IMG/VR virus record: IMGVR_UViG_3300021295_000001 | Reading direction: 5' to 3' (one strand) | Origin: a virus | Lineage: Duplodnaviria > Caudoviricetes | DNA length: 64,000 nucleotides | Shown here: positions 1 to 64,000 of the stretch, piece by piece | Layout: each line of letters starts with the position of its first letter | How positions within the stretch are numbered: position 1 is the stretch's first letter | Program-made: the position numbers and the translations under genes | Notes under the pieces: model-generated | What the model was told of the DNA's origin: nothing | The model's input: only the letters and a program-made list of their open reading frames with translations | Database searches by the model: none

Positions 1-2
1 TC

Positions 3-221
3 GCGTCCAAAGTCGTGAATGGCCAGATGAGAAGGGCGAAGCGCATTCTGAAGAAGAACACGCCCCTTATCAAATACATAGTGGAGAGGGCGCTCGCCAA
101 CGGAAACTGCCTTTCCGAGGACGCGATGGAGAGGACCTTGCTCGACTATGAGGACAGAAAGAAACAAATCGACGCCAAGATGAGGAAGGTCGGAATCGAC
201 GAGTTGGGGAGGGCCGAATGA
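3..221 (+). CDS. hypothetical protein (5' partial)
   Basis: frame open from the window start; ATGA overlap with next ORF. Confidence 0.6.
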   Translation, partial: ASKVVNGQMRRAKRILKKNTPLIKYIVERALANGNCLSEDAMERTLLDYEDRKKQIDAKMRKVGIDELGRAE

Positions 222-421
222 TGGGAACCAACGAATCACGCAGGCTGAATGAGAGCGCGCTTTCATTGCTCTACAAAATAGAGGCGTTCACGAAACGAGT
301 CGAGAAGGCCTGCGAAGAAGGCGAAATCACGCTCGAAGAGGCGTACGAATACCTAAAGAAGATAAACGGGGTAATCGACGTGGTCGCCGACAGGTTGGAC
401 GCATCCGAATACGCCTGCTAA
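218..421 (+). CDS. hypothetical protein
   Basis: GGGAGG RBS; stop codon lies inside the TGCTAAATT motif. Confidence 0.7.
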   Translation: MMGTNESRRLNESALSLLYKIEAFTKRVEKACEEGEITLEEAYEYLKKINGVIDVVADRLDASEYAC

Positions 422-424
422 ATT
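416..424 (+). promoter_or_regulatory. putative phage late promoter TGCTAAATT
   Basis: recurrent motif; upstream of the tRNA cluster. Confidence 0.55.
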
Positions 425-536
425 AGTGCCAAACGTCGGTAAACGAACGCGGTATAATATAACCGAACTACCCGACCTGATTGTGGCACGGGGTCCGAAA
501 CGACCCCACAAAAACTACAACATGGAGGAACGCGAA

Positions 537-755
537 ATGGTTAAAGCGGTTCTAATCGGAAAGCATCGTTACTCGCTCGCTTCGAGCGACCAGTCCTTTG
601 GGGAACAGGATTTCCTAACCAGGTCCGATGCCAAGAGGGAAATGAACAGGGCCCTCAAAGAACGCGGAATCAGCGTGGTCGAGGTCTATGACGACAAGCA
701 TGACAAGACCTACTGCTGTTCCGACGGCACCAAGTTCTTCATCAACAGGATTTGA
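537..755 (+). CDS. hypothetical protein
   Basis: GGAGG RBS, ATG 537, TATAAT at 453. Confidence 0.7.
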   Translation: MVKAVLIGKHRYSLASSDQSFGEQDFLTRSDAKREMNRALKERGISVVEVYDDKHDKTYCCSDGTKFFINRI

Positions 756-797
756 GGCCGATTGGGTGTCAACTACCCAACCAAAACAGTTGAAGAC

Positions 798-871
798 GCG
801 GTCGTCGTATAGGGGCAATACCTCACCCTTCCAAGGTGATGACATGGGTTCGATTCCCGTCAACCGCTCCA
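798..871 (+). tRNA. tRNA-Gly(TCC)
   Basis: cloverleaf; TCACC-CTTCCAA-GGTGA anticodon arm, GGTTCGATTCC T arm, encoded CCA. Confidence 0.92.
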
Positions 872-996
872 GGCCTCACGGCCACGTCAATGCGTATGTT
901 GACTGCTTCTTGATTGCACAAACGGAGACGTAAAAATCGGTAGTAGAGAATCAAGTATACCCCTCCAGCACGTGTGGTAAAGATGAGGGGTGATTT

Positions 997-1070
997 GCAG
1001 GAATAGGACAGTGGCAGTCCATCTGCTTGCCATGCAGACTACGTGGGTTCGATTCCCGCTTCCTGCTCCA
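997..1070 (+). tRNA. tRNA-Gly(GCC)
   Basis: TCTGC-TTGCCAT-GCAGA anticodon arm, T arm, CCA. Confidence 0.92.
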
Positions 1071-1073
1071 CAC

Positions 1074-1145
1074 GGCTATGACATCTGGCGATGAAGGGCG
1101 TCTCATACGCGCCCCAGCATGGTTCGAATCCATGCGTAGCCACCA
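1074..1145 (+). tRNA. tRNA-Met(CAT), elongator-like, degenerate D arm
   Basis: GGCTATG/CGTAGCC acceptor, GGCGT-CTCATAC-GCGCC anticodon arm, CCA. Confidence 0.8.
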
Positions 1146-1326
1146 GTGCCATCGGGGGACGCGTCCTCCGTAGAATACGGCTTGGCAACCCGTCGTCGAA
1201 GACAGGAAAAACGAGGTCGTAAATCTCAAACCCAGGCCATGGCGCTGTTGAGCCGAATTACCAGGGATGACAGACCCGAGCCGAGTTAGTCACGGCTAGG
1301 CGAAATCACGGCGCGGATTGGCCATT

Positions 1327-1403
1327 GGAACTATAGTTCAGTTGGTTAGAATGCCTGCCTGTCACGCAGGAGGTCGAGGGTTCGAGTCCCTCTGGTTCCG
1401 CCA
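1327..1403 (+). tRNA. tRNA-Asp(GTC)
   Basis: canonical cloverleaf, CCTGC-CTGTCAC-GCAGG, CCA. Confidence 0.95.
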
Positions 1404-1410
1404 TTTGCAT

Positions 1411-1485
1411 TGCCGAGGAGTGAAGCGGTCTCACATCAGGCTCATACCCTGATAATTCATGGTTCAACCCCATGCTCGGCGACCA
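1411..1485 (+). tRNA. tRNA-Met(CAT), initiator-like
   Basis: non-Watson-Crick 1:72 pair (T:G), TCAGG-CTCATAC-CCTGA arm, TTCAA T loop, CCA. Confidence 0.8.
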
Positions 1486-1532
1486 CACTTTTATACATCA
1501 TGCATATTTTCTTGCATACAGGAGGTTTAAGC

Positions 1533-1958
1533 ATGAAAGCAAGCGCTTACTTCGATTGGGACGTGGAACGCCAAAACGAACGGGACGGCGTCACCGTCGT
1601 GTGCGGACACATGGTCTGCAGGAGGCCCCATCAGTCGCAACTCTCATTGGCCGAGACGGCGCTCTTCAAAGCCATGAACGAAAGGTGGGACGTCGATTCC
1701 GCCCTAACCATGGGCGTGGCCACAACTCACGAGGACGACGAGTACGACGCCAAGACTGGTCGCGTCATCGCGTCAATCAGGGCCGAAGCCAACGCCAACA
1801 GGCAGTATAGGCAGAAGGTGGCCGAATTGCTTAAGAAGGCAGATGAGTTCGTCATGGCCGTCAAGAGGGACCTATGTCTTCTCGACGAGAGGCACAAGGC
1901 CCTCAAACACCAGTTGTCCGCCCACGCCGAGGAGAAGTCCGATGAGCAGGAAGGATAA
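1533..1958 (+). CDS. hypothetical protein
   Basis: AGGAGG RBS, ATG 1533. Confidence 0.8.
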   Translation: MKASAYFDWDVERQNERDGVTVVCGHMVCRRPHQSQLSLAETALFKAMNERWDVDSALTMGVATTHEDDEYDAKTGRVIASIRAEANANRQYRQKVAELLKKADEFVMAVKRDLCLLDERHKALKHQLSAHAEEKSDEQEG

Positions 1959-2145
1959 ACTGGAAATCGCCAACCTTCGAAACAACGTCGAGTGGCTGAT
2001 GGGGGACATCGCGCAACTCAATCGCAGGCTCTCGAAGGCATTGGCCGAGAACGATTTCCTGACCGACGAACTGACAAGGCTCAGGGAGGAACTGGCCTCC
2101 AAGGACAAGGAACTGAAGAGGACGAGGTTCCGAATCAGGAACTGA
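1942..2145 (+). CDS. coiled-coil hypothetical protein
   Basis: GAGGAG RBS, heptad pattern. Confidence 0.65.
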   Translation: MSRKDKLEIANLRNNVEWLMGDIAQLNRRLSKALAENDFLTDELTRLREELASKDKELKRTRFRIRN

Positions 2146-2205
2146 GCCAACCATGGACACCCGCGCACAAACGACCAAACAAGCGCGGTCAACAGGAGGT
2201 GTCTC

Positions 2206-2301
2206 ATGAAGGCTATCAGGGAATTGGCAAAGCGCATAGTCGACTTGTTCAAACTGGATGACGAGTTCATCAGGATATACGGATACAGCAACGACAACTG
2301 A
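2206..2301 (+). CDS. small hypothetical protein (31 aa)
   Basis: AGGAGGT RBS, ATG 2206 (MKAIRELAKR...). Confidence 0.55.
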   Translation: MKAIRELAKRIVDLFKLDDEFIRIYGYSNDN

Positions 2302-2345
2302 CGCTTGCGGGGACGACGTCAACACCCCAAAACGCTGACGGAATC

Positions 2346-2436
2346 GGAGGGATGGCCGAGTGGCTGAAGGCGACGGTCTTGAAAACCGTAACGCACCGCA
2401 AGGGCGTCCTGGGTTCGAATCCCAGCCCCTCCGCCA
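2346..2436 (+). tRNA. tRNA-Ser(TGA)
   Basis: long variable arm, ACGGT-CTTGAAA-ACCGT, GCCA end. Confidence 0.95.
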
Positions 2437-2444
2437 AAAAAATT

Positions 2445-2518
2445 CGAGAGGTCTGTCAATGGTAGGCTTGCTGGTTTGGAACCAGGGAACGTGGGTCCGA
2501 TTCCCGCCCTCTCGACCA
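2445..2518 (+). tRNA. tRNA-Pro(TGG)
   Basis: CGAGAGG/CCTCTCG acceptor, CTGG-TTTGGAA-CCAG, CCA. Confidence 0.85.
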
Positions 2519-2524
2519 CATTTA

Positions 2525-2599
2525 GCCTCCGTAGTTCAACGGAAAGAACGGTTGCCTTGTAAGCATCAAATCCCTGTTCGACTCAGAGTGGAGGCACCA
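2525..2599 (+). tRNA. tRNA-Thr(TGT)
   Basis: GCCTCC/GGAGGC acceptor, CTTGTAA anticodon loop, CCA. Confidence 0.88.
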
Positions 2600-2607
2600 T
2601 AACAATC

Positions 2608-2682
2608 GGTCCCTTATTTCAGCGGGAGAATACCTCCTTTACACGGAGGGGGTCGGCGGTTCGAATCCGTCAGGGACCACCA
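2608..2682 (+). tRNA. tRNA-Val(TAC)
   Basis: CCTCC-TTTACAC-GGAGG arm, T arm, CCA. Confidence 0.92.
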
Positions 2683-2700
2683 CACGAAGGAGACTCAGGC

Positions 2701-3243
2701 ATGGAAGGCGACAAATACATATTCCTGGACGTGGACGGCGTCCTCAACGACGAGGCGGACCTATATCGGCTTTCCCAACATGAGGAGGAGGCGCCGACTG
2801 GGGGCCTTTCGCACCTACGCGAACTGCGCAGAATCGTGGACGCGACCGACGCCAAGGTCGTGCTGTCGTCCAGTTGGAGGATTAGCGTGAGGGGCACGGA
2901 CGACGTCATGGCGTCGTTGGCCATGGTGGGGTTGCACCTCGACGGATTGACGCCAGAGGGCGCCCCAGTAGAGTTCATAAGGCGCAAATACCCCGACGTC
3001 GTGCTGAGGGATACGCGCAAGTCCCCTTGGGACAACTTCGAGGAACGCACGGACGACAGGGGCGCCGAGATAGCGTCTTGGCTCCACGCAAGGGGCGGTT
3101 GCTCCAACTACGTGGTGTTGGACGACGACGTGCACGACATACTCCCATACCACAAAGGGCACGTGGTGCAGACGAGTTACGCCAACGGATTGGATGCCAC
3201 GAAGGCCGACGAGGCCATAAGGATACTGAACGGAAATGAATAA
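2701..3243 (+). CDS. HAD-family phosphatase (Swiss-army-knife RNA repair HAD type)
   Basis: IFLDVDGVLN, VVLSSSWR, RGAEIASWL and YVVLDD motifs. Confidence 0.85.
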   Translation: MEGDKYIFLDVDGVLNDEADLYRLSQHEEEAPTGGLSHLRELRRIVDATDAKVVLSSSWRISVRGTDDVMASLAMVGLHLDGLTPEGAPVEFIRRKYPDVVLRDTRKSPWDNFEERTDDRGAEIASWLHARGGCSNYVVLDDDVHDILPYHKGHVVQTSYANGLDATKADEAIRILNGNE

Positions 3244-3967
3244 CCATCTATATGATTCGTTCGCCCATTGGACGATGACGGACGGTGAGCACAAGAACTC
3301 CGTGTGGGTCTATTCCGACCCCCATTTCGCGGACCCCGAGTCCATGCACTTCAGGGGCGAGGAATACCTCGGCGACGACTGGCAGGTCAAGCGCATCAAC
3401 GGGAAGGTCAGGAAGAACGACACCATAATCATATTGGGGGACGTGGGCGACCCATCGTTCGTTAAGCGCCTTCGCGGGCACAAGGTCCTCGTCATGGGGA
3501 ACCACGACAAAGGCGCGTCCAACTACAGGAGGCGCTCGCTGATTGCATACGCGGAAGGATACGACGAGAAACGCTTCTCGACGGAGTGGGACGCATGGAG
3601 GAAGACGGACTTCGGCACCGACGGCGAGCGTGTGGAAGCCATGTTCGAACTGGTGTCCAAGAGGTCCTTCGTCGACAACGGCCTGTTCGATGAGGTGTAC
3701 GAGGGGCCGATAATGGTGAACGACAGGCTCATCCTGTCGCACGAACCCATCGAGCCGTTGCCAGAGACGATGTTCAACGTCCACGGCCACGTCCACGGCG
3801 GTTCCCACGACACTGGCCCAAGGACCTTGAACGTCTGCGCGGAAAGCATAGGTTACGAACCAGTAAGCCTCACTTCCATGTTGGCCAAGGGGTTGCTGAG
3901 CGACGTGCCCTCACCTCACAGGGTCACGATAGACAAAGCCAAGGAAAGGAAGTCCAAATGCAAATGA
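3236..3967 (+). CDS. calcineurin-like metallophosphoesterase
   Basis: SDPH, LGD, GNHD, LSHEP and HGHVH motifs. Confidence 0.88.
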   Translation: MNNHLYDSFAHWTMTDGEHKNSVWVYSDPHFADPESMHFRGEEYLGDDWQVKRINGKVRKNDTIIILGDVGDPSFVKRLRGHKVLVMGNHDKGASNYRRRSLIAYAEGYDEKRFSTEWDAWRKTDFGTDGERVEAMFELVSKRSFVDNGLFDEVYEGPIMVNDRLILSHEPIEPLPETMFNVHGHVHGGSHDTGPRTLNVCAESIGYEPVSLTSMLAKGLLSDVPSPHRVTIDKAKERKSKCK

Positions 3968-4200
3968 CAAGCGACAAAAGGCTGGGGCCAATCACCAAGG
4001 CGAGGTGCTGGCGCTACATCAAGAGGACGCTCAGGGAGGCCATGGGCTCGGACGAGGGCGCGTTGGCGCTCGTCAGTTCCCTCATACTGGCGATGAACGA
4101 GGCCCGCGACAAACTCGGGGACTCCTTCGAATGCAGGAGCATGACCCTCACGCTGAACGACTTCTTCGACTTCGACGTGTTCAGGGGGGACGCGAAGTGA
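3964..4200 (+). CDS. hypothetical protein
   Basis: ATGA-coupled ORF. Confidence 0.65.
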   Translation: MTSDKRLGPITKARCWRYIKRTLREAMGSDEGALALVSSLILAMNEARDKLGDSFECRSMTLTLNDFFDFDVFRGDAK

Positions 4201-4330
4201 GCGCTCGGAAACCCAAATGCATGCGCTCGGTTCCCGCCCTGCCCCGTCGGCCGTGGGGGAAATCGGGCCTCCCAGCCTGCTAAACTCCGATGGAAAGCGA
4301 TTTGTGCACGGTGCACAATTCCCCATGAGC

Positions 4331-4404
4331 GGGACTTTAGTCCAAAGGCAGAACGCTCGGCCGTTAACCGAATGACGGTGGTTCGAATCCACCAAGTCCC
4401 GCCA
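4331..4404 (+). tRNA. tRNA-Asn(GTT)
   Basis: GGGACTT/AAGTCCC acceptor, CCGTTAA loop (C at position 33), GCCA. Confidence 0.85.
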
Positions 4405-4410
4405 AACGAA

Positions 4411-4450
4411 AAAGGCGCCCGACCGAACAGGCCTGGGCGTCTTTCCTTTT
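4411..4450 (+). terminator. intrinsic terminator
   Basis: AGGCGCCC...GGGCGTCT hairpin followed by a T-rich tract. Confidence 0.65.
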
Positions 4451-4495
4451 CCGTGCGCGATTGGGTCGGTTGACCGACCCATTCCCCTAGGCGTC

Positions 4496-4921
4496 GTGGT
4501 CCATCCTGGTGGGCCAGTGCCACAGGATGAAGTCGTTGCCGACGTGGGCGACGTCTGCTTCTTCGCGAAGGTGGACCCGAACGGGGAACTCTCCGTCGGC
4601 TCCGTGTACGGATACAGGCGGAAGGGTGCCATAATAACGCACAGGCTCATGTTCGTCGAGGGGGACGTCCTCGGCTTCAAGGGTGACAACAACCCAGCGT
4701 ACGACGGCAAGGTCCTCAGGGACGCCGTAGCCTACAGATACCTGGGCAAGAGGCTCTTCGGCATCGGCTCGGTGGCCCTTTACGCGCAATCCCCGCTGGG
4801 CATGTGGTCCACGGCGTGCGCGATTGGCGTCGTCGCGGGTTCCGAGGTGGCCATGGCCAAGGTCTCGTCCATCGAGCGGAAGAGGCTCGAGGAACTGGGG
4901 GTGTCCGAAGATGAGGAATAG
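4496..4921 (+). pseudogene. SipW-like (S26B) signal peptidase I, N-terminally truncated
   Basis: VGD, ITHR, KGDNN..D and C-terminal TM segment present; no N-terminal TM or catalytic SGSM box. Confidence 0.6.
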
Positions 4922-5849
4922 GCTGACGCTTGCGCTGGTCGCCATGTTGGCCCTGCTGTCCGTGTTCGGCGTGGGCCACGCGTGGGTCATGGGCGACGCC
5001 TCCCCATCGCCCAATGAGGCCGAGGTCCGCGTCGTTGACTGGGACTTCGGCTACGACACCGACTTCGCGCTCATCGACAACGTGAGTAACCCGACGTTCC
5101 TGACCGCCACGAGGGAGGTCGCCATAACGCGCGGTAGCAACGAGGCCGTCAGGCTCACGAACACCGCTGGCAAACAAAGCAAGAACCACGCCGTGACGCT
5201 GTCGACCGACAGGGACTACCTCCTGAGCGAGATTAGGTTCATGAAGGTGTCGTTCGACTACTACTACGCCGAGAAGCGCGAGCAGGCGGGCAAAGGCCTC
5301 CCGAAGATACAGTTGCTCTGCGACAACGTGTCGAAGGGCAGTGACCAAGGCGGGGGAGACAACGCGACGGACAAGTCGCCGTTCATCTGCGACGACGTGG
5401 GGGACGGCTGGTGGCACCTCGAGTACTTCATCACGGCCCTGTGCCCGACGATGACGGACCACGGGGACAAACCGCTCCCGCTGTCGCAGAAGATAAACGG
5501 AATCAGGATAACCGACTCCCTCATGTTCGACTACGCGTCCAACGTCGCGTTCTCCGTCATCGACAACCTCAGGTTCTCGGCTGGCCCGACGAGCAGGTTG
5601 GGCCTGTTCAACAGGACGACGAACGTGTCCGTGGGCGGTTACTACTGGTTCAAGGTCGCGTGGGCTGGGGAACTCAGGTCGTGCGTCATCACGTTCAGCG
5701 ACCCGACGCTGGCCGAGCAGGACACCGCCTCGACGAGCAGTCCGTTCTACATAAAGGGGCTCAAGGCGGGCAAGGTCACCGCCACGGCCACCGTGGAGAC
5801 GGAGGACGGCACGACGCTGTCCATATCAAACCAGGTCACCGTGTCCTGA
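4911..5849 (+). CDS. secreted protein with SipW-type signal peptide, beta-rich core and C-terminal Ig-like domain
   Basis: MRNR + hydrophobic segment + GHA-W cleavage pattern; C-terminal IKGLKAGKVTATATV. Confidence 0.7.
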   Translation: MRNRLTLALVAMLALLSVFGVGHAWVMGDASPSPNEAEVRVVDWDFGYDTDFALIDNVSNPTFLTATREVAITRGSNEAVRLTNTAGKQSKNHAVTLSTDRDYLLSEIRFMKVSFDYYYAEKREQAGKGLPKIQLLCDNVSKGSDQGGGDNATDKSPFICDDVGDGWWHLEYFITALCPTMTDHGDKPLPLSQKINGIRITDSLMFDYASNVAFSVIDNLRFSAGPTSRLGLFNRTTNVSVGGYYWFKVAWAGELRSCVITFSDPTLAEQDTASTSSPFYIKGLKAGKVTATATVETEDGTTLSISNQVTVS

Positions 5850-5853
5850 CGAT

Positions 5854-5876
5854 AAGGGTCCGAAAGGGCCCTTTTC
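5854..5876 (+). terminator. intrinsic terminator
   Basis: AAGGGTCC-GAAA-GGGCCCTTTT. Confidence 0.75.
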
Positions 5877-5891
5877 CATACCACTCTGGAT

Positions 5892-5920
5892 TTGACATGG
5901 CCCCGAAACGGGAGTATAAT
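5892..5920 (+). promoter_or_regulatory. consensus sigma70/sigmaA promoter
   Basis: TTGACA-N17-TATAAT. Confidence 0.9.
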
Positions 5921-5944
5921 ATCCCGTATAGGAGGCATTTTCGC

Positions 5945-6604
5945 ATGAGGTTCGTGTATTCCGACGGAGGGAGGTCCAACTACTTCAGGGCCACCAACGT
6001 CAGCGATTGCGTCGTCAGGGCCATCGCCAACGCCACTGGCGTCGATTACAAGGAGGCGTACGACGCGATAAACACGTACGCCAAGAAGGAGAGGAAGGGC
6101 GCGTGCAGGCGTGGCAAATCCAGCGCCCGCGACGGCGTCTACAAGGAGACGTACAGGAAATACCTAGAGGGCGACCTCGGCTGGGTCTTCGTACCGTGCA
6201 TGGGAATCGGCACTGGTTGCACCACGCACCTGAGGGACGGCGAACTGCCCGTCGACGGCTCTTACGTCGTCAAGACGTCCCGCCACCTGACCTGCGTGAG
6301 GGAAGGCGCGCTCGTCGACACATACGACTGCTCCAGGGACGGCGACAGGTGCGTATACGGATACTGGCGCGCGCCCACGGAAAGCGAACGCGCCGAGCAT
6401 GCCCTCAGGAAGGCGCAGAAGGCCTCTCTGGACGCGAAACGCAAGGCTGACGCCGAGGACCTCGCCAAACGCAGGGAAGAGGCCAGGAAGGCCAACAAGA
6501 AGGTCATGGCCTCATACGCCAAGCGAATCAGGGAACTGAGGGCGAAACTGCGCAGGCTCGAGAAGGAGAGGGATTCCAAACTGGTAGAGGTCCCGTCCAA
6601 GTGA
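5945..6604 (+). CDS. conserved phage protein (DCVVRAIA family) with coiled-coil tail
   Basis: AGGAGG RBS; DCVVRAIA, HLTC and DTYDCS motifs. Confidence 0.75.
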   Translation: MRFVYSDGGRSNYFRATNVSDCVVRAIANATGVDYKEAYDAINTYAKKERKGACRRGKSSARDGVYKETYRKYLEGDLGWVFVPCMGIGTGCTTHLRDGELPVDGSYVVKTSRHLTCVREGALVDTYDCSRDGDRCVYGYWRAPTESERAEHALRKAQKASLDAKRKADAEDLAKRREEARKANKKVMASYAKRIRELRAKLRRLEKERDSKLVEVPSK

Positions 6605-6644
6605 CGCCGAGGTATAATAAACGGGAATCGAGGAGGGTTGCGAC

Positions 6645-7103
6645 ATGAAGGTCGTCCTAAACAAATGCTACGGCGGGTTCGTCCCGTCCCACGAAGCGGT
6701 CATCCGCTACGCCGAGAGGAAGGGCGTCGAGGTCTTCCCCTACATCTTCACCAAGGTCGAATACGGATACGAGTTCCGTAAGGCGGACGCGGAAGCGGTC
6801 AGAGCCTACGACAAGGAGCACACGACCTGGGGCTGGAGCAACGTCCTGTTCCTGACCAAGGACAGGGGCGCCAAGTTCGAGGACGTGACGGACGCCATCA
6901 GGAAGGACGTCATGGACGTCGACGATGACGAACTCAGGTTCGACCCCGACTTCATCGCGACCGTAGAGGAGATGGGGCACGACGCCAGCATGTACACGTC
7001 CGAACTCAGGGTAATCGAATTCGAGCCCCCCGAGGGATTCGTGCCCAAGGTCATCGACAACGACGGCATGGAGACCTTGGTCGACGGGAGGTGGTGCTGG
7101 TGA
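6645..7103 (+). CDS. conserved phage hypothetical protein
   Basis: MKVVLNKCYGGF..SHEA...R.DP motif; RBS. Confidence 0.8.
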   Translation: MKVVLNKCYGGFVPSHEAVIRYAERKGVEVFPYIFTKVEYGYEFRKADAEAVRAYDKEHTTWGWSNVLFLTKDRGAKFEDVTDAIRKDVMDVDDDELRFDPDFIATVEEMGHDASMYTSELRVIEFEPPEGFVPKVIDNDGMETLVDGRWCW

Positions 7104-7429
7104 GCGACGAGGAAAGGAAGCCTCTGGGACCCATTTCGCCAGTGGTGGTAACGATGGTCAGCAAGGACGTGGTCGTCGGTTCCATCAACGGCGTGGAGCA
7201 ACACGCCGACATGGCGACGACCGCGCTGGTGTGCATGGACTGCGGTCAGGTCCTGTACGAGTTCGGCCAGGGCATCACGCCCATGGAGGCCGAGGAGGAA
7301 TTGGTCAGGCACGAACAAGGGGAGATGGAGGTCGCGTTCGGCCGTTATTGCAGGAACTGCGGTAAGAGGCTGAGGTACGACTTCTACGAACCCATCGTCT
7401 TCGATGACGACAAGGAGGAAAAGGCATGA
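7091..7429 (+). CDS. hypothetical protein with two CxxC motifs
   Basis: CMDC and CRNC. Confidence 0.65.
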   Translation: MVLVSDEERKPLGPISPVVVTMVSKDVVVGSINGVEQHADMATTALVCMDCGQVLYEFGQGITPMEAEEELVRHEQGEMEVAFGRYCRNCGKRLRYDFYEPIVFDDDKEEKA

Positions 7430-8346
7430 GGAAGTATTTCGTTTGCAGTGACGTGCACGGTTTCGCCACGGAGATGAGGCGTGACCTCAGGAAGGCTGGG
7501 TTCAGGAAAGGCGACCCAGAGCACGTGCTCGTCGTGTTGGGCGACATATTCGACAGGGGGCCCGAGGCGCTCGCCACATACAGGTACATCAGGTCGTTGC
7601 CAAAGGAACGCAGAATCCTCGTCAGGGGCAACCACGAGACCCTGTTGCGCGAGTTGGCCGAGAGGGGTTACGCCCTTTCCCACGACGAGCACAACGGCAC
7701 GGTGGGGACGCTGTACCAAATCGCGGGCATCGACCCCAATTGGTTCGCCGAGTGGTACGCCAACCACTTCATGGACTACGGCTCCTTCTACGACGCGCAC
7801 ATGAACATCAGGCTGGACGCGTTCGAGAAATTCAACGCGCTCATGGACTCCAAGAAGGATGAGGTGCAGGCGAAATTGTACAACAACAAGAAACTGAGGG
7901 AAATCCTCGATTGGATTGCCTCGGACGAATGGGTCGACTATTGGGAGACGCCGAAGCACGTGTTCGTGCATTCGTTCATCCCCGTCATGAGGAGGCAGGA
8001 GCCGAGGGTCAGCCAATGCGAATCCGTCGCCGAATACGACCCGAACTGGCGCGACGCTGGCAAGGAGGCGTGGGAGGACGCCAAGTGGGGATGCCCGTGG
8101 AAGCAGTGGAAGGACGGCCTCTTCATAGAGGAGGAGAGGAAGGGGAAGGTCCTCGTCTGCGGCCATTGGCACACGAGCGATTTCTGGAACAACCTGGATT
8201 ACGCCAACGACCCGTCCATGAAACTGCCGAGGACGGAAAACCCCATATACGAATCGGAGGCGTTCCATGGCCTCATCGGGTTGGACGCATGCACCGTCCT
8301 GTCCCATAAGGTGAACGTGCTCACGCTAACGGAGGATGAACTATGA
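7426..8346 (+). CDS. metallophosphoesterase (Ser/Thr phosphatase-like)
   Basis: SDVHG, LGDIFDRG, RGNHE, FVH and CGHWH motifs. Confidence 0.9.
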   Translation: MRKYFVCSDVHGFATEMRRDLRKAGFRKGDPEHVLVVLGDIFDRGPEALATYRYIRSLPKERRILVRGNHETLLRELAERGYALSHDEHNGTVGTLYQIAGIDPNWFAEWYANHFMDYGSFYDAHMNIRLDAFEKFNALMDSKKDEVQAKLYNNKKLREILDWIASDEWVDYWETPKHVFVHSFIPVMRRQEPRVSQCESVAEYDPNWRDAGKEAWEDAKWGCPWKQWKDGLFIEEERKGKVLVCGHWHTSDFWNNLDYANDPSMKLPRTENPIYESEAFHGLIGLDACTVLSHKVNVLTLTEDEL

Positions 8347-8966
8347 ACGAAACCCTGACATACAAACTGGTGTACTCGCCCAAGGCGTCGAGGTCACAGG
8401 ACGCGGAAAGGGACGTGTCCGCCCACATCAGGCGCGACGGGAGGATAAACGTGAGGCTCAGGAAATACGGGGCCAAGCGCGAGAGAATCCTCGGGTTCAA
8501 GGACAAACTGAGGTTCTTGGTCACCTACCTCGCGTGGAACTGCGTCAAGAGGCACGTGGGCGACGGGGAGTCCACCGATTACCAGAGGAACGGCAAGGTG
8601 GCCAAGGTCGTCAACGCCGTCAACTCCGTGGCCGAGGGCTCGGACATGGACGCGCTCGTCGGGTCCCTCAGATGGCACTGCATGCGCAGGGGCCTCAAGG
8701 GAATCGAGGTGTCCCTCAGGTGTTGCAGGGAGGCCGAGGACGACGAGGTCACCCGCCTTGTCGGAGGCATGGTTGGGTTGGAGGACCGCCCCTCAGCGTC
8801 CGACCCGATGCGGGAGTTCGCCAAGGAGTTCCTGGTGGGCGACGTCAGCGTGGCGGAGTTCCTGACCGACGACGGCTACTCCATCGAAATCGGCCCCGAG
8901 CCGACCGTGCCCGCCCCCAAGTGCGCGCACTGTTCGTTGGAATCGCAGGAAACGTGCATTTGGTGA
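8343..8966 (+). CDS. hypothetical protein
   Basis: coupled ORF, GGAGG RBS. Confidence 0.7.
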   Translation: MNETLTYKLVYSPKASRSQDAERDVSAHIRRDGRINVRLRKYGAKRERILGFKDKLRFLVTYLAWNCVKRHVGDGESTDYQRNGKVAKVVNAVNSVAEGSDMDALVGSLRWHCMRRGLKGIEVSLRCCREAEDDEVTRLVGGMVGLEDRPSASDPMREFAKEFLVGDVSVAEFLTDDGYSIEIGPEPTVPAPKCAHCSLESQETCIW

Positions 8967-9149
8967 AGAAGGGGAAAGACCCCTTCTTTCTTTTATTAAA
9001 TTTTCTTTAATTACTTGGTAGATAGGGGACGTCATTCGTCATAACCACATAGTGTGGTTAGTACGTATCAAGAGAAAGAAAAATAGAAAAAGAAAGAAAA
9101 ACGGGGCGCGGAACGCGGTATAATAACGTCGTCACAAGGAGGATTCTGC

Positions 9150-9464
9150 ATGGCCATAGCGATTTGGCAACCCAAGTACTGCACCAAGGAGGTGCTGGTC
9201 GACGTGTCCAAGGTGTCGTTCGGGAGGAACGAGTTGTTCTTCTGTTGCGACGACGCCCTGCCGTCCCTGTACTCGTTCGACGGGAACAAGGTCATCACGG
9301 AGGCGAAGGCCACCACCAACGGGAGGATTCTGTGTTACGCGATACCGATGGGTTGGCTCACCGAGGAGGGACCGCTCCCCGAGAAATACCAGTACGTGAA
9401 GGACAGGGAGAGGGCGAAGTGGATGAACGCCAAGGAGAAGACCAAGAGGAGGAAGCCGAGATGA
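9150..9464 (+). CDS. hypothetical protein
   Basis: AAGGAGG RBS, TATAAT at 9119. Confidence 0.8.
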   Translation: MAIAIWQPKYCTKEVLVDVSKVSFGRNELFFCCDDALPSLYSFDGNKVITEAKATTNGRILCYAIPMGWLTEEGPLPEKYQYVKDRERAKWMNAKEKTKRRKPR

Positions 9465-9766
9465 AGCAGAGCACGGACATGAGGCTGAGGGAGTTCAAGC
9501 ACACGATGTGGGTCGACGCTACCGAGGCCGAATGGGAGGACGCGTGCGTCGAATGGAAGTTCAGGCAGAACGAGTGCGTCGACGTACTTACGCTGAGGGA
9601 CATATCGTCGCTGAGCAAGCCCAGGGTCAGGAGGGACGTAACGCTGGAGGACGGCAGGACGCTCACCAAGGCGTACGTCCTAGACGTGGCCAGGGACCCA
9701 GAGACGGACGGACACTACATAAGGTTCTGCTACGACGACGTGGTGGAGAAAGGGGAATCGAAATGA
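9461..9766 (+). CDS. hypothetical protein
   Basis: ATGA coupling. Confidence 0.7.
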   Translation: MKQSTDMRLREFKHTMWVDATEAEWEDACVEWKFRQNECVDVLTLRDISSLSKPRVRRDVTLEDGRTLTKAYVLDVARDPETDGHYIRFCYDDVVEKGESK

Positions 9767-10677
9767 GCGAATGGACTTACGTTAAGGGCTCGATGAGGCT
9801 GTTGGGCGTCGCGTTCGAATACGCGGAGCCATGGCCCAAGGAGCCAGACAAATCCTCGGACGGCACGCCCGAGTCTGAAGCAGAGTGGGACGCGTACAGG
9901 GAGGCGGTCGCCAAGGCCAGGGCGAGCGCTTACCTCCCCTACCCGAAGGAGCAGTTCGTCCTGTCGCCCCCGAAGGCGTACGAGAACAAATACTACGACT
10001 TCGAGGAGCAGAAATGGAAGCGCAGGCCAAACGAAGTCGACGCGGGAATCGAATACGATTGCTACGTCCTGTCGTTGCCCAGGCTCAGGCCCATCATCGA
10101 GGAGGCGTTCGACGAGTTCCCCGAGGGCGAGTCATACGTCATCAGGCACTCGCTCAGCCAAAACGTGTCCGACTACAGCGGTGGAACCAACTCCGTGTGC
10201 AACGAGGATATAATGCTCAGGTATTACAGGGAGGCGGTCAAGGAAAGGCACTCTATTGGCGAGGACCCAGACCGCGTGGCCCGCGAGGACGCCGACTGCA
10301 TATTCTCATGGGGCTCGGTGAAGGCCGAGCCGTCCTTCTACACCAGCGTCGAGGCCGTGTTGGTCGGAATCTACGACGACGTGAGGGACTGCGACGCCGA
10401 CGACATGCTGAAGGGCCTGCAGGGGTTCATCAGGAAAATCGAGGGCGAGGGAATCATCATCCAAGGCGGTTACCTCGAGTGGCAGGACTCCGACAGGGAG
10501 CACATCCACGCGTGGAGGCACGACTGGGGCGTCGAGGACGGGGCGCATCTGTTCATGACGCTGGACGCCAAGACGAACGCAATCGTCCACGTCACGAAAT
10601 GGGTGAAGAACAACGACAGCATGAGGCACCCGAAATACGACGTGGTCGAGGAGGACCACGGCACCGTCGCACAATAG
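9763..10677 (+). CDS. hypothetical protein
   Basis: ATGA coupling (MSEWTYV...). Confidence 0.75.
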   Translation: MSEWTYVKGSMRLLGVAFEYAEPWPKEPDKSSDGTPESEAEWDAYREAVAKARASAYLPYPKEQFVLSPPKAYENKYYDFEEQKWKRRPNEVDAGIEYDCYVLSLPRLRPIIEEAFDEFPEGESYVIRHSLSQNVSDYSGGTNSVCNEDIMLRYYREAVKERHSIGEDPDRVAREDADCIFSWGSVKAEPSFYTSVEAVLVGIYDDVRDCDADDMLKGLQGFIRKIEGEGIIIQGGYLEWQDSDREHIHAWRHDWGVEDGAHLFMTLDAKTNAIVHVTKWVKNNDSMRHPKYDVVEEDHGTVAQ

Positions 10678-10704
10678 GTGCGGTGCTTTCGAAAGGAGAA
10701 CTGG

Positions 10705-11505
10705 ATGCTGAGGAACGGGATGTTCGAAATCAACAGGGAGCACTTCGTCCCCGAAGAGGGGAAGCGTAGCCCATACAAGCAGGCGCTAGACTTCATCGAG
10801 GCGTTGCTCAATCGGGCGACCGACCTGCCACGCGACAGGCAGATGGACATCAAGGTCAGGCCATGCATCGACTTCGAGGGCGACGTGGACGTCGAGTGGT
10901 CCGTCAGGGACCACGACGGTTCGTGGGGCGAGCGCCTCGAGTGGCTGGACGCCGACGAGGTGAAGGCGAGGTGGTTACCCTACCCAGACGGGTCGGAGGA
11001 ACTCAGGACGTCCGACGTCGACCAAGACGAGGAGGTGAACCTTTGGCTCGGTGGGCACAAGGGTTGGCGCAAGAACCGCTACGGCCTATGGTTCAACCTA
11101 AAGGATAGCATCGAATCGTTCTTGGACTCCCACGGGGATGAGGTCGTCGGGAGGGCCGTGAAGGACTGTGAGCATAAACAGCCACTCGAATACGGGCACG
11201 ATTCATACGGCTTCCTAAAAGCCATCCTCGTCACGGCCGACGGCGTGCGCGACTACGCGGACGGGGCGTCGGCAATCGTCGTTGGTAGCAACATTGCGGA
11301 AGCCCTAGGCATGCACGAAGCGAAGGGGTATGCATGGATGCAGACGTGGATACCGAAGGCCCTCGACGGGGAGTTGCTCGTGGTAGAGCGCATGGCCTTG
11401 GACCCGAACATGGTGATATACCTGTCGGACGAAAACGAATACCTCGGGGCCATGAGGTTCATGCCAATCGACCTCAACGTCGGGCAAAGCGCCGCCTGGC
11501 GATAG
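10705..11505 (+). CDS. hypothetical protein, paralog of 11598..12494
   Basis: AAGGAG RBS; shared DLP..M.IKV.P, PDGS and HKGW..YG.W motifs. Confidence 0.75.
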   Translation: MLRNGMFEINREHFVPEEGKRSPYKQALDFIEALLNRATDLPRDRQMDIKVRPCIDFEGDVDVEWSVRDHDGSWGERLEWLDADEVKARWLPYPDGSEELRTSDVDQDEEVNLWLGGHKGWRKNRYGLWFNLKDSIESFLDSHGDEVVGRAVKDCEHKQPLEYGHDSYGFLKAILVTADGVRDYADGASAIVVGSNIAEALGMHEAKGYAWMQTWIPKALDGELLVVERMALDPNMVIYLSDENEYLGAMRFMPIDLNVGQSAAWR

Positions 11506-11597
11506 ACAATCCGCGGGACCGCATCCCAATGGGGTGCGGTTTTCGATTACGGTATAATAAACGCGACGACGTAACGTCGGGAACGGAGGTGCGCCAC

Positions 11598-12494
11598 ATG
11601 GCGATTAGGGAAGTTAACAGGATTGATTATTTCGATGACGGCGAAGCGGAAACATCCGTGAAGGACAGACTGTTCCGACTGCTCGCGTTCCTTTTGGAGG
11701 ACGCATCCGACCTGCCGTCCCAAGAGACGATGCAGATTAAGGTGGTTCCGAACAGGGACCTGGCGAATTCCGTGAGCGTCGAGTGGAAGGTGACGAACGG
11801 CGAGTATTCCACCGCCACGTTGGACTGGGTTTCCGACGGCGAGGTGGTCATGAAGGAAATCACGATGCCAGACGGTTCCACGCAGTACGCTTTAAGGGAC
11901 GAGGACGAGAACGAGGTCATCGACGAATGGCTCAAGACGCACAAAGGCTGGGTCAAGGGCGACTACGGCTCTTGGCACAACGTGGCCGACGACGCGCACG
12001 ATTTGCTCTGGTACAGAGCGGAATCCATCGCGTCCAACATAGCCATCGCGAAAGAGGACAAGGGGTTCACCCTCCCCAACGGGGGTGATTGCGGTCCCGA
12101 GGAAACGGCGCGGGCGGTCCTGACGCTCTTCGGGAAGGACGACAACGACTACCTGAGGCGCGCTGGGGTAATCGCCCTCGGGCCGTCGTTGGCCAAGTCA
12201 TTCGGGTTCGACGCATCCGAAGGGCGCGAGGTTAAGTTCCTCGGTTGGCACCAAGTCCACGCCAAGAAGACGCAATGGCAGGAGGCGTGGGACCACGAGG
12301 TGGCCGTGTTCGGCGTCAAGGCGTTCGGGGATTGGGACATCGTCCTGTTCACGGATAGCATGTATCAGATTCTGAATTCGACGGTCTCAGCGCCGACGGT
12401 CCCCGAGACGGAATCGGTCGGAGAAACGGCGAAGCGCAAAAGGGGCCGTCCCAAAAAGGCGGACGGCGCAAAGGAAAACGGAGGTAAGGAATAA
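11598..12494 (+). CDS. hypothetical protein, paralog of 10705..11505, with C-terminal AT-hook-like KRGRPKK
   Basis: GGAGGT RBS; shared motifs. Confidence 0.75.
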   Translation: MAIREVNRIDYFDDGEAETSVKDRLFRLLAFLLEDASDLPSQETMQIKVVPNRDLANSVSVEWKVTNGEYSTATLDWVSDGEVVMKEITMPDGSTQYALRDEDENEVIDEWLKTHKGWVKGDYGSWHNVADDAHDLLWYRAESIASNIAIAKEDKGFTLPNGGDCGPEETARAVLTLFGKDDNDYLRRAGVIALGPSLAKSFGFDASEGREVKFLGWHQVHAKKTQWQEAWDHEVAVFGVKAFGDWDIVLFTDSMYQILNSTVSAPTVPETESVGETAKRKRGRPKKADGAKENGGKE

Positions 12495-13036
12495 TGGGAC
12501 GAGAGGTAATCGTCGGTAGGATTTCCCGTTGCAAGGACGGGGAGCACGAATACGAGTTCAAGGCAAACGAGGACAGGTTCATCTGCGGTAGGACCGAGTT
12601 CACCAACGCGCTGTGGGGCCTGTTCCACAGACATGGCGACGATGTCGACGTCATCTACTTCAGGAACGACAAAGGGCTGTTCCCCGAGATAAACGACGAC
12701 CGAGACGGAATCGAGAAGGCGTACTGCGCCGAGACGGAATGCGTCCTGGACGTCGCTGGTTGCGACTTCGATAGGTTCGCGGAATTGGTCAAGGAATACG
12801 ACGACGAGGATTCCCGCGAGGTGGCTAGGTGCGAATCCATGATGCAAGACGCCAGAATCGCCAGGCAGAAGGCCGTGTCGCTCAAGGCGTTCAATGAATT
12901 CTCCAACCTAATCGACGAGTTGTCCGACCACATCAGGAACTATTCGTTCGAAGCGGAATGCTTGGCGAAATACGTGCACGCCGAATCCGAGGAACTCGGA
13001 ACGGACGAATGCGTCGCCATCGAATTCTCGGACTGA
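12494..13036 (+). CDS. hypothetical protein
   Basis: TAATG coupling. Confidence 0.75.
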   Translation: MGREVIVGRISRCKDGEHEYEFKANEDRFICGRTEFTNALWGLFHRHGDDVDVIYFRNDKGLFPEINDDRDGIEKAYCAETECVLDVAGCDFDRFAELVKEYDDEDSREVARCESMMQDARIARQKAVSLKAFNEFSNLIDELSDHIRNYSFEAECLAKYVHAESEELGTDECVAIEFSD

Positions 13037-13049
13037 ACGGGAGAGGGAT

Positions 13050-13679
13050 ATGGCGAACAAAAGGGGAGTGTACGTCGACTACGGCGACCTGTGTCGGATG
13101 CTAATCGAGTCATGCCGATACGGCTACGCAAGGAACAACCACCTGATGCCTTGGGGCGCGTTCCAGCAGTGCATGAAGTACGTGGGGAAGTTGGAGAAGG
13201 CGTCCCTTGAGTTGGCGTCCCACACGGTAAGGCAACTGTGCGAGGAATGCATATCGGCCCTGTGCTCGAATTTCCCGAACGGATACGACGTGGATTCGTT
13301 CGGCATGTGCAACAGGTCGGAATACGTCGAGTTCATCGAGTGGTGCCTTTCGTGGCTGGCCGAACGCGGGCAAGGCAAACCGTACAACGTGGATTGGTAC
13401 CGAGAGAACATGGCCATCGACGACGAGAGGGTATACGTGGCGTACGACGCCGACACTGGCGAGCAGTTGGTGGACGAGGGACACGCCATGGGGCTCAACG
13501 AGGCCAAGGACTGGGTGTTCGCCCCGTTCAATGGCCGTTGCGAAAGCGTCACGTTCAACAAGGTGGCCAAGAAGAACGATGACGGAACGTTGGACATATT
13601 CTACCGAAACTTCAGCGAGCCTTGGCGCGGGAATGTGAGGTTGCACAGATTCGCGACGAGGGAGCGAAAGCGGGATTGA
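13050..13679 (+). CDS. hypothetical protein
   Basis: RBS; followed by terminator 13667-13693. Confidence 0.75.
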   Translation: MANKRGVYVDYGDLCRMLIESCRYGYARNNHLMPWGAFQQCMKYVGKLEKASLELASHTVRQLCEECISALCSNFPNGYDVDSFGMCNRSEYVEFIEWCLSWLAERGQGKPYNVDWYRENMAIDDERVYVAYDADTGEQLVDEGHAMGLNEAKDWVFAPFNGRCESVTFNKVAKKNDDGTLDIFYRNFSEPWRGNVRLHRFATRERKRD

Positions 13680-13745
13680 CGTCCCGCTTTTTCGTTAAAC
13701 TACAACCGTCGCGTTTTGGGCCGAATGTAGTTTATGAATAGGGTG

Positions 13746-13774
13746 TTGAAACGGTCCGCGCTCGGTGGTATAAT
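13746..13774 (+). promoter_or_regulatory. sigma70/sigmaA promoter
   Basis: TTGAAA-N17-TATAAT with extended TG. Confidence 0.8.
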
Positions 13775-13798
13775 ATCCCCGAAGAGAGGCAACCGACC

Positions 13799-15046
13799 AT
13801 GAAATACAACATCCCCGTGTCCAAAATCGAGAAACTCGAGAAACTCATCGCCAAGTACAACAAAAAGGGCGCTGGAATTTCCTATGAGCGCGGTGAGGAG
13901 GTCATCGAGGACGGGACCCTCGTCTACCGTGGCGTCGACGGCATGGGCAGGCCCTTCGAGAGCCGTTCCCCCATCAAGGTCCGTTGCGTGGAGGTCGTCG
14001 TGGACGGCTCCTACGTCATCAACGGTTGGGAGTTCGTCGGCGTCTTGGAATACACTGGCTCCTCCGTCGTCGTCAGGTTGGCGGACACCAAGTTCTCTGG
14101 GAAACTCCCCGAGCGCTTCCGCGACCCCAATGACATGGTCTGCGAGCACTGCCACACCATCCGCAACAGGAAGGACCTCTACGTCATCCACAACGTCGAG
14201 ACCGACGAATACAGGAAGGTCGGCAGGCAGTGCCTCCTCGAATACACCCGCGGGATGGACGCCGACGTCTGCGCCAGCGTCATGGAGGCCCTCGGCAAGT
14301 TGGTCGAGGTGTCCGACCCCTGCGTCGGATGGGACGAGTTCATGGGCAACGGATACGACCGCTCTGGCTACGGAATGCCCCGTCGCGAGTTCACCGAAAT
14401 CGCCTACGCGATGGTCAAGAGGTTCGGGTACGTCCGCAAGGACACCGTCAACGACATCCTATCCTACGTCTACAAAAACGGCATGACCAAGGCCGAGTGG
14501 GACAAGAGGTTCGGCTCGCTCGAGATGCCCAGCGAGGCGGAGATGGCCGAAATCGACGCCTACGTCGCCGAGGAGGCCAAGAAGGACGAGGCCCTCAGGG
14601 CCAACGGCTTCGGCTCTGGCCTCACCGAATACATGAGGAACGTCGTGGCCCTTTGGTCCGCGGAATACCTCGAGACCAGGGACTTCGCCATCGTGGCGTC
14701 CTTCTGCAACGTCTTCCTCGGCAAGGTCGCCAAGGCCAAGGCGCACGCCGAGAAGGCCTCCAGCGAATGGGTCGGCAAGGTCGGCGACAAGGTCGAGTTC
14801 CCCGTCAGGTCCGCCAGGGTCCTCTACACCAAGGACTCCTATTCCTACTACGGACCCTGCTCCTACGTGTGGGAACTCATCGACCCCAACGGCAACGTGG
14901 CCATCTGGTCCACCACCCGTTCCGACCTCGACTCCGAGGGCCTCGGCAAATACAAACTCATCGGCACCGTGAAGGGCCAGAGCGAGTACAAGGGCGTCAA
15001 GCAGACCGTCCTCACGAGGTGCAAAGTGGAGGCGGTCGCTTGCTAA
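13799..15046 (+). CDS. conserved phage protein with zinc-ribbon-like CxxC and C-terminal OB-fold-like domain
   Basis: CEHC...VGRQC; VGKVGDK...GTVK..EYKGVKQTVLTR; strong codon bias. Confidence 0.7.
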   Translation: MKYNIPVSKIEKLEKLIAKYNKKGAGISYERGEEVIEDGTLVYRGVDGMGRPFESRSPIKVRCVEVVVDGSYVINGWEFVGVLEYTGSSVVVRLADTKFSGKLPERFRDPNDMVCEHCHTIRNRKDLYVIHNVETDEYRKVGRQCLLEYTRGMDADVCASVMEALGKLVEVSDPCVGWDEFMGNGYDRSGYGMPRREFTEIAYAMVKRFGYVRKDTVNDILSYVYKNGMTKAEWDKRFGSLEMPSEAEMAEIDAYVAEEAKKDEALRANGFGSGLTEYMRNVVALWSAEYLETRDFAIVASFCNVFLGKVAKAKAHAEKASSEWVGKVGDKVEFPVRSARVLYTKDSYSYYGPCSYVWELIDPNGNVAIWSTTRSDLDSEGLGKYKLIGTVKGQSEYKGVKQTVLTRCKVEAVAC

Positions 15047-15049
15047 ATT
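15041..15049 (+). promoter_or_regulatory. putative late promoter TGCTAAATT
   Basis: recurrent motif at the start of the late block. Confidence 0.7.
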
Positions 15050-15099
15050 ACACGATTCTAGTTATGCCTTATTCGCTTGAAAGGTAGGAGGAGAACATA

Positions 15100-18000
15100 A
15101 TGAAGATTAAAATCGTGAAACCCACGGGCGAGGTAGAGAGCCACGACGCTGGGATAGAGGCTTCTTTCGAGCCGTTCGAGAACGAGAGGGAAAGCAACGA
15201 GCCCGAGGCCGTCGAGAAGCAAATCGAGGCCACCGAGAAGGAAATCGAGAGGCGCCTCGAGAAGGCCAAGGAGAACTCCGAGGCCACCAAGGGCGAGGAC
15301 CACGTCGGCGATGAAGGAAAATCATTAGAAGAAAGTTTTAATAGCGGTGCAACTGTGTATGAAGTGGCAAAAGACGGTCTGCCTGAAGTCGGTAGAGAAT
15401 TTATAGCCTATTTATCAGGTCACAGGGACTACGAAATATGCAAAAGATTAGAAAAATCTAAGATGGAAACACGACCAGGTGCTGAAGGCTATATTAGTCC
15501 AGACGGTGAATTCTATAATAGCGCACATGGTTGGATTTACCCTATAACCTATGATAGTTACGTTTACATTGATGAGATAGGCCTTAAGTCGGGCAACGTC
15601 TCTAATGCGGAGACAACCGAATTTGAAGCCATGAAGCAAAAATCACTAGACACATTCATCGAGGTATTTGGCGATGAGTTGGGCAAGAGGTTGCATAACG
15701 CATTCTCAACAAAGAGGTCTAATGGTAAATTTACAGTTAGGTTACCATTCGATAGCGGGTTTAATGGTTACGACGAAAAAGCAGACATCAATTATTACAG
15801 TGTTTGTGGCAACTCTGGTAAAGAATATGATAAATTCGTTAACCAACTCGTAAATAACGGTTTCTCAAGAAATGAGGCTTTGAAGGTATTAGACATAATT
15901 TCTAAATATGAGTGGCGGAGCGAGTTTGCAAACGATGCCTTCAGAGAAAAGAGAAGTGATATCGAGAAATACATCAAAGGCACAAACGAATCTCCCGAAG
16001 AAAATAACGAAGATGTCACGGACTCAAAAGTAGCGGACGATAAAACCAAGACTGTCGGCGAGGAAATCACCGAGTCCTTCAAGAACAGGAAGGACCTTTC
16101 CTCTCGCATACAGTCGCTCAAGGCCGAGGGCATCGCCTTCAAGGTCAACAGGAGCGCCACCGAGGGCATGAGGTACGACCTCACCTACGCGAAGCCTATC
16201 GTCGAAGGGGAAGGCGACGCCATCGAGGTCACCGACGAGGTGAACGTCGAGGAACCCATCGAACCCGTCGAGGCCAAGCACGTCGGCGCCGATGAAATCG
16301 AATCCGCCGTCAGGGAAATCGCGTCCAAATACAACGGCGAGGGCTCCGAGGCCCAAATCGGCGTGGACGAATTCTCCAAGGAAGGCGAGGGCGACAAGCA
16401 CATCAAACTCACGGTCCTGGGCGGGCTTAACGGCTTCGGCGAATGGGACAGGTACCTCACCGCCCTCGGTTCGTTCCTTTCCGAAATCAAGGAAGAGACG
16501 GGATGGAACCCCCGCGTCGAGGAGTTGGCGAGCGACATCGCCGACGACACCTTCTCCGTCACCCTGCATCTCTACGACGAGGAACTGGATGGCTCAATCG
16601 AGGAGTCCATCGGCAAACTCAAGGAGTGGTACGAGGGCAGGAAGGCAGAGGCCGAGATTGGGGAAAGCGTCGAAGAAGGCGCGGAAGGCAAGCGCGTCGA
16701 AGGCAAGGAATACGTCATATTCGACGCATCCGAAGAAGGCAAAGCGCCGATTCTCGACATCCGTAGCACACGCGTCGAGGCGGAGAGCAGAGCCAACGAA
16801 CTCAAAAAGACTGGCGAATACGACAGCGTGTCGTTCGACGAAGCACCCAAGGGACGCTTCCACAAGGGAGACGATTTCTGGGGACCGTTCGAAGGAGACG
16901 ATTGGCATCTCGCGGAAGAGAAGCGGGAACTCAAAGAAGGCGAAAAGCACGAAGAAGGCAATGACAATCTGTTCGGTTACGTGAACGGCGACCTCGCCGA
17001 CTTCAAGGCCGAGGAACTCATCGACAAGGTCAAGGAGAGGAAGCAGTCGCTTCACACGGTCAGGTACATCAAGGACACCGACGACGTGAAGACGGTCGCA
17101 TACATCTTCTGCTCACCGATGGGCTTCGGCGAGGAACCCGCGGTGTTCGTGGACGTCGTCGAAGACACATGGACACGCAACCCTGGCGACGCAGACGACA
17201 TCAACAGTTACTATGGCACCAACAAGCAGGAACGCATAAAACTCGATTGCGCGGGTTCATGCGGTGAAGGCGAAGAGGGCTTCGCGAAAGCCATCGAGGT
17301 GCTCAACAAATACAGAGACGAAAGACTTAAAAAGAAAGAAGACATTGAGGAGAAAACCGAAATGAAGGAAGAGAAGAAAGAAATCGAGGAAATCGCTGAT
17401 TTCCACTTCGAGTGGAGGGACGACGAGGACGAGCATCTTGTGGTCGTCGCGACCTTCCCTGATGGCCACGAGGAGGACGTCGGTTCATATGAATCAGAAA
17501 CCGAGAAGCCCGAGTTCCTCAAGGCTCAGGAAAACGGCGACGAACTAGCGTTCGAGAACTATGACTACGAAGACTGGTACGACGATGCACTCGACAAACT
17601 CCACAGCATTGGGCTTTACCTCACTGGCGAATTGGAATCGAAGCACGTCACCAAGTGGAAAAAACCCGTGAAGGAAGAGAAGAAAATCGAAGAGGCTTGG
17701 AAGAAGGTCGTGAGCAACCACGGCCTCCGCGACGCCATCGACGCCGAGGACTACGACGGCATCAGGAAGGCGGCCATCGCCATCCTCAAGGACGTCGAGG
17801 AATTCCTTGGCGACAACACTGAGACCATGGACCTAATCGACCAGTTCGAGAGCATCGAGGAGGACGAGGAGGATTTCGACTACGCGTTGGACGAACTCTA
17901 CGACCTCTGCGACAACGTCGGCGTGTTCATCAGACTCGACGCGGAAGAGGCGCTCAAGGAAGGCGAAGGCAAAGAATGCCACGAAGGCGAGTGCAAAGGA

Positions 18001-18945
18001 AAGGAATGCGCCGAATCCAAGTGCGACGAATCCAAGTGCAACGAGGGATGGTTCCGCGGTTGCGAGGGCGTCGAGTTCATCTGGCATGGCACCCAATCCG
18101 ACCCCGAACTCGAATACAAGGGCCAGAGGTTCAACTATTGGGAAATCGAGGACGCCCTTTGGGACATGTTCAAGGACGACGGTGGCGACACCAAGGACGA
18201 AGAGGCCTTCAACAAGTTCGTCCAGGAATACTGCAAAGGCTATCTCGACGACGTCATCGCCAGCCAAGAGGAATCCCTGAAGGAAGGCGAGTGCCCCGAC
18301 GAGAAGGCCATCGAGGTCGCCAAGTACAATTACGGCTTGGACGACGACGAGGCCAAGGAATTCGTCTCCACCCTGTCTGACGAGGGCAAGTGCGAACTCA
18401 TCAAGGGCTGGGAGGCCGAGGCCAAGAAGTCCTTCCACGAGGAAGCCGAAGGCGAGTTCCCCATCCTCAGGGGCACCATGGACTTCATGGAACTCAAGGC
18501 GAAACTCTCCGACGATGAACTCAAGTACATGGAAAGCGAACTGAAGGACTACCTCACGAGCGACCCCGAGGACTACGATGAGCGCCATGGCGTTGAGGCA
18601 AAAGGCTACCCCGACGTCGTCGTTTGGTACGAAGGCGGTTACGACACCGATGACATAATCGAACTCGTCCACGAAGCGTACGCCCCGAGCGAAAGGAACG
18701 TCGAGGAGGACCTCAAGATAATCGGCGACATCTCCGACTACGAGCCGTGGTCTGGCGCCGTCGACCTCTGGAACGAGATTCAGGACAAGGGCCTCGTCGA
18801 CCAACTCGACATGCTCTTGGACGAGGTGTACCCCGAGGGAATCACCATGACCCAACTCAACGACATCCTCTGGTTCGAGCAGGACTGGGTCCGCGAGATG
18901 CTCGGCATCGAAGAGGAACCCGAAGGGGAAGAAGAGGAGGAATAA
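15100..18945 (+). CDS. very acidic modular 1281-aa protein, probable internal head (ejected) polyprotein
   Basis: AGGAGG RBS; E/D-rich; domains separated by L/I/V-x-E linkers. Confidence 0.7.
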   Translation: MKIKIVKPTGEVESHDAGIEASFEPFENERESNEPEAVEKQIEATEKEIERRLEKAKENSEATKGEDHVGDEGKSLEESFNSGATVYEVAKDGLPEVGREFIAYLSGHRDYEICKRLEKSKMETRPGAEGYISPDGEFYNSAHGWIYPITYDSYVYIDEIGLKSGNVSNAETTEFEAMKQKSLDTFIEVFGDELGKRLHNAFSTKRSNGKFTVRLPFDSGFNGYDEKADINYYSVCGNSGKEYDKFVNQLVNNGFSRNEALKVLDIISKYEWRSEFANDAFREKRSDIEKYIKGTNESPEENNEDVTDSKVADDKTKTVGEEITESFKNRKDLSSRIQSLKAEGIAFKVNRSATEGMRYDLTYAKPIVEGEGDAIEVTDEVNVEEPIEPVEAKHVGADEIESAVREIASKYNGEGSEAQIGVDEFSKEGEGDKHIKLTVLGGLNGFGEWDRYLTALGSFLSEIKEETGWNPRVEELASDIADDTFSVTLHLYDEELDGSIEESIGKLKEWYEGRKAEAEIGESVEEGAEGKRVEGKEYVIFDASEEGKAPILDIRSTRVEAESRANELKKTGEYDSVSFDEAPKGRFHKGDDFWGPFEGDDWHLAEEKRELKEGEKHEEGNDNLFGYVNGDLADFKAEELIDKVKERKQSLHTVRYIKDTDDVKTVAYIFCSPMGFGEEPAVFVDVVEDTWTRNPGDADDINSYYGTNKQERIKLDCAGSCGEGEEGFAKAIEVLNKYRDERLKKKEDIEEKTEMKEEKKEIEEIADFHFEWRDDEDEHLVVVATFPDGHEEDVGSYESETEKPEFLKAQENGDELAFENYDYEDWYDDALDKLHSIGLYLTGELESKHVTKWKKPVKEEKKIEEAWKKVVSNHGLRDAIDAEDYDGIRKAAIAILKDVEEFLGDNTETMDLIDQFESIEEDEEDFDYALDELYDLCDNVGVFIRLDAEEALKEGEGKECHEGECKGKECAESKCDESKCNEGWFRGCEGVEFIWHGTQSDPELEYKGQRFNYWEIEDALWDMFKDDGGDTKDEEAFNKFVQEYCKGYLDDVIASQEESLKEGECPDEKAIEVAKYNYGLDDDEAKEFVSTLSDEGKCELIKGWEAEAKKSFHEEAEGEFPILRGTMDFMELKAKLSDDELKYMESELKDYLTSDPEDYDERHGVEAKGYPDVVVWYEGGYDTDDIIELVHEAYAPSERNVEEDLKIIGDISDYEPWSGAVDLWNEIQDKGLVDQLDMLLDEVYPEGITMTQLNDILWFEQDWVREMLGIEEEPEGEEEEE

Positions 18946-18948
18946 ACC

Positions 18949-19644
18949 ATGCCAGCGGACAAACTGGTATTGGACGACAGGATTGAACTGGAGGAACCCC
19001 TTGACGAGGTTCCTTCGGTTTTGCCCGACGCCGTCCCCGAGGAACCCATAGTGGTCGGCGTGGAGCCCGAGGGCGACGCCGTCCCCCAGGAATTGGAGGA
19101 CAACGCCAAGGCTGGCCTAATCATGGCCGAGATTTCCTCGACGTACGACGCCATAGACAGGATTAACTCCGTCATAGCCACGGTCATGGACCCCGATTCC
19201 GAGAAGTGGTCGGACGTCGTCTCCGTGCTGAACTCAGTGGCCGACGACCTGACGCTCGTCGTGGGCAAACTCCACACCGCGCTCGGCATCGCCGACCCAG
19301 ACGCTGGGGACGCCATACACCAGGGCATGCAGGACGCTGGGGACGAGGTCGGAATCGACTTCGGGACCGAGGCCGTCGAGGACTTCACGGTAGCGGACGA
19401 ACTACTGGCCCAGGAGACCAGCAGGCACCTCGACGAATCCGAGAAGGCCTATGGCATCATCGCCACCGAAATCGACCCCGAGACTGGGGCCAAGGTGGCG
19501 GACTACAACGACAACAAGCCCATCGAATATGGCACCTACGGCGAGATGAAGGACCGTTGCGCCGAATACGAGGATTCATGGAACGTGAATCCCCAGGGCA
19601 AGAAATACAAGTTCCACATCAGGTACGTCGGAAACGTGCTCTGA
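18949..19644 (+). CDS. acidic hypothetical protein, probably virion/prohead associated
   Basis: cotranscribed with upstream gene; acidic with LxE motifs. Confidence 0.6.
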   Translation: MPADKLVLDDRIELEEPLDEVPSVLPDAVPEEPIVVGVEPEGDAVPQELEDNAKAGLIMAEISSTYDAIDRINSVIATVMDPDSEKWSDVVSVLNSVADDLTLVVGKLHTALGIADPDAGDAIHQGMQDAGDEVGIDFGTEAVEDFTVADELLAQETSRHLDESEKAYGIIATEIDPETGAKVADYNDNKPIEYGTYGEMKDRCAEYEDSWNVNPQGKKYKFHIRYVGNVL

Positions 19645-19671
19645 TTGCTTTAAGGAAAAGGAAGGGGTTTT

Positions 19672-20070
19672 ATGGAGTATTTCGAATCATTCCACGAAGA
19701 GAACGCCCTACCCCCAGACAACAGGAGGCGCTTCATGCCCAGGTGCGAGAGGCCCGAGATGTTCGTCGGGGGTACGTGCACGCACATTTTCGAATTCCCC
19801 TTTTACTGCGACGAGGGCTTCGATTCCATCACCGTGACCTACGCCCAGCAGGACGGGGCCGAAGTGGTAAAGGACGTGGACCCCGAATCCATAATCGACG
19901 ACGGTTGCTCCCGCTACGTCGAATGCACCCTTACGCCAGAGGAGACGTCTTTGTTCTCAGACACGTTGCTCGACTGCCTCGCGCAGGTGAGGGCGTCCAA
20001 GAACGGTGTCGTGCTCTTCAGCAAACTGTTCAGGGTCGACGTCAGGAGGACCATCGGCGATGGCAGATGA
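19672..20070 (+). CDS. BppU-N-like baseplate/tail adaptor protein
   Basis: GT.TH.F..PF, ITVTYAQ and LTPEETSLF pattern. Confidence 0.6.
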   Translation: MEYFESFHEENALPPDNRRRFMPRCERPEMFVGGTCTHIFEFPFYCDEGFDSITVTYAQQDGAEVVKDVDPESIIDDGCSRYVECTLTPEETSLFSDTLLDCLAQVRASKNGVVLFSKLFRVDVRRTIGDGR

Positions 20071-20779
20071 CCGCTACGTCATAACGTCGGACGGCAAGGC
20101 CAAGAAGGTCAGGGGCGGTTCCAAGCCACCCAAGGCCGACAACGACGGGGGCGCCAAGGAGATAACCCCCGAGGGCACCGTCAGGAACGCCGAGTCGGTT
20201 GGATGCGTCCCGTGCAACAGGCTGGACGACCAACTTTTCGTGCGTCTCGGGCCCATGCAGTCCATAGCGTACCTCAACGAGAAGATAAACGAGGTCCAGA
20301 AGCAACACGACGAGGACCTGGGCGCCGAGATACGGACCGCCTACGAGGAACTCGGCTCCACCGTGGCGCTCGCCAACAAGAAGGGCGAGGAGATTTCGAA
20401 GGCCACCGTCAAACTGTATTCCGCGCTGGAACTGCAGACGCTATACGGGGTCCTCACGGAAGAACAACTCGGGGCGCTGAAATCACGCTCGTTCAAGGAC
20501 ATCGAGATTGGGGGCAGGGTTTATTCGCTCTCCACGATAGCCAACGGCGTCTGGAACTTCACCAACAACCATTTGGGCTCCGACGGCAAGATGGACTACG
20601 TGACGAAGGTGGCCGTCAACATGACCACTGGCGAATACGAGTTCTCCGTCGTCGTGGACAGGCGCATCGAGGCCATATACGACGACCTGTCGTGGTTGCA
20701 CGCCAACAAACTGGGCTACGAGACCCACGACATCGAACAGCATCCGCAGGACATCCTGCTAAAATTTACGACGGATTGA
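20060..20779 (+). CDS. putative tail-associated protein
   Basis: AGGAGG RBS; position in the tail cluster. Confidence 0.55.
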   Translation: MADDRYVITSDGKAKKVRGGSKPPKADNDGGAKEITPEGTVRNAESVGCVPCNRLDDQLFVRLGPMQSIAYLNEKINEVQKQHDEDLGAEIRTAYEELGSTVALANKKGEEISKATVKLYSALELQTLYGVLTEEQLGALKSRSFKDIEIGGRVYSLSTIANGVWNFTNNHLGSDGKMDYVTKVAVNMTTGEYEFSVVVDRRIEAIYDDLSWLHANKLGYETHDIEQHPQDILLKFTTD

Positions 20780-20807
20780 TTTCAATCAATAGCACAGGAG
20801 TTTGCAC

Positions 20808-22085
20808 ATGCCAGAACCAGAAACCAAGCAGTACATTTCGAAGATAGTCCTACCTTCAGGTAGCACGGAATACGAACTCAAGGACCTCGGCGCCCGTGAG
20901 ATGATTGAGCATCTCATCGACATCGGCCTCAAGTTCCACAAATCAACCAGCGCGAGCGACACCCCGATTGGCGTCGTGTGGGTCAACGAGCAGGGCCAGA
21001 CCATAACTGGTACCTTGCTGGCCTCGGACGCGGACCACTCGTTCATCTTCCTCGTCCCCGAGGACACCACCCCCACGGGCAAGTCGATATACGCCGAATA
21101 CATAACCGTCGACATCAGCGAGACCTCCACGCCAGACTGGCAGTGGGAGTTGCTCGGCAACACCGACATCAACATCGACGACCTCGGCGACTTGGCGTGG
21201 AAGGACACCGTCACCCTCAACAAGGGCTCTGGCGACGTCGTCCTCGGCGCGTCCACCACGTTCACCAACTCCGCGTCCGCCGTCACGTTCACTGGCGGAA
21301 CGAACGACACGTTCGTCAAGTCATACCCTGGCTCCACCGCCAAACTGGAGACCACGAGCATCGTGGGAACCAACGGAACCGTGTCGGTGTCCCAGGTCGA
21401 GAAGACCGCCGTCACCGCGACCAACACCGTGTTCGGGACCGACACGACCGCATCCAAGATAACCACCTCTGGCAAAACGGCGACCAACCTGGTGTTGGAC
21501 ACGCCGACCACAGCCTCCAAGGCGACCGCTGGCACCGCCATGTCCCTCGCCAAGGCAGCCAGTTCCGCCACCAACGTCAGTTACATCGGCAACGCGTCCA
21601 CGTCCTCAATCCTCGAGAACGCCACCGTCACAAACGAGGTGCTCACGTTCGGCGCCGTGTCCGTCGCGCAGGGTTCCGTCACTGGGACCAACGGCACCGA
21701 GAGCGTAACCCCATACACGTTCGCGGACGTCACCGTCCCCGTCGTGACAAGCAACACCACCGTCAACTTCGACGCGGTGGCCAGCAACACCGACGTGACG
21801 GTCCCAGTCGTCACGAGCAACAACGAGGTCTCGGCCGACCAGGTCACCATAACCAACGTCAACGCAGCCAAGGTAGCGTCCAGCGCCACCGTGGTCGCCA
21901 CTGGCCAGACCGTGTCATCCGACGCGAACGGCGACGACGTCCTCGTCGGGCTCGGCACCGCCACCACCGCGACCGCCGTCACTGGCATCGGCACTGGCAC
22001 CGCGCAGGCCCAGACAATCACCGTCGGGACCAACGACAACGTCACCGTCGCGAAGTACGGGGACCTCTCCGTCACCGTCGCGTAA
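20808..22085 (+). CDS. Thr/Val-rich fibre-like structural protein
   Basis: TGCTAAAAT upstream, AGGAG RBS; DVTVPVVTSN repeats; WELLG motif. Confidence 0.65.
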   Translation: MPEPETKQYISKIVLPSGSTEYELKDLGAREMIEHLIDIGLKFHKSTSASDTPIGVVWVNEQGQTITGTLLASDADHSFIFLVPEDTTPTGKSIYAEYITVDISETSTPDWQWELLGNTDINIDDLGDLAWKDTVTLNKGSGDVVLGASTTFTNSASAVTFTGGTNDTFVKSYPGSTAKLETTSIVGTNGTVSVSQVEKTAVTATNTVFGTDTTASKITTSGKTATNLVLDTPTTASKATAGTAMSLAKAASSATNVSYIGNASTSSILENATVTNEVLTFGAVSVAQGSVTGTNGTESVTPYTFADVTVPVVTSNTTVNFDAVASNTDVTVPVVTSNNEVSADQVTITNVNAAKVASSATVVATGQTVSSDANGDDVLVGLGTATTATAVTGIGTGTAQAQTITVGTNDNVTVAKYGDLSVTVA

Positions 22086-22100
22086 AAGACGAGGAAAACG

Positions 22101-22128
22101 AAGCCCATCCAAGCCGATGGGCTTTTTC
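22101..22128 (+). terminator. intrinsic terminator
   Basis: AAGCCCATC...GATGGGCTTTTT. Confidence 0.8.
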
Positions 22129-22211
22129 GTTTGCCTGCTAAATTGTTTGATTGAGGACCCCTGAAAGGACGGGGCTTTGAATCGCTTCCTGAAACGACGG
22201 AGGGACATCGC

Positions 22212-22418
22212 ATGACCAAGTCCAACGCCATCATAAAGGTGGACACGGAGGAGAACTGGTCCAAGGCCGTGAACTACGTGCCAGACAAGTTCACCATTTT
22301 GGTTTTCGAATACGCGAACGGCTCCCCCAAGGTCAAGATGGGGGACGGCGTGCACAAAGTCAACGAACTCCCGTTCCTGTCGGACAGGTCCGTGGATGGG
22401 GATACCCTCATACTGTAG
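22212..22418 (+). CDS. stand-alone Mtd-N/hyaluronidase-N-like fibre adaptor domain
   Basis: DT..NW....P...K.K.GDG....ELPF pattern. Confidence 0.7.
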   Translation: MTKSNAIIKVDTEENWSKAVNYVPDKFTILVFEYANGSPKVKMGDGVHKVNELPFLSDRSVDGDTLIL

Positions 22419-22428
22419 GAGAACGACG

Positions 22429-25206
22429 ATGGCCCTTCCAGACAAGAAGATAAAGAAGATACAGTTGCCAGGCGACGTGCAGGGCGACAAGACGTACGAG
22501 ATAGTGCCAGAGATGTTGCAACGCGACGGCTTCGGCGCCGTTTTGCCACGCATGGACGAGGACGGGACGCTGGCCCTCGAGGGCGACATATGGGCCGACG
22601 GCGAGACAAGCGGTACGAATCTGATACCCATCCCTGGCGATTTCAAGGGCAACGCGATAGACGTCACTGAGTTCACGGGCAACTCGTTCGTGCTGAACCA
22701 ATTGGCGGTAACAACATTTAACTCAACGACGGTCAACGGAATAACATACACAAACAATCACGATGGTTCTTGGACCGTTAATGGCACCGCAACCGATGAT
22801 TCAAACTGGGCCATAACGACAAACATATCGCCAAAGCACCGTTATTTAATATGCGGTTGCCCAACAGGTGGTAGTTTTTCAACATTCTATTTAATGAATG
22901 ATAATAAGCCAACGGAAGCCTTTGTTGACACTGGAAGTGGCGCTGTATTTGATTGGGACAAAAGTTTCGGATGGGCTTTGAAAATAGTCGTCAAATCTGG
23001 CGTGCAAGTAAGCAATTTGAAATTCTGGCCGAAACTCATTGACCTGACTATCACTGGTCTAACAACTGCCGAAATGGCCAATGCCACCACCGCCAAGACC
23101 GCCCTCAAGAATCGCGGTTTCGACGTCGATATGTGGGGACATATGCCCAACATGTTCGACGGGCAACTCACCCAGATAAACTCGAAGGCCGTCAGAGGCA
23201 CGAATTTTATACCCGCCACGCCCAACACGAGGTTGAACATCTCGTTCCAGTCGTCCGTATCCAGCACATACGGGTTCATGCAGTTCTACGACGCGAGCCA
23301 AACGAACATAGGCGAGCAGAGGTACAACTCTGGCGACGACGTTACCATACCCGCTGGGTGCGCGTACGTCAAACCGCAATTCAACCACAGTTCGTCCGAC
23401 ATCACCCCGTCCGACATAAGCGACGTCTGGCTGACTTACTCTTTCTACCAGCCTGGCGCGCTGATGGATTGCAAGCCGATTAAGTGGGTGTCAAGGGGCT
23501 ATAACCTGCTGACTCTCGACAGGACCCCTGGCACTTTCACGGAATCAAGCAACACCGCCATAAGAAAATTCGACGAAGGCAAATACTACGTCGGTTTGGC
23601 CAATAACAACTACTATGCGCCGAACCAGGTGACCCTCATCGAACTCACGTCGAATCGCGTCACGCTGTCTGGCAATTTGGGATATGGCATAGCGTTCCCC
23701 GTGAGGATTAGTGGCGGGATAACATACGCCAAGGCCAAGACGTCGACCGATTCGGACATGTATTGCGCTTGGTATACCGCCGAGGGAAGATTTTTGAAAT
23801 CCCAGCAATACCAGGAGATTTGGACCGCCCCAGCGAGCGCCTATTGGTGCGTCGTCGTGCTAAGGCCGACTGGCCAGGCCACATACGAAAACCTGTGCCT
23901 CAGCCTCACTGGCACCCGTACTGGCTATGCCCCGTACGTCGCTACAAAGGACGGGTCTTTTACCATGCCCGCCCTTAAATCGGCAGGCAGCGTGCAGGAC
24001 GAAAGTAAGGCGGGGGGAATGAAAGTCAAGAAGGACGATTTGGGCGATGAAACATGGAGTTACCAAACCCCGAGCGGCGGACAGGCTCATTTCGCCACCA
24101 CCTCTTTGGCAAGTCGCATTAAAAAGCCCGAGAACAATAACTATTCCGCCCCGTGGTTACTGACACCGAAAGGATATGCCATAACCAACATCTCCAGCCT
24201 AATCTATATCGACAAACCCGACAAGAGCATGGCGGTTGACACGAATGGGCAATTCGTTATTGCGGATAGCGCATACGACAACGCAACTTCGTTTGATACT
24301 GCCATGACGGGCGTTCCAATAAACTACGCCTTAGCCCAAGCCACCGACTTCACCGACCCCATCTCCCTACCGCAACGCGTGCCCGTCGAGGCTGGCGGTA
24401 GCGTAGAGGTCGTGTGTGCCAGTTTGGCCATACCATATGCCGTCAAGTACAGATGGCAGACGCTCGTCGACGTGCCGACCGCAGTCAGCGAACTATCAAA
24501 CGACGCGGGGTACGCCACGACCGAATACGTGGACCAGAGGATAGACGACCTGCCAGAGCCCATGGTGTTCAAGGGCTCCTTGGGCGTGGGCGGAACGATA
24601 ACCACCCTGCCAGTCGCGTCCTCCGACAACAAGGGCTTCACCTACAAGGTCATAACCGCTGGCACCTACCAAGGTCTCGTGTGCAAGGTGGGCGACACCG
24701 TCATCTCCGACGGCTCCGCTTGGATACTGATACCCTCTGGCGACGAACCGTCTGGCACCTTCACGTCCGTCGGCCTGCAGGCTGGCTCTGGTAGCAACCT
24801 CACCGTGTCTGGCTCGCCGATAACCTCGAGCGGGACGATGACCGTGTCCGTGGCGAGCGGGTATTCCATACCGTCGACATCGCAACAGACGACGTGGTCT
24901 GGCAAACAGGACGCCATCACCACATTGACCGACAATGACGCGGAACACGTTGCGTTCAACGGCTATTTGGTGGTTTGGGACGACGGGAACGAGGAAGACG
25001 ACGCGCCACGCCCCGCCAACTCCATCAAACCAAGTTGGGATTGCGATTTGTACATCTACGGGACTGGCTTCACCGTGTCCAACGAGGGATTGGGTGGCGA
25101 ACAAAACTATAGGCAATACTCCTTCCCCGACCACAGCGGGACGTTCGCCATGACCAACGACATCGGCCTGACCTTGCTCGATTTGAGAGGTTACGTAGAT
25201 GCTTAG
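22429..25206 (+). CDS. tail fibre protein
   Basis: TVNGITYTNN.DGS.TVNGTAT, VSELSNDAGY and LPEPMVFKG modules; ..FP...GT.A.T.D tail. Confidence 0.75.
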   Translation: MALPDKKIKKIQLPGDVQGDKTYEIVPEMLQRDGFGAVLPRMDEDGTLALEGDIWADGETSGTNLIPIPGDFKGNAIDVTEFTGNSFVLNQLAVTTFNSTTVNGITYTNNHDGSWTVNGTATDDSNWAITTNISPKHRYLICGCPTGGSFSTFYLMNDNKPTEAFVDTGSGAVFDWDKSFGWALKIVVKSGVQVSNLKFWPKLIDLTITGLTTAEMANATTAKTALKNRGFDVDMWGHMPNMFDGQLTQINSKAVRGTNFIPATPNTRLNISFQSSVSSTYGFMQFYDASQTNIGEQRYNSGDDVTIPAGCAYVKPQFNHSSSDITPSDISDVWLTYSFYQPGALMDCKPIKWVSRGYNLLTLDRTPGTFTESSNTAIRKFDEGKYYVGLANNNYYAPNQVTLIELTSNRVTLSGNLGYGIAFPVRISGGITYAKAKTSTDSDMYCAWYTAEGRFLKSQQYQEIWTAPASAYWCVVVLRPTGQATYENLCLSLTGTRTGYAPYVATKDGSFTMPALKSAGSVQDESKAGGMKVKKDDLGDETWSYQTPSGGQAHFATTSLASRIKKPENNNYSAPWLLTPKGYAITNISSLIYIDKPDKSMAVDTNGQFVIADSAYDNATSFDTAMTGVPINYALAQATDFTDPISLPQRVPVEAGGSVEVVCASLAIPYAVKYRWQTLVDVPTAVSELSNDAGYATTEYVDQRIDDLPEPMVFKGSLGVGGTITTLPVASSDNKGFTYKVITAGTYQGLVCKVGDTVISDGSAWILIPSGDEPSGTFTSVGLQAGSGSNLTVSGSPITSSGTMTVSVASGYSIPSTSQQTTWSGKQDAITTLTDNDAEHVAFNGYLVVWDDGNEEDDAPRPANSIKPSWDCDLYIYGTGFTVSNEGLGGEQNYRQYSFPDHSGTFAMTNDIGLTLLDLRGYVDA

Positions 25207-25930
25207 GGCCGACGGGACGATGCGCACGTACGGACAAACCTACCAGATAGGCAAGTACGTGAAGCGCGACATGGAGGACAGGTCAAGGTGGACCGTGGAG
25301 GCCGACATCGTCGGACCGCCGACAAGAAAAGAGAAGAAGGTGACGATAACGTGGCACCCGAGCAGGTCCGTTTACCTATACCTGAAATCGCACATCGAGA
25401 GGTTCGAGGAGAAGTACGAACATCCGTTCTATCCATTGCAGATACGTAGCGTTGGCTACTGCTTTGGCGGGGAAACTGGCGCCAACAACTGCTCGTTCAT
25501 AAAATGGAACAAGGAATCCCACTTCGACGACGAGACGCAGTCGATATACGCCGAATGCACGTTCAAGAACAGGAACATGCTGTCTTACAAGCGGGTTAAT
25601 TTGGCCCACGACGACATACTCACCAGCCAACACGTCCACATAGCGGTCCACTGCCCCATCCACGACGACGGCATGCAAAGGAGCATGGGGTCCGACCCCG
25701 ACTGGCTCGAGCGTCGCGGTTACGAGTATATGCGCCGATTCCCAGTGTCCCGAAAATGGACGATGGACTGCCTCGTGTCGACCGACAACGGCGTGTATGA
25801 CCACGACTGGGACGACGACACGAACTCATGGGTCATCAAAAACCCGAAGGCGACGAACGAGGAGCACAAGAACTACCATTTGGTAAAACGCTTCCTGAGG
25901 GCTGAGCCCGAGGAGCAAGAACAGGAGTAG
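25199..25930 (+). CDS. hypothetical tail-cluster protein
   Basis: overlaps upstream gene; coding-like composition. Confidence 0.6.
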   Translation: MLRADGTMRTYGQTYQIGKYVKRDMEDRSRWTVEADIVGPPTRKEKKVTITWHPSRSVYLYLKSHIERFEEKYEHPFYPLQIRSVGYCFGGETGANNCSFIKWNKESHFDDETQSIYAECTFKNRNMLSYKRVNLAHDDILTSQHVHIAVHCPIHDDGMQRSMGSDPDWLERRGYEYMRRFPVSRKWTMDCLVSTDNGVYDHDWDDDTNSWVIKNPKATNEEHKNYHLVKRFLRAEPEEQEQE

Positions 25931-25931
25931 A

Positions 25932-26049
25932 CGATTAGGTGAGTGGCATCCAGGCTCTTCTCCCCCGCATGGGTCCGAACTCGTAGTGACGCTTGACAGC
26001 GCTGGCCTTCGAGCGGGAGGGGAGCCTAGATTCCATTCGCCCAACATCG
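25932..26049 (+). ncRNA. candidate structured RNA (long closing stem with branched apex)
   Basis: ~30-bp stem with several G-U pairs enclosing two small hairpins. Confidence 0.5.
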
Positions 26050-26069
26050 AGAACAGGAGGAAAACCGAA

Positions 26070-26294
26070 ATGATTACCACCGTGGTAAAGGTTACCAAAG
26101 CCCAGATGGACGTCCTCGAGGGAGGCGGTTCCATCGGCACGCACACATACGACCCAATACACTGCCTGTACCTGGTGGACGACGGGTTGGAACTCCCAGA
26201 CGAGAACGGGTCGTACGTCCTTTTCACAGACGACGACGGGCAGACATACCAATATCTGAACTTCGCAATACCGCAGGTAAAGAGGTTCATCTGA
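26070..26294 (+). CDS. small fibre adaptor protein
   Basis: AGGAGG RBS; N-terminus resembles 30296/33929; ends PQVKRFI. Confidence 0.65.
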   Translation: MITTVVKVTKAQMDVLEGGGSIGTHTYDPIHCLYLVDDGLELPDENGSYVLFTDDDGQTYQYLNFAIPQVKRFI

Positions 26295-26295
26295 C

Positions 26296-29200
26296 ATGCG
26301 CGTGAGGTATGGCAAGAAAACGACGGCCAAGAACCTTTTGGTCAACGGCTCGTTTTCGTCATCCTCCAATTGGGTAGCGTATAGGGCGACCCGCGTCTGC
26401 GCCAACGGCATGGCGACCGTCACCAAGGCGGAAACGGAATACGCGTCGTGCTACCAGGACATGTCGAACCTGATAGTCGGCCACAAGTACTTCTACATGA
26501 TTGAGATGAGGAACGTCTCTGGCATAACGACGCTGAGGTACTTCTTCCAGAACTCTGGCACTGGGTATTTCTCGAAGGTTGTGGACAGCCCCGTCGCTGG
26601 CGTTTGGTACGATTTCGTCGGCGGAGGCACCGCGTCTGGCACGTCGTCCAGGGTTGACCCGCAGGGATTGGGTCCCATCGGGGCGGTGTATCAGATGAGA
26701 ACTCCTTTGGTCATCGACCTGACGGAGACGTTCGGCTCTGGGAACGAACCTTCGCCTGAGCAATTCTATGAAATGTGCAAAAATTGCACATCAAGTTTGG
26801 CGTCTGGTCGCGATGTGACAATAAACGAGCGCGCGGGGAAGGTGGCATTGGGACCAGTCGAAGCGGAAAGTGACTTGCCAGCGGATTACAAGGAAGTAGA
26901 ATACATAGAGAGCAGTGGAACTCAGTACATAGACACTGGTTTTAAGCCGACGAAGGATACTGACGTTTCGCTCGAGACACTATATACCGTTGCGAACACC
27001 GCATATCAAGGCGTCTATCAATACATGGGCGTTTCCATGCGCGGTGGAACGTCGGTTACCGATTACGTATACAGCAACGCATACTACAGTCACACGTTCA
27101 CGAATGCAATCAACACCCGATACTCGATTGAGTTCAGACATTCGGACCATGGCCTTTACATAGACGGCACTCAGATATTCACGCAGAGCACCATTTCAAA
27201 CATCGCTCCAGCGAATTTCTATCTGTTCGCCGTGAGCAACTCGGATTCTTCCACCCCCACGACAGCGGGCAGATTCGCCTCGTGTCGACTCTATTCGTGT
27301 AGGATAACCGACGATGGCACACTCGTTCGTGACTTCGTTCCTTGCATAAGGCGTTCTGATGCGAAGCCTGGCCTCTATGACAAGGTGGAAGGCAGGTTCT
27401 ACGTGAATCAAGGCGCGGGTGACGATTTCGCCTATGCCTTGTTCCCCTATGAGTTCGTCGACTATCTGGAGTCCACTGGAACTCAGTACATAGACACAGG
27501 ATACATTCCTAATTCGAAGACGAAGATAATTTTCGACACGAAGATGTGGTATAGTGGGACTGGTGGTGTCGGCGCTTACCCACGTCAGGGCAGACATGGG
27601 GAAGGCGAACGATTGAGCATATACGTAACAAACAGTATCACCGAATTCGCTATTGGCGATTATCAGCAACTGAACCTAAACACATATAACGTCAGGCACA
27701 CGTTTGAGTTGGACGTTCCCAATCTGCAAGGCAAATTGGATGGCGTCGTCAAATGCACGTTTTCTGAACCAACGTGGACGAATCAGCAAAGTCTGTATCT
27801 GTTTGCGAGACATGTGAACACGTCGCCTTATTTCGATGGTAATGGCAACGTAATAAACTATCGCGTAAGCATATACGAGGACGATACACTCGTCATGGAT
27901 TTCATTCCCGCAATCAGAAAGTCAGATTTCAAGCCTGGCATGTACGACAAAGTCAATCGCAGATTCTACGTCAATTCTGGGACAGGTGAGTTCATCGCCC
28001 CCAAGTATGTTCCCGTTGGATACATAGAGACTTCTGGCACGCAATACATAGACACGGGCGTGAGTCTTTCCGACGACATAAGGTCCGTCGTAAAAGTGGT
28101 ATCGACTTCTACCAGTCAGGACATACCCGTATTCGGTGGAAGTTTGTCTGGAGACCACGGTTCTCTTTTCGGTTATTATCATTTAACGCCTTATTCAAAT
28201 AAGTGGTATTATGGCACCAATGGCACGGAAAAGAACGATGGCAGTTATTCTCCAACCGTCGGCCTTTCATACGAGATAGACTACAACAACAATGGGAGCG
28301 TGTACATAAACGGTTCTCTGTTGGCTTCCGCTCAGACGATGCGAGGCTATTCGACCAGCACGTTGACAATCGCCAGAAGGGGAAGCGACAACGGTTCAAG
28401 ATATGGTAAGTGGAGATACGAATACTTCAGGGTATATCGCAATTCAAGCCTGATTCACGATTACATGCCCAGCATCAGGAAGCCAGACAACAAACCTGGT
28501 CTGTACGACCGCATCACGAAAACATTCCTCACAAACAAAGGCTCGGGTGAGTTCTCGTACGGCTACAGGAACCCGTTTGACGCATACCAACGCGTTCAGT
28601 ATATAGAAAGCACTGGAACGCAGTATGTTAACACTGGATATGCCATAAAAGCGACGGATGTGGTGAATATCGAACTCATGCCTTTGCAGACAAACGTAGA
28701 TTTGGCATTTTTTGGTAATTATGACTCTGGAACCACTGGATATGCCGTTTGCGAACTGGGGCAGATAAGCAATAGTTTCAGATTCAACGTATACAGTAAC
28801 AACGTCCCTTTGACGGTTGACAGCAAGTATTCTTTCACCCGTAAAGACGATGGCGCTTGGTACTACAATGGGACAAGGCAAAACGGTGCCCAAACAGAGG
28901 ATTGCTATATGAATGCCCTTATCTTCGGTCGTTGGTGGAACGGAGGTCCGACAAAACTCAACAAAATGAGATTGTATGGACTGTCCATAAGTTCGGCATC
29001 AACGGAGATTCGCGACTTCATCCCCTGTTACCGCAAGTCGGACGGGGAGGTTGGTCTGTGGGACGCGGTGACATCCACGTTCTACGGGAATTCTGGGACT
29101 GGCGTTTTCCTACGCGGTCCAGAGGTCAACGTGGCCAAGACGGCGCCAATCGAACCCACTTACGGATACGGCCAACTGATACCCACGTTGAGTTCGAACT

Positions 29201-30279
29201 ATTGGTACGGGGAGCGCAACGCTGGGACCGCCAACGCCAGGACGTTCGACCCGTCCACGAACTCAAGCACGTACACCGCCGATTCCGTCAACAAGGGGTT
29301 CAGGTTGCTGTCCAATACGGACGCGTTCACCATCAGCGTCGTGGCTGGGCACAAATACCTGTATTCCGCGAAGCATTCATGGCAACTGGACAACGCCGTC
29401 ATAACCAAGATGTCCTACCTCAACGTCGGCAACACCAACCTGCTTTACGGGATGCCGATAACGAACGGGGCGTACACGAGGGCGATACTCTCGTGCACCG
29501 TGTCAGCCACCGACACCTATTTCGCCACGTCCCCCATAATAGACTCTGGCACCGTCGAACCAGGCGACACGTTCACCACGAAGGACTTCATGCTCATCGA
29601 CCTCACGGAATGGTTCGGAATAGGAAAAGAACCGACTTCTGTGGGGGAATTCACGGCTAAATTCCCTAGGACGTACTACGGTTTTTGGAAGGAACCCATC
29701 AGGCTTACGAGGAGGCAGATAAACTCGTTGCCCACGTATGGGTACAACCAAGTGGCAAACCCAACGCCGTCCAATATGAACGGAAGCGGAACGGCGTGGA
29801 CGACGGATGGAAGGGACTTCAGGTTCCAAGCGACCAATGACGGCGGTAGCAGATGTTCCGTAAAGAACCTGAAAATCGTGGCCAACCACAAATACCTGTT
29901 GTCGTGTTGGCTCACCCAGAGCAAATCTGGGACGTGCCTGTTGACGATGTACAATGGCAACTGGACCGCCCAATGCATGGCGACGACGCCTACGCTAAAC
30001 GCTGGCGTGAGGACGCATGTGGCGTACATAGGGATGGCGACATTCGACGAATCCAATGGCCAATACTCGTTCTATATGCGTTATCCAACGACGACTTCCA
30101 CTGGCGACAGCCTATTGGTTGAGAACCTGAACGTAATAGACCTGACCGACATGTTCGGGGAGGGGAACGAGCCAGCGACATTCGACGAGTTCAGGGAACT
30201 GTTCCCCCACGCGTATTACCCGTATTGCGCTGGCTCGAAACTGAACAGGGCGCAGATAAACGCCATGGCGAAAGACTGA
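26296..30279 (+). CDS. multi-domain lectin-like adhesin/tail protein (4 YIESxGTQYIDTG repeats and 3 IDLT.FG.G.EP domains)
   Basis: repeats visible in the translation. Confidence 0.75.
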   Translation: MRVRYGKKTTAKNLLVNGSFSSSSNWVAYRATRVCANGMATVTKAETEYASCYQDMSNLIVGHKYFYMIEMRNVSGITTLRYFFQNSGTGYFSKVVDSPVAGVWYDFVGGGTASGTSSRVDPQGLGPIGAVYQMRTPLVIDLTETFGSGNEPSPEQFYEMCKNCTSSLASGRDVTINERAGKVALGPVEAESDLPADYKEVEYIESSGTQYIDTGFKPTKDTDVSLETLYTVANTAYQGVYQYMGVSMRGGTSVTDYVYSNAYYSHTFTNAINTRYSIEFRHSDHGLYIDGTQIFTQSTISNIAPANFYLFAVSNSDSSTPTTAGRFASCRLYSCRITDDGTLVRDFVPCIRRSDAKPGLYDKVEGRFYVNQGAGDDFAYALFPYEFVDYLESTGTQYIDTGYIPNSKTKIIFDTKMWYSGTGGVGAYPRQGRHGEGERLSIYVTNSITEFAIGDYQQLNLNTYNVRHTFELDVPNLQGKLDGVVKCTFSEPTWTNQQSLYLFARHVNTSPYFDGNGNVINYRVSIYEDDTLVMDFIPAIRKSDFKPGMYDKVNRRFYVNSGTGEFIAPKYVPVGYIETSGTQYIDTGVSLSDDIRSVVKVVSTSTSQDIPVFGGSLSGDHGSLFGYYHLTPYSNKWYYGTNGTEKNDGSYSPTVGLSYEIDYNNNGSVYINGSLLASAQTMRGYSTSTLTIARRGSDNGSRYGKWRYEYFRVYRNSSLIHDYMPSIRKPDNKPGLYDRITKTFLTNKGSGEFSYGYRNPFDAYQRVQYIESTGTQYVNTGYAIKATDVVNIELMPLQTNVDLAFFGNYDSGTTGYAVCELGQISNSFRFNVYSNNVPLTVDSKYSFTRKDDGAWYYNGTRQNGAQTEDCYMNALIFGRWWNGGPTKLNKMRLYGLSISSASTEIRDFIPCYRKSDGEVGLWDAVTSTFYGNSGTGVFLRGPEVNVAKTAPIEPTYGYGQLIPTLSSNYWYGERNAGTANARTFDPSTNSSTYTADSVNKGFRLLSNTDAFTISVVAGHKYLYSAKHSWQLDNAVITKMSYLNVGNTNLLYGMPITNGAYTRAILSCTVSATDTYFATSPIIDSGTVEPGDTFTTKDFMLIDLTEWFGIGKEPTSVGEFTAKFPRTYYGFWKEPIRLTRRQINSLPTYGYNQVANPTPSNMNGSGTAWTTDGRDFRFQATNDGGSRCSVKNLKIVANHKYLLSCWLTQSKSGTCLLTMYNGNWTAQCMATTPTLNAGVRTHVAYIGMATFDESNGQYSFYMRYPTTTSTGDSLLVENLNVIDLTDMFGEGNEPATFDEFRELFPHAYYPYCAGSKLNRAQINAMAKD

Positions 30280-30295
30280 CAAGGAGGCCAAGACG

Positions 30296-31462
30296 ATGGC
30301 AGATTTGAAAAACGTGATATACCTTAGCAACGAGGACTTCGCCACGCTTTCGGCCACTGGCACGGTCACCATAGGCGGGGAGGTCCTGACCTACGACGAG
30401 GACTGCGTCTACATAACCCCAGACGTTGTTGCCTCGCACGTCGAGGCGGGCCTCATGTCACCAGACGACAAGATAAAACTGGACGGTATAGCGAGCGGGG
30501 CCCAGCCAGGCACGATAACTGGCATCACGATGAACGGGGCGTCCAAAGGCACGTCTGGCGTCGTGGATTTGGGCACGGTCGTAACAGCAGAGACAGATAC
30601 TTTGTCTTCTGTTTTGAACAGAGGGAATCAGGCGACCAAAGACGTCAACATGAACAGCAAGGACGCGTACAACGCGGGCGTGTCTCTGACCACATACAAT
30701 TATTCAACTGAGCAGTCCCCTAACACGCAATACTATTGGTATAAGATAAACCCGCCAGGCGCTGGAATAGGTGATAAATACCTTATCTTTGTCGAAGGCG
30801 ATGTTAACTATCCAGTAAAGCGTGGCAATTACATACTTGAGATTTCCAACCACAATGGCGCGTCGTACAACGTGTCGCTAACCAACTTGGGGTCGACCAG
30901 CAACGGTGAATCCATAATGTATTGCGCCATGGACGTAAGCGGGTACGTATATGTGCAAGCGTGCGTCGCTTGGACCAGTTACATGCGCATCACCAGGATT
31001 GTGACCGCGTCGTCGACCAGCCCAACCATAACGAGTGTGGGATACGCGGAGAAAGGGGTTGCGAACGGATTCACGCCAGCCAAAATTATAAACGAGACGG
31101 GCAACATAAGGATAGCCTCTGGCGCGTTGGACCCTTCGTATAACAACACGGGGACCACGGTTCTTTACGCTGGTTCGTTCGTCGAGAACGGCTGGGCGTT
31201 GTCCGCGAAATACCAGCCATTGGATGCCGATTTGACGTCAATCGCTGGCCTATCTGGCACAAGTGGTCTGCTGAGGAAGACGGCGTCGAACACGTGGTCG
31301 TTGGACACGAACAACTACGCCACCGTTTCGCAAATCCCCACGGTCAACAACGCCACGCTCACCGTTTCTCAAAACGGCTCCTCCGTCGGAACGTTCACGG
31401 CCAACGCGTCGTCCAACGTGACCATAGACATGGAGACCCCCAAAATCAGGAGACTGATGTAA
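30296..31462 (+). CDS. tail fibre/adaptor protein
   Basis: GLMS..DK.KLDGI, YQPLDADLT.IAGL and PTVNNATLT modules. Confidence 0.75.
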   Translation: MADLKNVIYLSNEDFATLSATGTVTIGGEVLTYDEDCVYITPDVVASHVEAGLMSPDDKIKLDGIASGAQPGTITGITMNGASKGTSGVVDLGTVVTAETDTLSSVLNRGNQATKDVNMNSKDAYNAGVSLTTYNYSTEQSPNTQYYWYKINPPGAGIGDKYLIFVEGDVNYPVKRGNYILEISNHNGASYNVSLTNLGSTSNGESIMYCAMDVSGYVYVQACVAWTSYMRITRIVTASSTSPTITSVGYAEKGVANGFTPAKIINETGNIRIASGALDPSYNNTGTTVLYAGSFVENGWALSAKYQPLDADLTSIAGLSGTSGLLRKTASNTWSLDTNNYATVSQIPTVNNATLTVSQNGSSVGTFTANASSNVTIDMETPKIRRLM

Positions 31463-33906
31463 TGAGAATAAGAGGTCAGCGTCTTCCTCTTGAATACGTT
31501 GAGTTGGAGTACGTACAAGGCACGGGGACCCAATGGGTCGACAGCGGTTTCGTCGACGGCCCATCCGCCCGCGTCGTCATCGACATGCAGTTCACGACGG
31601 TCACGCCGAGGCAACAGAGGCTTTTCGGCCACGGCTACGACAGCGACACTGGCTCCAACATCTCGTTCGATGCCTACATCAACGGGTCGGGCTATTTCTC
31701 TCGCGCAGCATGTGACGGCGCTGGGAACTGGCAATCGACATCGTATATCGCCGACACGAAGCGCCACGTTTTCGACCTGAACCTCGTGACGAACAAGTAC
31801 ACGATATACACGGACGGCAGAATCACGCTGAGCAACGCCAACGCCAAAACGATAACCAGGACGAACACGGCCACCGTCGGCATATTCCGCCGTAGCAACA
31901 CGTCGACCGCTTCAAACCATTACGCGAGGGCGAAACTGTTCTCGTGCAGGATGTGGAACGGCGACTCGTTGGAAAGGAACTTCGTCCCATGCGAGAGGAG
32001 GTCCGACGGGAAGGCGGGGCTGTACGATTTGGTCAACTCCGTTTTCTACGTAAGCGACGGCACAAGCGATTTCGTCGCGGGCCCAGAACTCGGGACGTGC
32101 AAGGCGCCCCTTTTCGCCAAACTGCCAGACGCCTACCAGGAAGTGGACTACCTGCAAAGCGACGGGAACCAGAGGATTGCGGTCGGCAACAGCGACATAA
32201 AGAAGGTATACGTCAAGCACAGTTTCAGCGTCATCGGCTCTGGTAGGGTCACATTGCAGGGCGGTGAGGACACATGGTGGGGCACTGACACTGGCGGTCA
32301 TTACCTACAATACGCGGACGGGGCGGTGATAACGACCTCCCAACGTCTTTACGAAGACACTATATATGAAATGACTTCGTCCCAAAAAGGATTGAAGTTT
32401 GACGGCGTTTTCTACAAATACAACAACTCCAAGACATACAATTCCTACGCGTTGTTCCAGATAAACAACTACCCCATCTACAAATTCGCTGGCAAGGTGT
32501 ACAGCGCGAAGACGTACGATTCCGACGACGTGTTGATTAACGATTTCGTACCTTGTTATCGTAAATCGGATTCCAAGCCTGGGCTTTACGACTTGGTGAA
32601 GCAAACGTTCCTCACCAATCAGGGCACTGGCGAGTTCACGGTTGGGAACGACGTCGTAGACATCCCCTCGGAGTATCAGCGCATCGAGTACCTAGAGGCT
32701 GGCACGGGGCAGTACATAGAAACTGCCCTCAACTTCAACCATGAATCGACCATGGAAATATACGGGAAGAGTTACACGTCGTCCGCAGGCAACAGGGCGT
32801 GCATCGCGTCCGAGTATGGCAATGGTAGCCAATTGAGCCTCGAGATAACGACTGGGTTGAGGTTGTTCAACAGCAGCAACCAAGATTTCGTCAACGAAGG
32901 ATATGTGAACGACAAAGTTAACGAATACGTGATGCGTTTCGACAGGACGGCGAAGACGATGAGCACGACGTGCGGGTCCGTCGAGCGCATGGCGTCCAAT
33001 GCGCTGTATGGCAACAACGGCGTCAATTTCTTCATGTTCGTGGACAGGAAGAAAAGGTTTTCCACGTTCAACAAAACCCACAGGCTGTACTATTTCAGAA
33101 TCGTGAAGGACGGAACGCTGTATTGCGACTTGGTTCCGTGCCGTAGGAAATCGGACGAGGCCCTGGGATTGTTCGACAAGGTATCTGGCTCGTTTTACAT
33201 GAACAAAGGCACGGGTGCGTTCGTGGCAGGCCGTGACATGACCGCGTCGCCCGTGATGCCATGCACGCCGAAGATTGTCAGGTTGCCATCCGAGTATCAG
33301 GAGGTGACGTTCCTAGAGTCCACTGGCGGGCAATACATAGACACTGGCGTCGCGTTGGCTGGCACCGAAAGTAGCGTGCGCACGTTCCTCCGCGTGGAGA
33401 TAACCGTCGCCCAGAACGGCGACAGGTGCCTCATAGGGAACTGCTACGGGGCGAACAAGATATACTGGTTGCCACAATACAGGCCAGAGGTCCCCGCGTT
33501 CAGGATGTTCAGTAGGGGCAACGGCGCGAACAACATAATAACTGGCCCAGGCTTCACGACGGGGAAGGTGTATAATATAATGTGCTATTCCTCACCATCG
33601 TTACAAACGATGGTGGTTGACGGGAGCATATTCAAGAAGACCGTGTCGCTGTACGTGATGGAGGCCACGCAGAACCTATACATGTTCGCGAGCAACGAAC
33701 AGGGCACCAGTGCGGAGAATTTCTCGAGGGCGCGCATATACGGCGCCAGGATATTCGTCAACGACTCGCTGAGGAGGGACTTCGTGCCCTGCTACAGGAA
33801 ATCAGACAACGTCGCTGGCATGTACGACCTCGTCACTGGCGCGTTCTTCACCAACTCTGGGACTGGCTCGTTCGTCATAGGGACGAACGTCACGCGCGTG
33901 TTCTGA
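31462..33906 (+). CDS. lectin-like adhesin with 4 tandem LP..Y....Y.....QYI.TG domains
   Basis: TAATG coupling; repeats end RDFVPC.RKSD...GLYD. Confidence 0.75.
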   Translation: MRIRGQRLPLEYVELEYVQGTGTQWVDSGFVDGPSARVVIDMQFTTVTPRQQRLFGHGYDSDTGSNISFDAYINGSGYFSRAACDGAGNWQSTSYIADTKRHVFDLNLVTNKYTIYTDGRITLSNANAKTITRTNTATVGIFRRSNTSTASNHYARAKLFSCRMWNGDSLERNFVPCERRSDGKAGLYDLVNSVFYVSDGTSDFVAGPELGTCKAPLFAKLPDAYQEVDYLQSDGNQRIAVGNSDIKKVYVKHSFSVIGSGRVTLQGGEDTWWGTDTGGHYLQYADGAVITTSQRLYEDTIYEMTSSQKGLKFDGVFYKYNNSKTYNSYALFQINNYPIYKFAGKVYSAKTYDSDDVLINDFVPCYRKSDSKPGLYDLVKQTFLTNQGTGEFTVGNDVVDIPSEYQRIEYLEAGTGQYIETALNFNHESTMEIYGKSYTSSAGNRACIASEYGNGSQLSLEITTGLRLFNSSNQDFVNEGYVNDKVNEYVMRFDRTAKTMSTTCGSVERMASNALYGNNGVNFFMFVDRKKRFSTFNKTHRLYYFRIVKDGTLYCDLVPCRRKSDEALGLFDKVSGSFYMNKGTGAFVAGRDMTASPVMPCTPKIVRLPSEYQEVTFLESTGGQYIDTGVALAGTESSVRTFLRVEITVAQNGDRCLIGNCYGANKIYWLPQYRPEVPAFRMFSRGNGANNIITGPGFTTGKVYNIMCYSSPSLQTMVVDGSIFKKTVSLYVMEATQNLYMFASNEQGTSAENFSRARIYGARIFVNDSLRRDFVPCYRKSDNVAGMYDLVTGAFFTNSGTGSFVIGTNVTRVF

Positions 33907-33928
33907 CTAAATTACAGGGAGAGTATAT

Positions 33929-36900
33929 ATGGCTAACCTAAAGGAAGTAATCTACTTGACGAACGAGGCGTACGACACGCTCGTTTCGACTGGCACGGTG
34001 ACCGTCAACGGGGTCACGATAAACTACGACGAGAACTGCGTGTACGTGACGCCAGACCAACTGGCCACCACGACGCAGGACGGCTTGATGAGCGCGTCCG
34101 ACAAGGCCGTCGTGGATTCCTTGGGCTCCGCTTCCGCCAAGAACTTCACCACGTCGGTGACGTCTGGCAGTTCCGATTTGGTCACGTCTGGCGCCGTGTG
34201 GACAGCGATAGACAACCTCCCCGAGCCGATGGTATACAAGGGAACGCTCGGCACGGGCGGGACGATAACGTCCCTGCCGACGGCGTCCTCTTCGAACGAG
34301 GGGTTCACCTACAAGGTAATCACCGCTGGGACCTACGCCAGCCAATCCGCGAAGGTCGGCGACGTCTTCATATCTAACGGTATCGCATGGACCCTGATTC
34401 CCTCTGGCGACGACGTGGATGACACTTGGCGCGGAATCAAGGTGAACGGCACCGACCTTTTGGGCACGGGCATCTCCACTGGGGCCGTCAACTTCAAGAA
34501 CGGCTCAAACGTCACGGTGTCTGGCAGTGGCAACGACGTCACCATAGCGTCCTCCAACTATTATCCCACGGCCGTGTCCTGGTCCAACGGCACCACCGCT
34601 GGCCCGACTGGCACGATGACGATGAGCGGTACGTCCAACGTGTCGATACCCGCAATACCAGACGCAACGACATCAAGAAGTGGCATCGTGACCACTGGGG
34701 CGCAATCATTCGGTGGCAACAAGAGATTCGACGGAAGCGTTTCCATGAATTCGTCAGCAACCGTGATAGGACCTCTTTACGTCGGCGAGGGCATACCTAT
34801 ATCAAGAAATGTTGGCGATGCCCCCAAATACACGAAATTCGCGGGCTTCGACAGAAGGTCTGGCGTTCTGTCTGGTTTAACCGTGTTCAGCGGAACTGGC
34901 GACTGGTTCTTCAACGCGGACAAAAAATCCACGTTCACCATACGTAGCACATTCAAAGGAAACGGAGCCGAATCCGACACATACAACGCCAACTTCTACA
35001 CCCTAGGAGTCGACGACGGGGTTACGTTGTACAACCTTTTCGACTGGAATTTGAATTCTGGTTGGCATGTACTGCCTTCAAAGGTGTCCGCATCAACGCC
35101 CGCGATAATCGAAGTCAAGAGTTCGTCGCAAATGACCTACACAGACGTGCTCAGGCTCATAATAACTGGGCACAATGGCGTTGACCCGTCGAACAATTAT
35201 TCTGGCACCCTCACCAATTATAAGATAGAGGTATGCACCGATTACACGAACAACACATGGGTCACGGTCGTCGAAAGGAGCGGGGTCGAAGATAAGATTG
35301 GCTCCTGCCCGATGTACGCGCTTCAAACGTCAACATACACGGCGTGCTTCGGCATCAGGCTCACGATAACTGGGTGTTCTGTCACTGGGTATGGATACGC
35401 CTACATAAAAATAACAAGTTTGCAATTGCGCGACAACCGTCCAGATTTCACGGTCCCAGAGTCCGTCGGCGCCATATCGTCAAGGGGCGGAAACATCTAC
35501 GGGAACCTCATATTCGACGCCAAAGGAAGTCAGCAAACGTTCAGGCCAGCGGTAAACAACACTGGTTATTTGGGAACTGGTTCCTTCAAATGGGCGTCTT
35601 TGGATGCCGTCTCGATAAACGAAAACGGCACCCCACTTTCCAACAAGTACCAAGCGAAACTCTCTTCACAGACCGCGTACAGCGCCAAGGGAACGGCCAC
35701 CAAGGTCCCGCAGATAACGACGAACTCATTGGGCCAGGTGACCAACATTTCGGAAGTCACGATAGACGCGGACACCGTCGATGGGAAGCATTTCACCGAC
35801 GTCGGCATGGAGTTCAGAGGATACCGTCAACTCAAGGTGGGCGCCATAAGCGTCCTCAAGGGAACGGTCACGTACGCCGAATTGATAGCGCTGACTGGCG
35901 TGTCCTACGGCTCGCTTTACTGCGCGTCCGACCAGAACAAATACTACAAACGCTCGTCCACGAATCCGTCGGCGACGGGCGCTTCGTGTTGGATTGATTG
36001 CACCAGTTCATACAATGAGGCGGCCGCGTTGCCAGACCAGCAGGCGAGCGGTGACCCCTACATTTACGTGAAAGTGAACACTCATCAGAAGTACTGGGGC
36101 CAAGACGTTCATTTCTACGTGCGTCCCACATACGACAACACCTCTGGTTCGACAAAGATAACTGGCTTCGCCCGCTCACAGAACAATTTCCTGGCGGAGA
36201 TGGTTGATTACAACGGCAACAAATTGCTCGGCATATACCAGGCCTCGTCCGATACGGACATATACTATCTGAAGTTCGGGAGGTACAACAGCGTATACGT
36301 GGATGGTCCGATGGCCGTCATAAACGTGTATTGCAACGTCGACAACAACATAACGCTCACCTACATACCGTCGAGTTCTTCCGAATACGCCACCGTGTCT
36401 GGGTATTCGTATTTCTCCATACCCTCGGGGGGCATAAAGAGCAACGCGATGACGCATCTGCTCCCGATTGCCAACAACACCTACGACCTTGGCGCCAACG
36501 GTAGGAACTGGCGTGACATATACGCGCAACGACTTCAATTAAACGGCACAAATGGCATAAGTTACGCTGGCACGAAGGCCACCAGTGGGATGATTACCTT
36601 CTACGACAATACGGTCGATGCCAATGGAAACGGTATCGGAATCGGTGGCGGAGGCGTCACCATCGTGGGCTCTGGCGAATCGACCAGCGCCGTTTGGTCT
36701 GGCATCGGGTCCGCCGCTGGCAGTGAATATACTTATGTGGCATCCGACAACGACGTTTACGTAGTCACTAATATGCAGAACGGCTGGGCCAACAGGAAGA
36801 CGTTCGATTTCTCCGCCGACGGCTCGTTCAACGCCACGACTTTGAAGGAGGGTGGCACTTCCCTAGCCGATAAATATCTCGGTAAAACAGCAAAAGCCTC

Positions 36901-37801
36901 AGACGCGGAAAAACTTGATGGTCAGGATTCGACATATTACCTAAATTACAATAACTTAACCAACAAGCCAACAATCCCGACCGTGAATGACGGCACGTTG
37001 ACCATCCAAAAAAATGGTACTCAGGTCGCCACTTTTACTGCTAATCAAAGTGGTAACGCGACCGCTAACATTACGGTTCCAACGAAAGTAAGTGAACTTA
37101 CCAATGATAGTGGTTATACCACCAACACTGGCACAGTCACCTCAATTAAAGTTGGCTCCACTAGTTATGACCCGTCTAGTGGCGTAGTAAGCCTGCCAGC
37201 ATATCCAACGGTAAATAATGGCACTTTAAATATTCAAAAGAATGGAACATTAATTGATTCGTTTCATGCTAATCAAAGCACTGATACTACTATTAATGTT
37301 AGTGTACCTACCAAAGATAGTGACTTAACTAATGATAAATATGTTAACTATACTGCTGCTCAAAACCTTACTACTACCCAACAATCACGCGCACGCAGTA
37401 ATATTAATGCCAGCGCTCCTGTTACTTTGTATATGTATAAATTTGTCCTAAAATATAGTAGTTCTAATGACGGCTTAGAGATACATGCCATAGGATATAG
37501 TACTGCCTCTTATTCATCTTCTACTACAATCACTTATGTATTAGATGCATGGAGAAGTTGCTTTGGATTAAATGTTGACGTTCCTTGTAGCGGTGCTTTA
37601 CGCTCGGTTTATTTTGCATCTATGCTCCAGGTCCTTTCCTGTCGAATTACAAGTACCACTCCCGCCTCAGGTACTTTCTATTTTACCTATTTAAAACCTT
37701 ATAACAGTGCCTCTTCTACAAGTCTTACCTCTACCAGTAGTGGTGGTGAGTCAAACCTTTTTGGATGCTCAGTCACGCCTATTGGCTCAATGACAGTGTA
37801 A
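33929..37801 (+). CDS. long tail fibre protein
   Basis: GACTAAATT upstream; shared modules; DA.KLDG, VSELTNDSGY; AT-rich distal end. Confidence 0.8.
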   Translation: MANLKEVIYLTNEAYDTLVSTGTVTVNGVTINYDENCVYVTPDQLATTTQDGLMSASDKAVVDSLGSASAKNFTTSVTSGSSDLVTSGAVWTAIDNLPEPMVYKGTLGTGGTITSLPTASSSNEGFTYKVITAGTYASQSAKVGDVFISNGIAWTLIPSGDDVDDTWRGIKVNGTDLLGTGISTGAVNFKNGSNVTVSGSGNDVTIASSNYYPTAVSWSNGTTAGPTGTMTMSGTSNVSIPAIPDATTSRSGIVTTGAQSFGGNKRFDGSVSMNSSATVIGPLYVGEGIPISRNVGDAPKYTKFAGFDRRSGVLSGLTVFSGTGDWFFNADKKSTFTIRSTFKGNGAESDTYNANFYTLGVDDGVTLYNLFDWNLNSGWHVLPSKVSASTPAIIEVKSSSQMTYTDVLRLIITGHNGVDPSNNYSGTLTNYKIEVCTDYTNNTWVTVVERSGVEDKIGSCPMYALQTSTYTACFGIRLTITGCSVTGYGYAYIKITSLQLRDNRPDFTVPESVGAISSRGGNIYGNLIFDAKGSQQTFRPAVNNTGYLGTGSFKWASLDAVSINENGTPLSNKYQAKLSSQTAYSAKGTATKVPQITTNSLGQVTNISEVTIDADTVDGKHFTDVGMEFRGYRQLKVGAISVLKGTVTYAELIALTGVSYGSLYCASDQNKYYKRSSTNPSATGASCWIDCTSSYNEAAALPDQQASGDPYIYVKVNTHQKYWGQDVHFYVRPTYDNTSGSTKITGFARSQNNFLAEMVDYNGNKLLGIYQASSDTDIYYLKFGRYNSVYVDGPMAVINVYCNVDNNITLTYIPSSSSEYATVSGYSYFSIPSGGIKSNAMTHLLPIANNTYDLGANGRNWRDIYAQRLQLNGTNGISYAGTKATSGMITFYDNTVDANGNGIGIGGGGVTIVGSGESTSAVWSGIGSAAGSEYTYVASDNDVYVVTNMQNGWANRKTFDFSADGSFNATTLKEGGTSLADKYLGKTAKASDAEKLDGQDSTYYLNYNNLTNKPTIPTVNDGTLTIQKNGTQVATFTANQSGNATANITVPTKVSELTNDSGYTTNTGTVTSIKVGSTSYDPSSGVVSLPAYPTVNNGTLNIQKNGTLIDSFHANQSTDTTINVSVPTKDSDLTNDKYVNYTAAQNLTTTQQSRARSNINASAPVTLYMYKFVLKYSSSNDGLEIHAIGYSTASYSSSTTITYVLDAWRSCFGLNVDVPCSGALRSVYFASMLQVLSCRITSTTPASGTFYFTYLKPYNSASSTSLTSTSSGGESNLFGCSVTPIGSMTV

Positions 37802-37815
37802 AGGAGAAATAATAT

Positions 37816-38142
37816 ATGAGAATATTTAATCAAAATAAGACGCAAATAATTACTAATCCCGATTTAACAAAAGGGTATTTGGTTTTAGACACTATTCCTT
37901 TTGAAGATGCGGGTCTAGACGGAGAAGAAACTATCCTCGTCTACATCCCTTATACCGAAGCGGAACTTCACAAAATACACGCTGAAAACCGCATCGCAGA
38001 ACTCAAGAAACTCTTAGCCGATACTGATTACCAAGCCATTAAATTCGCAGAAGGCGAATTATCGAGCGACGAATACGAACCCACTAAACAAAATCGCCGC
38101 GCTTGGCGAGCCGAAATCAACCAACTCGAATCTCAGTTATAA
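37816..38142 (+). CDS. tail fibre assembly chaperone-like protein
   Basis: I.ELK..L.DTDY...K..EG....EY......R.AWR.EIN.LE motif; follows the fibre gene. Confidence 0.7.
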   Translation: MRIFNQNKTQIITNPDLTKGYLVLDTIPFEDAGLDGEETILVYIPYTEAELHKIHAENRIAELKKLLADTDYQAIKFAEGELSSDEYEPTKQNRRAWRAEINQLESQL

Positions 38143-38195
38143 GTTAGTAGGAGAATAAATATGGCTAATAATAAAATAACCGACGCCAATCGAAG

Positions 38196-38282
38196 TTTGC
38201 GAACCCGTTGCGAAGTTCCCCGAAAGCGCCGTAAAATGGCGCTTTTTCTTCGCTTTCTTTTTTGCGAACCGATTGCGAAGTT
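38196..38282 (+). repeat. two 22-bp direct repeats TTTGCGAACCNNTTGCGAAGTT flanking a terminator hairpin
   Basis: copies at 38196-38217 and 38261-38282. Confidence 0.75.
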
Positions 38283-38309
38283 GACGCGTCCGCCAATCCG
38301 TGATAAACT
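38281..38309 (+). promoter_or_regulatory. sigma70-like promoter
   Basis: TTGACG-N17-TAAACT with extended TG. Confidence 0.6.
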
Positions 38310-38329
38310 ATCCCTCGGAGGACATAACC

Positions 38330-38686
38330 ATGGACGAAAACGATTACTTCAACGCAATCGCCCCGTATCAGGACGCGCTCAAGGTGCTGATGGACCATGT
38401 GTCGTTGGTGAGGGATGGGCAAGGAAAAGCGAGCCTTAGGCTCAAGGGGGACGACGATTGGCGCGCGCTCACCGAAAAGGAAGCCGACGCGCTCTCTAAC
38501 TTCATGGACGCCGAGAGCCCGAAACCGCGCAGGAAAATGCTTTACGCGGAAATCGTGCCACCTTACGATATGGCCGAACTCGTCGCTAAACTAGAGAAGA
38601 AATACGAGGGCATGGGCGTGAACGTTCGGGCAATCGAGATGGTCGGTGGCAACTACTGGGTCGAGGCCGTCATGGAACTGGATTGA
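38330..38686 (+). CDS. hypothetical protein
   Basis: GGAGG RBS. Confidence 0.7.
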   Translation: MDENDYFNAIAPYQDALKVLMDHVSLVRDGQGKASLRLKGDDDWRALTEKEADALSNFMDAESPKPRRKMLYAEIVPPYDMAELVAKLEKKYEGMGVNVRAIEMVGGNYWVEAVMELD

Positions 38687-38746
38687 CGCCAGGTTGACTT
38701 ACGCGTGGATTCGTGATACAATATCCAGTAGTGGGAGGTTCCTAAT

Positions 38747-39025
38747 ATGACTTGCAAGCAACTCATGGGCATGGCCGATGGCGACGTGTTCGTCATCGTG
38801 CGCGGAAGGGACGACAGGTCCCTCGTGGAATTCGATTCCAAATGCCTGTTCGACGGAGGGCGCGCGTATAGGCACGGCTCGTTCGTGTACGACGCCGACA
38901 GCCTCGATTTCCCGACCGACGACGACTTCACGGAACTGGTGCGCGCAATCGACATCAGGCACAAGCGGGAATTGGAGTACGCGTCCCGAATGTACGCCAA
39001 GTGGAAGCCCTCTTCCAAGAAATAG
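38747..39025 (+). CDS. hypothetical protein
   Basis: TTGACT-N17-TACAAT promoter upstream; GGAGGT RBS. Confidence 0.75.
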   Translation: MTCKQLMGMADGDVFVIVRGRDDRSLVEFDSKCLFDGGRAYRHGSFVYDADSLDFPTDDDFTELVRAIDIRHKRELEYASRMYAKWKPSSKK

Positions 39026-39054
39026 AAAAAGACGGTCCGTCATGGCCGTCTTTT
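39026..39054. terminator. bidirectional terminator
   Basis: AAAAAGACGG...CCGTCTTTT between convergent units. Confidence 0.75.
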
Positions 39055-39061
39055 CATTTCG

Positions 39062-39436
39062 TCATCGAGCGTCTTTCCCGCCAACCTGCATAGAGACATA
39101 GTAACCGCACCGTTTGCCGTCGGCGTCCAACGTCTCGGAGATGTTGACGTCGCGAGCCCCTTCGAGCGCCATCACCATGGCCAGGACCTCCGCGTTCTTC
39201 TCACGCGTCCTGTCATTGTATTTTTTCTTTTGGTCGAGGTATTCGTAGTCGCCCAGAACGGGGTCCGCCGTTGGTTTCCCCCAGTAATAATGTCCGTCGA
39301 CGTCGTCGAGCACGGCCTCAATCGCCTTTTCTTCCCTCTCCTTGCGGTCGTCGAGTTCCGCTTCCTTGTCGGTGAGTTCGAGATACCTGTTCAGGGGCAA
39401 CGTGACCGTCACGCCCTCGTGTTTGTTCGTTTCCAT
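39062..39436 (-). CDS. hypothetical protein
   Basis: RBS; last gene of the minus-strand operon. Confidence 0.7.
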   Translation of the reverse strand: METNKHEGVTVTLPLNRYLELTDKEAELDDRKEREEKAIEAVLDDVDGHYYWGKPTADPVLGDYEYLDQKKKYNDRTREKNAEVLAMVMALEGARDVNISETLDADGKRCGYYVSMQVGGKDAR

Positions 39437-39443
39437 CGGTTCC

Positions 39444-39776
39444 TCACTTCCTGATGCCCAGCGCCTTGGCGAGCGCCTCGTATTCGTCCCTGTCGAGGCC
39501 GACCCTTTCGGTGGACGGCCATCCGTCCTCGTCAATCGGGTATTCCACGTAGTAACACCCCATGAAGCCTTCCTTCGGCAGTTCTGGGACCTCGAACAGT
39601 TCGTTCGCCCAGAGTTTCCTGACGGCCTTCCTCAGGGCTTTGTAGTCCCGTAGGTCCCTCAGGATTGCGTCCCTGTCGGCCGTCGCCTCAATCACGTCCT
39701 CTGGCGACATCGCGCCTATTTCCGCGTCCATAAGGACGTATTTGGCCAGCCTCTTGGCCGATTCCTCGCCCTTCAT
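39444..39776 (-). CDS. hypothetical protein
   Basis: ATGA coupling. Confidence 0.7.
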   Translation of the reverse strand: MKGEESAKRLAKYVLMDAEIGAMSPEDVIEATADRDAILRDLRDYKALRKAVRKLWANELFEVPELPKEGFMGCYYVEYPIDEDGWPSTERVGLDRDEYEALAKALGIRK

Positions 39777-40342
39777 GCACGCCATTCCTCCACGTCTATC
39801 TGGCACGAGCGCATGACCTTGAGCGCTGCCTCGTGGTTCTCCTTGGTCGTCCCAGCGCACAGGTTGGAGTAAACCACCATTCTGGCCTCTGGGTACAGTT
39901 CCTTCAGTATCAGCGCGTTGGAGATGACGCAGATGTCCGTGCAGGTCCCGACGAGCGTTATCGTCTTCGGGTCGATGGATTCGTAATACGCCTCCCAATC
40001 GGCCCCGAACCTGTCCTTGCAGACGTCGGTGTGCCACACGGCTTTGCCGTCGCGCGCCATCGTGGCCATGTCCAGCGCGTCCTGCAGTTCCAACGGGTAT
40101 TCCCAACCCTCCGTACCAGACATGCAATGCGGTATGGGCAACCTCCTGCCCTCCTGCGTGTCGAGGTAATCGCCGTAATGCGTGTCGTGCGTTACGAAAA
40201 CCATGTCGTAACCGCCTTTCTCCAGCATTTCGCAGAGGGGCTTGACGATTGCCTGCGCGTCGGGGTTGGCCAACGACCCAGTGATGAAGTCGTTCTGCAT
40301 GTCCACGACGACCAGCATGTTGTCAATGGCCAGCCTGCTCAT
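39773..40342 (-). CDS. pncA: nicotinamidase/isochorismatase-family cysteine hydrolase
   Basis: VVDMQNDFITGSL, HDTH, PHC..GTEG and GTCTDICVISN motifs. Confidence 0.85.
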   Translation of the reverse strand: MSRLAIDNMLVVVDMQNDFITGSLANPDAQAIVKPLCEMLEKGGYDMVFVTHDTHYGDYLDTQEGRRLPIPHCMSGTEGWEYPLELQDALDMATMARDGKAVWHTDVCKDRFGADWEAYYESIDPKTITLVGTCTDICVISNALILKELYPEARMVVYSNLCAGTTKENHEAALKVMRSCQIDVEEWRA

Positions 40343-40548
40343 CGCCTCGCCTCCGTGTCCTTCATGACGCCTGGTATGAGCCTGAGCAGGTCCCTCCATG
40401 CCCTTTCTGCCACGTCCTTGAACTCCTTGGCCGATTCTGGGATGTCGTCCTCGACGAACAGCGCGTCCAGTCTGTCCAGTTCCTCGGAAATCGTGCCAGA
40501 AATCCTCAGGCACGCCTTCCTCAATCTCCTATTGAACTTCCTATCCAT
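40339..40548 (-). CDS. hypothetical protein
   Basis: coupled small ORF. Confidence 0.6.
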   Translation of the reverse strand: MDRKFNRRLRKACLRISGTISEELDRLDALFVEDDIPESAKEFKDVAERAWRDLLRLIPGVMKDTEARR

Positions 40549-40837
40549 TGGACACCCCCTTCGCTTCCTTCAGGAATTCGACCAACTCGGCCTTCGGGCA
40601 GTCCTCGAACTCGAGGAACGCCACCGCGTAGCATTGCTTGTTGTAATAGGCGAACCAATTCCAATCTGCCTCGCATTCGCAATTTGGATACCACCCATCG
40701 CCGAACGTCACGCCCTTCCTGTATTCGCACACGATTGGCGTGCCCAGCGTCCAGCCAGTGTCCTTCTCCACGAATTTGACGAGAACCCAATCGCGTGGCT
40801 TCTCGAAGTACTCCTTTATCGGCTTCCCTCCGCTCAT
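40541..40837 (-). CDS. hypothetical protein
   Basis: coupled ORF. Confidence 0.65.
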   Translation of the reverse strand: MSGGKPIKEYFEKPRDWVLVKFVEKDTGWTLGTPIVCEYRKGVTFGDGWYPNCECEADWNWFAYYNKQCYAVAFLEFEDCPKAELVEFLKEAKGVSNG

Positions 40838-41253
40838 AGCAACTCGAACCTCCATTCCCATCCGTCGTCGTCCATTTCCTGATTGACGGCCTTGGCGACG
40901 TACCTTAGGCCGTTCTTAGTCCATATCGCCCCATAGAACCCGACGCGCGAATCCCTGTCTTTCGTAAACGGCCCCTTGTCCGTCGCGTCCCAGAGTTCAT
41001 GCGCGTGGTCCCCGAATGTTCCAGCGTATGGCAACGGGCCACATGCGATGGCCACGTCGAGCAATTCGTCGATGTTGCCAGCGACCACGAACTTGCCGTA
41101 AAGCATTTTGAAGAACCAGAGGTTGATGGGGTCATTCGAGGCGATTGACACGAAGTCAACCACGTCCCACGATATGATTCTCTCGCCCTCGGTCCCGATG
41201 TCCACCCTGAGGTAAACGTTGTTGTAATCCGCTTTGCGCCTGCCGTTCCTCAT
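40834..41253 (-). CDS. hypothetical protein (YGAIW..L.YVAK family)
   Basis: paralog of 44715 and 50268. Confidence 0.7.
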   Translation of the reverse strand: MRNGRRKADYNNVYLRVDIGTEGERIISWDVVDFVSIASNDPINLWFFKMLYGKFVVAGNIDELLDVAIACGPLPYAGTFGDHAHELWDATDKGPFTKDRDSRVGFYGAIWTKNGLRYVAKAVNQEMDDDGWEWRFELL

Positions 41254-41486
41254 TCCGTCTTATTATACACGCACACCTTGAAGCACCTACTGCCCCTGAC
41301 GTGCACGTAGTAAAGGAAATCGCCTTTTACGAACCTCATGATTTGGTACGTATCGTCGACGGTGAGGACGTTCTCGGGGATGCCGTGCATCAGTTCGACG
41401 AGGATGTCCACCATGGGCATCACGTCGCTTCGGTTGTCCGCGAGCAACCTCCTGGACAGCCTGTAGTTGACCTTACCCCTGAGCAT
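41250..41486 (-). CDS. hypothetical protein
   Basis: coupled ORF. Confidence 0.55.
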   Translation of the reverse strand: MLRGKVNYRLSRRLLADNRSDVMPMVDILVELMHGIPENVLTVDDTYQIMRFVKGDFLYYVHVRGSRCFKVCVYNKTE

Positions 41487-41979
41487 CTTGGTCACTCTCG
41501 GCCTTTCGCTCGATTTTCCTCTCTCGGCGCCAGTCCAACAGCATCCCGAGGCCGATTGCGACCACAGTGGCGAAGCAGAACGCTCCAAGCGCCGTCGCCC
41601 ATGGCCCAGCCTCCACGTCTATTATACAGCAGTCGGTCGATTTGTCGTAGAACAGGGCCATCCTTCTGTTGATGTCCTCAATCTCCGCTTGCATCACGTC
41701 CCTGTACTCCTTGAGTTTGCGCAACGCCTTCTCCCGAGCCTCGCGTTCGCCCATCAGTTCCTCCTCATAGAAGATTTTGTGGGTTACGTTACCGCCCAGG
41801 ATGTCGCGGACCGCCACCTTGGACCCTTTGTCGATGAACCTGCATAAATACGCTGGCTCATCCAACTCGTCGCATTCCCTGAGGACCTCGACGCACCTTA
41901 CCCTGCAGTGGGACAGGCCGTCCCCGTACACGACGTAGGCGACGTCGGGCGGTGCGTATTTGTATTCGAACTCAGCCAT
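41473..41979 (-). CDS. SH3-like/coiled-coil family protein with C-terminal TM segment
   Basis: KY...DVAYV N-terminus; hydrophobic tail. Confidence 0.65.
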   Translation of the reverse strand: MAEFEYKYAPPDVAYVVYGDGLSHCRVRCVEVLRECDELDEPAYLCRFIDKGSKVAVRDILGGNVTHKIFYEEELMGEREAREKALRKLKEYRDVMQAEIEDINRRMALFYDKSTDCCIIDVEAGPWATALGAFCFATVVAIGLGMLLDWRRERKIERKAESDQDAQG

Positions 41980-42328
41980 TCGCTTCCCTCCTTAGCCTTT
42001 CCAATTCGCGTTCGTGATACGCTATCTGCGCCTTGACGGCGTCTTCCTTGGTCTTGGCCTTCGCCTTCTCCAATTTCAAGTACGCCTCGTAGGCCTCGTC
42101 CTTCGTCTTGAACATCATGTCGTTGTTTTGGATGGCGCTGTAGGATTCGCGCCTTGAGTCGTAATAACGGTGCGCCCAATACGTGATTAACGGCCTGCTC
42201 GCACCGCAGAACGTCACGTCCACCCTGTCGAGTTGCATCGTCATCATCATGGTGTCCGAGTGGCCATTCCCGTCGTCCAGGTAATAGAAGACGCTCCCCA
42301 CCTCGAATTTTGTGTCTACGGTCGTCAT
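41972..42328 (-). CDS. hypothetical protein (TKF.VG family)
   Basis: MTTVDTKFEVGSVFY; F.TK.EA motif. Confidence 0.7.
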   Translation of the reverse strand: MTTVDTKFEVGSVFYYLDDGNGHSDTMMMTMQLDRVDVTFCGASRPLITYWAHRYYDSRRESYSAIQNNDMMFKTKDEAYEAYLKLEKAKAKTKEDAVKAQIAYHERELERLRREANG

Positions 42329-42708
42329 TTTTCTTCCTCCAGTTCCTCTTTGGTAAATGCCCACATGACGCCATAAGCGTTCATGTCAAGTCGTTTCTTA
42401 CAAGGTGGTTCAGTTTTTAGATAGATGATACATCTATCACTTTTCTCTTCGTCTCGAGTGGCTTTTTGGTAGTGCACTTCATCTATCGTCCTTTGGTAAT
42501 AATCGCTTATAACATATACCGTGTCTCTTTTTTTCACATCGGAGAAGATTTTGGCAAATCTTTTTTTGAAAAAGCGGTTTACCCTGTAGCGATTTAGCGG
42601 TTCTTTGACAAGCATTATTATTACCGCGATTAAGGCTATGACTATGATGCCCAAGATAATCCAGGCCCCAATGACTTTCGTCTTCGCCCATTCTTCAATC
42701 CAGTTCAT
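42325..42708 (-). CDS. membrane-anchored hypothetical protein (YG..WA.TKEELE family)
   Basis: N-terminal TM segment; C-terminal motif. Confidence 0.7.
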   Translation of the reverse strand: MNWIEEWAKTKVIGAWIILGIIVIALIAVIIMLVKEPLNRYRVNRFFKKRFAKIFSDVKKRDTVYVISDYYQRTIDEVHYQKATRDEEKSDRCIIYLKTEPPCKKRLDMNAYGVMWAFTKEELEEEK

Positions 42709-42709
42709 C

Positions 42710-43351
42710 TTATTCTACCTCCACATAAGACCAACTCTGGGGAGCGCGTTTGAGCCTCCTCTCCTCCTTGTTCCTGTAGTAATCCACCATCGACTCGTAA
42801 TCGTGGTGATAGGTTTTCGGAAGGGAGAAGAACTCGCTTAGTTCCTTCGGCTCATCGAAAACCTCTAGGTCGGAGATGTGCCAAGCGTAGCCAATCATTC
42901 CAAGCGGGTTATTGGAGCCGAGGCATTTTGTATCTAAATAGCGGACGACCTCGAAAGGGCTTATGCACGCTTCCTTGCATATCCGATTGTGCTTTCTTAT
43001 CTCCTCGTTGTATTTCGGTGCGTTGCCTTCGTGTTTTATCTCGCTTATAAAATCAAATTTTTCCACTTCCTTAAGCGTGAACTTCGCGACGACCTTGCCA
43101 TTCAACGGACCGTCCAGTTCGGATGTCCCGACGCATTTCATCTTCTTGTCATCGTCCTTGAATTGATGGACGCAGAAACGGGTGGCGTCGTTGGTCAAAT
43201 GCGTGAGGGAATAACCGTGCGTGCAATAGATATACACATCTATCGGCAACTCGCACTTTGGCTCGGTCTTGCGGATTTCGATGGTTTTCTCCTCATTGAG
43301 GATTTTCTCCACCCATTCGGGGCGGATGCTGATTAGGATTGCTTTCTTCAT
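42710..43351 (-). CDS. ASCH/PUA-like domain protein
   Basis: ILISIRPEW..KIL..EKTIEIRK, YAWHISDL and RAPQSW.Y motifs. Confidence 0.85.
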   Translation of the reverse strand: MKKAILISIRPEWVEKILNEEKTIEIRKTEPKCELPIDVYIYCTHGYSLTHLTNDATRFCVHQFKDDDKKMKCVGTSELDGPLNGKVVAKFTLKEVEKFDFISEIKHEGNAPKYNEEIRKHNRICKEACISPFEVVRYLDTKCLGSNNPLGMIGYAWHISDLEVFDEPKELSEFFSLPKTYHHDYESMVDYYRNKEERRLKRAPQSWSYVEVE

Positions 43352-43641
43352 TATTCCCAATCCTCCATTTGTTTTGCCGCTTCCTTCCAATGTTTTAATG
43401 TATCCTCAAAATTGGCGATTATCCTCAAAGCCGCTTCTTTTCTAGTGAAAAACCACCAAACCCCATAATCTTCATACAAAAACTCAATTGAGAGATTTGG
43501 ATAAAAATCATCATAATCGGCAACGATGAAGGATTTTTCTCCTAAGAAGCCGACAAATGCCAAATGTATTGAGTCGTCCCCATACTTGAGATATACGGTC
43601 TGACCTATTTCTGGTTTTATTTCTTTCTTATTCATCGCCAT
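43351..43641 (-). CDS. hypothetical protein (KP.IGQ.VY...YG..WF.T..EA family)
   Basis: paralog of 44446. Confidence 0.7.
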   Translation of the reverse strand: MAMNKKEIKPEIGQTVYLKYGDDSIHLAFVGFLGEKSFIVADYDDFYPNLSIEFLYEDYGVWWFFTRKEAALRIIANFEDTLKHWKEAAKQMEDWE

Positions 43642-43648
43642 TCCTCCT

Positions 43649-43834
43649 TCAGTCTAGCATCTCGAATCTATCGGCTTTTGCGCCTTCCAATTCCTCAATG
43701 CCTCTTTGGTCGATGATAATCGTCATATGCGGATGCATATATTTTTGGGCGTATTCCTCCGCTATTTTCTTTAGTTTTTCCCAGCATTGTTGTTTTTCCT
43801 TTTGGTATTCTCCGCGTTCTTTGGTGGTCACCAT
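43649..43834 (-). CDS. small conserved phage protein
   Basis: HPHMTIIID...E..EG motif. Confidence 0.6.
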   Translation of the reverse strand: MVTTKERGEYQKEKQQCWEKLKKIAEEYAQKYMHPHMTIIIDQRGIEELEGAKADRFEMLD

Positions 43835-44202
43835 TTTTTCACCCCCAACTTTTCTAACTCTTCTTTTGTCAGTGCCCATGTTTTACCGTGTTCTTCAAGA
43901 GGGAAGTACTTATCCCAGTGACTCTCTATACCACAGTCAAAATCGACATTGTGTTTTACCAAGCATTTACCTCTGACATCCAACGTGGGGATGCAATAAC
44001 CCCCGTAACCCTCACAAAGGACATAGTAGATTCCATTCTCCAATGCTTTGAAAACAATGTCTGCGTCAATTCCCAACTTCTCCTCTGTGTCTTCCAAAGC
44101 GCCTAGTTTTTGGGCTAAAGAATAACGGTCGAAGTCGTCTAGAGGAGGTAAAACATATAACATGTTTCCTTGCGCCGTTTTTGTTTTGCTTGTGTATCTC
44201 AT
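43828..44202 (-). CDS. hypothetical protein (KLG.LED.EE...GKTWALTKEELE family)
   Basis: paralog of 47982. Confidence 0.75.
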   Translation of the reverse strand: MRYTSKTKTAQGNMLYVLPPLDDFDRYSLAQKLGALEDTEEKLGIDADIVFKALENGIYYVLCEGYGGYCIPTLDVRGKCLVKHNVDFDCGIESHWDKYFPLEEHGKTWALTKEELEKLGVKKW

Positions 44203-44444
44203 AGAATTTCAATCCCTCCGTCCTCGCAAATTATAATCTGCTTGTTTGGAAACATCTTTTTGAATTCTTTTCCGCTTTCCCAACCAAATTTCATATAAAT
44301 TCTATACAAAACGTCGGCGATTGTTTCCTTTTCGCCATGGAAAACGAATGGTGAGGAAACGATGCCGTCCACCATAACATTGAAACCGTAACCAGTATCG
44401 TAAATGGAAATGACGACAATGTCTTTCATCTCATCGTTTGCCAT
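44199..44444 (-). CDS. hypothetical protein
   Basis: RBS; coupled ORF. Confidence 0.6.
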   Translation of the reverse strand: MANDEMKDIVVISIYDTGYGFNVMVDGIVSSPFVFHGEKETIADVLYRIYMKFGWESGKEFKKMFPNKQIIICEDGGIEIL

Positions 44445-44445
44445 G

Positions 44446-44718
44446 TCATTCTCCTTCCTCTTCTTCCTTCGTGAAAGCGCGGATATGGTCGTTCCACTCG
44501 TAACCGTTCCGTTTCAGCCATTCAAGGGCTTCTTCCTCCGTTAGAAACCACGAACTTCCATAACCAGCAAAACAAATGGGTTTATTGTGTATATAATCGA
44601 CCTGCCCGTAGCAAAGGAAGCGTTCCTTGCCGATATATTCGACCGTCATCTTCTTCAAATATTTATCACCCAAGAAACTGCCGATATGCCATATTTCCTG
44701 TCCCAATTTCGGTTTCAT
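44446..44718 (-). CDS. hypothetical protein (KPKLGQ family)
   Basis: paralog of 43351. Confidence 0.65.
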   Translation of the reverse strand: MKPKLGQEIWHIGSFLGDKYLKKMTVEYIGKERFLCYGQVDYIHNKPICFAGYGSSWFLTEEEALEWLKRNGYEWNDHIRAFTKEEEEGE

Positions 44719-45077
44719 AGCAATTCGAATTCCCCTTTCTCGTTCATCTTCGCGACAAAGGAAATGCAATCCCCCCAACTATGAACCGCGCCATATACCG
44801 AGTACTCATAAGGACTGTTAAGATGATACAACTCGTAGAAGTCCGAGGGGTCCGAACGAATTTCTATCGTCCAAGGCAGTTCTTTTCCGTTCTCCTTCAT
44901 GAAGGAGATGACGTAATCGCAAAGCCCAAGAATCGAGTCGGATTCTTTTTCTACGTCGTCAAAACTAATTGGCATTTCAGGTCTCAAGCGTAAATTGGAA
45001 TCGACGATATATTCGTAATCGTTTTCACGGATTACCTCGTAAATGTACCCAAGTTTCGTCATGATGTATTTCTTCAT
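44715..45077 (-). CDS. hypothetical protein (YGA..VAK...GE.ELL family)
   Basis: paralog of 50268 and 40834. Confidence 0.7.
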   Translation of the reverse strand: MKKYIMTKLGYIYEVIRENDYEYIVDSNLRLRPEMPISFDDVEKESDSILGLCDYVISFMKENGKELPWTIEIRSDPSDFYELYHLNSPYEYSVYGAVHSWGDCISFVAKMNEKGEFELL

Positions 45078-45436
45078 CGGCCGTCCTCCAAAACCCCCAT
45101 ATCGAAACCCGATTCGATGAACTTGACGCACAGGGCGCGGTTCACTCCGTTGCCCAAACGCGCATAGATTCTTTCCATTTCGTCTTTGGTGAACGTGAAT
45201 CCGAAATAAGCGCAAATCCCATCGAAATGGTATTTCTTGCTCTGCCATGAGCCGTTTATGGCCGCTCCGCTACAGAATTCAAGAACCTTGCAATCCAGTT
45301 CCAATTCCGTCGCTACGTTATCAAGCATGAAGAATGTGTTGGTCCTCGGGTATATTATCATCTCGTTGGAACGGTTCACGAATGCCTTCGGGAAGCACGC
45401 GAGCACCCTCGTGAGTTCTTTGCTTTCGTTGTTCAT
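45074..45436 (-). CDS. conserved Bacillota-phage hypothetical protein
   Basis: CKVLE..S...IY.RLGNGVNR.L...FIESG.D motif. Confidence 0.75.
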   Translation of the reverse strand: MNNESKELTRVLACFPKAFVNRSNEMIIYPRTNTFFMLDNVATELELDCKVLEFCSGAAINGSWQSKKYHFDGICAYFGFTFTKDEMERIYARLGNGVNRALCVKFIESGFDMGVLEDGR

Positions 45437-45448
45437 ACGTTCTTCCTC

Positions 45449-45718
45449 CTAGCCTTTTCGATGGCTTTCGTTCTTTTTTATCGTGTAGCCATTCGACACG
45501 AACGTTATCTTCTCGATGCAACGCGCCGTGAGCAACCACACCCTACCGCCGTCCTGCAACAGCAGGTACGGGCTTCTCCCGTAGTGGTAATCGGGGTCGT
45601 TTTTCAGGAGCCAACCCCTCAGGTTCACGCGGTAGCCGTCACCGTCCGACACGACGACGTCCACGTAGTTTCCGACGGCGTATTCGTTGATTGTCCTTTT
45701 ATTATACCTCATGGACAC
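45449..45718 (-). CDS. hypothetical protein
   Basis: GGAGG RBS. Confidence 0.6.
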   Translation of the reverse strand: MSMRYNKRTINEYAVGNYVDVVVSDGDGYRVNLRGWLLKNDPDYHYGRSPYLLLQDGGRVWLLTARCIEKITFVSNGYTIKKNESHRKG

Positions 45719-45724
45719 CCTCCG

Positions 45725-45964
45725 TCAGCAATTAACTTTCTCTTTTTTCTTCACCAGTTTCTTTCCGCAATGCGGGCAATACTTGAAATGAACCTCGGAG
45801 TCCATTTCGTTCTCTTTGTTGAAAATGAAGGGACAGGAAAACGACTTCCCCGTTTTCTCGCAGGAAATCTCCGCTTCAAAAACCTCATCCACACCACATT
45901 CCAATATGTGATGGATGTCCTCCCTTTTGTGTCCGTCTGATAATACGAATTTGACTTTAACCAT
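45725..45964 (-). CDS. small zinc-ribbon protein
   Basis: FKYCPHCGKKL. Confidence 0.65.
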   Translation of the reverse strand: MVKVKFVLSDGHKREDIHHILECGVDEVFEAEISCEKTGKSFSCPFIFNKENEMDSEVHFKYCPHCGKKLVKKKEKVNC

Positions 45965-45979
45965 GTTTTCTTTCCTTTC

Positions 45980-46204
45980 TCATTCCTCGTCCTTCTCGAC
46001 GTCAGCGCCTTCCACGCCTTCTAGTTCGTTTTCATATTCCTTCGCTTTGGAAGGGTCGTAAAAGTGGATATAGCGACCATCCAGTTTGAGTATGACGAAC
46101 CCTCGTTCTATGAGGTATTTTTCAACCTCGTATGGACTCCCATACTCGGAATATGCGATTCCGTCTATCCCATATTCCGCGAAGAACACGTTTATGTCAA
46201 TCAT
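45980..46204 (-). CDS. hypothetical protein
   Basis: coupled ORF with RBS. Confidence 0.6.
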   Translation of the reverse strand: MIDINVFFAEYGIDGIAYSEYGSPYEVEKYLIERGFVILKLDGRYIHFYDPSKAKEYENELEGVEGADVEKDEE

Positions 46205-46473
46205 CTTGCTTCCTCCAGGTTTATCTTTCCGTCTTCGAGGTCCAGCAACGCTTGCTCGTATCCCCTTACCCAAGCGTTCTCAATCGTTGCACGGCGCATT
46301 TTGTCGTTTGCTGAGTGGGATGGGAATCGCCAACCGATGTCATGCAAAAAGCAATCAACCGCTTCCTCGACGCTTCCGCTGTGTTCAAGCCGTACTCTTA
46401 TTCCCTCGATTGCGCTTCTATAGCCCGCTTCGTAATCTCTCTTTATTCGCGCTTCTGTTTTCATTGTCCGCAA
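46201..46473 (-). CDS. hypothetical protein
   Basis: coupled ORF. Confidence 0.6.
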   Translation of the reverse strand: MRTMKTEARIKRDYEAGYRSAIEGIRVRLEHSGSVEEAVDCFLHDIGWRFPSHSANDKMRRATIENAWVRGYEQALLDLEDGKINLEEAR

Positions 46474-46700
46474 GCCCTTCCTTGTTTCTCTTCTTCTTTA
46501 TCTTCTAGGTAAAGATATCCAAAAGTGAAAATTAAGCCGAATACTGGCAAAGTTAATTGCAGATATGTTATCAATCCGTAATCAGGTTTTCCTGCATAAA
46601 GCGTTATCGAAAATATGAATAGCAAAATAATCTCGCCAAGCACGCATCCCGCCAAGAACAAACCGAGGAACAAACCGAGTGTTTTTAGGATAACTTTCAT
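46461..46700 (-). CDS. small two-TM membrane protein
   Basis: two hydrophobic segments. Confidence 0.7.
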   Translation of the reverse strand: MKVILKTLGLFLGLFLAGCVLGEIILLFIFSITLYAGKPDYGLITYLQLTLPVFGLIFTFGYLYLEDKEEEKQGRACGQ

Positions 46701-47074
46701 TCCTCCACCTCCTCGTTCATGATGTTTGTATCCTCGTACCCGAACGTGATGTCGTTGTTCGTTAGAAAATCGTGCACGTTTTCAAAGGCGTTCAGCCTTC
46801 CAGATAGTTCGGAGTCTTTGCACACGAGGCGTAGGAATTCGGCCATGTCGCCCGTTTGCTTGCTTTCGTAGTCGGCCCTCTCGATGCCGAGGTCGTTCCG
46901 TTTTCTCTCTTTTTCGATGCGACGAATCTGACTCCTCGTCGAAAACTCCAGGAAATCCAGTTTCGTGAGCGCGATTTTCAATGTCATAATCACGTCGTCC
47001 CACTTCCCTTTGTCTTTTTCTGGTAGGCTGTCTTGGAAATACATTACGAAGGCGACCGCTTGTTCCAATTTCAT
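46697..47074 (-). CDS. hypothetical protein
   Basis: ATGA coupling. Confidence 0.65.
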   Translation of the reverse strand: MKLEQAVAFVMYFQDSLPEKDKGKWDDVIMTLKIALTKLDFLEFSTRSQIRRIEKERKRNDLGIERADYESKQTGDMAEFLRLVCKDSELSGRLNAFENVHDFLTNNDITFGYEDTNIMNEEVEE

Positions 47075-47337
47075 TGTTCGTCCACCTCAACGTTGCCCGC
47101 TTCCGCCTTCTTGAAGACTCTGTCCAGTTCCGCGTCCAATTCGGCGACGTACCAATGCATGGCGTCGAACGTCGCCTTGACGTCCGTAATCTCGTAGAAA
47201 TGCCTGAGGGACTTCGTCAGCCTCCTGCCTTTGAGCCCTAGTTGCCTCGTGGTGTCGAGGAAGTCGATTGCCTTCAGTGCCTTGGACGCCTTCTCGCGCA
47301 TCCGCATCAGCGCCTTGTATTCTTCCTTAGCGTCCAT
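47071..47337 (-). CDS. hypothetical protein
   Basis: coupled ORF. Confidence 0.65.
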   Translation of the reverse strand: MDAKEEYKALMRMREKASKALKAIDFLDTTRQLGLKGRRLTKSLRHFYEITDVKATFDAMHWYVAELDAELDRVFKKAEAGNVEVDEQ

Positions 47338-47967
47338 TCACTTTGCCTCCAATTCGGACAACCGCCTCTCGACGTCCTCGATTTTCCCGAGCAACTCCTC
47401 CTTGCTCTTGGCGAAGTACTCGCGTGCGATTCGCTTGGCCTCGGCCTCGCCATGGAGTTCCCTCTCAAGACAGTGCCTTTTTTGGCCGAACGACGTCCCC
47501 TCGGTGAGGTGCGCGCATTCGTATTGGTATCCTTTGTAGACACCGCAGTCCTCCACGGAGCGGACCTCCAAGGGGTAGATTTCCCCGTTGCAGACGATGT
47601 AGGCGGTATCGCCGACGGAGTATTCGGGCGACCTAGTGGTCAGCGCCCTCTCCTCCATGTCCTCGATGTCGCTTTCGATTGCCTTCAGTTTGTTGGACGC
47701 GTTCTTCCTGCAGACCCTGAGCGCTCTGAGGTTCTCCTGAATCGCCTCGTCCTCGCTGAGCAGGTCTTCGTCGTCGTAACCGAAGTAGATGTCGTCGTCC
47801 TCGGCGTAGTTCGGGTCCATGCTTCTGACTTCGTACTCGTAATTGCTGTCCCCAAATAAGGAAATGCGGGTTACCCTCTTTGGGACCATCACGCTGTACG
47901 TGACCCCGTCTGTGTCGATGACGTATCCGACGTCCCCGACCTTGAACTTCGCTTTTTTGGTTTCCAT
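47338..47967 (-). CDS. hypothetical protein with two tandem (K/E)(F/Y).VGD..Y domains
   Basis: KFKVGDVGYV and EYSVGDTAYI. Confidence 0.7.
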   Translation of the reverse strand: METKKAKFKVGDVGYVIDTDGVTYSVMVPKRVTRISLFGDSNYEYEVRSMDPNYAEDDDIYFGYDDEDLLSEDEAIQENLRALRVCRKNASNKLKAIESDIEDMEERALTTRSPEYSVGDTAYIVCNGEIYPLEVRSVEDCGVYKGYQYECAHLTEGTSFGQKRHCLERELHGEAEAKRIAREYFAKSKEELLGKIEDVERRLSELEAK

Positions 47968-47981
47968 GTGTTTCCTCCCAA

Positions 47982-48362
47982 TCACAAACGATTTACTTCT
48001 AGGATATTATATTGCGTGGTTATGTCTTTGTCAACGTCCTTGAATCCGTTTTCCGTCAAGGACCATGTGTAGCCCTCTCCGTTGAAATAATAGTAATTGG
48101 TAAAATTACTTTCGCCACTGCAATCGAAATACACATTGTGATTTACGAAGCATTTGTGGTAGAGGTCTATGGTCGGTATGCACTTACGAAATCCCTTATT
48201 GGAATAAATGCCTTCCATTCCGCCTTTTATCACGGTCATGATGTCGGTCCCCAGTTCCTCTTCGGCGTCCTCGATTTCCCCTAGTTTGATGAGGGCCATG
48301 GCGCTATCGCTTAACCCAATTATTATTCCGTTCTCATCCTTAATCGTGTATCTCATCGTCAT
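47982..48362 (-). CDS. hypothetical protein (KLG.IED.EE...G.TWSLT family)
   Basis: shares CIPT.D...HNV.FDC with 43828. Confidence 0.7.
   Translation of the reverse strand: MTMRYTIKDENGIIIGLSDSAMALIKLGEIEDAEEELGTDIMTVIKGGMEGIYSNKGFRKCIPTIDLYHKCFVNHNVYFDCSGESNFTNYYYFNGEGYTWSLTENGFKDVDKDITTQYNILEVNRL
48006..48034 (-). promoter_or_regulatory. consensus sigma70 promoter
   Basis: TTGACA-N17-TATAAT on the minus strand. Confidence 0.8.
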
Positions 48363-48368
48363 ACTCCT

Positions 48369-48683
48369 TTAATATCGGTAATCGCCACCCAACGAAGACA
48401 TCATCATGGCCGACAGCAACCCGATTCTCCTCATCGCGTTCTTCGCCGATTGCCGTGACCTGCTGGCATCCTCTTCCAACTGTTCAAAGGTCTTCCCAAC
48501 GTCCAACACGATGACGGTCAGGCCGACGCTTTCCTCCGTGCTGAGGACCTCCATGTCGGACAGTTCGTCGAATAGGTCCTCAGGCATCCTCTTCGCCTTG
48601 TCGTCGAAGAGTTTTTTGATTTCGTTCTTCTCGAGGATTGTCAAATGCCTGTTCCTCGAAATCGCCAATTCGCGCAATTTCAT
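48369..48683 (-). CDS. hypothetical protein
   Basis: coupled ORF. Confidence 0.6.
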   Translation of the reverse strand: MKLRELAISRNRHLTILEKNEIKKLFDDKAKRMPEDLFDELSDMEVLSTEESVGLTVIVLDVGKTFEQLEEDASRSRQSAKNAMRRIGLLSAMMMSSLGGDYRY

Positions 48684-49201
48684 TCCTTTCCCTCCTTGGT
48701 ATTCGACTTATAAGAAGCAAATGCGCCAACATTGAGTTTTGGCACTTTTGCCCAGTGTTTCTTAAACTTTAACTTTGTGGCTTCGCCATTTCGGTTAGCC
48801 TCGTTCGAGCGGTTGAATTCCCTATCGAAGGCCTTCTCTAAAGACGAGAAGAACTTGAACTTATCTTCTTCGACGAACCAACGCACACCCTCGTCTTCCA
48901 ACCAATATGTTTCCGCGCTCTTTTCTTTCGTGATTACGGCGTATCTACCATGTTTCTTCTTGATGCCCTTTATCGCGAAAGTTCCTTCTTTCGCATATAG
49001 AACATCGTGGGTGAGAACCGAAATTATCGTGCTTAAGCCAATGTTGAGTTTGGTCTCGGCGTCGTCTATGAAGTCTTCCAACTCGCCGAATTCCTCTATA
49101 AGTTCTGATTCGGAATCCGAGCCGAACCTGTCCAAGAAATATTTCGATTTCTTGTGCCATCCGCACTCGGTTATTTCGGTGCATCTATAGGATTTCTTCA
49201 T
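48680..49201 (-). CDS. hypothetical protein (G.LED family)
   Basis: FGELED...LEDEGVRWF. Confidence 0.6.
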   Translation of the reverse strand: MKKSYRCTEITECGWHKKSKYFLDRFGSDSESELIEEFGELEDFIDDAETKLNIGLSTIISVLTHDVLYAKEGTFAIKGIKKKHGRYAVITKEKSAETYWLEDEGVRWFVEEDKFKFFSSLEKAFDREFNRSNEANRNGEATKLKFKKHWAKVPKLNVGAFASYKSNTKEGKE

Positions 49202-49212
49202 ATCTTTCCCCC

Positions 49213-49470
49213 TCAATAGAAGTCCTTCACGAAGCACCCGTAGGTGTCGTATCCTGGGTTTCGTCCAAACCAGTCAAGCGCCTTGTCCAGTTTTTCTTGG
49301 AACTCGTCGTCGAACATCGTGCTGTCGTAACTCCTGCCGTTTTCCAGTTCGACCTCGGTGGACCAACCGCCTATCGTCACCTGCCTGACCTCGTATTCCC
49401 TGCCCACTTCCAGTTCTGGGCATTCCGATTCGTCCCAAGGCTCTATGTTCGTTATCGCTTTCGCCTTCAT
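49213..49470 (-). CDS. hypothetical protein
   Basis: LEVGREYEV..V.IG...T motif. Confidence 0.65.
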   Translation of the reverse strand: MKAKAITNIEPWDESECPELEVGREYEVRQVTIGGWSTEVELENGRSYDSTMFDDEFQEKLDKALDWFGRNPGYDTYGCFVKDFY

Positions 49471-49808
49471 CGTTTCCCGCACACGGACTCCTCTATCCTC
49501 TCGGCCTCGGCCAGCAATGCCTTCTTCTTCTCCACTTCGCGCCTTAGGTCAAGCGCGTGTTTCCGAACGAACATGCGGTAGCCAGCGTCGCGCTCATCCT
49601 CGGTGTACAGCGCCTCCTCGTAACACGCCTCGTCGCGCCCGTCCCGCCTTAGGCCGTACATGACGTCCACGACTTCCCCGCCGTCATCCAAGGCTATGCG
49701 ACGGACGTATACCTCGACGACCTTATAAGACAACATGGCGGGGATTCCAGCCTCCGTCATGCCCATATAGGCGGTGTCGCCCAAATCGAACTTCGTCTTG
49801 ATTTCCAT
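49467..49808 (-). CDS. hypothetical protein (IKTKF.LGD family)
   Basis: MEIKTKFDLGDTAY. Confidence 0.7.
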   Translation of the reverse strand: MEIKTKFDLGDTAYMGMTEAGIPAMLSYKVVEVYVRRIALDDGGEVVDVMYGLRRDGRDEACYEEALYTEDERDAGYRMFVRKHALDLRREVEKKKALLAEAERIEESVCGKR

Positions 49809-49809
49809 G

Positions 49810-50247
49810 TCAGTCCTCCCTTATGCAATCGTACATGAAGTCGTTCCCGCCTTTGGTGGCAACCCATTCCTCGTACGTGTATACGCGAACCTCGTCCGAG
49901 AACGGTTGCACCACGAGCCAGTTGTAACTGTACGGGTTCGCGTGGAACATGGCCGTCATGCCGTTCCTGACGTCGAGGGAGAATTTGCCTCGCATGTATA
50001 TGAGGTCGCACCTGACCGTCCCGAGTTTCTTGATTTCCCCGCTACCAGTCGCGACGTAGTAGACGTCGAAACAACGCCATCCGTAGTTCTTCCTGCTCGA
50101 TGGCTTGGTCAGGACGCACGTCGTGACGAATTCGCCCGCTTCAGGGCCAGGCTTTTCCGTCTCGTAATGGAAATGGTTGTGCGCGTAATCGCCGTCATGC
50201 GCCTCGAGCAACTCCCTTTCGTCATCGTCAATCATTCTGCTTATCAT
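49810..50247 (-). CDS. hypothetical protein
   Basis: RBS; ORF. Confidence 0.6.
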   Translation of the reverse strand: MISRMIDDDERELLEAHDGDYAHNHFHYETEKPGPEAGEFVTTCVLTKPSSRKNYGWRCFDVYYVATGSGEIKKLGTVRCDLIYMRGKFSLDVRNGMTAMFHANPYSYNWLVVQPFSDEVRVYTYEEWVATKGGNDFMYDCIRED

Positions 50248-50267
50248 CGTCTTTCCCCTTTCTCCGT

Positions 50268-50645
50268 TCATAGGAGTTTCCACTCCCCCTTATCGTATTC
50301 GGCGACTGGGGTCAGGCCACCGCCTTCCCATATGACGCCGTAAATAGAATAACCCATGCCGTCGTATGTGTCAAGCACCGATTTGGCGTCCCACGAGTCT
50401 GACGGCAGGTATTTGTGGCGCTCCTCGCCGTCCAGCGTGCCGACCACGGTGAACCCGTCGAACAGGGGAGGAAGGTCGTCGGACTTGGCCTTCACGCGGT
50501 CCGACGGAACCCACATCTTGTTGAAGTCGCAAAGGAACCCAGACCCGTTGCGCACGAGGTATTCGGCTTCCCCCTTCCAGTCGTCCCGCGCGTCCAGCGC
50601 CTCGCGTATGCCTTCGTCCGTCCTGACGTATTTCGGATTCGTCAT
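50268..50645 (-). CDS. hypothetical protein (KY.RT..G...YG.IW...GEW.LL family)
   Basis: paralog of 44715. Confidence 0.7.
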   Translation of the reverse strand: MTNPKYVRTDEGIREALDARDDWKGEAEYLVRNGSGFLCDFNKMWVPSDRVKAKSDDLPPLFDGFTVVGTLDGEERHKYLPSDSWDAKSVLDTYDGMGYSIYGVIWEGGGLTPVAEYDKGEWKLL

Positions 50646-50992
50646 AACTCGTTCCTCCCGTAATACGAATCGCCGTCCTCTGGCTCCGACTCGATTGGCT
50701 CGCACGGGTCGTCGTCCCTAAGTTCGAAAAGGGCCCGCTCCATGGCGCGACGCTCCTTCCTCTGCTCCATGCTCGGCCTGACGTCCGCGCCCGACGTGGC
50801 GTGCCTATGCGCCGTCTCCGCGTCCAGCAAACCGCGAACGAAGCATTCCTCGAACACGCCGTCCACCATCTCCTCGGTCACCCAATGGGGCAGGTAACTC
50901 GCGCGTTCCAAGAACCTCGCTATGTTCATGAGGTACTCATCGGAAACCTCCGATTTCCAGTATTCCCTTTCCTTCGTCTTCCAAAAAACCAT
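50642..50992 (-). CDS. hypothetical protein, first gene of the minus-strand operon
   Basis: W.TKE......SDEYL.NI..FL; promoter upstream. Confidence 0.65.
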   Translation of the reverse strand: MVFWKTKEREYWKSEVSDEYLMNIARFLERASYLPHWVTEEMVDGVFEECFVRGLLDAETAHRHATSGADVRPSMEQRKERRAMERALFELRDDDPCEPIESEPEDGDSYYGRNEL

Positions 50993-51018
50993 GGCAATTA
51001 TCACCCTTCTCCCCAAAC

Positions 51019-51047
51019 ATTGTAACGCGGGATGGCGACCAAGTCAA
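51019..51047 (-). promoter_or_regulatory. sigma70 promoter
   Basis: TTGACT-N17-TACAAT. Confidence 0.75.
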
Positions 51048-51133
51048 GACAAGCGGTAGCCCCCGACGTTATTATACGGTCGGCCCCATACCGCTTTTGC
51101 TAAATTCCTAGAACACAAGGAGATATTTTTGAC

Positions 51134-51307
51134 ATGATTACATCCGTTGACCAAAGCACATACGAATTCAGGGGACTCAGCACCGACACGAAGCCGACCG
51201 AGAACGTCGGGAACGGCTCCCTGTTCTTCGAGATGGACACCTCGAAGTGGTACATGTTCGACGCATCCGCCAACACGTGGATGGAAATCACGTGGAGGGG
51301 AATCTAA
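51134..51307 (+). CDS. small virion-associated protein (57 aa, absent from the ORF track)
   Basis: TGCTAAATT at 51098, AAGGAG RBS; GLSTDTKPT..V.NGSLF.EMDT.K.Y.FD motif. Confidence 0.75.
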   Translation: MITSVDQSTYEFRGLSTDTKPTENVGNGSLFFEMDTSKWYMFDASANTWMEITWRGI

Positions 51308-51347
51308 GGCGCGCGCACCGTTCTCGCGATAGAGTGAGGCACGATAG

Positions 51348-52025
51348 ATGAAACCATCGGAATTGTTCTACAAATGCGCCTTCGAGGTCAAATACGAGAC
51401 CGTGGGCAACGACGTGAACTACGCGTTCATCGAGGATGGTAGCACGTTGTACCTGTTCCTGCAAGGAAGTTCGAGTGACGTCGATTGGCGACGGAATTTC
51501 ACGTTCCCAGCCCGCCCGTACAAGGACATGGGCATCCCGTATCTCGTCCACCGCGGGTTCTTGGAGGCGTGGAAGGAACTCGAGGACGTAGTCATCGCCA
51601 AGGTGACGGAACGCGTCCCGTATGGCGAGTGGAAGTACAAATATGACCACGTCGTCGTCATCGGCTATTCCCACGGTTCCAGTTTGGCATTCTTTGCAAC
51701 AGAGTGCATATGGTATCACAGAGAAGATTTGAGGGACGGAGGGTTTGAGACATACGCCTTTGAATCACCTAGAGTGTTTGCTGGGTTTTGGATTCCAAAA
51801 AAATTAAGGGAGCGTTGGAACAACATGACTGTGTTCGTCAACGGAAGTGACATAGTAACCCATTGTCCGCCTCGGATATTTGGATTTTGTCACGCAGGAC
51901 ACATAGTGCATATAAAAGGAGATGTTTCTTTGGTAGAAGGAAGGCTACCGAAATGCATCAAGTACCATTATCCACAAGTAGTTGAGGATGGCCTTAAAAA
52001 GTACGAAAAAGACAAAGACTGCTAA
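51348..52025 (+). CDS. class 3 lipase (alpha/beta hydrolase)
   Basis: QGS....DW, VHRGF, GYSHG nucleophile elbow, FESPRV, DIVTHCPP and C-terminal His. Confidence 0.85.
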   Translation: MKPSELFYKCAFEVKYETVGNDVNYAFIEDGSTLYLFLQGSSSDVDWRRNFTFPARPYKDMGIPYLVHRGFLEAWKELEDVVIAKVTERVPYGEWKYKYDHVVVIGYSHGSSLAFFATECIWYHREDLRDGGFETYAFESPRVFAGFWIPKKLRERWNNMTVFVNGSDIVTHCPPRIFGFCHAGHIVHIKGDVSLVEGRLPKCIKYHYPQVVEDGLKKYEKDKDC

Positions 52026-52120
52026 ATTGTATAGATTGCTCCTCTGATGGTGACGCGTCTGTTGGAGAAATCCGACACACCTTCAGGGGAGGAATCTTCA
52101 GGGACGAATTAAAGCAAAAA

Positions 52121-53071
52121 TTGTTGGGTCTAGGGTGTTTCGTTGACAACGAATACCTAGACCTTTATTGTTCTTTGATAAACGATAACAGAGCCACAAA
52201 AAGGGAAAAGTTCAAAACGCAAAGCCACCACATAATACCGAAATGCTGTTTTTCTTGCCTAAAGTTGCCGATAGACGATTCATCAGAAAACAAAGTCAAT
52301 CTCCTGTATTCAAAACATATCCTTGCTCACTATTATTTGTGTTTGTGTTCAGATAGCACCAATAAACAATTAAAATACAAGTTGGAGAATTCATTTCTTC
52401 ATCTTGTATCAGGCGATGCCAACAACAAAAAACGCATTGAAAATTATGAGGTGGATGAATTTGAACAATTTCAAGAAATATATGAGGAGTGGAAAAGTCT
52501 AAATAGTTCACTTAAATTGGGGAAATCTTCTTGGAACAAAGGTCTTACAAAATCGACAGATGCTCGTGTTGCAAAATACTCTAAACCTCGTAACTTTTCT
52601 AAAGAGCATAATAAAAATCTAAGTAAAGCAATAAAAGAATACTTCAAAACTCATGTAGCGCCAGCAAAAGGGAGAAAGTTATCGGACGAAGCAAAACGCA
52701 AACTATCTGAAGCGCACAAAGGTAAATATTATATGCCAAAGGACCCAGAGGCGCATTCAAAGAAAATGTCAGAAAATTCAAAGAGATACTGGGAAACTCA
52801 TCCCGAAAGAATTAAAGCCCTCATAGAATACAACAAATCTCGTGTTATATCAGAAGAAACACGACGCAAAATTGCCTTGGGCCAAAAGAGACAAGAAGTT
52901 GTAATGATAGACGATGACGGGAATGTGATACATAATTTTATATCCATCAAAGATGCTGCTAGATATTTCAACATAACGAATTGTGCCGTTTCTTGGAGAA
53001 TAAAGAAAAGAAAGGAAATTGAGCCAGGAAGATACTTAGCATTCAAACAGGATACAGATGTCAGAAAATAA
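52121..53071 (+). mobile_element. free-standing HNH homing endonuclease with NUMOD3/NUMOD1-like repeats (start uncertain)
   Basis: HHIIPKC...N.V.L....H..AH; WNKGLT, KGRKLSDEAKRKLSEAHKG, SEETRRKI, F.SIKDAARYF; AT-rich. Confidence 0.85.
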
Positions 53072-53080
53072 AAACAAAAG

Positions 53081-53377
53081 AAGTTTGAAGGCGGTCTCGA
53101 GGGCTACGGATTCGAGGCACCGAGGGTCTTCTTCGGATGGCACGTCAAAAAGGAACTGAGGGAGCGCTGGGCTTCGTTCAGGGTGTTCCGCAACAAGAAG
53201 GACATCGTTACGCACATGCCCCCGATTCTATTCGGGTTCAGGCACGTGGGAGAGGTCGTTAGGATTGGCCAGGGCCTCCCAGACGACGACTACCATTGGC
53301 CGAAGTGCGTGGGCGCCCATTACCCAGACAAGGTATACGAATCGCTCAAGGCATACGAGGCCGAGGGAAACGAATGA
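53081..53377 (+). pseudogene. displaced C-terminal half of the class 3 lipase
   Basis: GGLEGYGFEAPRVF...LRERW...DIVTHMPP..FGF.H.G...PKC...HYP is collinear with the lipase C-terminus. Confidence 0.85.
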
Positions 53378-53549
53378 TTCGACGGGGCCGAAAGACCCCG
53401 TTTTCGTTTCGCTGTATAATATGATTGCGGCTTAAAGCGCACGGTTTCTATTCGTTTTCAAAATTCGAAAAACGCATCGTGCGTGCGCACATACACGCGA
53501 TGTATTCGTCGTTTGCTAAATTCAGAAGAAACGGTTGGAAGGTTTTTCG

Positions 53550-56500
53550 ATGTCCGAAAGCGCAAAGTACTATGATTCTAATGGCAGGCGCCTGACGGAT
53601 GGGCAGGCCAAGTTTTTCTGGGATTCTGCCGTGAGGGACGGCCAAGGAAGGCTGTTGGTGTGCTATCATGGTTCCAACGAATCGTTTTCTGAGTTTGACC
53701 CGTCAAAAGCGTCAGGCGGTTTCTTCGGAAAGGGATTCTATTTCTCGAAAGAAGAGGAATATGCATCTGATTACGGAACATCGGTAGGCGCGTATTACCT
53801 GAACATAGAGAACCCATTCTATTATGATGAGTCGACCATGGAAGACGTCAGGAAAATCCTTGATTTGGAAATCAAAAAGGGAAAAATCGACGGTTACGAC
53901 GAAGAGGAGATGCCACGATTAGAACAAGAATGGTATGACAAAGGGTTGGACCTCATAGACGACGTCTTGGCGGAATTGGCTGGTGGTTACACGGGTGACA
54001 CGTTTTCGGAAGACATCATGCAACTTGGATATGATGGGATACTCGTCGACTACGGAAGGGAGATAATCGTGTTCAGCCCGAACCAGATTAAGCGCGTGGA
54101 CAACACAAACCCGACCGATTCCGATAGATTGGATGAGAAAACAACGCAAAACGTAATCTTTTTCGGCAATCCGACCAAGCGCAATGACATGCGCGCCACC
54201 GAATCATTTGACGAGGCTTACGAGCCGATGAAGACGGGCAAGGCATACAAGGTCTTCCGCGTGAAGAACGGGAAACTATATCCTCCCATGGTGGCCAACG
54301 CTGGCGGAAGGGACACGCCGATTGGGGTGTGGCTCGACGCAGAGGAAGGCGAGTTCGCTGGCCTTTCCAAGACTGGCAGACCCCAAGTCAAGTCGACTGG
54401 CTCTGGCACGCTCTCATACAGGCCTGGGTGGCACCTCGGCGATTTGCCACGCGCCCCTCAGTTCGACAGGACCAACAAGGAGACTGGCGAGAAGGAATTC
54501 CCGAGCGATTTCGTTTGGGCCGAGTGCGACTACGCCATGGACGTCGACTATCAGCCAGAGGCGGACGCCCGTGGGTACGAGAGGACCAAGATGGGCGACG
54601 ACGGCAAGGTCGTGACCTACAAGAGCGACAAATACCAACATTCCCTCGCGGGACTTCCGAAACTCCCAGCCAAGGGTTATTACAGATACAGGACCAACCC
54701 GAACCCCGAAACCGTGCCATGGGTCATAACTGGCTCGATAAGGGTGAACAGGTTGCTTTCCGACGACGAGGTGAACGCCATCCTGAAGGACAACGGAGTG
54801 GCCCCGATACACAGGCAGGGCGGTGACAAGACGCTCGCCGAACTCGGCCTTTCCGAATCCCTGTCCGAGGCATCTGGCTCGGGTCTTGACGAACAGGCGT
54901 CGCGACGCACGCTGACATCGAATGATTTCCTCGGTTGGGTCGAGGCGCTGTCCGACAAAGACGACATATCATATAACTCCCCCGATTCCATCGAATACTC
55001 GGACGTGTTGTTGCTGAGCCCCGAAGGGGACATGATTGACTGCGGGGAATACGACACCCACGAGTCTTTCGTGGACGCCGTGATGGAGACGAATGAGGCC
55101 AAGGAGGCCAAGGCGCGCGTCGTTTGGGACGGGAGAATAACCGATTACCTTTTGGAGAAACTCGGCTACATCACGCTTAACAGTGGCCAAGGATACGGCG
55201 ACGACAGGTTGAAGATAGTCATATGCAGAAAGCCGAGCGCTCAGCAAATCGACATCCTCAAGGAGTGGCTTGGAAACCATTTCGCGGACAACGGTCCCAC
55301 GTTGCATGTTTATACGCCAAACGACCATAAGGAATTCGACCCAACGTATTTCGACAAGGAAGACGTGACGAAAGGCATAATCAAGGCGTTTTCTTCTGGT
55401 AGAGGGGTGTTCACCGAGGCCACTGGCTCGCACCTGAAGGGCGAGTACGACTACGGCGACGTGCATTCGTACCTCGAATCCGAATTCGGGTTTTCGGACG
55501 ACATCCCCGAGGTCATGCCACAACTCATAGACAAAGACGGGCGCTTCTGCTCCATGAGCCCAAAATCCAAGCCGAACGCGCCCATGTTCCATGGGGAGAT
55601 ACTCCAAGCCATGGAGGACGACGGAATCGTGGCCACTGGCGATTCCCTTTTGGACAAGGTGAACCTAACCAACACCGACCTGTTCCAACGGCTCGGGTTC
55701 ATACGTTGCAACCGCGGGAGCGAGGGATACCACTACATGGCGTTGCCAGACGCCCCCACCGCGAACCAGATGAGGGCCCTCAAGAGGTACGTGCTCGATT
55801 CCTATTCCGACAGGCGCGCCCTGATTGAGATAAGCGGTCGTGGCGAATACGTGAACTTCATGGTCAACGACGACACCTATCCGATATGCGGGCACGTGGA
55901 CGACCTCATGAGGATGTTGGTCAGATACGCCAACGGCAGGCCCCTGAGGACGAAAACGGAGGCCAGGTTGTCCGAGGAATGGCTCGACGACGAGCACGGA
56001 ATCTGGATGACCGAGAGCCAATACGAGGTCGCCAACATGATGAGGAACTCCAAACACTCCCTCAGGATACTCTGGGACAGGAACCTCAAACTGTTCTTCG
56101 TGTGCGACGCGGACCTCTACATACACAGGGACATGATTGAGCAGGCCGTGGAGGACGGGCTGTACAACGGCGTCATAAGCCGTTGGGGTATAGACTCGTA
56201 CGTCGACGACTACGGCAGGAACGTGATATACTACATCTTCGCGCCGAAGGGCCTCGAGAAGGAGACCTACGGGGCGGACGTGAACGAGGACGGCTACGAG
56301 GGTAAATACATATACCCATTCGGGACCGTGACCACGCGTAGCGACGACAGGTACAAGTCCTCACCGCTCGCCAAGGCGCTCGGGAAGTACGAGGCCCATT
56401 ACGTGCAGGACGGGTGGGTCGACGATTACACGCCGAAGGTCGTACAGGTAGAGTCGATGCTCACCGAGGTGTATCCGAACGAGGGCGAATCGAAGAAGGA

Positions 56501-57506
56501 CTTCGTGTCCCGCTTCATGTCCGTTACCAAGGACGAATACCCAGACGTAAAACAGCGATACGCCGTGGCTCTTTCCTATTGGGACAGGGCCAAACGCAAA
56601 AACGAGTCGTTGCTCACCGAGAAGAAGCGCGGTGAACTCATAAGCCAGTCCAAGAAGGGCGCGGACTATTCGAAGAACAACCAATCCAAAGGCAGGAACA
56701 GGTGGGAGCGCAGGATGCATTCCCGCGTGGCGAACAGCGTCAGGGACTACGACAGGATAGACATGAACGCGCTTTGGAAGGCCGACATACTGGAGTTCGG
56801 CGTGAAGGTGCACGGCGAGACCGACGACTACGTGGTCACGATAACGTTCGAGAAGATACTCGACAACCTGAGGCAGGAGGTCCGCTCCAACGGCAACAAG
56901 ATGGAGTTCAAATGCGTGCTCAGGGCGCTAATGAGGTCGTTCAACGACGACGACGTCTTCATCAGTTGCTCCTGTCCCGACTGGAAATACAGGTTTTCCT
57001 ACCAAAGCACGATTGGGCGCTACAACAGCGGTCTGCCAGAACTCAGGCCGAGCGACATCACCAACCCCAACAACGACAAGGGCGCTGGGTGCAAGCACTC
57101 GTTGCTCGTCCTGTCCAACACGGACTGGATGGTCAAGATAGCGTCCGTCATAAACAACTACGCGAGGTACTGCCAGAAGAACATGCAGAAGAACTACGCG
57201 GACTACATATTCCCGAAGATTTACGGGATGCCCTACAAGAAGGCCGTGCAACTGTCCCTGTTCGACGACATGGACCCCGATAAGAGCGGTCTGTTGCCGA
57301 GCGACCAGAAGGCCCTGTCCGACGTCATAGAACTCGGCATGAGGGGCAAGGACGAGAAGGGGCGCTTCGAGAAGGGCAACGACTACAGGTTCGCGAAGAC
57401 CAAGCCCGAGGTTGGGACCGACCAAGAGGACGAGAACCCGCTCGAACTCAGATTCGACAACAACAGGCGCAAGACGCTCAGGGGACCAGAGGAGGAAGAA
57501 GGATGA
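53550..57506 (+). CDS. large polyvalent protein: ART-like domain, several cargo domains and C-terminal SWIM zinc finger
   Basis: YHGS..F..FD...GKGFYFS...YLNIENP..GYDGI....EIIVFSPNQIK; CSCPDW...CKH; TGCTAAATT at 53514. Confidence 0.8.
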   Translation: MSESAKYYDSNGRRLTDGQAKFFWDSAVRDGQGRLLVCYHGSNESFSEFDPSKASGGFFGKGFYFSKEEEYASDYGTSVGAYYLNIENPFYYDESTMEDVRKILDLEIKKGKIDGYDEEEMPRLEQEWYDKGLDLIDDVLAELAGGYTGDTFSEDIMQLGYDGILVDYGREIIVFSPNQIKRVDNTNPTDSDRLDEKTTQNVIFFGNPTKRNDMRATESFDEAYEPMKTGKAYKVFRVKNGKLYPPMVANAGGRDTPIGVWLDAEEGEFAGLSKTGRPQVKSTGSGTLSYRPGWHLGDLPRAPQFDRTNKETGEKEFPSDFVWAECDYAMDVDYQPEADARGYERTKMGDDGKVVTYKSDKYQHSLAGLPKLPAKGYYRYRTNPNPETVPWVITGSIRVNRLLSDDEVNAILKDNGVAPIHRQGGDKTLAELGLSESLSEASGSGLDEQASRRTLTSNDFLGWVEALSDKDDISYNSPDSIEYSDVLLLSPEGDMIDCGEYDTHESFVDAVMETNEAKEAKARVVWDGRITDYLLEKLGYITLNSGQGYGDDRLKIVICRKPSAQQIDILKEWLGNHFADNGPTLHVYTPNDHKEFDPTYFDKEDVTKGIIKAFSSGRGVFTEATGSHLKGEYDYGDVHSYLESEFGFSDDIPEVMPQLIDKDGRFCSMSPKSKPNAPMFHGEILQAMEDDGIVATGDSLLDKVNLTNTDLFQRLGFIRCNRGSEGYHYMALPDAPTANQMRALKRYVLDSYSDRRALIEISGRGEYVNFMVNDDTYPICGHVDDLMRMLVRYANGRPLRTKTEARLSEEWLDDEHGIWMTESQYEVANMMRNSKHSLRILWDRNLKLFFVCDADLYIHRDMIEQAVEDGLYNGVISRWGIDSYVDDYGRNVIYYIFAPKGLEKETYGADVNEDGYEGKYIYPFGTVTTRSDDRYKSSPLAKALGKYEAHYVQDGWVDDYTPKVVQVESMLTEVYPNEGESKKDFVSRFMSVTKDEYPDVKQRYAVALSYWDRAKRKNESLLTEKKRGELISQSKKGADYSKNNQSKGRNRWERRMHSRVANSVRDYDRIDMNALWKADILEFGVKVHGETDDYVVTITFEKILDNLRQEVRSNGNKMEFKCVLRALMRSFNDDDVFISCSCPDWKYRFSYQSTIGRYNSGLPELRPSDITNPNNDKGAGCKHSLLVLSNTDWMVKIASVINNYARYCQKNMQKNYADYIFPKIYGMPYKKAVQLSLFDDMDPDKSGLLPSDQKALSDVIELGMRGKDEKGRFEKGNDYRFAKTKPEVGTDQEDENPLELRFDNNRRKTLRGPEEEEG

Positions 57507-57871
57507 TTGACATAACCGACAACGGGATAGTATCCATCGTGGCGGGGGACACCGTCGAATTCGGCATAATGCTGAACGACGGCGACAAGATATTCCCCGA
57601 ATGGTACACGCTCAACGAGGGCGACGAACTGCTTTTCGGCATAATGGAGCCGAACGCGCCGTTCGAGCGCTCTTTGGTCAAGAAGACGCTCGGCGTCGAG
57701 GACGTCAACGTGTCTGGAGGGGTGACCGTGAGGCTCAACCACATGGACACCGCGCTCCTGCTCCCTGGGCTCTACTACTACGAGGTGAAACTCGTCAGGA
57801 TGCCCATCGGGGCGAACCAGCCGTACGTGGACACCGTGGTGCCCCGCAGAAGGCTTTACATCAACCACTGA
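57503..57871 (+). CDS. BppU-N-like baseplate adaptor
   Basis: GDT..F.I, V.L...DT..L.PG.YYYEVKL and VDTVVP pattern. Confidence 0.7.
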   Translation: MIDITDNGIVSIVAGDTVEFGIMLNDGDKIFPEWYTLNEGDELLFGIMEPNAPFERSLVKKTLGVEDVNVSGGVTVRLNHMDTALLLPGLYYYEVKLVRMPIGANQPYVDTVVPRRRLYINH

Positions 57872-57961
57872 TTCGGAACGGCGCCTATAAGGCGCTTTTC
57901 CTTCGCGTTCCGTTACGGCGTATGGGACAGTCCTTTGCTAAATTACACGAGTAAGGGATTT

Positions 57962-58495
57962 ATGATGATACTTAACGCTGTTGTGGAGATACCTGGATGG
58001 GCCATCACGCTCGTATCGGTGGCGGCCAGCGCCATCGTCTCTGGGTTCTTCGGGTTCATGATTAAGCACGGTCTTGAGAAGTACTTCCAGAAGCGCGACC
58101 AAGAGAAGGACGAGCAGAAAACGAAATTGAAGGAAGCGGAGCGGATAATGGGCGAGCAGGAGAACGAGAGGTTGGTCCAGACAATCGGCAAGATGATTGA
58201 CGACAAGGTGTCGCCGATGTCGAAGAAACTGGACGCGATAGGCGACGGCACATTGTCCTCTTTGAGGAACGACATACTGACGTGCTATTACAAATGCGTC
58301 GACAAGGGCTATAGGAACGACTACGACTACACGAACGTGCACGACATGTACGAATCCTATTACAACCTGAACGGGAACTCGTTCGTGGCGGACGTCATGA
58401 AGAGGTTCGACGAACTCCCGACCAAAGAGGACTGGGAGAAGAAGCACAAAAGGAAGAGGCAACCGCTCAGGGAAACGCAACCGAAGGCCAAGTGA
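57962..58495 (+). CDS. holin-like membrane protein
   Basis: N-terminal TM segment; LRNDI...Y....KGY...MYE.Y..LNGN motif; TGCTAAATT at 57936. Confidence 0.65.
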   Translation: MMILNAVVEIPGWAITLVSVAASAIVSGFFGFMIKHGLEKYFQKRDQEKDEQKTKLKEAERIMGEQENERLVQTIGKMIDDKVSPMSKKLDAIGDGTLSSLRNDILTCYYKCVDKGYRNDYDYTNVHDMYESYYNLNGNSFVADVMKRFDELPTKEDWEKKHKRKRQPLRETQPKAK

Positions 58496-58503
58496 GGTAA
58501 CGC

Positions 58504-61026
58504 ATGGAAGGATACGTATACGAGTTGAAGGGCGAACAGGGCAAGTCCAGGTTCGACGAACTCCAAGAACAGATAGACTCCCTCGACACGAGGGTCGACG
58601 CGTTGGAGGACGTCGTCGTAACTTTCGTCACGCTCGACACCGCGCAGACCATAACTGGCGACAAGGAGATAACTGGGAACGTACACATAGACGGCGCCCA
58701 AGGAAAAGCCATAACCCTCGGGCAATCCGCCGATAACCCCCGCGTGACCATAGACCAGTGGAGCGGTGTCGTCGGCTTCACCGACACGGAAGGCGGATTC
58801 AACGAATTCAATCCCTGCGACTCCGACTTCGGGGCGATACCATCGTTCGACAGGTTGGGGGTTTACGACCTGAACGCCAACGGTTTGTACTCTGGCGACT
58901 TAGAGGTCGCCGACAGCGCGACGATAGAGAACCTCCGCGTCAAAACAGTCAAGGCTGGCAACACCACGGTCAAGGGACAGAACGTATACAACTTCGAGGA
59001 ACCCTGCACGTTCAACTTCGGCATAACAAGCAGTGGTGAGACTGAGTATTATGGCGTCTTTAATACATATGACCCAGATTATGATGGCCCTCGGTTTAAT
59101 TTCCTTGCAATTGGCGGGTTAACAGTTGAAAGCAGGTTAACAGTTGAAAGCAATTTATATATTCCATCTACGATTCGCGCATATACGCCTAATGTAGGCA
59201 CATATACAATAACATTCCCCACGAAGAATGGCACGGTCGCTTTAACATCGGATTTGTATGATTATCTGCCTTTGACAGGTGGCACAATAGTATCTAGAAT
59301 TGCTGAGAATACTGATGAGAATGTCATTTCAAATCGTGAAATAACAATCAGAAGCAACGACCGCAATCACTATTCCACATTGGACAAAAATGGTGTGACT
59401 GTGTCTACACTTGGTTCATATGGTTCGACAAAAGTACAATTGGATGGCGTATTGACAACTTATGGTAGATTTGGAGAATCTGGTCATAAATACGCATCTA
59501 ATGGCATACACAAAATACTCAACAACGTTGAATTTACTTATACATTCCCATCGGAAAGCGGAATGCTCGCCTTAGGCGAACTGAAGACGACGTGGTCGGA
59601 ATTGAAAGCGTTGCGTGATGCAAGCAAGTTGGTGCCTGGAAGACAATACAGGATTACCGACTATGTCTGCACTACCGCTCAGGCAAACACCTCTTCCGCT
59701 GGGCATCAATTCGACATCATCGTTGTCGCTGACAGCGTAAACAAATTGAATGAGGTCGCACGCGCATGCCTTCACGAAGGCGATACGTATTTCGCCAACA
59801 GCAAACTGGAGGCATGGCAACTTTGGTATTGCTTGGACAACGACGACACTCGATTTGAATGGGCCGACACAAGTTACATTGAAATCGTCGGCACGATAGT
59901 GGCGAACGATGTTAGTTGGGACAGATATGAGGCTGGCGACTTCCCATCAGGCCGACATCCGTATGCGTGGAAATCCTCGGATGGAACAAGAGTCTACACC
60001 GATTCGACGACACCTTCCGTTTCAGACGAAGCATACACGTCAAGTTCCCCGAGTCCCAGTTACGCGATTACGGAAATCGTCATGGGAAACAAATACACAG
60101 GCAAAGGTGTAATTTACCATATGGTTGACGAGTTCGACAATGACGTTCCTTATGACTTTAAGAACATATTGTTTACGAAATCGGGTAAATATACAAATGC
60201 ATACACTTTTAGTTATACAGAAGACAGTGTGATTAAAGATGCTTCATTATCATTAAGTAATGGCTGTTATGGTAACAGTATGAAAGAATATCTTTTAGGC
60301 GGTAAACAACAACTTAATTTTAATGTATTTTATTCATCATCTGTTAGTGTCAGTTCTCTTATGTGTTATTGCAATACCTTTGGTTATGATTGCTACAACA
60401 ACACATTTAGAGAAGGTTGCTCTTGTAACACCTTCATCTCTAATTGCCGTAATAACATCTTCGGCGAGAGTTGCTCCTATAACACTTTTAATGGGAGTTG
60501 CTTTAACAACACCTTTGACAACGATTGCTTTAATAATATTTTCGATTCTTATTGCTCTAGCAATCTCTTTGGTCAGAATTGCACAAACAATACTTTCGGT
60601 GCTTATTGCACCAGCAATACATTCGGTGATGATTGCTTCGACAATACTTTCGGCTCTAGTTGCTCTAGTAACGTCTTTAGTAGTAATTGCCCTTACAACA
60701 CATTCGGTTGTAATTGCGACCATAATATCTTAGGTGATACTTGCTCCAACAACACCTTTGGCAATAATTGCACCTATAACACATTTGGAGAATCATCTTC
60801 GCCAATTAATTACTGTCGAGGCATTCTTTTAGACAATCTTTGTAGTTATTTAGAGATTATTTCTACCGACACTTCGGCGACATCAAGCAACTGGCTACAG
60901 AACATCCATATCCATCTCGGTGTGGCTGGTTCATCATCAGACCGCAAAACCATCACAATACCCGACCGCAATCTTCAATACACAACCGACGTCTACCCGA
61001 CAGGCTCAACGGAGATGTTCATATAA
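58504..61026 (+). CDS. tail fibre/spike with Cys-rich NTFG beta-helix repeats
   Basis: TLDTAQTITGDK, FP.K.GT.ALTSD, W.EL..LRD...LVPG..YRITDY and tandem 11-aa C..NTFG repeats. Confidence 0.8.
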   Translation: MEGYVYELKGEQGKSRFDELQEQIDSLDTRVDALEDVVVTFVTLDTAQTITGDKEITGNVHIDGAQGKAITLGQSADNPRVTIDQWSGVVGFTDTEGGFNEFNPCDSDFGAIPSFDRLGVYDLNANGLYSGDLEVADSATIENLRVKTVKAGNTTVKGQNVYNFEEPCTFNFGITSSGETEYYGVFNTYDPDYDGPRFNFLAIGGLTVESRLTVESNLYIPSTIRAYTPNVGTYTITFPTKNGTVALTSDLYDYLPLTGGTIVSRIAENTDENVISNREITIRSNDRNHYSTLDKNGVTVSTLGSYGSTKVQLDGVLTTYGRFGESGHKYASNGIHKILNNVEFTYTFPSESGMLALGELKTTWSELKALRDASKLVPGRQYRITDYVCTTAQANTSSAGHQFDIIVVADSVNKLNEVARACLHEGDTYFANSKLEAWQLWYCLDNDDTRFEWADTSYIEIVGTIVANDVSWDRYEAGDFPSGRHPYAWKSSDGTRVYTDSTTPSVSDEAYTSSSPSPSYAITEIVMGNKYTGKGVIYHMVDEFDNDVPYDFKNILFTKSGKYTNAYTFSYTEDSVIKDASLSLSNGCYGNSMKEYLLGGKQQLNFNVFYSSSVSVSSLMCYCNTFGYDCYNNTFREGCSCNTFISNCRNNIFGESCSYNTFNGSCFNNTFDNDCFNNIFDSYCSSNLFGQNCTNNTFGAYCTSNTFGDDCFDNTFGSSCSSNVFSSNCPYNTFGCNCDHNILGDTCSNNTFGNNCTYNTFGESSSPINYCRGILLDNLCSYLEIISTDTSATSSNWLQNIHIHLGVAGSSSDRKTITIPDRNLQYTTDVYPTGSTEMFI

Positions 61027-61041
61027 AGGAGGGGATGACAC

Positions 61042-61455
61042 ATGGCAGACAAAGTAATAAACGGTAGCCTGGACGTAACGGGCGAAATTTCCCAAAACGG
61101 CACCACGCTTGAGCCTGGGACGAAGTGGTATCGCCACCGCATCACGGTCGGGGATGCAAACGGTGGCCCCGTTGTCCTTGACGCGATTTCCACTTACCCC
61201 ACGCCTCTCACCACGTTCTCTCAATTTCGGGGGATGCTGTGGTGGCATTACCTTCCCATGAGCGAAACGCCCCATACCAATGAACATATATTGTTATACG
61301 TACCCGTCGGTGTTTACGTCGCGCCATATTCCACTGAAGATGAACAAGGGAATCGCAAAGACTACATTAGATATTATGGACCCACTGATAGCGAATTGCA
61401 GTTAATTGAACTCAACTCCAGCGACTTCCGCTCGGACTTAGTGACGGCCCTGTAG
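61042..61455 (+). CDS. small tail-fibre-associated protein
   Basis: AAGGAGG RBS; INGSLDVTG.I and K.YRH.I motifs. Confidence 0.65.
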   Translation: MADKVINGSLDVTGEISQNGTTLEPGTKWYRHRITVGDANGGPVVLDAISTYPTPLTTFSQFRGMLWWHYLPMSETPHTNEHILLYVPVGVYVAPYSTEDEQGNRKDYIRYYGPTDSELQLIELNSSDFRSDLVTAL

Positions 61456-61528
61456 CCAAAGGCATACGCATAAAGGCAACGTCATGCTTACGTTGCTAAA
61501 ATGATTAGGAGAAGGAGGCATTGAAAAG

Positions 61529-62056
61529 ATGTCAAAATACGTAGACACGCTAACAACATTCATAGACCGTCAGAGGACGCTTTATGGGCATAAGGCCGAG
61601 GAACAGCCCGTAGGCCCGCAACCCGTCATAACCATAGACGGCGTCGATTATTACCAGAAGACCGAATTCCACCTCGACCAGTTGGGCGAGCAGGGATACG
61701 GCGACATCTACGACCTCATATCTGGCGAGAGGACCGCGCACTTCCCGATGTCGGACCCCGATATAGGAGAAGACGCGCAGGAGCACAACAGCGTGCTCGT
61801 TTCGAAGGACGAGGTGTCGATGTGCATATTCAACGTCGGACGCTCCAAGGAGAAGTCACCAGCGCAGTTCATACTGGCGTCGGACAACCCCGAAATGGAG
61901 CCCAACTACGTGTCGCACGCATTCGAGTTGGTCGATTCCATAGAGGACGGTGACAGCACCCACATCTGCCTCCCGCAGTGCTCAGCCTTCTACGGCTGGC
62001 AGTCCGAGGACAGGAACACGTTCATAGCGTATTACAACCTCAAGGACGAGCAATAA
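61529..62056 (+). CDS. late hypothetical protein, paralog A
   Basis: TGCTAAAAT upstream; MSKYVDTLTTFIDRQRTLYG. Confidence 0.75.
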   Translation: MSKYVDTLTTFIDRQRTLYGHKAEEQPVGPQPVITIDGVDYYQKTEFHLDQLGEQGYGDIYDLISGERTAHFPMSDPDIGEDAQEHNSVLVSKDEVSMCIFNVGRSKEKSPAQFILASDNPEMEPNYVSHAFELVDSIEDGDSTHICLPQCSAFYGWQSEDRNTFIAYYNLKDEQ

Positions 62057-62094
62057 AAACCAAAGGCAATAAAACATCATAAAGGAGAATCAAA

Positions 62095-62673
62095 ATGGCC
62101 AAATACGTAGACACACTCATCACCTTCATCGACAGGCAAAGGACCCTTTACGGTCTCAAAAAAGAGGAAGAGCCAGTCGGACCCGTTCCCGTCATAACCA
62201 TCGACGGGGTCGATTACTTCAACAAATGCGAATTCGACCTCACTGCGTTGCAGGGACAGTCAGCGGGACGCTTCTACGATATTCTGAGTGGTGAAGGAAT
62301 TCTGGTACCTCCCTCCATTTCGGATATATCGGAGGCAGCGATTATGGCGAAGACATTCCCCGTCGAGCAAGGTAATGGGAAGGTACGCTCCATCGTTTAC
62401 GGCCCTGGGGACGGGGCGGAGAGCGAATACGGCAGTATCCTCGACATCGTCATAGCGTCGGAGGTCCCTGGCCAGTTCCCCGTCAATTACCAGTCCAGGG
62501 CGTTCACTTGCGTGGACACTTGGGCGGAAGCGGACGCCACGAGCAAGATATTCCTCCCCACCTGCTCCGCGTTCTATGGCATGCTATCCGAGGACGGCAA
62601 GACATTCACCGCGTACTTCAACCTGAAGGAAGAACAGGAACAAGAGCCTCAGTCTGGGGGAATCTCGTTATAG
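62095..62673 (+). CDS. late hypothetical protein, paralog B
   Basis: MAKYVDTLITFIDRQRTLYG; shared LP.CSAFYG tail. Confidence 0.75.
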   Translation: MAKYVDTLITFIDRQRTLYGLKKEEEPVGPVPVITIDGVDYFNKCEFDLTALQGQSAGRFYDILSGEGILVPPSISDISEAAIMAKTFPVEQGNGKVRSIVYGPGDGAESEYGSILDIVIASEVPGQFPVNYQSRAFTCVDTWAEADATSKIFLPTCSAFYGMLSEDGKTFTAYFNLKEEQEQEPQSGGISL

Positions 62674-62748
62674 CAAAAACCCGAATAACGGGAAGGGACA
62701 CAACGGTCCGAAAGGGCCGTTTTCCTTTCCTTGTGTATAATAACGTAG

Positions 62749-63714
62749 ATGATTGTTTTCAACGTTTTCTCTAACCGCAAGCGCATAGGCGAAATCCCAG
62801 AGGTAGACGTCCTGATATGGACGGCGTCGCTCCTAAGGTACCGCTCGTTCGGGTACAGGACCAAACTCTACTGCACGAGGAAGGACATACCGTTCCTCGA
62901 CAAATGGGGCCTCAGGAGGCTGTACGACGTGATAGACGACGACACGCTTTCCGCAATCGGGCCGTTGGGGATAGACGAATCGAAATTCTGGTCGACTGGC
63001 AAGTTGACGGCCGTGAACTACCAAAAACACGACGTTTGGGAACAGGCGGTGTATTCCGACGTGGACGTGCTGATGAGGAAGCCGTTCGACCTGTCCCACG
63101 ACTGCTTGGTCTGGTCGCCAGAGGGGAAGGACGATGACGACGGGGGCATATACGTCCCGTGGGATGCCCTCAGCGTCCCAGACGGCTACGCGATGCCAGA
63201 GCACATAAGGGCGACGGACGACGCCTACAACTGCGGTGTGCTGTGGTTCGGCGGTGACAAGGGGCGCCAAGCGGTGGGCGATTGGTTCCGCGACTACGAG
63301 GACTTCGCCACGCTCAACCCGTGCGAGATAGTCGGTGGCGAGGACGTGGCCGATTTGCGCACCAACGACGCCGTGTGGGCCTGCAACGCCGAGCAGAGGT
63401 TCCTGAAGGCCACGCTGGACCGCGAAGGCTTGGACGTTGGGTTCGTGATGCCCGAGAAGGGCAACGGTCTGTCCGCTGACGGGGACCACTATTACTACTA
63501 CAGGGTCGTGTGGAGGTTCTTCAAGGAGAGCGGGCTCGCGATGAACTCCGACGCGTTGCGCGTGCTCAACGCGACGGTCAAGGAATGCTTGGAGACGATA
63601 AGGGACGCGGAACCAGGGCTGTACGAGTTCTGGCAGACCGTGCCGTGGGCGAGGAACTTCCTTGACGTGGTGGATTTGGGGCAAGGCCTGTTCCCGATTT
63701 CTTCCTATGTATGA
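62749..63714 (+). CDS. glycosyltransferase-like (GT-A DxD) protein
   Basis: FWS.GKL, YSDVDV and YNCGV..EQ motifs; possibly leaderless (TATAAT at 62736). Confidence 0.6.
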   Translation: MIVFNVFSNRKRIGEIPEVDVLIWTASLLRYRSFGYRTKLYCTRKDIPFLDKWGLRRLYDVIDDDTLSAIGPLGIDESKFWSTGKLTAVNYQKHDVWEQAVYSDVDVLMRKPFDLSHDCLVWSPEGKDDDDGGIYVPWDALSVPDGYAMPEHIRATDDAYNCGVLWFGGDKGRQAVGDWFRDYEDFATLNPCEIVGGEDVADLRTNDAVWACNAEQRFLKATLDREGLDVGFVMPEKGNGLSADGDHYYYYRVVWRFFKESGLAMNSDALRVLNATVKECLETIRDAEPGLYEFWQTVPWARNFLDVVDLGQGLFPISSYV

Positions 63715-63777
63715 GGGGTCCGACGGGGCCCCTTTTCGCATGCTAAATTACGTGACGTATACGAAGGAGGGAACCGC

Positions 63778-64000
63778 ATGGACTGGACTCAGGGAATAAT
63801 CGCTTTGCTCATAGGCCTCTGCGGTCTCGTCGGCGCTGGCGTCGCCGTTTGGTTCGCCGTCAAGGCGAAGGTCTCCGAGGTCAAGGGAAAGTCCCTTGCC
63901 GAACAGTGGGCCTTCGTGATGGAGGTCGCGGATTCCGCGATGAAGGAAGCCGAGGCCACCGCAAAGAAGGGCAAAGGCAAGAAGGAGATGGTCATACAGG
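63778..64000 (+). CDS. holin (LL-H-like), 3' partial
   Basis: TGCTAAATT at 63741, AAGGAGG RBS; TM segment followed by AM.EAE....G..KKE.V. Confidence 0.7.
   Translation, partial: MDWTQGIIALLIGLCGLVGAGVAVWFAVKAKVSEVKGKSLAEQWAFVMEVADSAMKEAEATAKKGKGKKEMVIQ

Follow-up and report, generated by a model that had tools for sequence, protein, structure and literature searches.

Loss of GATC, AGCT, and CCGG and near loss of GCNGC from a T4-like phage, consistent with selection by host restriction systems

Staphylococcus phage K and its relatives lack GATC (Sau3AI) sites, and some Bacillus phages likewise lack the sites cut by their hosts. Self-methylation or base hypermodification (Dam methylase, hydroxymethylcytosine) serves restriction escape in T4-like phages. 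Earlier work by Sharp in 1986 and Karlin in 1992 is said to have addressed restriction-site avoidance. In a survey of viral genomes, avoidance of orthodox Type II sites by non-temperate dsDNA phages was established, and site elimination was complete or near complete in about one tenth of the genomes (Rusinov et al. 2018, PMC6286503). Here we analyze a phage sequence in which three tetramers are entirely absent and a fourth, degenerate word is reduced to a small residue.

The DNA analyzed (the window) is a stretch of 64,000 bases from a T4-like phage of ~150 kb with a GC content of 54%, belonging to a clade recovered largely from sheep rumen metagenomes. Genes for a T4-type portal and an S77 prohead protease are present, and no integrase family was detected among the 80 window proteins; the phage is probably virulent. 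A megablast search with 20 kb against cultured phages returned no match, and neither did an exact 42-mer query of IMG/VR. The source samples are ERZ27247027, SRR8558254, SRR8558149, and SRR7030984. The features referred to below are the following.

1..64000, no strand: whole-window purge by direct count, with GATC, AGCT, and CCGG at 0 each, GCNGC at 22, and ATCGAT at 0.
798..4404, plus strand: tRNA cluster (ARAGORN, Rfam), with 0 purged words.
2608..2682, plus strand: tRNA-Val(UAC) with D-arm TATTTCA...GAAT, compared with the sister phage and relative G2.
36020..36027, plus strand: two overlapping residual GCNGC sites in an in-frame Ala-Ala-Ala run, an example of the 16/22 forced sites.
39062..50992, minus strand: block of small leftward genes, with a purge identical to that of the rightward blocks.
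42101..45350, minus strand: largest AT-rich island (GC 0.44), among the small leftward genes, with 0 of ~31 expected tetramers.
51601..53300, plus strand: AT-rich island (GC 0.41).
58851..61150, plus strand: AT-rich island (GC 0.43) within an 840-amino-acid tail-fiber-like gene, with 0 of ~22 expected sites.

Exhaustive counting of the window returned no GATC, no AGCT, and no CCGG. This absence had been claimed in an initial annotation made by reading the sequence, which put the expectation at about 250 sites per word; base composition gives 245, 245, and 334 sites, respectively. A maximal-order Markov model predicted 179, 105, and 183 sites. When synonymous codons were shuffled within genes, 165, 161, and 158 sites were expected, and the lowest counts in 100 such shuffles were 139, 137, and 129. 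The three tetramers were likewise absent from the same contig in the 8.8 kb that precede the window and the 9.7 kb that follow it, giving counts of 0/0/0 over 82,497 bases of the ~150-kb phage. GGCC (329 sites), GCGC (319), TCGA (478), and CATG (288) were abundant, as described initially; GTAC, which had been grouped with them, was instead mildly depleted, with 175 sites in the window (169 in coding DNA versus 269 by shuffle, z = -8.4). When 1,360 motifs, palindromic and degenerate, were compared, depletion was strongest for CCGG, GATC, GCNGC, and AGCT, followed by CCWGG, which was mildly depleted in the window, and ATCGAT, which was missing from it. No non-palindromic 5-mer approached the depletion of the top palindromic words. 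Avoidance thus concerns short palindromic words such as orthodox Type II enzymes recognize, and does not fall on k-mers at random. Depletion of CCWGG and GTAC was even along 82 kb, with no sign of regional mosaicism.

The nine codon-junction contexts able to spell GATC, AGCT, or CCGG were all empty, each at 0 of 126 to 398. For example, Ile was never encoded by ATC following a codon ending in G (0/224), compared with 55% elsewhere. The remaining contexts were GAT before C (0/151), xGA before TCN (0/126), AGC before T (0/274), Lys, Glu, or Gln xAG before CTN (0/164), GCT after A (0/142), CCG before G (0/202), NCC before GGN (0/272), and CGG after C (0/398). The context-dependent codon switching noticed on first reading holds without exception. 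Among the spellings that avoid a site, those that a C-to-T change would yield are favored, a pattern that would also fit a contribution from deamination of methylated cytosine. Outside genes, 5.25 kb of non-coding DNA contained 0 sites of the three tetramers versus 62 expected. Compliance of the AT-rich segments, previously checked only in part, extended to all 15.1 kb with GC below 0.46 (0 sites versus 145 expected). A NUMOD1/NUMOD3 homing-endonuclease gene lies in one of these islands (51601..53300), together with the 3' portion of a gene for a class-3 lipase; with 0 of ~15 expected sites, this putatively mobile DNA complies too. The purge held equally across the leftward block of small genes and the two rightward blocks, at 1-39025 and 51134-64000, where there are large open reading frames.

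ARAGORN predicted nine tRNA genes in the cluster; Rfam added one at 2445-2515 and did not support the ARAGORN tRNA-Met at 1074-1145. None of these 9 to 10 genes contained GATC, AGCT, or CCGG. The altered D-arm strings quoted in the initial annotation were all present, and two of the four examples are uninformative: TAGTTCA is the usual D-arm in bacterial tRNA-Asp, and the sister phage already has TAGTTCA in tRNA-Thr(UGU), though it tolerates AGCT in its other tRNAs. Neither the Asp nor the Thr gene therefore serves as evidence. tRNA-Val(UAC) is a clean case. The sister phage carries the canonical TAGCTCA...GAGC and relative G2 carries TAACTCA...GAGT, and the comparison makes this gene the clearest apparent example of a tRNA rewritten to drop AGCT. 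Site removal acts on DNA as such, in coding sequence, non-coding sequence, and RNA genes alike.

GCNGC occurred 22 times in the window, against 152 to 334 sites expected; across phage genomes this word is usually over-represented (PMC6286503). Sixteen of the 22 residual sites are in-frame Ala-Ala codon pairs (GCN-GCN) and cannot be removed synonymously, whereas sites removable by synonymous change numbered 6 versus ~136 expected. Because Ala-Ala is always encoded by GCNGCN, the GCNGC purge also stripped about four-fifths of Ala-Ala pairs from the proteins. Ala-Ala was the most depleted of the 400 dipeptides, with an observed/expected ratio of 0.18 by within-protein shuffling, compared with 1.13 in the control Erwinia phage Bue1; the pair is down about fivefold, not erased. 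In orthologues common to both phages, Ala-Ala was found 6 times here versus 25 times in the sister phage. Five of the 6 survivors are conserved, and the remaining pairs would lie mainly at conserved positions. We rejected a flanking-context rule for surviving GCNGC sites, given that 6/22 overlapped GGCC versus ~3.5 expected.

We found more than 30 contigs of the clade, whose members range from no purged tetramer to seven fully purged. In the sister phage (G1), GATC alone was wholly lost (0/557) together with most GCWGC (21/210), but CCGG (97) and AGCT (209) were retained. Relative G2 had no GATC, three AGCT, and a general loss of CpG. In a quick tree, the GATC purge was found in one subclade and was mostly missing from the other. 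Since purged sets differ between relatives, the cause is external and changeable, as host restriction-modification repertoires are. The avoided set thus appears to track host rather than phage ancestry, with the link to host being one that we infer. On balance, we somewhat favor the view that host restriction has also shaped protein sequence, with a Fnu4HI-like activity removing ~80% of Ala-Ala pairs, and that the avoided sets shift between sisters in this T4-like rumen and gut clade.

Clues to the host were sought by several routes. A single-protein portal scan of genome contigs gave no match, and an alignment-based scan of genome contigs recovered no more than two clade members, both distant and both placed by binning in metagenome-assembled genomes (MAGs) of Lachnospiraceae. 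Given that distance and the reliance on binning, these two members do not allow the host of this phage to be named. An Atlas look-up of a nicotinamidase-like window protein gave no host clue, homologues of the tail-fiber-like protein included no named ones, and the literature on rumen restriction-enzyme repertoires yielded nothing useful.

Selection by the Type II restriction systems of a predicted host is the best-supported reading of these sequence patterns, and we consider it very probable. We infer both the selective agent, restriction enzymes, and which enzymes these would be. The phage DNA would be unmodified, or at least not self-methylated, and would escape host Type II restriction by having no target sites. 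No DNA methyltransferase was recognized among the 80 window proteins (PADLOC, NCBIfam, Pfam), and PF00145, PF02086, and PF01555 were absent from two relatives, G001 and G002 (91-99% complete); a methyltransferase or nuclease gene may still lie in the other ~68 kb of the phage genome. Because one site suffices for incoming DNA to be cut, selection would remove every new GATC, AGCT, or CCGG arising by mutation, and GCNGC would be selected against likewise. The predicted host systems are Sau3AI/MboI/DpnII-like (GATC), AluI-like (AGCT), HpaII/MspI-like (CCGG), and Fnu4HI-like (GCNGC), perhaps with a ClaI-like system (ATCGAT) in addition; CCWGG and GTAC may be under weaker or intermittent pressure. 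The initial annotation had proposed three host systems. Its appeal to restriction agrees with the palindromic nature of the words, their removal from synonymous, non-coding, and tRNA positions, the variation of purged sets, and the lack of a recognizable methyltransferase. The number three, however, is too low: at least four words are purged, including the overlooked GCNGC, and ATCGAT is also absent.

A variant of this explanation invokes another enzyme class: the agents would be Type IIM or Type IV nucleases, whose cutting depends on methylation. One host would methylate GATC, GCNGC, CCGG, and AGCT, DpnI/BisI-like or Mrr/McrBC-like enzymes of the next host would cut the modified DNA, and site loss would keep the phage from being marked. 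Type IIM sites do include GATC, GCNGC, and GCWGC, and GATC was under-represented in 46/46 phages whose hosts encode Type IIM enzymes (PMC6286503). Such nucleases would leave an identical footprint, from which the two classes cannot be separated; AGCT and CCGG, however, are classic targets of orthodox Type II enzymes, and we regard the methylation-dependent route as unlikely.

Still less likely, in our estimation, is that the phage's own 4-base cutters shred host DNA and that the phage protects itself by lacking their sites. T4-like phages do degrade host DNA, and most of the 80 window proteins belong to no recognizable family, which leaves room for such enzymes. Against this, PADLOC, NCBIfam, and Pfam gave no restriction-nuclease family match in the window, with the qualification that these nucleases are hard to recognize from sequence and that the window searches cover 64 kb of ~150 kb. 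The DpnII and MutH/Sau3AI families were also absent from G001 and G002, both of which have zero GATC. Given that the sets of sister phages differ, the phage would moreover have had to gain and lose several nucleases repeatedly.

Mutational decay, driven by host methylation of cytosines in these words and a resulting excess of C-to-T changes, comparable to the erosion of vertebrate CpG, is a highly improbable account of the purge. Some codon preferences point in its direction: NCT before GGN had a share of 72% versus a 12% baseline, AGT before T 20% versus 8%, and ATT after G 38% versus 24%. However, the preference for T is equally explained by NCT sharing the tRNA of NCC and lying one transition away. 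Mutation bias yields depletion, not an exact zero of ~480 expected coding sites or 0 in 82.5 kb, and the tetramers that deamination would produce were barely enriched (1.07-1.27; CTGG/CCAG 1.13, AACT/AGTT 1.07). The loss also extends to tRNA stems and strips Ala-Ala against protein constraint. Lastly, a sequencing or assembly artifact such as site-dependent read loss has nothing in its favor and is refuted by independent assemblies, with 100%-identical contigs in three SRA runs independent of one another and in an ENA assembly, coherent codon compensation, reading frames that are all intact, and other purged sets in related JGI contigs.

If host restriction has shaped the proteins and the avoided sets do shift between sister phages in this way, the host fingerprint put forward in the initial annotation would amount to a barcode: the word set of each phage would reflect the restriction repertoire of its host, and comparison with metagenomic methylomes could assign hosts. 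One concrete prediction follows from the purged set, namely that the host methylates or cuts GATC, AGCT, CCGG, and GCNGC, and the clade offers many phages with differing purged sets as material for barcode-to-host matching. The phage is also a clean and unusually complete natural case of avoidance, with three 4-mers at zero and a fourth word down to amino-acid-constrained copies, and it suggests that the conventions of tRNA stems and mild constraints on proteins can yield to restriction pressure.

As in the phages of the Rusinov survey, a large dsDNA phage that is probably virulent has shed short palindromic words of orthodox Type II systems. Unlike in that survey, four words are purged jointly, three of them at exact zero over at least 82 kb, and whereas the surveyed phages have known hosts, the host enzymes here are predicted. 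There is also a likeness to phage K, in which a 4-base site is also wholly absent from a large virulent myovirus through codon choice; phage K and the Bacillus phages are cultured and their cognate host enzyme is known, whereas here more words are purged and the enzymes are putative. Compared with the modified T4-like phages, the goal of restriction escape is the same and the means are opposite, with sites lacking rather than masked. The mechanism itself is textbook, and the present case is an extreme example of a known form of phage escape.

The initial annotation reported that GATC, AGCT and CCGG are missing from the window, and an exhaustive count over its 64,000 bases returned zero for each. 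Base composition predicts 245, 245 and 334 copies, respectively, and a maximal-order Markov model 179, 105 and 183. Under the strictest null, in which synonymous codons were shuffled with proteins and per-gene codon usage held fixed, coding DNA was expected to carry 165, 161 and 158 copies (minimum of any shuffle, 129). With the flanks of the same contig added, all three words remained at zero over 82,497 bases. Three further sequencing runs yielded contigs 100% identical over 2 to 15 kb; an assembly artefact was therefore ruled out as the cause of the zero counts. Among comparison words previously described as abundant, GGCC (329), GCGC (319), TCGA (478) and CATG (288) were at or above expectation, but GTAC was moderately and uniformly depleted (169 versus 269 expected).

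The contig carrying the window (150,563 bases) has a T4-type portal and S77 prohead protease immediately downstream of it, and a nucleotide-level search of cultured phages returned no match. The nearest relatives are two IMG/VR contigs: G001, of 149 kb and 45% GC, whose portal is ∼65% identical, and G002 (IMGVR_UViG_3300028048_000057; loci L031 to L039), of 161 kb and 29% GC. A portal-based search added ∼38 members to the clade, within which this phage has the highest GC. Many of the added members have IMG sample identifiers corresponding to sheep rumen metagenomes according to the Hungate1000 paper, and two distant members lie in MAGs labelled Lachnospiraceae. The 80-odd window genes form a rightward block, a leftward small-gene block at 39 to 51 kb and a second rightward block, with a tRNA cluster and several ORFs of >1,000 aa. 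Individual features include:

1074-1145, + strand: tRNA-Met, called by ARAGORN only, under the Rfam threshold
2445-2515, + strand: tRNA, Rfam 41.9 bits, no ARAGORN call; by eye, UGG (Pro) anticodon and T-loop GTCCGAT
53550-57506, + strand: 1,318-aa protein; N-terminal domain, ART-PolyVal ADP-ribosyltransferase; matched by several PHROGs of unknown function

Upstream of the window (L080, 6199-9004) are genes for a peptide deformylase and a 476-aa FtsH-like protein (AAA plus Peptidase_M41), unusual phage cargo. Downstream (L020, 14206-16662), an 818-aa gene directly before the portal matches MJ0330_N and Intein_splicing and may be an intein-containing head-module gene.

The context-dependent codon switching proposed earlier was borne out: all nine adjacent-codon contexts able to spell the three tetramers were empty.

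Uses of site-spelling codon contexts in the window
Ile ATC following a G-ending codon: 0/224 (elsewhere, ATC is 55% of Ile codons)
GAT preceding C: 0/151
xGA preceding TCN: 0/126
AGC preceding T: 0/274
AAG/GAG/CAG preceding CTN: 0/164
GCT following A: 0/142
CCG preceding G: 0/202
NCC preceding GGN: 0/272
CGG following C: 0/398

Ahead of Gly codons, where NCC cannot be used, 72% of NCN-GGN pairs took NCT; before other G-starting codons, NCT makes up 12% of non-C alternatives, T being the rarest third base there. Escape spellings are thus strongly biased to the C-to-T neighbour, which fits single-step escape. NCT and NCC are decoded by the same tRNA, and a mutational contribution to this bias is possible. 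Noncoding DNA (5.25 kb) held 0 sites versus 62 expected. The AT-rich islands, which include a NUMOD homing-endonuclease gene, likewise complied as claimed, with 0 sites versus 145 expected across 15.1 kb.

None of the window tRNA genes contains GATC, AGCT or CCGG. Of the tRNA changes put forward initially, tRNA-Val(UAC) is a clean case: its D-arm reads TATTTCA...GAAT here, TAGCTCA...GAGC in G001, and TAACTCA...GAGT, a compensated pair, in G002, which is nearly AGCT-free. TAGTTCA in tRNA-Asp and tRNA-Thr is uninformative. It is the usual D-arm of bacterial tRNA-Asp, and G001 already has it in tRNA-Thr(UGU), yet retains TAGCTCA in four other tRNAs. Within the G001 tRNA cluster (L028), ARAGORN also made a call at 105613-105688, assigning no type to the tRNA and giving it an anticodon of four bases (caaa); this may be either a miscall or a frameshift-suppressor-like tRNA.

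The purged set extends beyond three words. When every 5- and 6-mer was scanned together with 1,360 palindromic or degenerate motifs, GCNGC ranked beside the three tetramers, with 22 window sites versus 334 expected from composition and 152 from the synonymous shuffle; both halves were low (GCWGC, 9; GCSGC, 13). This depletion stands out because phage genomes normally over-represent GCNGC (PMC6286503). ATCGAT was absent (13 to 16 expected), and CCWGG was moderately and uniformly depleted (86 versus 143). Sixteen of the 22 residual GCNGC sites are in-frame GCN-GCN (Ala-Ala), beyond the reach of synonymous change; only 5 or 6 synonymously removable sites are left versus ∼136 expected. Ala-Ala itself was the lowest of 400 dipeptides (18 versus 100 expected in a within-protein shuffle; ratio, 0.18; z = −8.8). 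In the control Erwinia phage Bue1 (50% GC, GCNGC over-represented), the ratio was 1.13. Across aligned columns of 34 orthologue pairs, G001 had 25 Ala-Ala and this phage 6, 5 of them conserved in G001, versus 11 to 39% conservation for other Ala-containing pairs. These numbers are small but fit selection having purged Ala-Ala wherever the protein tolerated its loss.

Purged sets differ among relatives. G001 is depleted of GATC (0/557), GCWGC (21/210), CYCGRG (6/95) and AGCGCT (0/28) but retains CCGG (97) and AGCT (209). G002 lacks GATC (0/400) and nearly lacks AGCT (3/400), and its CpG-containing palindromes are all depleted (ACGT, 11/400; TCGA, 15/400; CGCG, 0/63; GCGC, 0/63), which looks like general CpG avoidance atop the GATC and AGCT loss. 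Ala-Ala ratios are intermediate (0.62 in G001, 0.48 in G002). G001 spells Ala-Ala with GCS first codons (87/97), a way around GCWGC; G002 uses GCW first codons only. Elsewhere in the clade, loci show anything from no purge to seven fully purged tetramers. Much larger sets occur in L045, L057, L058, L065 and L066; L045 (21 kb) has zero GATC, AGCT, CCGG, CATG, TCGA, ACGT, GCGC and CGCG and one GGCC. L046, L049, L050, L075, L078 and L079 show no purge whatever. A quick tree of portals pairs this phage with G001 as sisters (support, 100). On it, the loss of GATC characterises one large subclade and, for the most part, does not occur in the other; the remaining words vary between close relatives.

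Host restriction selecting on a phage without DNA masking is very probably the best explanation, as first proposed, with four or more specificities predicted rather than three: Sau3AI/MboI-like, AluI-like, HpaII/MspI-like and Fnu4HI-like, perhaps with a ClaI-like one. When 80 window proteins were screened with PADLOC, NCBIfam and Pfam, none matched a DNA methyltransferase, a restriction nuclease or any known anti-restriction family. In G001 and G002, neither the DpnII and MutH/Sau3AI nuclease families nor any of the three main families of methyltransferase is present. Sister-specific, always palindromic targets would be the expected product of shifting host restriction repertoires. Methyl-directed (Type IIM or Type IV) nucleases would leave the same sequence footprint but are improbable agents. 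Phage-encoded cutters, with the genome site-free for self-avoidance, are more doubtful still: no supporting gene was found among the window proteins screened, and repeated gain and loss between sister phages would be needed. Least credible is pure deamination-driven decay, which could not hold counts at exactly zero and whose product words are not enriched.

If host restriction is the agent, the purged set could plausibly serve as a host fingerprint. Restriction-site avoidance itself is long established: a survey of ∼4,000 viral genomes found complete or near-complete elimination in roughly one-tenth (PMC6286503). Against that background, this phage is a very clean new case, distinguished by the completeness of its purge, the protein-level cost, the rewriting of tRNA-Val and a clade whose purged set differs between sisters.

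Follow-up and report, generated by a model that had tools for sequence, protein, structure and literature searches.

A modular acidic protein of an uncultured gut phage and its possible role as a capsid-borne polyprotein

Introduction

Polyvalent proteins are large phage proteins that join many unrelated domains, each of which can also be found as a solo protein, in architectures that are mosaic among relatives (Iyer, Burroughs, Anand, de Souza and Aravind, 2017, PMC5512222). The prediction is that they are packaged and enter the host along with the phage DNA, ready for the early stage of the conflict; ArdA domains occur inside them (PMC5512222). In phage T4, the head protease gp21 cuts after L/I-x-E and internal proteins carry a capsid-targeting sequence, one of them (IPI) being an injected anti-restriction protein (PMC9026906). 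In the giant phages phiKZ and SPN3US, gp21-like proteases process many ejection and inner-body proteins of the head, cutting behind Glu within a short motif, and long propeptides receive several cuts (PMC10052503, PMC5694885).

P0001 is a protein of an uncultured, 150-kb gut phage with a T4-type head, encoded in a 64,000-nt stretch of virus record IMGVR_UViG_3300021295_000001 (the window). Like the polyvalent proteins, it joins many unrelated domains with solo counterparts in a mosaic architecture, and its packaging and delivery with the DNA are likewise a prediction; its relatives that share modules with it carry LPD11, LPD26 and NUDIX domains, and its own phage encodes an ART-PolyVal protein. 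Unlike the polyvalent proteins, P0001 has no hallmark, enzyme or internal peptidase domain and consists only of small uncharacterised acidic modules; whereas they embed a metallopeptidase, P0001 is proposed to be cut at regular linkers by the S77 protease of the capsid. Like T4 IPI, IPII, IPIII and Alt, it comes from a phage that combines a T4-type head and an S77 protease, and it begins with a leader ending in L-x-E (PMC9026906); the injection established for that cargo is for P0001 a prediction from sequence. The T4 internal proteins are single cargoes behind a 10-residue targeting peptide, whereas P0001 has a leader of about 78 residues, about 11 modules and further candidate sites. In phiKZ and SPN3US, the cuts strip N-terminal propeptides from one mature protein, and multi-module release is unreported. 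The modules of P0001 are small and strongly acidic, as are Ocr (T7 gp0.3) and ArdA, but no module resembles these in sequence, nor do M7–M11 in fold. Our literature search found no paper describing the design of P0001.

Results

The P0001 gene and its upstream signals

An identical P0001 protein is encoded on 13 assembled contigs, the longest of 150,563 bp. A DNA search of phage genomes gave no match, and an IMG/VR locus search gave no relative. P0001 is the most acidic long ORF in the window (E 16.9%, D 9.4%, net charge −181, pI 4.36), as the original prediction of extreme E/D richness had claimed. The net charge is compatible with DNA mimicry. The gene was also said to follow a motif, and the late-type promoter-like motif TGCTAAATT does precede it, followed by a strong ribosome-binding site and the ORF, the start of which lies 50 nt beyond the motif (Table 1). 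All occurrences of TGCTAAATT are on the + strand. The same motif stands upstream of the protease and further head-region genes (locus L005), and of the portal gene with one mismatch. A second protein of similar design had been noted in the same window, at 53550; the 53535 protein is a recognised polyvalent protein that carries an ART-PolyVal domain.

Table 1. Features of the P0001 gene and protein. Positions are those of the window; a slash marks the candidate cut.
Feature	Residues	Positions	Strand	Basis
Whole gene, acidic modular protein P0001	1281 aa	15100..18945	+	ORF call
TGCTAAATT promoter-like motif (late type)		15041..15049	+	8 occurrences vs 0.24 expected
Ribosome-binding site (AGG/GGAGG-rich), strong, ends 6 nt before ATG		15082..15093	+	sequence reading
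M0, N-terminal leader, ends S-L-E-E/S	1-78	15100..15333	+	N-terminal conservation in relatives
M1, cassette	79-325	15334..16074	+	GC3 and absence in colinear relatives
M2, small conserved module	326-369	16075..16206	+	directly after leader in relatives
M3	370-502	16207..16605	+	few homologs, e.g. P0151 residues 371-459
M4, ends L-K-E/G	503-613	16606..16938	+	about 26 homologs
M5	614-757	16939..17370	+	about 20 homologs
M6, ends I-E-E/A	758-865	17371..17694	+	solo homolog P0073
M7, helical bundle, ends L-K-E/G	866-954	17695..17961	+	AF2, homologs
Disordered Cys-containing repeat linker	955-982	17962..18045	+	pLDDT <50; tandem unit
M8, widespread 'DPEL-YKG' domain, ends S-L-K-E/G	983-1062	18046..18285	+	homologs, AF2
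M9, three-helix module	1063-1114	18286..18441	+	pLDDT 82-96; 11-16 homologs
M10, low-confidence helical, ends V-E-E/D	1115-1203	18442..18708	+	pLDDT 48-76
M11, terminal module with acidic tail	1204-1281	18709..18942	+	phrog_5149, E = 4.6e-17
S-L-E-E/S linker	75-79			
I-T-E/S linker	323-326			
I-V-E/G linker	367-370			
I-E-E/S linker	500-503			
V-E-E/G linker	524-527			
L-K-E/G linkers	611, 952, 1060			
I-E-E/A linker	863			
C-N-E/G linker	980			
F-H-E/E linker	1112			
V-E-E/D linker	1201			

P0001 is a string of unrelated modules

An exhaustive homolog search split P0001 into a conserved N-terminal leader and about 11 modules, with limits set by homolog coverage and the AF2 confidence profile. 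This agrees with the original prediction of short unrelated modules: searched segment by segment, the protein yields independent homologs, and relatives carry differing subsets of modules in differing orders, the content varying freely even between close relatives. Solo forms of M1, M6, M8 and M11 were found inside contigs or complete phage genomes, where solo module genes lie in early or host-takeover-type gene runs. P0001 matches no Pfam family at E ≤ 0.01 and so carries no catalogued polyvalent hallmark domain, which argues against a role as cargo. A search of the window and of L005 found no paralog of the leader or of a module.

The leader is retained at the N-terminus of P0002–P0005, P0030 and P0033 despite their differing cargo, and in each of these it ends in hydrophobic-x-E/S. 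M1 is an in-frame low-GC island, with a GC3 of 0.41 against 0.68–0.92 in the remainder of the gene, and it is missing from the colinear closest relatives P0002–P0005; judged by this composition and distribution, it is a recently acquired cassette. It has about 19 homologs, and one solo form (P0046) adjoins a DNA methyltransferase gene and a solo LPD28 gene. A PHROG scan of ten M1-bearing relatives showed no head genes, and an ESM Atlas feature search with M1 returned nothing. Homologs of M4 occur in further multi-module proteins (P0006, P0007, P0010 and P0057), where their place in the chain varies; in P0010, E-S-L-x-E stands on both sides of the module. In P0040, P0059 and P0120, from other phages, an N-terminal head-maturation-protease domain (phrog_530) is followed by a fused M5; these protease domains are very probably the three DUF2213 matches among the relatives. 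P0031 was considered as a solo M5 and rejected, as its ORF runs off the end of the contig and is thus a fragment. The solo M6 protein P0073 (107 aa) lies within a run of small ORFs.

Structures were predicted for residues 860–1281 and for M8 (covering M7–M11), because a whole-protein MAFFT alignment misplaced the shuffled modules. In the model of residues 860–1281 (pTM 0.45), stretches with pLDDT <50 lie between the confidently predicted domains, an arrangement of beads on a string. M7 is predicted to form five helices (pLDDT 64–92). The Cys-containing linker that follows contains 2.5 copies of a 15-nt tandem unit at 18007–18044; it corresponds to the degenerate repeat previously noted, here placed at residues 958–983, and similar K-C-x-E linkers are present in relatives. 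M8 is predicted to have three strands and two helices (pLDDT 84–98), and its homologs form more than 90 cluster representatives, many of them solo proteins of 68–110 aa. Solo M8 genes lie in the early operon of a temperate phage together with HTH genes (L009), in a prophage-like region, and in the terminal repeat of Bacillus phage P59. M10 is conserved in P0002, P0004 and P0005. M11 (pLDDT 93–97) matches solo proteins of 73–80 aa in Listeria phages LP-037 and LP-125 as well as records of Lactococcus and Enterococcus phages, while metagenomic solo forms (76–92 aa) have their start Met within 1–2 residues of the V-E-E/D site. The terminal module and the WHGTQSDPEL module, described at the outset as resembling stand-alone phage proteins, both have solo homologs (M11 and M8).

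The identity of the modules with Ocr- or ArdA-like DNA mimics or anti-CRISPRs, also part of the original prediction, found no sequence match and, for M7–M11, no fold match; acidity alone fits. Pfam, NCBIfam and PDB sequence searches with P0001, and PDB sequence searches with profiles of M1, M8 and M11, gave nothing meaningful. Neither Pfam nor NCBIfam placed P0001 in an ArdA or Ocr family, and no known Acr family was matched in Pfam, NCBIfam or PDB. Against PDB folds, Foldseek gave E > 1 both for the M8 model and for the model of residues 860–1281, and VIA, run on the M8 model only, gave Z ≤ 4.4. A BFVD fold search returned only uncharacterised small viral proteins.

Candidate cleavage sites gather at module boundaries

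Every linker previously listed is present at the kind of place described. The broader notion that xE motifs punctuate the protein held in part: sites are concentrated at boundaries, but the loose motif [LIV]-x-E is not above chance overall (37 seen, 36.9 expected from composition). As the [LI]-x-E total also equals the composition expectation, some candidate sites are surely due to chance. Eighteen of the 37 [LIV]-x-E sites fall in homology-defined boundary zones that make up 22% of P0001 (P = 4e-4). No such concentration is seen for the control motifs [LIV]-x-D, [LIV]-x-K and [FYW]-x-E. Across 98 relatives, S-[LI]-x-E occurs at 193 sites compared with 56–73 for permuted motifs (about threefold); at distances of up to 8 aa from a module boundary its enrichment is 3.5-fold. 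The hydrophobic-x-E directly before the starts of M2 and M11 is kept in all orthologs despite sequence change. Against cleavage, F-H-E, V-H-E and S-I-E-E at 918 lie within predicted helices or inside a domain. The three L-K-E-G sites differ at silent positions and therefore give no evidence here for a fixed DNA junction.

The same contig encodes, at L005 10001–11533, a 510-aa ORF with a PF03420 domain (Peptidase_S77, gp21-type), beside Portal_T4 and a Gp23-family capsid protein. This protease is fused to a coiled-coil scaffold region, and the fusion protein contains five S-L-x-E sites where 0.98 are expected; the N-terminus of the capsid protein contains two L-T-E-A sites. The joints of P0001 fit the head-protease rule, as originally predicted, in that their hydrophobic-x-Glu motifs match the specificity of T4-type (S77) enzymes, one of which the phage encodes. 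The S77 head protease probably cleaves P0001.

Delivery of a polyvalent cargo intact, or with only its leader removed, is an alternative that we regard as unlikely but deserving of weight. T4 Alt and the N4 virion RNA polymerase are models for such essentially intact delivery. The linkers would then be flexible acidic spacers and recombination joints, and E-S-L-K-E-type motifs a conserved linker or helix-cap element instead of a protease site. The chance-level totals and the sites within predicted helices speak for this alternative. Full-length transfer is known for some polyvalent proteins (PMC5512222), and characterised head proteases mostly remove N-terminal propeptides, not several functional domains (PMC10052503). 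However, a simple spacer does not account well for a motif that is order-specific, gathers at boundaries (unlike [LIV]-x-D and [LIV]-x-K) and has a form identical to sites in the scaffold and capsid propeptide of the same phage, or for solo M8 and M11 proteins that begin where the cuts would fall.

Some 65 kb separate the P0001 gene from the head genes, which lie downstream of it; it adjoins tail-like genes, and its neighbours carry no functional assignment. No protein similar to the leader was found elsewhere in the 85 kb of the phage that could be read. The distance to the head genes and this negative search count against cargo and would suit a cytoplasmic multi-domain protein that acts in defence evasion or takeover where it is made, its fusion only securing co-expression of the modules; the solo homologs, too, are ordinary cytoplasmic early proteins. 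We nevertheless consider this improbable, as the promoter motif is common to head-region genes, and late synthesis of early-acting module types would make sense only if the next cell received them. The fusion of M5 to head proteases elsewhere and the cut-type site at the end of the conserved leader also speak against it. Packaging of P0001 into the capsid is indirectly supported by the late-type motif, the leader with its cut-type end and the M5–protease fusions, and is probable.

T4 gp22, gp67 and gp68 are models for a further alternative, in which P0001 would be an acidic assembly protein of the core or scaffold kind, chopped by the protease into peptides that are expelled at maturation and have no role in the next host. 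Extreme acidity, many potential Glu sites and the T4 precedent of core proteins cut into multiple fragments with acidic peptides remaining (PMC9026906) would agree with this, but it is highly improbable for folded modules with solo homologs in early regions of temperate and SPO1-like phages, whose free variation between close relatives is unlike an essential scaffold, in a phage whose protease already carries a fused coiled-coil scaffold region.

Discussion

Our preferred reading, held with moderate confidence, is that P0001 is a polyvalent capsid-cargo polyprotein, in which a leader and about 11 modules are cut by the protease, injected and act early. Since several modules also occur as solo early genes and the joints resemble protease sites, P0001 is probably packed, cut and injected. 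Synthesis would take place late, from the late-type promoter, and the leader would probably direct the protein into the prohead core. There, the gp21-type (S77) protease would probably cut after Glu at the hydrophobic-x-Glu linker sites, releasing modules that are mostly acidic, appear to fold independently between disordered linkers and resemble small early proteins of other phages. The cut modules would enter the cell together with the phage DNA and could therefore be at work ahead of all phage gene expression, most likely in neutralising host defences or in another form of early host takeover. Modules would be gained and lost as in-frame cassettes, each bringing its own upstream linker.

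It can be tentatively proposed that T4-type head proteases, in this phage and its many relatives, may go beyond trimming propeptides and serve as polyprotein processors: a single precursor loaded into the capsid would yield a dozen small proteins, each functional by itself, as a ready-made, injected 'early proteome'. If so, this phage would inject the very proteins that are products of early operons in temperate and SPO1-like phages, and cassettes exchanged in frame at the cleavage linkers would keep reshuffling its cargo. Real cuts would represent a phage polyprotein strategy for injected effectors, undescribed for tailed phages in the literature searched, and would join the polyvalent-protein idea to T4 capsid targeting and gp21 processing. 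M8 by itself is a large uncharacterised domain family that has no Pfam entry. At least two modules are accessible in cultivable phages, M11 in Listeria phages LP-037 and LP-125 and M8 in Bacillus phage P59, and every module delimited by linkers is a candidate host-takeover or anti-defence protein in its own right.

Gene structure and upstream motif

The open reading frame predicted at 15100–18945 on the plus strand was confirmed and encodes an acidic protein of 1281 aa (P0001), the most acidic long ORF product in the window (16.9% Glu, 9.4% Asp, net charge −181, pI 4.36). Its ribosome-binding site is AGG/GGAGG-rich and ends 6 nt before the start. The 9-mer TGCTAAATT found upstream occurs in eight copies in the window, all on the plus strand, against 0.24 expected. 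It is also found directly 5′ of the head-protease gene, an intein-bearing gene for an 818-aa protein and other head-region genes on the same contig, and, with one mismatch, before the portal gene. The sharing of TGCTAAATT by P0001 and head-region genes suggests that it acts like a putative late-gene promoter element. A gene encoding 415 aa (13799–15046; phrog_2319, E = 1.4e-54) lies immediately 5′ of the P0001 gene, and one of similar size (380 aa) immediately precedes that of P0003, a colinear relative; upstream and downstream genes may thus form a syntenic pair.

Modular architecture and stand-alone homologs

A Pfam search of P0001 returned no family, and a PHROGs scan gave a single match, phrog_5149, to the last 70 residues. 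An exhaustive HMMER search with residues 1–1197 yielded 390 matches at E ≤ 1e-3. Module borders were set from the coverage and end-points of HMMER matches, giving a leader (M0) and modules M1–M11. Subsets of these modules vary, at shifted positions, in relatives of 757–1239 aa. In the AlphaFold2 model of residues 860–1281, domains with pLDDT of 80–98 are separated by segments below 50, with a pTM of only 0.45, so that this region is modelled as beads on a string, not as a single scaffold.

Features of P0001 and of the head-gene region (L005) on the longest contig; P0001 modules are in residues, other positions in nucleotides
Feature	Location	Strand	Remarks
Leader (M0)	1–78		homolog coverage
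M1	79–325		homolog coverage
M2	326–369		homolog coverage
M3	370–502		homolog coverage
M4	503–613		homolog coverage
M5	614–757		homolog coverage
M6	758–865		homolog coverage
M7	866–954		homolog coverage
Cys linker	955–982		homolog coverage
M8	983–1062		homolog coverage
M9	1063–1114		homolog coverage
M10	1115–1203		homolog coverage
M11	1204–1281		homolog coverage
TGCTAAATT promoter-like motif	15041–15049	+	ends 50 nt before P0001 ORF
Capsid N-terminal ORF	L005, within 11583–14194		101 aa; two L-T-E-A sites
Endonuclease-like ORF	L005 12250–13104		between the capsid parts
Gp23-family body	L005 13217–14194		after endonuclease-like ORF

A search for free-standing homologs of the segments recovered solo forms of M1, M6, M8 and M11. 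In Listeria phages LP-037 and LP-125, M11 has matches of 73–80 aa, whose genes sit in a group of small ones close to the end of the genome, and Lactococcus and Enterococcus phage records match too; in metagenomic M11 solos (76–92 aa), the first Met aligns within 1–2 residues of the V-E-E|D joint (bar, candidate cut). M8 belongs to a large unnamed family of >90 cluster representatives, many of them 68–110 aa. Its solo genes occur in three settings: flanked by genes for a CI-like repressor and for ERF/SSB in a temperate phage's early rightward operon; next to an integrase gene in a prophage-like series of small genes; and, in the SPO1-like Bacillus phage P59, within the terminal repeat of 13 kb. 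The terminal repeat of SPO1 is a host-takeover module. At locus L010 (3106–5057), the gene for solo M1 (238 aa) lies between one for an N6/N4 DNA methyltransferase, whose end it overlaps, and a solo LPD28 gene, the kind of setting in which polyvalent and anti-restriction domains are typically found. Solo M6 lies within a series of small ORFs. A modular polyvalent architecture, with modules capable of existing alone, is almost certain.

An apparent solo M5 was discarded as a contig-end fragment. The recorded protein of a solo M4 homolog (P0108; locus L012, 1261–1704) is obtained only when TGA is read as Trp, and a relative of M4 therefore resides in a code-4-type genome.

The colinear relatives P0002–P0005 lack M1, with M2 directly after the leader. 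The GC3 of M1 in P0001 is 0.41, versus 0.68–0.92 for every other module. As AT-rich codons start already in the preceding G-K-S-L-E-E linker, the M1 cassette came with its own upstream joint.

Joints and candidate cleavage sites

Every linker listed in the original prediction is present in P0001, and the degenerate Cys-containing repeat linker is real; its DNA repeats in units of 15 nt. [LIV]-x-E shows no overall excess in P0001 (37 versus 36.9 expected), [LI]-x-E[SGA] occurs nine times against 4.9 expected (P = 0.06), and L-K-E-G alone stands out (3 versus 0.1). What counts for the joints is position, not overall motif frequency: the homology-defined boundary zones, 22% of P0001 length, hold 18 of the 37 [LIV]-x-E sites (P = 4e-4) and 9/14 [LIV]-x-E-[SGAD] sites (P = 9e-4), alongside 24% of [LIV]-x-D, 20% of [LIV]-x-K and 12% of [FYW]-x-E control motifs.

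Across 98 relatives of at least 300 aa, S-[LI]-x-E occurs 193 times (107 as E-S-[LI]-x-E, 82 as S-L-K-E), versus 56–73 for same-letter permutations, and is 3.5-fold enriched within 8 residues of module boundaries, which are non-independent, many deriving from one domain family. Hydrophobic-x-E is kept immediately before M2 and M11 in every relative at orthologous starts, with differing residues (F-V-E, I-R-E, V-V-E or I-T-E before M2; V-E-E or L-K-E before M11). The fold model places sites 952–954 and 980–982 within a disordered linker and 1059–1062 and 1201–1203 at domain edges; sites 1112–1114, 1190–1192 and 918–921 fall within helices or within M7 and possibly go unused.

Cys residues recur at regular intervals (K-C-x-E type, period 5) in acidic linkers at 17962–18045 of P0001 and at module junctions of P0002–P0005, a spacing possibly suited to metal binding or disulfide formation.

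Head genes and other features of the phage

Gene calls on 13 assembled contigs gave a protein identical to P0001; the longest of these contigs (150,563 bp) encodes Portal_T4, Peptidase_S77 (T4 gp21 family) and a major capsid protein of the Gp23 family. In T4, gp21 cleaves L/I-x-E sites behind the Glu, makes many cuts in core proteins and takes off the capsid-targeting peptides of injected internal proteins (PMC9026906). The Peptidase_S77 protein (510 aa) has a long coiled-coil tail, and S-L-x-E occurs at five sites in the protease/scaffold protein against 0.98 expected. There is roughly an even chance that the S77 protease cuts P0001 at multiple sites.

The major capsid gene is seemingly split (L005 11583–14194), and its interruption by an endonuclease-like ORF suggests an intron or homing-endonuclease insertion. 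Before the portal gene, the 818-aa gene (L005 5066–7522) carries an intein-splicing domain (PF14890) and MJ0330_N. GATC, AGCT and CCGG are each absent from the 64-kb window, where other 4-base palindromes occur 41–478 times, which suggests that particular restriction or modification sites are strongly selected against. The same phage has a recognised polyvalent protein in the 1323-aa product of 53535–57506, which bears an ART-PolyVal domain at its N-terminus (E = 7.7e-24) and, at residue 442, a single S-E-S-L-S-E|A site.

Function and probable packaging

The original prediction of small acidic proteins fused into a packaged precursor is partly supported: it holds for its observations, the modularity and the solo homologs, while the matches lend no support to its Ocr/ArdA or anti-CRISPR component. 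P0001 modules matched no known family, M7–M11 models matched no solved structure, and BFVD fold matches were to uncharacterised small viral proteins only. That reading is thus left with acidity and gene context as its basis, and is neither supported nor excluded. It is plausible that at least one module is a DNA mimic or anti-defence protein.

P0001 fits the concept of polyvalent proteins but has neither their catalogued domains nor an internal peptidase (PMC5512222). It also fits the logic of T4 internal proteins, although with many cargo units per chain (PMC9026906). The head protease of SPN3US and phiKZ removes propeptides (PMC10052503); our literature search found no paper reporting that a single precursor gives rise to many functional modules.

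In three proteins of other phages (P0040, P0059 and P0120), an N-terminal head-maturation-protease domain matching phrog_530 and related families is followed by an M5 homolog, which suggests that at least this module is physically tied to the prohead interior. These are very probably the three DUF2213 matches among the relatives; P0040 additionally has NUDIX and HNH domains. The leader is conserved as the N-terminal part of proteins with differing cargo, with a cut-type site at its end every time. We consider it fairly probable that P0001 is capsid cargo. Late synthesis of modules with early-acting solo relatives would make most sense if they were carried into the next cell.

Follow-up and report, generated by a model that had tools for sequence, protein, structure and literature searches.

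We propose that, in the 64,000-nucleotide stretch of phage DNA analyzed here (the window), a free-standing nuclease cassette that carried a replacement 3′ half of a putative lipase gene entered by gene conversion, was joined illegitimately to the resident DNA on its right side, and left the native gene end behind. We regard this history as likely. That a homing endonuclease cassette had brought a new lipase 3′ half and displaced the native one was put forward in a preliminary description of the locus, and the linkage of nuclease and lipase in 4 of 4 loci, the clades of the C-terminal halves, and an approximately unbiased (AU) test (P = 6.5e−5) all support it.

Anatomy of the lipase-endonuclease locus

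The lipase ORF (51348-52025, plus strand, 225 amino acids) matches the Pfam family Lipase_3 (PF01764, E = 1.7e−12). In the family alignment, GYSHG, D168, and H207 of the lipase are invariant, and the family-invariant residues are all kept in the single 225-codon ORF. The predicted fold is that of a class 3 lipase (pLDDT 83.8), with a match to the Rhizomucor miehei lipase (E = 2e−9) and, in the structure comparison with fungal lipases, a resemblance to feruloyl esterase A as well. Given the GxSxG nucleophile elbow, the conserved Asp and His, and the alpha/beta-hydrolase fold, we designate the product a putative class 3 lipase.

Nucleotide composition changes abruptly inside this gene. A native 5′ part (51348..51680, plus strand, codons 1 to 111), which ends one codon past GYSHG and has a GC3 of ~0.8 (codons 1 to 105), is joined in frame to an imported AT-rich 3′ part (51681..52025, plus strand, codons 112 to 225 and the stop codon) with a GC3 of ~0.4 (codons 111 to 225). 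A codon-level reading places the switch at 51680/51681, with TCC (codon 111) on one side and AGT (codon 112) on the other, and the imported part opens with a nuclease-linked patch, AGT TTG GCA TTC TTT GCA ACA GAG. The Pfam match covers both parts. Regional GC content falls from ~0.57 to ~0.42 near 51680, is 0.32 to 0.39 over the endonuclease ORF, and is 0.51 to 0.58 again from ~53050. The lipase had been described as turning AT-rich right after GYSHG (~51680), and both the drop in GC and the GC3 break at codon 111/112 bear this out.

The lipase stop codon (TAA, 52023-52025) is followed, 95 nt further 3′ and in a different frame, by a free-standing endonuclease ORF (52121..53071, plus strand, 316 amino acids). 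Its product is predicted to be an HNH (T4 Mob-like) homing endonuclease with NUMOD3/NUMOD1-type DNA-binding modules placed C-terminal to its nuclease domain: NUMOD3 scores 23.0 bits (Pfam cutoff, 20.4), NUMOD1 scores 20.3 bits, slightly below its cutoff of 22.8, and the protein matches PHROG 655 (“homing endonuclease,” E = 3.9e−20) and, weakly, the DNA-binding domain of I-TevI. T4-type mobC genes match it at 25 to 26% identity across 88 to 90% of the protein (tblastn), and H36, H37, N57/N60, and H66/H70 of the HNH motif are invariant or nearly so in an alignment with 10 homologues. The HNH motif, the NUMOD modules, the nonintronic setting, and the sporadic presence of the gene point to the free-standing HNH homing type, in agreement with the AT-rich HNH/NUMOD endonuclease originally described behind the lipase. 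The ORF has no ATG. The earliest possible start is the TTG at 52121; the position of the relatives’ ATG is occupied by AGG, and homology to the relatives begins near 52100. Because a canonical start is lacking and the TTG lies ~28 nt away from the Shine-Dalgarno sequence, the window nuclease may already be inactive.

The cassette leader opens with a promoter-like motif, TGCTAAATT (52020..52028, plus strand), that overlaps the lipase stop. The preliminary description had noted this motif as the endonuclease’s own; it is present, but it is not private to the cassette, being the resident phage’s own and common to the donor lineage. The window holds eight copies, exclusively on the plus strand (0.24 expected), and TGCTAAATT (or AGCTAAATT in L018) also heads the cassettes of the related loci L009, L014, L016, L018, L041, and L043 to L046. 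Behind it lies a predicted hairpin (52033..52097, plus strand) in which CUCCUC pairs with GGGGAGG, the Shine-Dalgarno sequence of the endonuclease gene. The leader fold (52020-52135) has a minimum free energy of −39.6 kcal/mol (z = −3.6), and the homologous leader of L009 folds at −35.6 (z = −7.9). Because the leaders are near-identical in their hairpin core in 10 of 11 cassettes, a single compensatory pair was seen and covariation is uninformative. The leader is almost unchanged although the cassette nucleases share 30 to 50% identity or differ in family (GIY-YIG in L042). A 26-mer of the leader had no match in IMG/VR, and a 22-mer matched six metagenome contigs, none of them (0/6) beside a lipase. 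Less probably, the leader may be a portable expression module across unrelated HNH and GIY-YIG nucleases in this phage group and its sequence, beyond the pairing, may be recognized by a phage or host factor. Because the motif sits 5′ of the entire hairpin, transcripts starting at TGCTAAATT would probably still fold. Motif and hairpin together, found upstream of differing nuclease families, may constitute a control element reusable for genes with toxic products.

Downstream of the endonuclease gene, the displaced 3′ part of the native lipase occupies 53087..53377 (plus strand; codons ~129 to 225 and the stop codon). It is start-less and GC-rich (GC3 of ~0.77, uniformly high from the first codon), and the translation of 53075-53374 aligns with lipase residues 130 to 224 at 47% identity over 95 residues (E = 3e−29). 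This remnant shares its frame with the endonuclease ORF, and a TAA (53069-53071) lies between the two. A GC-rich, start-less lipase C terminus had been reported at 53081-53377; it exists, but its homology is secure only from ~53087 (EGGLEGY), and the three residues ahead of EGGLEGY fail to match the family’s conserved DLR. We assign the preceding A-rich bases to the imported segment. The 3′ junction, at which the A-rich tail of that segment meets native DNA, is placed only to an interval (53072..53086, plus strand), and the GC content changes sharply there between AAAACAAAAGAAGTTTGAA and GGCGGTCTCGAG. No decay of the remnant was detectable: every column conserved at 93% or more is retained, and its Met at the THCPP position also occurs in 9 of the 148 family members. 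Directly past the remnant stop, a terminator-like hairpin of the original lipase (53381..53402, plus strand; a 7-pair stem with 5 GC pairs, then a T-rich run) counts in favor of reading the remnant as a displaced gene end. Native context resumes with a resident TGCTAAATT (53514..53522, plus strand) ahead of an ART-PolyVal gene (start at 53550; Pfam match).

Nuclease linkage and ancestry of the lipase halves

Four loci were fetched for the closest homologues of the endonuclease (L009, L014/L015, L016, and L017; 48 to 54% identity), and in all four the nuclease gene lies directly 3′ of a Lipase_3 gene. A fifth cassette sits elsewhere yet bears a stub of a lipase tail. The nuclease is absent from L006, L007, and L040 and from 21 IMG/VR lipase loci. 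L017 comes from a second GC-rich phage (~56%), in which the lipase 3′ part and the nuclease gene are AT-shifted.

Directly after GYSHG, all five nuclease-linked alleles read S-L-(A/T)-F-F, with (A/T)-T added in four of them, and the nuclease-free alleles (ten distinct) read A-L-A-(A/G)-(F/L)-C-H or a close variant at the same place. This patch falls within the 17 codons that are missing from the window. The link between allele and nuclease is not absolute, because L040 has a nuclease-type lipase half and no nuclease. TGA/TGG codon usage, considered as a second marker of chimerism (L016 and L014), was uninformative; the nuclease-free L022 has the same pattern.

The two C-terminal halves in the window have separate ancestries. 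In the C-half tree, the AT-rich half belongs to a clade (support, 99/95) that holds all five nuclease-linked lipases, where its sister is the L017 lipase (97/86). A separate clade (100/100), of which no member is known to be nuclease-linked, holds the remnant as sister to the nuclease-free L020 (98/90). Composition is not driving this grouping, because the GC-rich remnant joins the lipases of the AT-rich L024 and L028 (GC of 0.30 to 0.32). Placement of both halves in one clade is rejected (AU test, delta lnL = 80, P = 6.5e−5). In the N-half tree, the C-half clades are scattered, with five changes needed for each, and the window’s 5′ part has no supported placement beside the relatives of the remnant. 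Because well-supported N-half sisters carry different C-halves (P0002/P0006, L016/P0032, and L014-P0010-P0005/P0097), we conclude that replacement of the 3′ half has been recurrent.

The idea that endonuclease-free relatives would match the remnant holds at the level of clades, in the C-half tree and the AU test, but neither a nuclease-free near-relative nor a close donor was found. Searches of the phage collection with 50900-53700 (megablast) and with the lipase (tblastn) gave no match. The N-half finds its best protein match at 66% identity, the AT-rich half at 68%, and the remnant at 72%. Among 5.8 billion proteins, there was no near-copy of the remnant without the nuclease (best identity, 72%), and the identity of the remnant to its best element-free match is 66 to 72%. 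At the DNA level, the lipase parts and their relatives are just 60 to 70% identical in pairwise comparison, so that no donor or empty site is visible. A protein search with ART-PolyVal gave four IMG/VR loci, but no lipase lies near any of them, so that they are unusable as empty sites; the contig of P0004 stops at the lipase. Because no before-and-after pair was found, the ancestry rests on composition and clade membership.

Proposed entry of the cassette and competing explanations

In this account, a free-standing HNH nuclease gene of the T4 Mob type resides directly behind a class 3 lipase in an uncultured T4-like phage group. The lineages sampled with it are mostly AT-rich, and the nuclease there sits in a cassette with TGCTAAATT and the hairpin predicted to hide the ribosome-binding site. 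Gene conversion would have brought this cassette into the GC-rich phage of the window. The nuclease may have cut or nicked the resident lipase between codons 111 and ~128, just past the catalytic-serine codons. On its left side, the break would have recombined with the donor lipase inside the conserved GYSHG codons (51680/51681), and repair would then have copied from the donor the second half of the lipase together with the leader and the gene for the nuclease. Because lipase genes occupy differing genomic neighborhoods in different phages, there was probably no matching DNA beyond the cassette, so that the right end would have been joined illegitimately near 53072-53086. At this joint, ~17 native codons would have been lost, and the resident lipase from codon ~129 on would have stayed behind as a remnant, start-less but still followed by its terminator.

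The outcome of these steps is an intact chimeric lipase whose new 3′ half bears the patch of every nuclease-linked allele, and that half is presumably resistant to the nuclease. We infer the “cleavage-immune” state named in the preliminary description from the co-occurrence of the patch with the nuclease. Displaced lipase tails in other cassettes (L018, P0143, P0146, and P0144) speak for the proposed history. Such events need not leave a remnant, because L014, L016, and L017 have none. Precise excision of the cassette would have no long direct repeat to use, because the lipase halves share at most ~9 exact bases.

An explanation that we consider unlikely is homing with homology on both sides. 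Here, the donor would already have carried a lipase 3′ fragment behind its nuclease, ordinary homologous recombination would have taken place in that fragment with no illegitimate joint, and the remnant would serve the mobile element as a functional component instead of being a scar. Several independent cassettes do have lipase tails that follow the nuclease or are fused to it, namely, a 20- to 22-codon stub 3′ of the nuclease in L018 (E = 4e−9), a fused 17-residue tail in P0143 (E = 5e−10), and 9-residue tails in P0146 and P0144, and the lipase lineage that a carried tail resembles differs from one tail to the next. The element would also benefit from a carried right arm, given the different genomic neighborhoods of lipase genes. 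The known carried tails, however, comprise only 9 to 22 codons, whereas the window remnant begins at codon ~129. Moreover, the GC3 of the remnant is high throughout, and therefore no donor-derived part is visible in it, and L014, L016, and L017 carry no tail whatever.

Very improbable is a local tandem duplication of the lipase, after which the nuclease would have destroyed the 5′ part of the second copy and the copies would have diverged in place. The two homologous C-terminal halves do lie in the same orientation, 1.35 kb apart, but the AU test rejects their common origin, their GC3 values differ (0.4 versus 0.77), and the 95 nt between the lipase stop and the nuclease ORF are the conserved cassette leader and not lipase 5′ sequence. 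Two full-length tandem lipases, which the preliminary description had named beforehand as contrary to its reading, were found at none of the fetched loci with a recognizable lipase match.

We give even less credence to splicing, with the nuclease carried by a group I intron or some other spliced element and with the GC-rich 5′ part and the remnant as the true exons. The AT-rich, endonuclease-coding insert between two GC-rich parts does recall phage group I introns. Nevertheless, no Rfam intron family matches 50500-54500 at E ≤ 1, where the scan returned one chance-level sRNA hit and no other RNA family, and the intron that had likewise been named as contrary evidence thus fails to appear. The lipase ORF is complete without splicing, the insert itself completing it in frame, and the endonuclease, which has its own leader, forms an ORF of its own. 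A splice from 51680 to 53087 would cost the helix past the nucleophile ~17 family-conserved codons, and there are nuclease-linked relatives that have no downstream exon.

An assembly chimera, in which an AT-rich phage contig was misjoined into a GC-rich phage, would fit the abrupt composition change at both borders but is virtually impossible: contigs from five independent samples (ENA, two from JGI, and two from Logan) and their assemblers are 100% identical to the window where they overlap it, within 47348-56025, three of the five span both junctions, and the exact lipase sequence stands on 15 contigs.

Relation to known homing systems

When the literature was searched for phages that retain a remnant of the target gene, only fungal mitochondrial cases came up. 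In those mitochondria, mobile endonuclease ORFs (mORFs) form hybrid genes, as in atp6 of Allomyces macrogynus and atp6, atp9, cox2, and nad3 of Glomus sp. (PMC3630166). Like an mORF, the window endonuclease appears to have traveled with a foreign C-terminal part of its target gene, which now continues the native 5′ part in frame. Downstream, the displaced native end persists unused as a second copy, allied here at the clade level to genes of element-free relatives, and neither system involves an intron (PMC3630166). The host here is a bacteriophage, however, and the nuclease is of the HNH/NUMOD type rather than the LAGLIDADG or GIY-YIG type of mORFs (PMC3630166). Several mORFs share the reading frame of the host gene, but the window nuclease has an ORF to itself, preceded by a promoter-like motif and a predicted translational hairpin of its own. 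Element-free sister genomes are available for mORFs (Allomyces arbusculus and G. irregulare), and here the comparison is at the clade level only.

The T4 endonucleases SegF, SegG, and MobE are free-standing and mediate intronless homing, in which break repair co-converts the flanks and the carrier allele is immune because its sequence differs (PMC2988022, PMC2790892). The window locus is similar in that a free-standing nuclease gene, resembling T4-type mobC, adjoins its presumed target gene. It differs in that both flanks are homologous in SegF, SegG, and MobE homing, which gives clean conversion and no remnant, whereas here the far flank appears to be unshared and a gene end is kept.

One-sided homing with illegitimate double-strand-break repair has been shown experimentally for the td intron of T4 (reviewed in PMC2988022). 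The proposed entry resembles it in having homology on one side and a nonhomologous or microhomologous joint after resection, and the window accordingly shows a clean 5′ crossover and a ragged 3′ joint with ~17 codons lost. The td case relied on engineered laboratory substrates, whereas the window would hold a natural product, identical in every assembly sampled.

Control by a late promoter and by a hairpin that sequesters the ribosome-binding site is known for I-TevI, I-TevII, I-TevIII, segB, and Aeh1 mobE (PMC2988022). Similarly, the promoter-like motif of the window directly precedes a hairpin in which the nuclease Shine-Dalgarno sequence is predicted to be paired. In contrast to that type of control, the leader is almost invariant among divergent nucleases, and its promoter-like motif is 5′ of the whole hairpin.

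More tentatively, and with the odds against it, we conjecture that the nuclease family is a self-contained gene drive with both homology arms and that its leader is a portable module recognized by sequence. Under this conjecture, any lipase-carrying phage may be invadable, whatever its neighboring genes, with the resistant lipase 3′ half and the retained lipase tail as the two arms.

Phage genomes are molded by homing endonucleases. Intronless entry into a gene, and crossing between phages that share only the target, are known mainly from laboratory constructs and fungal mitochondria, and the window locus would be a natural phage example of such entry. Because both junctions are readable, the probable cut site is bracketed to ~17 codons beside the catalytic serine, and a candidate pair of sensitive and resistant sequences follows from this interval. 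Across the comparison set, the same nuclease repeatedly replaces the lipase 3′ half in phages of 27% to 56% GC, and such repeated replacement would explain why the two halves of the lipase family have differing histories.

Composition and architecture of the lipase region

The three elements named in the preliminary description, a lipase gene, an HNH/NUMOD nuclease gene and a start-less lipase C-terminus, were all located on the + strand within 51348-53377. The lipase ORF (51348-52025, 225 codons; Pfam Lipase_3, E 1.7e-12) is predicted by AlphaFold to encode a class-3 lipase fold (pLDDT 83.8); among solved structures, that of Rhizomucor miehei lipase matches best (E 2e-9). The nuclease ORF (52121-53071, 316 codons) matches NUMOD3 above the Pfam cut-off, NUMOD1 just under it, PHROG 655 “homing endonuclease” (E 3.9e-20) and, by tblastn, T4-type mobC genes; its HNH motif is intact in an alignment with its homologues. 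The remnant of a second lipase (53075-53374, no start codon) aligns with lipase residues 130-224 at 47% identity over 95 residues (E 3e-29). It lies in the frame of the nuclease, separated by a single TAA (a chance of one frame in three), and its stop codon is directly followed by a terminator-like hairpin (53381-53402, + strand); a separate TGCTAAATT motif, at 53514, serves the next gene. No sign of decay was detected in the remnant, which fits a recent event and gives no date.

GC content falls from ~0.57 to ~0.42 near 51680, stays at 0.32-0.39 across the nuclease gene and is again 0.51-0.58 from ~53050. Third-position GC (~0.8 in lipase codons 1-105, ~0.4 in codons 111-225 and ~0.77 in the remnant) likewise bears out the reported AT-rich shift just past the catalytic codons. 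At the codon level, the switch lies at the boundary of codons 111 (TCC) and 112 (AGT), right behind the GGC TAT TCC CAC GGT that encodes GYSHG. On the 3′ side, an A-rich tail (...AAAACAAAAGAAGTTTGAA) joins GGCGGTCTCGAG at about 53086/53087. The residues ahead of EGGLEGY in the remnant differ from the DLR conserved in the family. Between the two junctions, native codons ~112-128 are thus missing.

An assembly chimera is rejected by independent assemblies: contigs of five independent samples equal the window base for base in all overlaps within 47348-56025, and 15 metagenome contigs, which reach 150 kb, encode the exact lipase protein. A group I intron is also very unlikely, in line with the earlier claim of homing without splicing: the region has no Rfam match, the insert alone completes the lipase ORF, and splicing the GC-rich parts together would delete conserved codons.

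Separate ancestries of the two lipase halves

In a maximum likelihood tree of the C-terminal halves (50 rows), the AT-rich half of the window lipase falls in a clade of ten (support, 99/95) that holds all five nuclease-linked lipases, those with such a nuclease gene directly 3′, and is sister to the lipase of contig L017 (97/86). The remnant belongs to a separate clade of thirteen (100/100), none known to be nuclease-linked, as sister to nuclease-free L020 (98/90). A tree in which the two window halves are constrained to group is worse by 80 log-likelihood units (AU test, P = 6.5e−5); this result and the composition reject a local duplication. Nor can base composition account for these clades, since the remnant, itself GC-rich, groups with lipases of AT-rich phages (e.g., L024 and L028). 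At the level of clades, the tree agrees with the expectation that nuclease-free relatives would match the remnant, but the searches yielded neither a nuclease-free near-relative nor a close donor: the highest identities were 66-72% in protein and 60-70% in DNA.

In the tree of N-terminal halves, the two C-half clades are scattered, with five changes needed for each, and the window N-half has no supported placement. Three well-supported groups of N-half sisters (P0002 with P0006, L016 with P0032, and L014/P0010/P0005 with P0097) have C-halves in different clades. Replacement of the 3′ half is therefore recurrent in this lipase family. In several AT-rich relatives (L014:3207-3911 and 4001-4960, L016:3219-3920 and L022:2995-3702), TGA encodes tryptophan: in-frame TGA occurs at conserved W positions of the lipase, the L014 nuclease has three in-frame TGA, and “with_TGA=W” was flagged by the gene caller.

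The nuclease and its leader among relatives

A search of 5.8 billion proteins returned nuclease homologues 47-54% identical. At all loci fetched for the closest of them (L009, L014/L015, L016 and L017), the nuclease lies directly 3′ of a Lipase_3 gene. With 27-32% GC, the phage contigs L009, L014 and L016 are AT-rich; L017, like the window, is GC-rich, at ~56% outside an AT-shifted lipase-nuclease stretch. The nuclease is absent from 21 IMG/VR lipase loci and from related contigs L006, L007 and L040. Among the fetched loci in which a lipase match could be recognised, none has two full tandem lipases, the arrangement that the preliminary description had set against its own reading. Contig L018 shows that the cassette of leader and nuclease can relocate to a new site with a lipase stub along: at L018:1160-2257, an unrelated 135-aa gene is followed by AGCTAAATT, by a variant of the hairpin whose stem bases differ and by the nuclease, behind which comes a lipase tail of 20-22 codons (E 4e-9). 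Nuclease homologue P0143 ends in a 17-residue lipase tail fused in frame (E 5e-10); P0146 and P0144 each have in-frame 9-residue tails, matches so short as to be suggestive only. Each of the three fused tails resembles a different lipase lineage.

The TGCTAAATT motif overlaps the lipase stop codon, as described earlier. It occurs eight times in the window (416, 15041, 22136, 51098, 52020, 53514, 57936 and 63741; 0.24 expected), in each case on the + strand and in most cases 30-60 nt before an ORF start, and we therefore regard it as promoter-like and as belonging to the resident phage, common to the donor lineage, rather than the nuclease's own. It is found too in related contigs L006, L007, L009, L010, L012 and L040 and is probably the promoter motif of this phage group. 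In the long leader hairpin (52033-52097), the Shine-Dalgarno sequence GGGGAGG is paired to CUCCUC (z = −3.6; −7.9 for the L009 homologue), similar to the late promoter and hairpin control of I-TevI, segB and Aeh1 mobE (PMC2988022).

The leader core is near-identical in 10 of 11 cassettes, including six metagenome contigs without a lipase match (L041:470-570; L042:185-264, − strand; L043:870-972; L044:1378-1484; L045:975-1054, − strand; L046:1028-1107, − strand), and is far better conserved than the nucleases behind it. Five of these six contigs encode HNH nucleases 31-53% identical over aligned parts, and L042 encodes a GIY-YIG nuclease; TGCTAAATT precedes the hairpin in five of the six. Their upstream ORFs vary and, when translated, look like GTP cyclohydrolase, DNA methylase and DNA ligase. 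The window nuclease has AGG in place of the ATG found in all close homologues (52088-52126), and its first start codon is TTG at 52121, ~28 nt from the Shine-Dalgarno sequence. It may be poorly expressed or already decaying, possibly as an early step of decay after fixation.

Candidate target and proposed route of homing

Right behind GYSHG, all five nuclease-linked alleles encode S-L-(A/T)-F-F, extended by (A/T)-T in four, with DNA near AGT TTG GCA TTT TTT GCA ACA GAR in four of the five (patch A). Ten distinct nuclease-free alleles encode A-L-A-(A/G)-(F/L)-C-H or a close variant (patch B). Across distinct loci, the nuclease accompanies 5/6 patch-A and 0/10 patch-B alleles (Fisher's exact test, P ~ 0.001, with loci that are not independent); the exception is L040, with patch A and no nuclease. 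If both junctions arose in one event, we infer a cut between codons 111 and ~129, an interval that includes the patch. The patch is a candidate target and, in its nuclease-linked form, may confer immunity.

We propose that a co-infecting carrier phage supplied the nuclease and that the break in the resident lipase gene fell shortly behind the serine codons. Its left end would then have invaded the lipase gene of the donor within the conserved stretch that encodes GYSHG, with copying of the donor's 3′ half, its leader and its nuclease gene. Lipase genes occupy differing neighbourhoods in different phages, and the right end was therefore probably partnerless and joined illegitimately. Less likely, a carried lipase tail instead acted as a right homology arm. 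Under illegitimate joining, limited resection would have preceded the joint, and the native 3′ part would have been kept with its terminator. Experiments in T4 have established one-sided homing that ends in illegitimate joints (PMC2988022), and the window architecture matches that of fungal mitochondrial mobile endonuclease ORFs that make hybrid genes (PMC3630166). A literature search for retained target remnants returned cases from fungal mitochondria only; the window locus adds junctions that can be read, a set for comparison across the family and a specific prediction of the target.

A second HNH nuclease paralogue (P0202, 268 aa, 37% identical) lies elsewhere on the 150-kb contig of the same phage, outside the window; tblastn returned no copy of it within the window save a cross-match to 52121-53071. 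In L006, a related 155-kb phage, a gene lying immediately 5′ of the T4-type portal gene encodes a 1036-aa protein with LAGLIDADG/Hom_end domains (L006:1-1540) and may contain an intein. The window has additional AT-rich stretches around 15-16 kb, 27-29 kb and 42-46 kb. Two AT-rich patches (36900-37800 and 59300-61000; GC 0.38-0.45 in a 55-60% GC genome) are the C-terminal ends of long ORFs, tail-fibre-like from sequence (33929-37801 and 58504-61026), and resemble additional modules acquired by exchange with AT-rich relatives.

Follow-up and report, generated by a model that had tools for sequence, protein, structure and literature searches.

The gene that fills positions 53550 to 57506 (+ strand) of the window, by which we mean the whole 64-kb stretch of viral DNA analyzed here, encodes a single protein of 1318 amino acids composed of seven modules. 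We give a probability of about 0.5 to the reading in which a carrier domain forms the base of a polyvalent protein that is delivered by the virion and cut by the head protease; its packaging, cleavage, ejection, and targets are what we infer. Comparison with homologs shows a modular build, joints that fall at natural protein termini, a lineage-specific enrichment of one joint motif, and conservation of both the carrier and its synteny. As a Leu-x-Glu signature is found at each joint, the protein is probably packed, cut, and injected. The original prediction, which described a string of cargo domains that is packaged, cleaved into separate effectors, and injected, is partly supported. The source phage is uncultured and has a genome of ~150 kb. 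The features of the region are as follows, with a slash marking the position after the Glu of each joint motif.

53381..53402, + strand: terminator-like hairpin closing the upstream unit, found by pattern scan (7 pairs, 5 of them G-C, then a T-rich tail).
53413..53420, + strand: TGTATAAT, which resembles an extended -10 element and is possibly a promoter, located after the hairpin.
53550..57506, + strand: polyvalent-protein gene, 1318 aa, stop codon included; the product is identical to database protein P0002.
53574..54137, + strand: module 1, residues 9-196 (homology limits), a predicted ART-PolyVal ADP-ribosyltransferase (PF18760).
54129..54224, + strand: joint 1, residues 194-225, LDE/K ... 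ATE/S, FDE/A.
54225..54851, + strand: module 2 (D2), residues 226-434, phrog_30118, widespread and highly conserved (AF2 pLDDT 91.6).
54852..54899, + strand: joint 2, residues 435-450, SE/S LSE/A SGSG LDE/Q.
54900..55409, + strand: module 3 (D3), residues 451-620 (homology limits 449-454 to 617-631).
55410..55430, + strand: joint 3, residues 621-627, FTE/ATGS.
55431..55955, + strand: module 4 (D4), residues 628-802, a weak D3 paralog by pairwise BLASTP, with an approximate N-terminal limit.
55956..55979, + strand: joint 4, residues 803-810, TE/A R LSE/E.
55980..56453, + strand: module 5 (D5), residues 811-968, 68% identical to a stand-alone homolog of 188 aa (P0368).
56454..56468, + strand: joint 5, residues 969-973, SM LTE/V.
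56469..56600, + strand: module 6, the mini-module VYPNEGESKKDF..YWDR, residues 974-1017 (44 aa).
56601..56621, + strand: joint 6, residues 1018-1024, NE/S LLTE/K, equivalent to the leader end of stand-alone carriers.
56622..57503, + strand: module 7, the carrier domain, residues 1025-1318, with 390 stand-alone homologs (AF2 pLDDT 81.7).
56967..57098, + strand: SWIM-type CxC...CxH site (C1140, C1142, C1181, H1183), invariant columns in 58 homologs.

The open frame extends from 53535 to 57506, and the ATG at 53550, with GGAAGG 8 nt 5' of it, is the likely start. The gene had been described as late-promoter-driven. This is not confirmed, as only the hairpin and the extended -10-like element were found upstream; an 11-mer of that element has four copies in the window, where 0.34 would be expected. 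The same-strand genes 3' of the polyvalent gene resemble the fibre-like late region of a collinear relative (G001).

An open reading frame of ~1320 residues with about seven discrete modules had been proposed from the letters alone, and this architecture is borne out by homology. Polyvalent proteins carry 2-15 disparate domains; here there are seven, each of which occurs alone or recombined elsewhere. The ART-like domain is confirmed by a match of residues 30-189 to PF18760, which reaches 85.5 bits (cut-off 31.2; E 7.6e-24) and spans profile positions 1-139 of 140. Its sequence includes YHGS (H40), GFYFS (Y63), and REIIVF (E171), which, from known PARP motifs and inspection of the sequence, we take to be a PARP-like H-Y-E catalytic triad. 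H40 and the terminal E196 are conserved in ~91% of 23 ART modules.

Module 2, previously noted as a KAYKVF...RPGWH domain, is likewise a discrete unit. Its relatives fall into 1378 representative clusters; it is ~80% identical across dozens of differently built proteins and is also present, at 60-70% identity, in giant polyvalent proteins of 2.5-6.5 kaa. It seems probable, on structural modeling, that D2 adopts a divergent ART-like fold, a point that the original prediction missed. Nearly all of its top 50 chains in VIA-align belong to the ART superfamily (Arr, RES, PARP, diphtheria-like, DarT, MbcT, ParT, and pertussis), but the best Z is only 4.5; its Atlas neighbors Arr, PARP, and Tox-ART score 0.80. 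Foldseek returned no ART match for D2, nor did D2 match any family in a Pfam search. More distant homologs of D2 bear MuF_C, Zeta-toxin, and ART domains.

D3 is the N-terminal module of three other proteins (P0004-P0006). The mutual similarity proposed for D3 and D4 is real though weak: they share 23% identity over 97 aa (pairwise BLASTP E 6e-5), and one segment of P0003 aligns to both alike, while self-BLAST at 1e-3 did not detect the likeness. D5 is delimited by the 984-aa protein of G001, which stops at ...DDYTPKIIEVA exactly where the module ends, as does P0368. The small module, given earlier as 45 aa, is substantiated by stand-alone proteins of 56-63 aa, which end at YWDRRxKK, and by its presence, at 75-85% identity, in dozens of other architectures.

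As predicted, modules have been gained, lost, and reordered at the joints among orthologs. P0003 shares the modules of the query but has them rearranged, and the G001 ortholog (P0006) consists of D3, D2, and the carrier only, with ART, D3-like, and D5 modules distributed over two other large head-block proteins of that genome.

The C-terminal ~295 residues had been read as a further module ending in a SWIM finger. On the evidence of its homologs, this SWIM-containing region is the conserved, ortholog-defining carrier rather than additional cargo. It exists as a stand-alone gene of ~300 aa in hundreds of relatives and has a strongly basic N-terminal part, a predicted zinc site of the SWIM type, and a tail that is acidic. 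The finger itself is upheld by the invariance of its three cysteines and one histidine, but the Pfam SWIM profile (PF04434) remains sub-threshold on the query (15.2 and 18.1 bits, where 19.6 is needed). In many orthologs, the site is an intein insertion point (query positions 1142-1149). The carrier is homologous to gp65 of Listeria phage LIS04 (hhalign probability 99.4%), and its matches in BFVD are only uncharacterised "SWIM-type domain-containing" proteins of jumbo phages.

(L/I/F)-x-E motifs, between one and three of them, flank each module in unstructured joints, and every joint corresponds to a natural N- or C-terminus in stand-alone or differently built homologs. Proteins that begin with D2 retain a short leader ending xxE, and more than 20 homologs with D2 as the last module stop exactly at LAELGL. 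In G001, D3 ends ...GGSFLE/AYEP immediately ahead of D2, and the alignment of the stand-alone D5 homolog begins at residue 807; joints 3 and 4 are delimited by few homologs. All of the xE motifs listed in the original prediction were found in place, and their proposed clustering at junctions holds statistically. In the query, 10 of the 25 [ILVFM]xE motifs fall within the junction zones, which cover 10.6% of its length (binomial P 1.3e-4; P 0.0024 by shuffling within zones). Across 420 non-redundant homology breakpoints from 120 relatives, the motif is enriched 1.88x (z 12) and the tandem form ES[LIMFV]xE 6x (z 25).

The same pattern is seen in the carrier, which always lies behind a variable leader ending (L/I)-x-E. 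Among 83 distinct leaders, P3 is L in 81 and I in two, and P1' is A or K. Additional LxE motifs are present in 45 of 55 long leaders, compared with 26 +/- 3 in shuffles. E1024, in joint 6, is invariant in 58 homologs, and in the carrier model the joint 6 motif lies in an unstructured, low-confidence tail ahead of the first helix. The N-terminus of the query is minimal by comparison (MSE/S), which counts against the preferred reading; the MKFxLVE leader of other sublineages is absent from it.

A gp21-like protease, for which a search had been proposed, was found in the clade, though not in the 64-kb window. G001 encodes a gp21-type protease (PF03420 E 2.6e-7; phrog_207 E 1.8e-35), and homologs occur at 21 further loci; for the phage of the window, a protease is predicted from these relatives. 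Capsid proteins of relatives have two conserved N-terminal sites, M..LLE/TY.KRL.ISE/S, and the capsid N-terminus of G001 has LTEA twice. The (L/I)-x-E at the ends of leaders and modules matches these capsid sites.

Acidic Ser/Leu/Glu linkers could, however, be favored for reasons other than proteolysis. The best-surviving alternative, which we regard as unlikely, is that the polyvalent protein is delivered and active as one uncut chain in which L-x-E is a style of flexible acidic linker or a helix N-cap. The density of LxE over the whole protein is an ordinary 1.9 per 100 aa, and the known polyvalent proteins N4 vRNAP, ArdC, and TraC1 are transferred uncut (PMC5512222), both of which favor it. 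Enrichment at family breakpoints extends to the reversed pattern E-x-[ILVFM] (1.6x), but this is explained by the tandem ES-L-x-E. An uncut chain fits poorly with an enrichment that is specific to Glu over Asp and to the i, i+2 spacing: [ILVFM]xD occurs at the junction zones of the query in only one of 39 cases, and neither xD nor other spacings are enriched at family breakpoints. It is similarly hard to reconcile with L or I at P3 in all 83 carrier leaders despite the segment being unstructured in the model. The two-site pattern of the capsid N-terminus and the coincidence of motifs with the termini of stand-alone modules point the same way. Finally, the motif is present on each side of D2 in 92% of its close phage homologs, whereas giant polyvalent proteins (at least 2400 aa), which are not of this phage type, have another junction signature in its place, K/Q-Y/F-S-I/L-R. 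The L-x-E motif does not belong to the D2 fold itself.

Gene position bears on whether the carrier enters the head. At 79 of 80 related IMG/VR loci it lies within the virion gene block, next to terminase-portal-protease-capsid genes or sheath-like and tube-like genes, and in cultured homologs it is found between neck and sheath genes, close to a "T4 prohead protease" gene. Three placements count against packaging. SP-15-like phages have the carrier gene in the neck region, and neck proteins are added only once the protease has done its work; in G001, as in the window, the polyvalent gene is among tail-fibre-like genes, ~15 kb from the head genes; and in Maribacter phages a SWIM-only match sits amid replication genes. 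It is improbable, but not negligibly so, that the protein is unpackaged, with the SWIM domain taking part in morphogenesis or DNA handling inside the infected cell, perhaps as a small-terminase-like or an assembly factor, and the N-terminal enzymes acting late in the producing cell. The Maribacter match, the strongly basic part of the carrier, and the general link of SWIM fingers to nucleic-acid or protein binding agree with such a role. So do ~38 loci at which the carrier gene is directly upstream of the large terminase gene, the usual position of a small terminase. The position of the carrier nevertheless varies, being upstream of the terminase, downstream of the tube gene, in the capsid-neck interval, or among fibre genes, and therefore fits a small terminase poorly; the carrier also has no match among solved structures, small terminases included. 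The conserved, cleavable-looking leader and the N-terminal ART and effector-type fusions are better suited to a delivered protein, and ART-PolyVal serves as a hub domain in proteins that are believed to enter the host on invasion (PMC5512222). Processing by a different enzyme or at a different stage, whether by a host protease after injection or by an unrecognised peptidase among the modules, is very improbable: D3, D4, and D5 lack an assigned function and Iyer et al. proposed autoprocessing by an embedded peptidase (MPTase) for polyvalent proteins, but a peptidase family search over all parts of the protein gave no match, and the motif has the specificity of T4 gp21 and co-occurs in the clade with gp21-type proteases and capsid N-terminal sites.

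In the preferred reading of a packaged and cleaved protein, the leader of the carrier would have been expanded by six cargo modules, namely ART-PolyVal, D2, the D3/D4 pair, D5, and the 44-residue mini-module. The carrier would bring the whole chain into the prohead, where the T4 gp21-type prohead protease of the clade would cleave each joint motif C-terminal to its Glu, in the same way as the capsid N-terminus. The released modules would remain in the head, leave with the DNA on ejection, and may then modify host or defense targets. More tentatively, and at somewhat less than even odds, this would be a cassette system for capsid cargo in a large clade of uncultured phages of ~130-200 kb with T4-type heads. 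If so, any module with (L/I)-x-E joints could be inserted before the SWIM-type virion protein or other head-block carriers, excised by the head protease, injected as a separate effector, and exchanged between carriers and phages; D2, the commonest cassette, would represent an uncatalogued family of ART-like enzymes, one shared with giant polyvalent proteins of other mobile elements, whose different joint signature would presumably go with a different releasing peptidase.

Several known systems share parts of this design. Fusions of MuF (SPP1 gp7 / Mu F) with effectors also join a conserved virion-associated domain to variable effectors, but in the present protein the effectors precede the carrier on its N-terminal side, with L-x-E joints separating them; the query has no Pfam match to Phage_Mu_F or MuF_C, and its carrier is unrelated to MuF. 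The inner-body and ejection proteins of phiKZ, 201phi2-1, and SPN3US are head-internal proteins with long propeptides, cut after Glu at multiple, redundant sites by a gp21-related protease (PMC5694885, PMC9026906). Their motif is A/S/G-x-E rather than L-x-E, what is cut away is propeptide that is believed to leave the head rather than independent enzyme modules, and no sequence relation between them and the query was found.

In T4, the ADP-ribosyltransferase Alt and the varied anti-host proteins IPI-III are packed into the head, as would be the case here. They are targeted by leaders that the gp21-type protease removes by cutting after the Glu of (L/I)-x-E, and Alt is cleaved at both ends (PMC9026906, PMC3012670). 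The T4 cargo is encoded by separate genes, each with an N-terminal leader of 7-19 residues, whereas here six cargoes precede the carrier in one chain. The ART of the query, with its presumed PARP-like H-Y-E triad, was not a homolog of Alt by any test run.

A close parallel is with the polyvalent proteins of Iyer, Burroughs, Anand, de Souza, and Aravind (2017, PMC5512222), which likewise combine many disparate effector-type domains in one polypeptide, share the ART hub domain (PF18760 was defined on them), are encoded by phages among late or virion genes, and differ widely in architecture between orthologs. The present protein differs in having no MuF, portal, or MPTase domain, its constant part being the C-terminal SWIM-type carrier. 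The text of PMC5512222 does not mention linkers or prohead-protease sites; release is proposed here to be by the head protease in trans, at L-x-E, and not by an embedded peptidase. Including its presumed delivery from the head, an even call, the protein would be a variant of polyvalent, head-delivered proteins.

The protein encoded at window positions 53550-57506 (+), hereafter the query, can be divided into modules by homology. Module limits were determined by BLASTP of the query against 120 homologs, which were drawn from a search of 5.8 billion proteins. They resolve, as originally predicted, a string of seven discrete modules in a single 1318-aa protein; the stretches between them are termed joints.

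Features of the polyvalent gene and its product (upstream elements by sequence scan; module limits by BLASTP homology)
Window 53381-53402: terminator-like hairpin, upstream of the polyvalent gene
Window 53413-53420: TGTATAAT element, upstream of the polyvalent gene
Window 53535-57506, + strand: open frame of the polyvalent gene
Residues 9-196: ART module
Residues 226-434 (window 54225-54851): D2
Residues 451-620: D3
Residues ~628-802: D4
Residues 811-968: D5
Residues 974-1017: mini-module
Residues 1025-1318: C-terminal SWIM-type domain (carrier)

A convincing start is the ATG at 53550, which has GGAAGG 8 nt before it and gives 1318 residues. The resulting sequence is identical to database protein P0002, which occurs on six contigs, the longest of 150.6 kb. 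The gene forms a separate transcription unit, given the hairpin and the TGTATAAT element upstream; these elements do not show the late promoter that had been proposed. Immediately upstream lies a homing endonuclease gene (NUMOD1/NUMOD3; phrog_655; window 52121-53071). Elsewhere, the 1281-aa ORF at window 15100-18945 is very acidic (net charge -181); at 3.5 per 100 aa its L-x-E density is the highest among the large ORFs, and it contains three tandems of the form E(S/T)-L-x-E.

Pfam identifies ART-PolyVal (PF18760) at residues 30-189 (85.5 bits against a cut-off of 31.2), where YHGS, GFYFS and REIIVF presumably represent the intact H-Y-E triad of PARP motifs. The profile phrog_30118 covers residues 231-424. 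Searches of D2 to D5 as single modules against Pfam, of NCBIfam, and of PDB sequences with the whole query gave no match; the protein atlas held no usable neighbour for D5, and GenBank phages gave distant, partial matches only. Direct pairwise comparison shows D3 and D4 to be weakly paralogous (E 6e-5, with 23% identity across 97 aa), so the mutual similarity claimed for them is present though weak; self-BLAST of the query at 1e-3 did not detect this repeat.

The distribution of modules among homologs indicates that they are mobile. P0003 carries the same set as the query in a different order, P0004-P0006 contain D3-D2-carrier only, and in the collinear relative G001 (IMGVR_UViG_3300028886_000052; 148,987 bp) the ART module, a D3-like module and D5 are placed in two other large head-block proteins of 2122 and 984 aa. 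Ortholog architecture is therefore not fixed, in agreement with the module gain and loss that had been predicted. In addition, the joints coincide with natural termini of stand-alone or otherwise built homologs. More than 20 D2-terminal proteins end exactly at LAELGL (query residues 429-434), while D2-first proteins keep only a short leader, e.g. MIRRVNE↓K (arrows mark proposed cuts after Glu). The end of D5 corresponds to the protein end (...DDYTPK(I/V)..) of the G001 984-aa protein and of the stand-alone D5 protein P0368. Likewise, the 45-aa module proposed earlier is a separate unit, known from stand-alone proteins of 56-63 aa with C-terminus YWDRRxKK. Stand-alone carriers start just ahead of LLxE↓K, which forms joint 6 in the query.

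The motif [ILVFM]-x-E is enriched at these joints relative to domain interiors, as anticipated. Ten of the 25 occurrences in the query fall inside junction zones set by homology, which account for 10.6% of its length (binomial P 1.3e-4; within-zone shuffling P 0.0024), compared with only one of 39 for [ILVFM]-x-D. For the family, breakpoints were defined as internal ends of pairwise alignments among the 120 homologs and reduced to 420 non-redundant zones. This de-duplicated test replaced a first motif-density metaplot, which was dominated by D2 flanks, including the internal LAE of LAELGL. Against zone shuffles, enrichment over interiors is 1.88-fold for [ILVFM]-x-E (z 12), 2.1-fold for [LI]-x-E (z 13.7) and 6-fold for ES[LIMFV]xE (z 25). 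Across the 420 zones, x-D, adjacent spacing and i+3 spacing are not enriched (z 2.3, -3.0 and -0.7, respectively); a weaker enrichment of E-x-[ILVFM] arises because tandem ES-L-x-E yields it. The overall motif density of the query is ordinary (1.9 per 100 aa), and the signal is where the motifs sit, not how many there are.

The D2 family shows that the joint signature varies with the type of element while the domain stays constant, as its flanks differ between phage and giant proteins. It comprises 1378 clusters at 50% identity and reaches giant polyvalent proteins of 2.5-6.5 kaa at 60-70% identity. Of the phage proteins with 70% identity or more, 92% carry [LIVMF]-x-E on both sides of D2, no more than 14 residues away. 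In giant proteins (>=2400 aa; D2 homologs P0272-P0367), the upstream flank is SD.(D/E)(V/T)(K/Q)(F/Y)S(I/L)R(E/K).P, not L-x-E, and the downstream flank is ..KYS(L/I)..; a different releasing peptidase may act at this signature. A signal for processing or handling would be expected to depend on lineage in this way; a structural cap would not. In AF2 models of D2 (pLDDT 91.6) and the carrier, the L-x-E motifs at the D2 ends and within carrier residues 1-9 lie outside the folded core at low pLDDT. The explanation that the polyvalent protein stays uncut, with the joints a mere linker style, is possible but doubtful. As for the fold of D2, VIA-align returned almost exclusively ART-superfamily chains (Z <=4.5) and the protein atlas gave a weak pointer in the same direction, whereas Foldseek against the PDB gave no match at E <= 1e-3. 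Based on the model, D2 is probably a second, divergent ART-like domain.

By homology, the C-terminal carrier is the ortholog-defining part of the query. Its 390 homologs (165-527 aa) are mostly stand-alone proteins of ~300 aa, some with ART alone in front. In 83 distinct leaders (median 17 aa), the position two before an invariant Glu is Leu in 81 and Ile in two, and P1' is Ala or Lys. A further [LIVMF]-x-E occurs in 45 of the 55 leaders of at least 14 aa, compared with 26 +/- 3 in shuffles. Since the carrier is C-terminal in all extended forms except P0089, expansion takes place within the leader. A different leader, M(K/R)(F/I/V)x L(V/I)E, precedes unrelated first modules (ART, D5-like, mini-module and others) in 38 of 442 collected relatives, including P0022, P0090 and P0372-P0416, and recalls the T4 capsid targeting sequence. 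Neither the window nor G001 contains it, and it was therefore rejected as the targeting signal here.

The assignment of the carrier as a SWIM finger holds in part: its BFVD matches are exclusively uncharacterised SWIM-domain proteins of jumbo phages, but the Pfam SWIM match at the query C-terminus is below threshold. Foldseek found no solved relative in the PDB at E <= 1e-3. Many orthologs contain an intein (PF14890, sometimes with HNH_3) between x and the second Cys of the SWIM CxC (window 56967-56975), for example ISCT/CLHPNT...VVLHN/CPDWKY in the G001 ortholog P0006, and the window copy is intein-free. Inteins usually occupy conserved, important sites.

The carrier gene is consistently associated with virion genes. 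An IMG/VR scan with a single carrier protein gave no match; loci were found with P0006 and a carrier alignment (A1) as queries. The gene is within the virion block at 79 of 80 loci: immediately upstream of terminase-portal-protease-capsid (~38), immediately downstream of homologs of the G001 sheath-like and tube-like genes (~40), or, at a few, between capsid and neck-region genes. The place before the terminase suggested a small terminase, which was rejected on variable position, lack of a fold match and the leader/fusion pattern. In the cultured SP-15-like phages LIS04 (Listeria) and HSE3 (Bacillus), the homolog lies between neck protein and sheath; the capsid gene and 'peptidase U9, T4 prohead protease' precede it by a few genes. 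The carrier and its LIS04 homolog align with hhalign probability 99.4% (E 1e-21), placing MILFE↓MNRSKLIS against LLTE↓KKRGELIS.

A gp21-like protease was found in the collinear relative G001; the 64-kb window has no protease gene. G001 has the order terminase, portal (phrog_213), protease with coiled-coil protein, and capsid gene with insert. Its 533-aa protease (11993-13594 of L006, the first 20,000 nt; phrog_207 E 1.8e-35; PF03420 Peptidase_S77 E 2.6e-7) is a gp21-like domain fused to a long coiled-coil, scaffold-like C-terminal part, with phrog_207 over residues 13-451 and a weak SMC-like match. The major capsid gene (L006 13640-16391) is split by an insert with an HNH/homing-endonuclease ORF (14268-15302); exon 1 starts MQLKAKQLTE↓AYARRLSLTE↓AAYK and ends ..RPMASRTGF, and exon 2 matches phrog_138. 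Capsid N-termini of 13 further relatives read M..LLE↓TY.KRL.(I/V)(S/A)E↓S, and LIS04 has LLE↓K and VNE↓A. On the basis of this protease and these N-termini, the clade has both the enzyme and a canonical substrate with the motif of the joints. In T4 itself, gp21 cleaves after Glu to take off leaders of 7-65 residues; it also cuts Alt at either end and core proteins at many sites (PMC9026906). Multi-site processing of ejection proteins is carried out by gp21 relatives in giant phages (PMC5694885).

We propose, with a probability of about one half, that the carrier would bring the whole chain into the prohead, the head protease would cut it at the joints, and the freed pieces would be ejected together with the DNA. 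The neck-side carrier position in SP-15-like phages fits awkwardly with prohead entry before maturation, and no usable virion proteomics of cultured phages with a homolog turned up in the literature. A late protein that is not packaged, its SWIM domain serving assembly or DNA handling, is an improbable alternative. Processing by another peptidase is very improbable.

Should the joints prove to be genuine protease sites, the proposed route would be a natural polyprotein way to load several independent enzymes into a phage head from one gene, with release by a head-maturation protease acting in trans. It would provide a simple sequence rule by which proteins injected against the host or its defences could be found in uncultured phages of gut and rumen, and would point to a natural design by which foreign proteins could be packaged in phage capsids. 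Whatever the mechanism, the SWIM-type carrier (a virion-block protein of hundreds of phages that often hosts an intein) and D2 (1378 clusters without a Pfam family, probable ART-like fold) are large uncharacterised families.

The query falls within the polyvalent proteins of Iyer et al. 2017 (PMC5512222) but lacks MuF, portal and MPTase (peptidase) domains; that study proposed release by embedded peptidases and did not discuss linkers or prohead-protease sites. The proposed mode of action is like that of T4 Alt and internal proteins, except that many cargoes stand in one chain before a C-terminal carrier. If true, it would be a third solution, next to the single leader and single cargo of T4 and the embedded peptidase of the polyvalent-protein concept. 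Added here are the identity, distribution and synteny of the carrier, quantitative and lineage-specific tests of the joints, the stand-alone forms of the modules, and the probable ART-like nature of D2.
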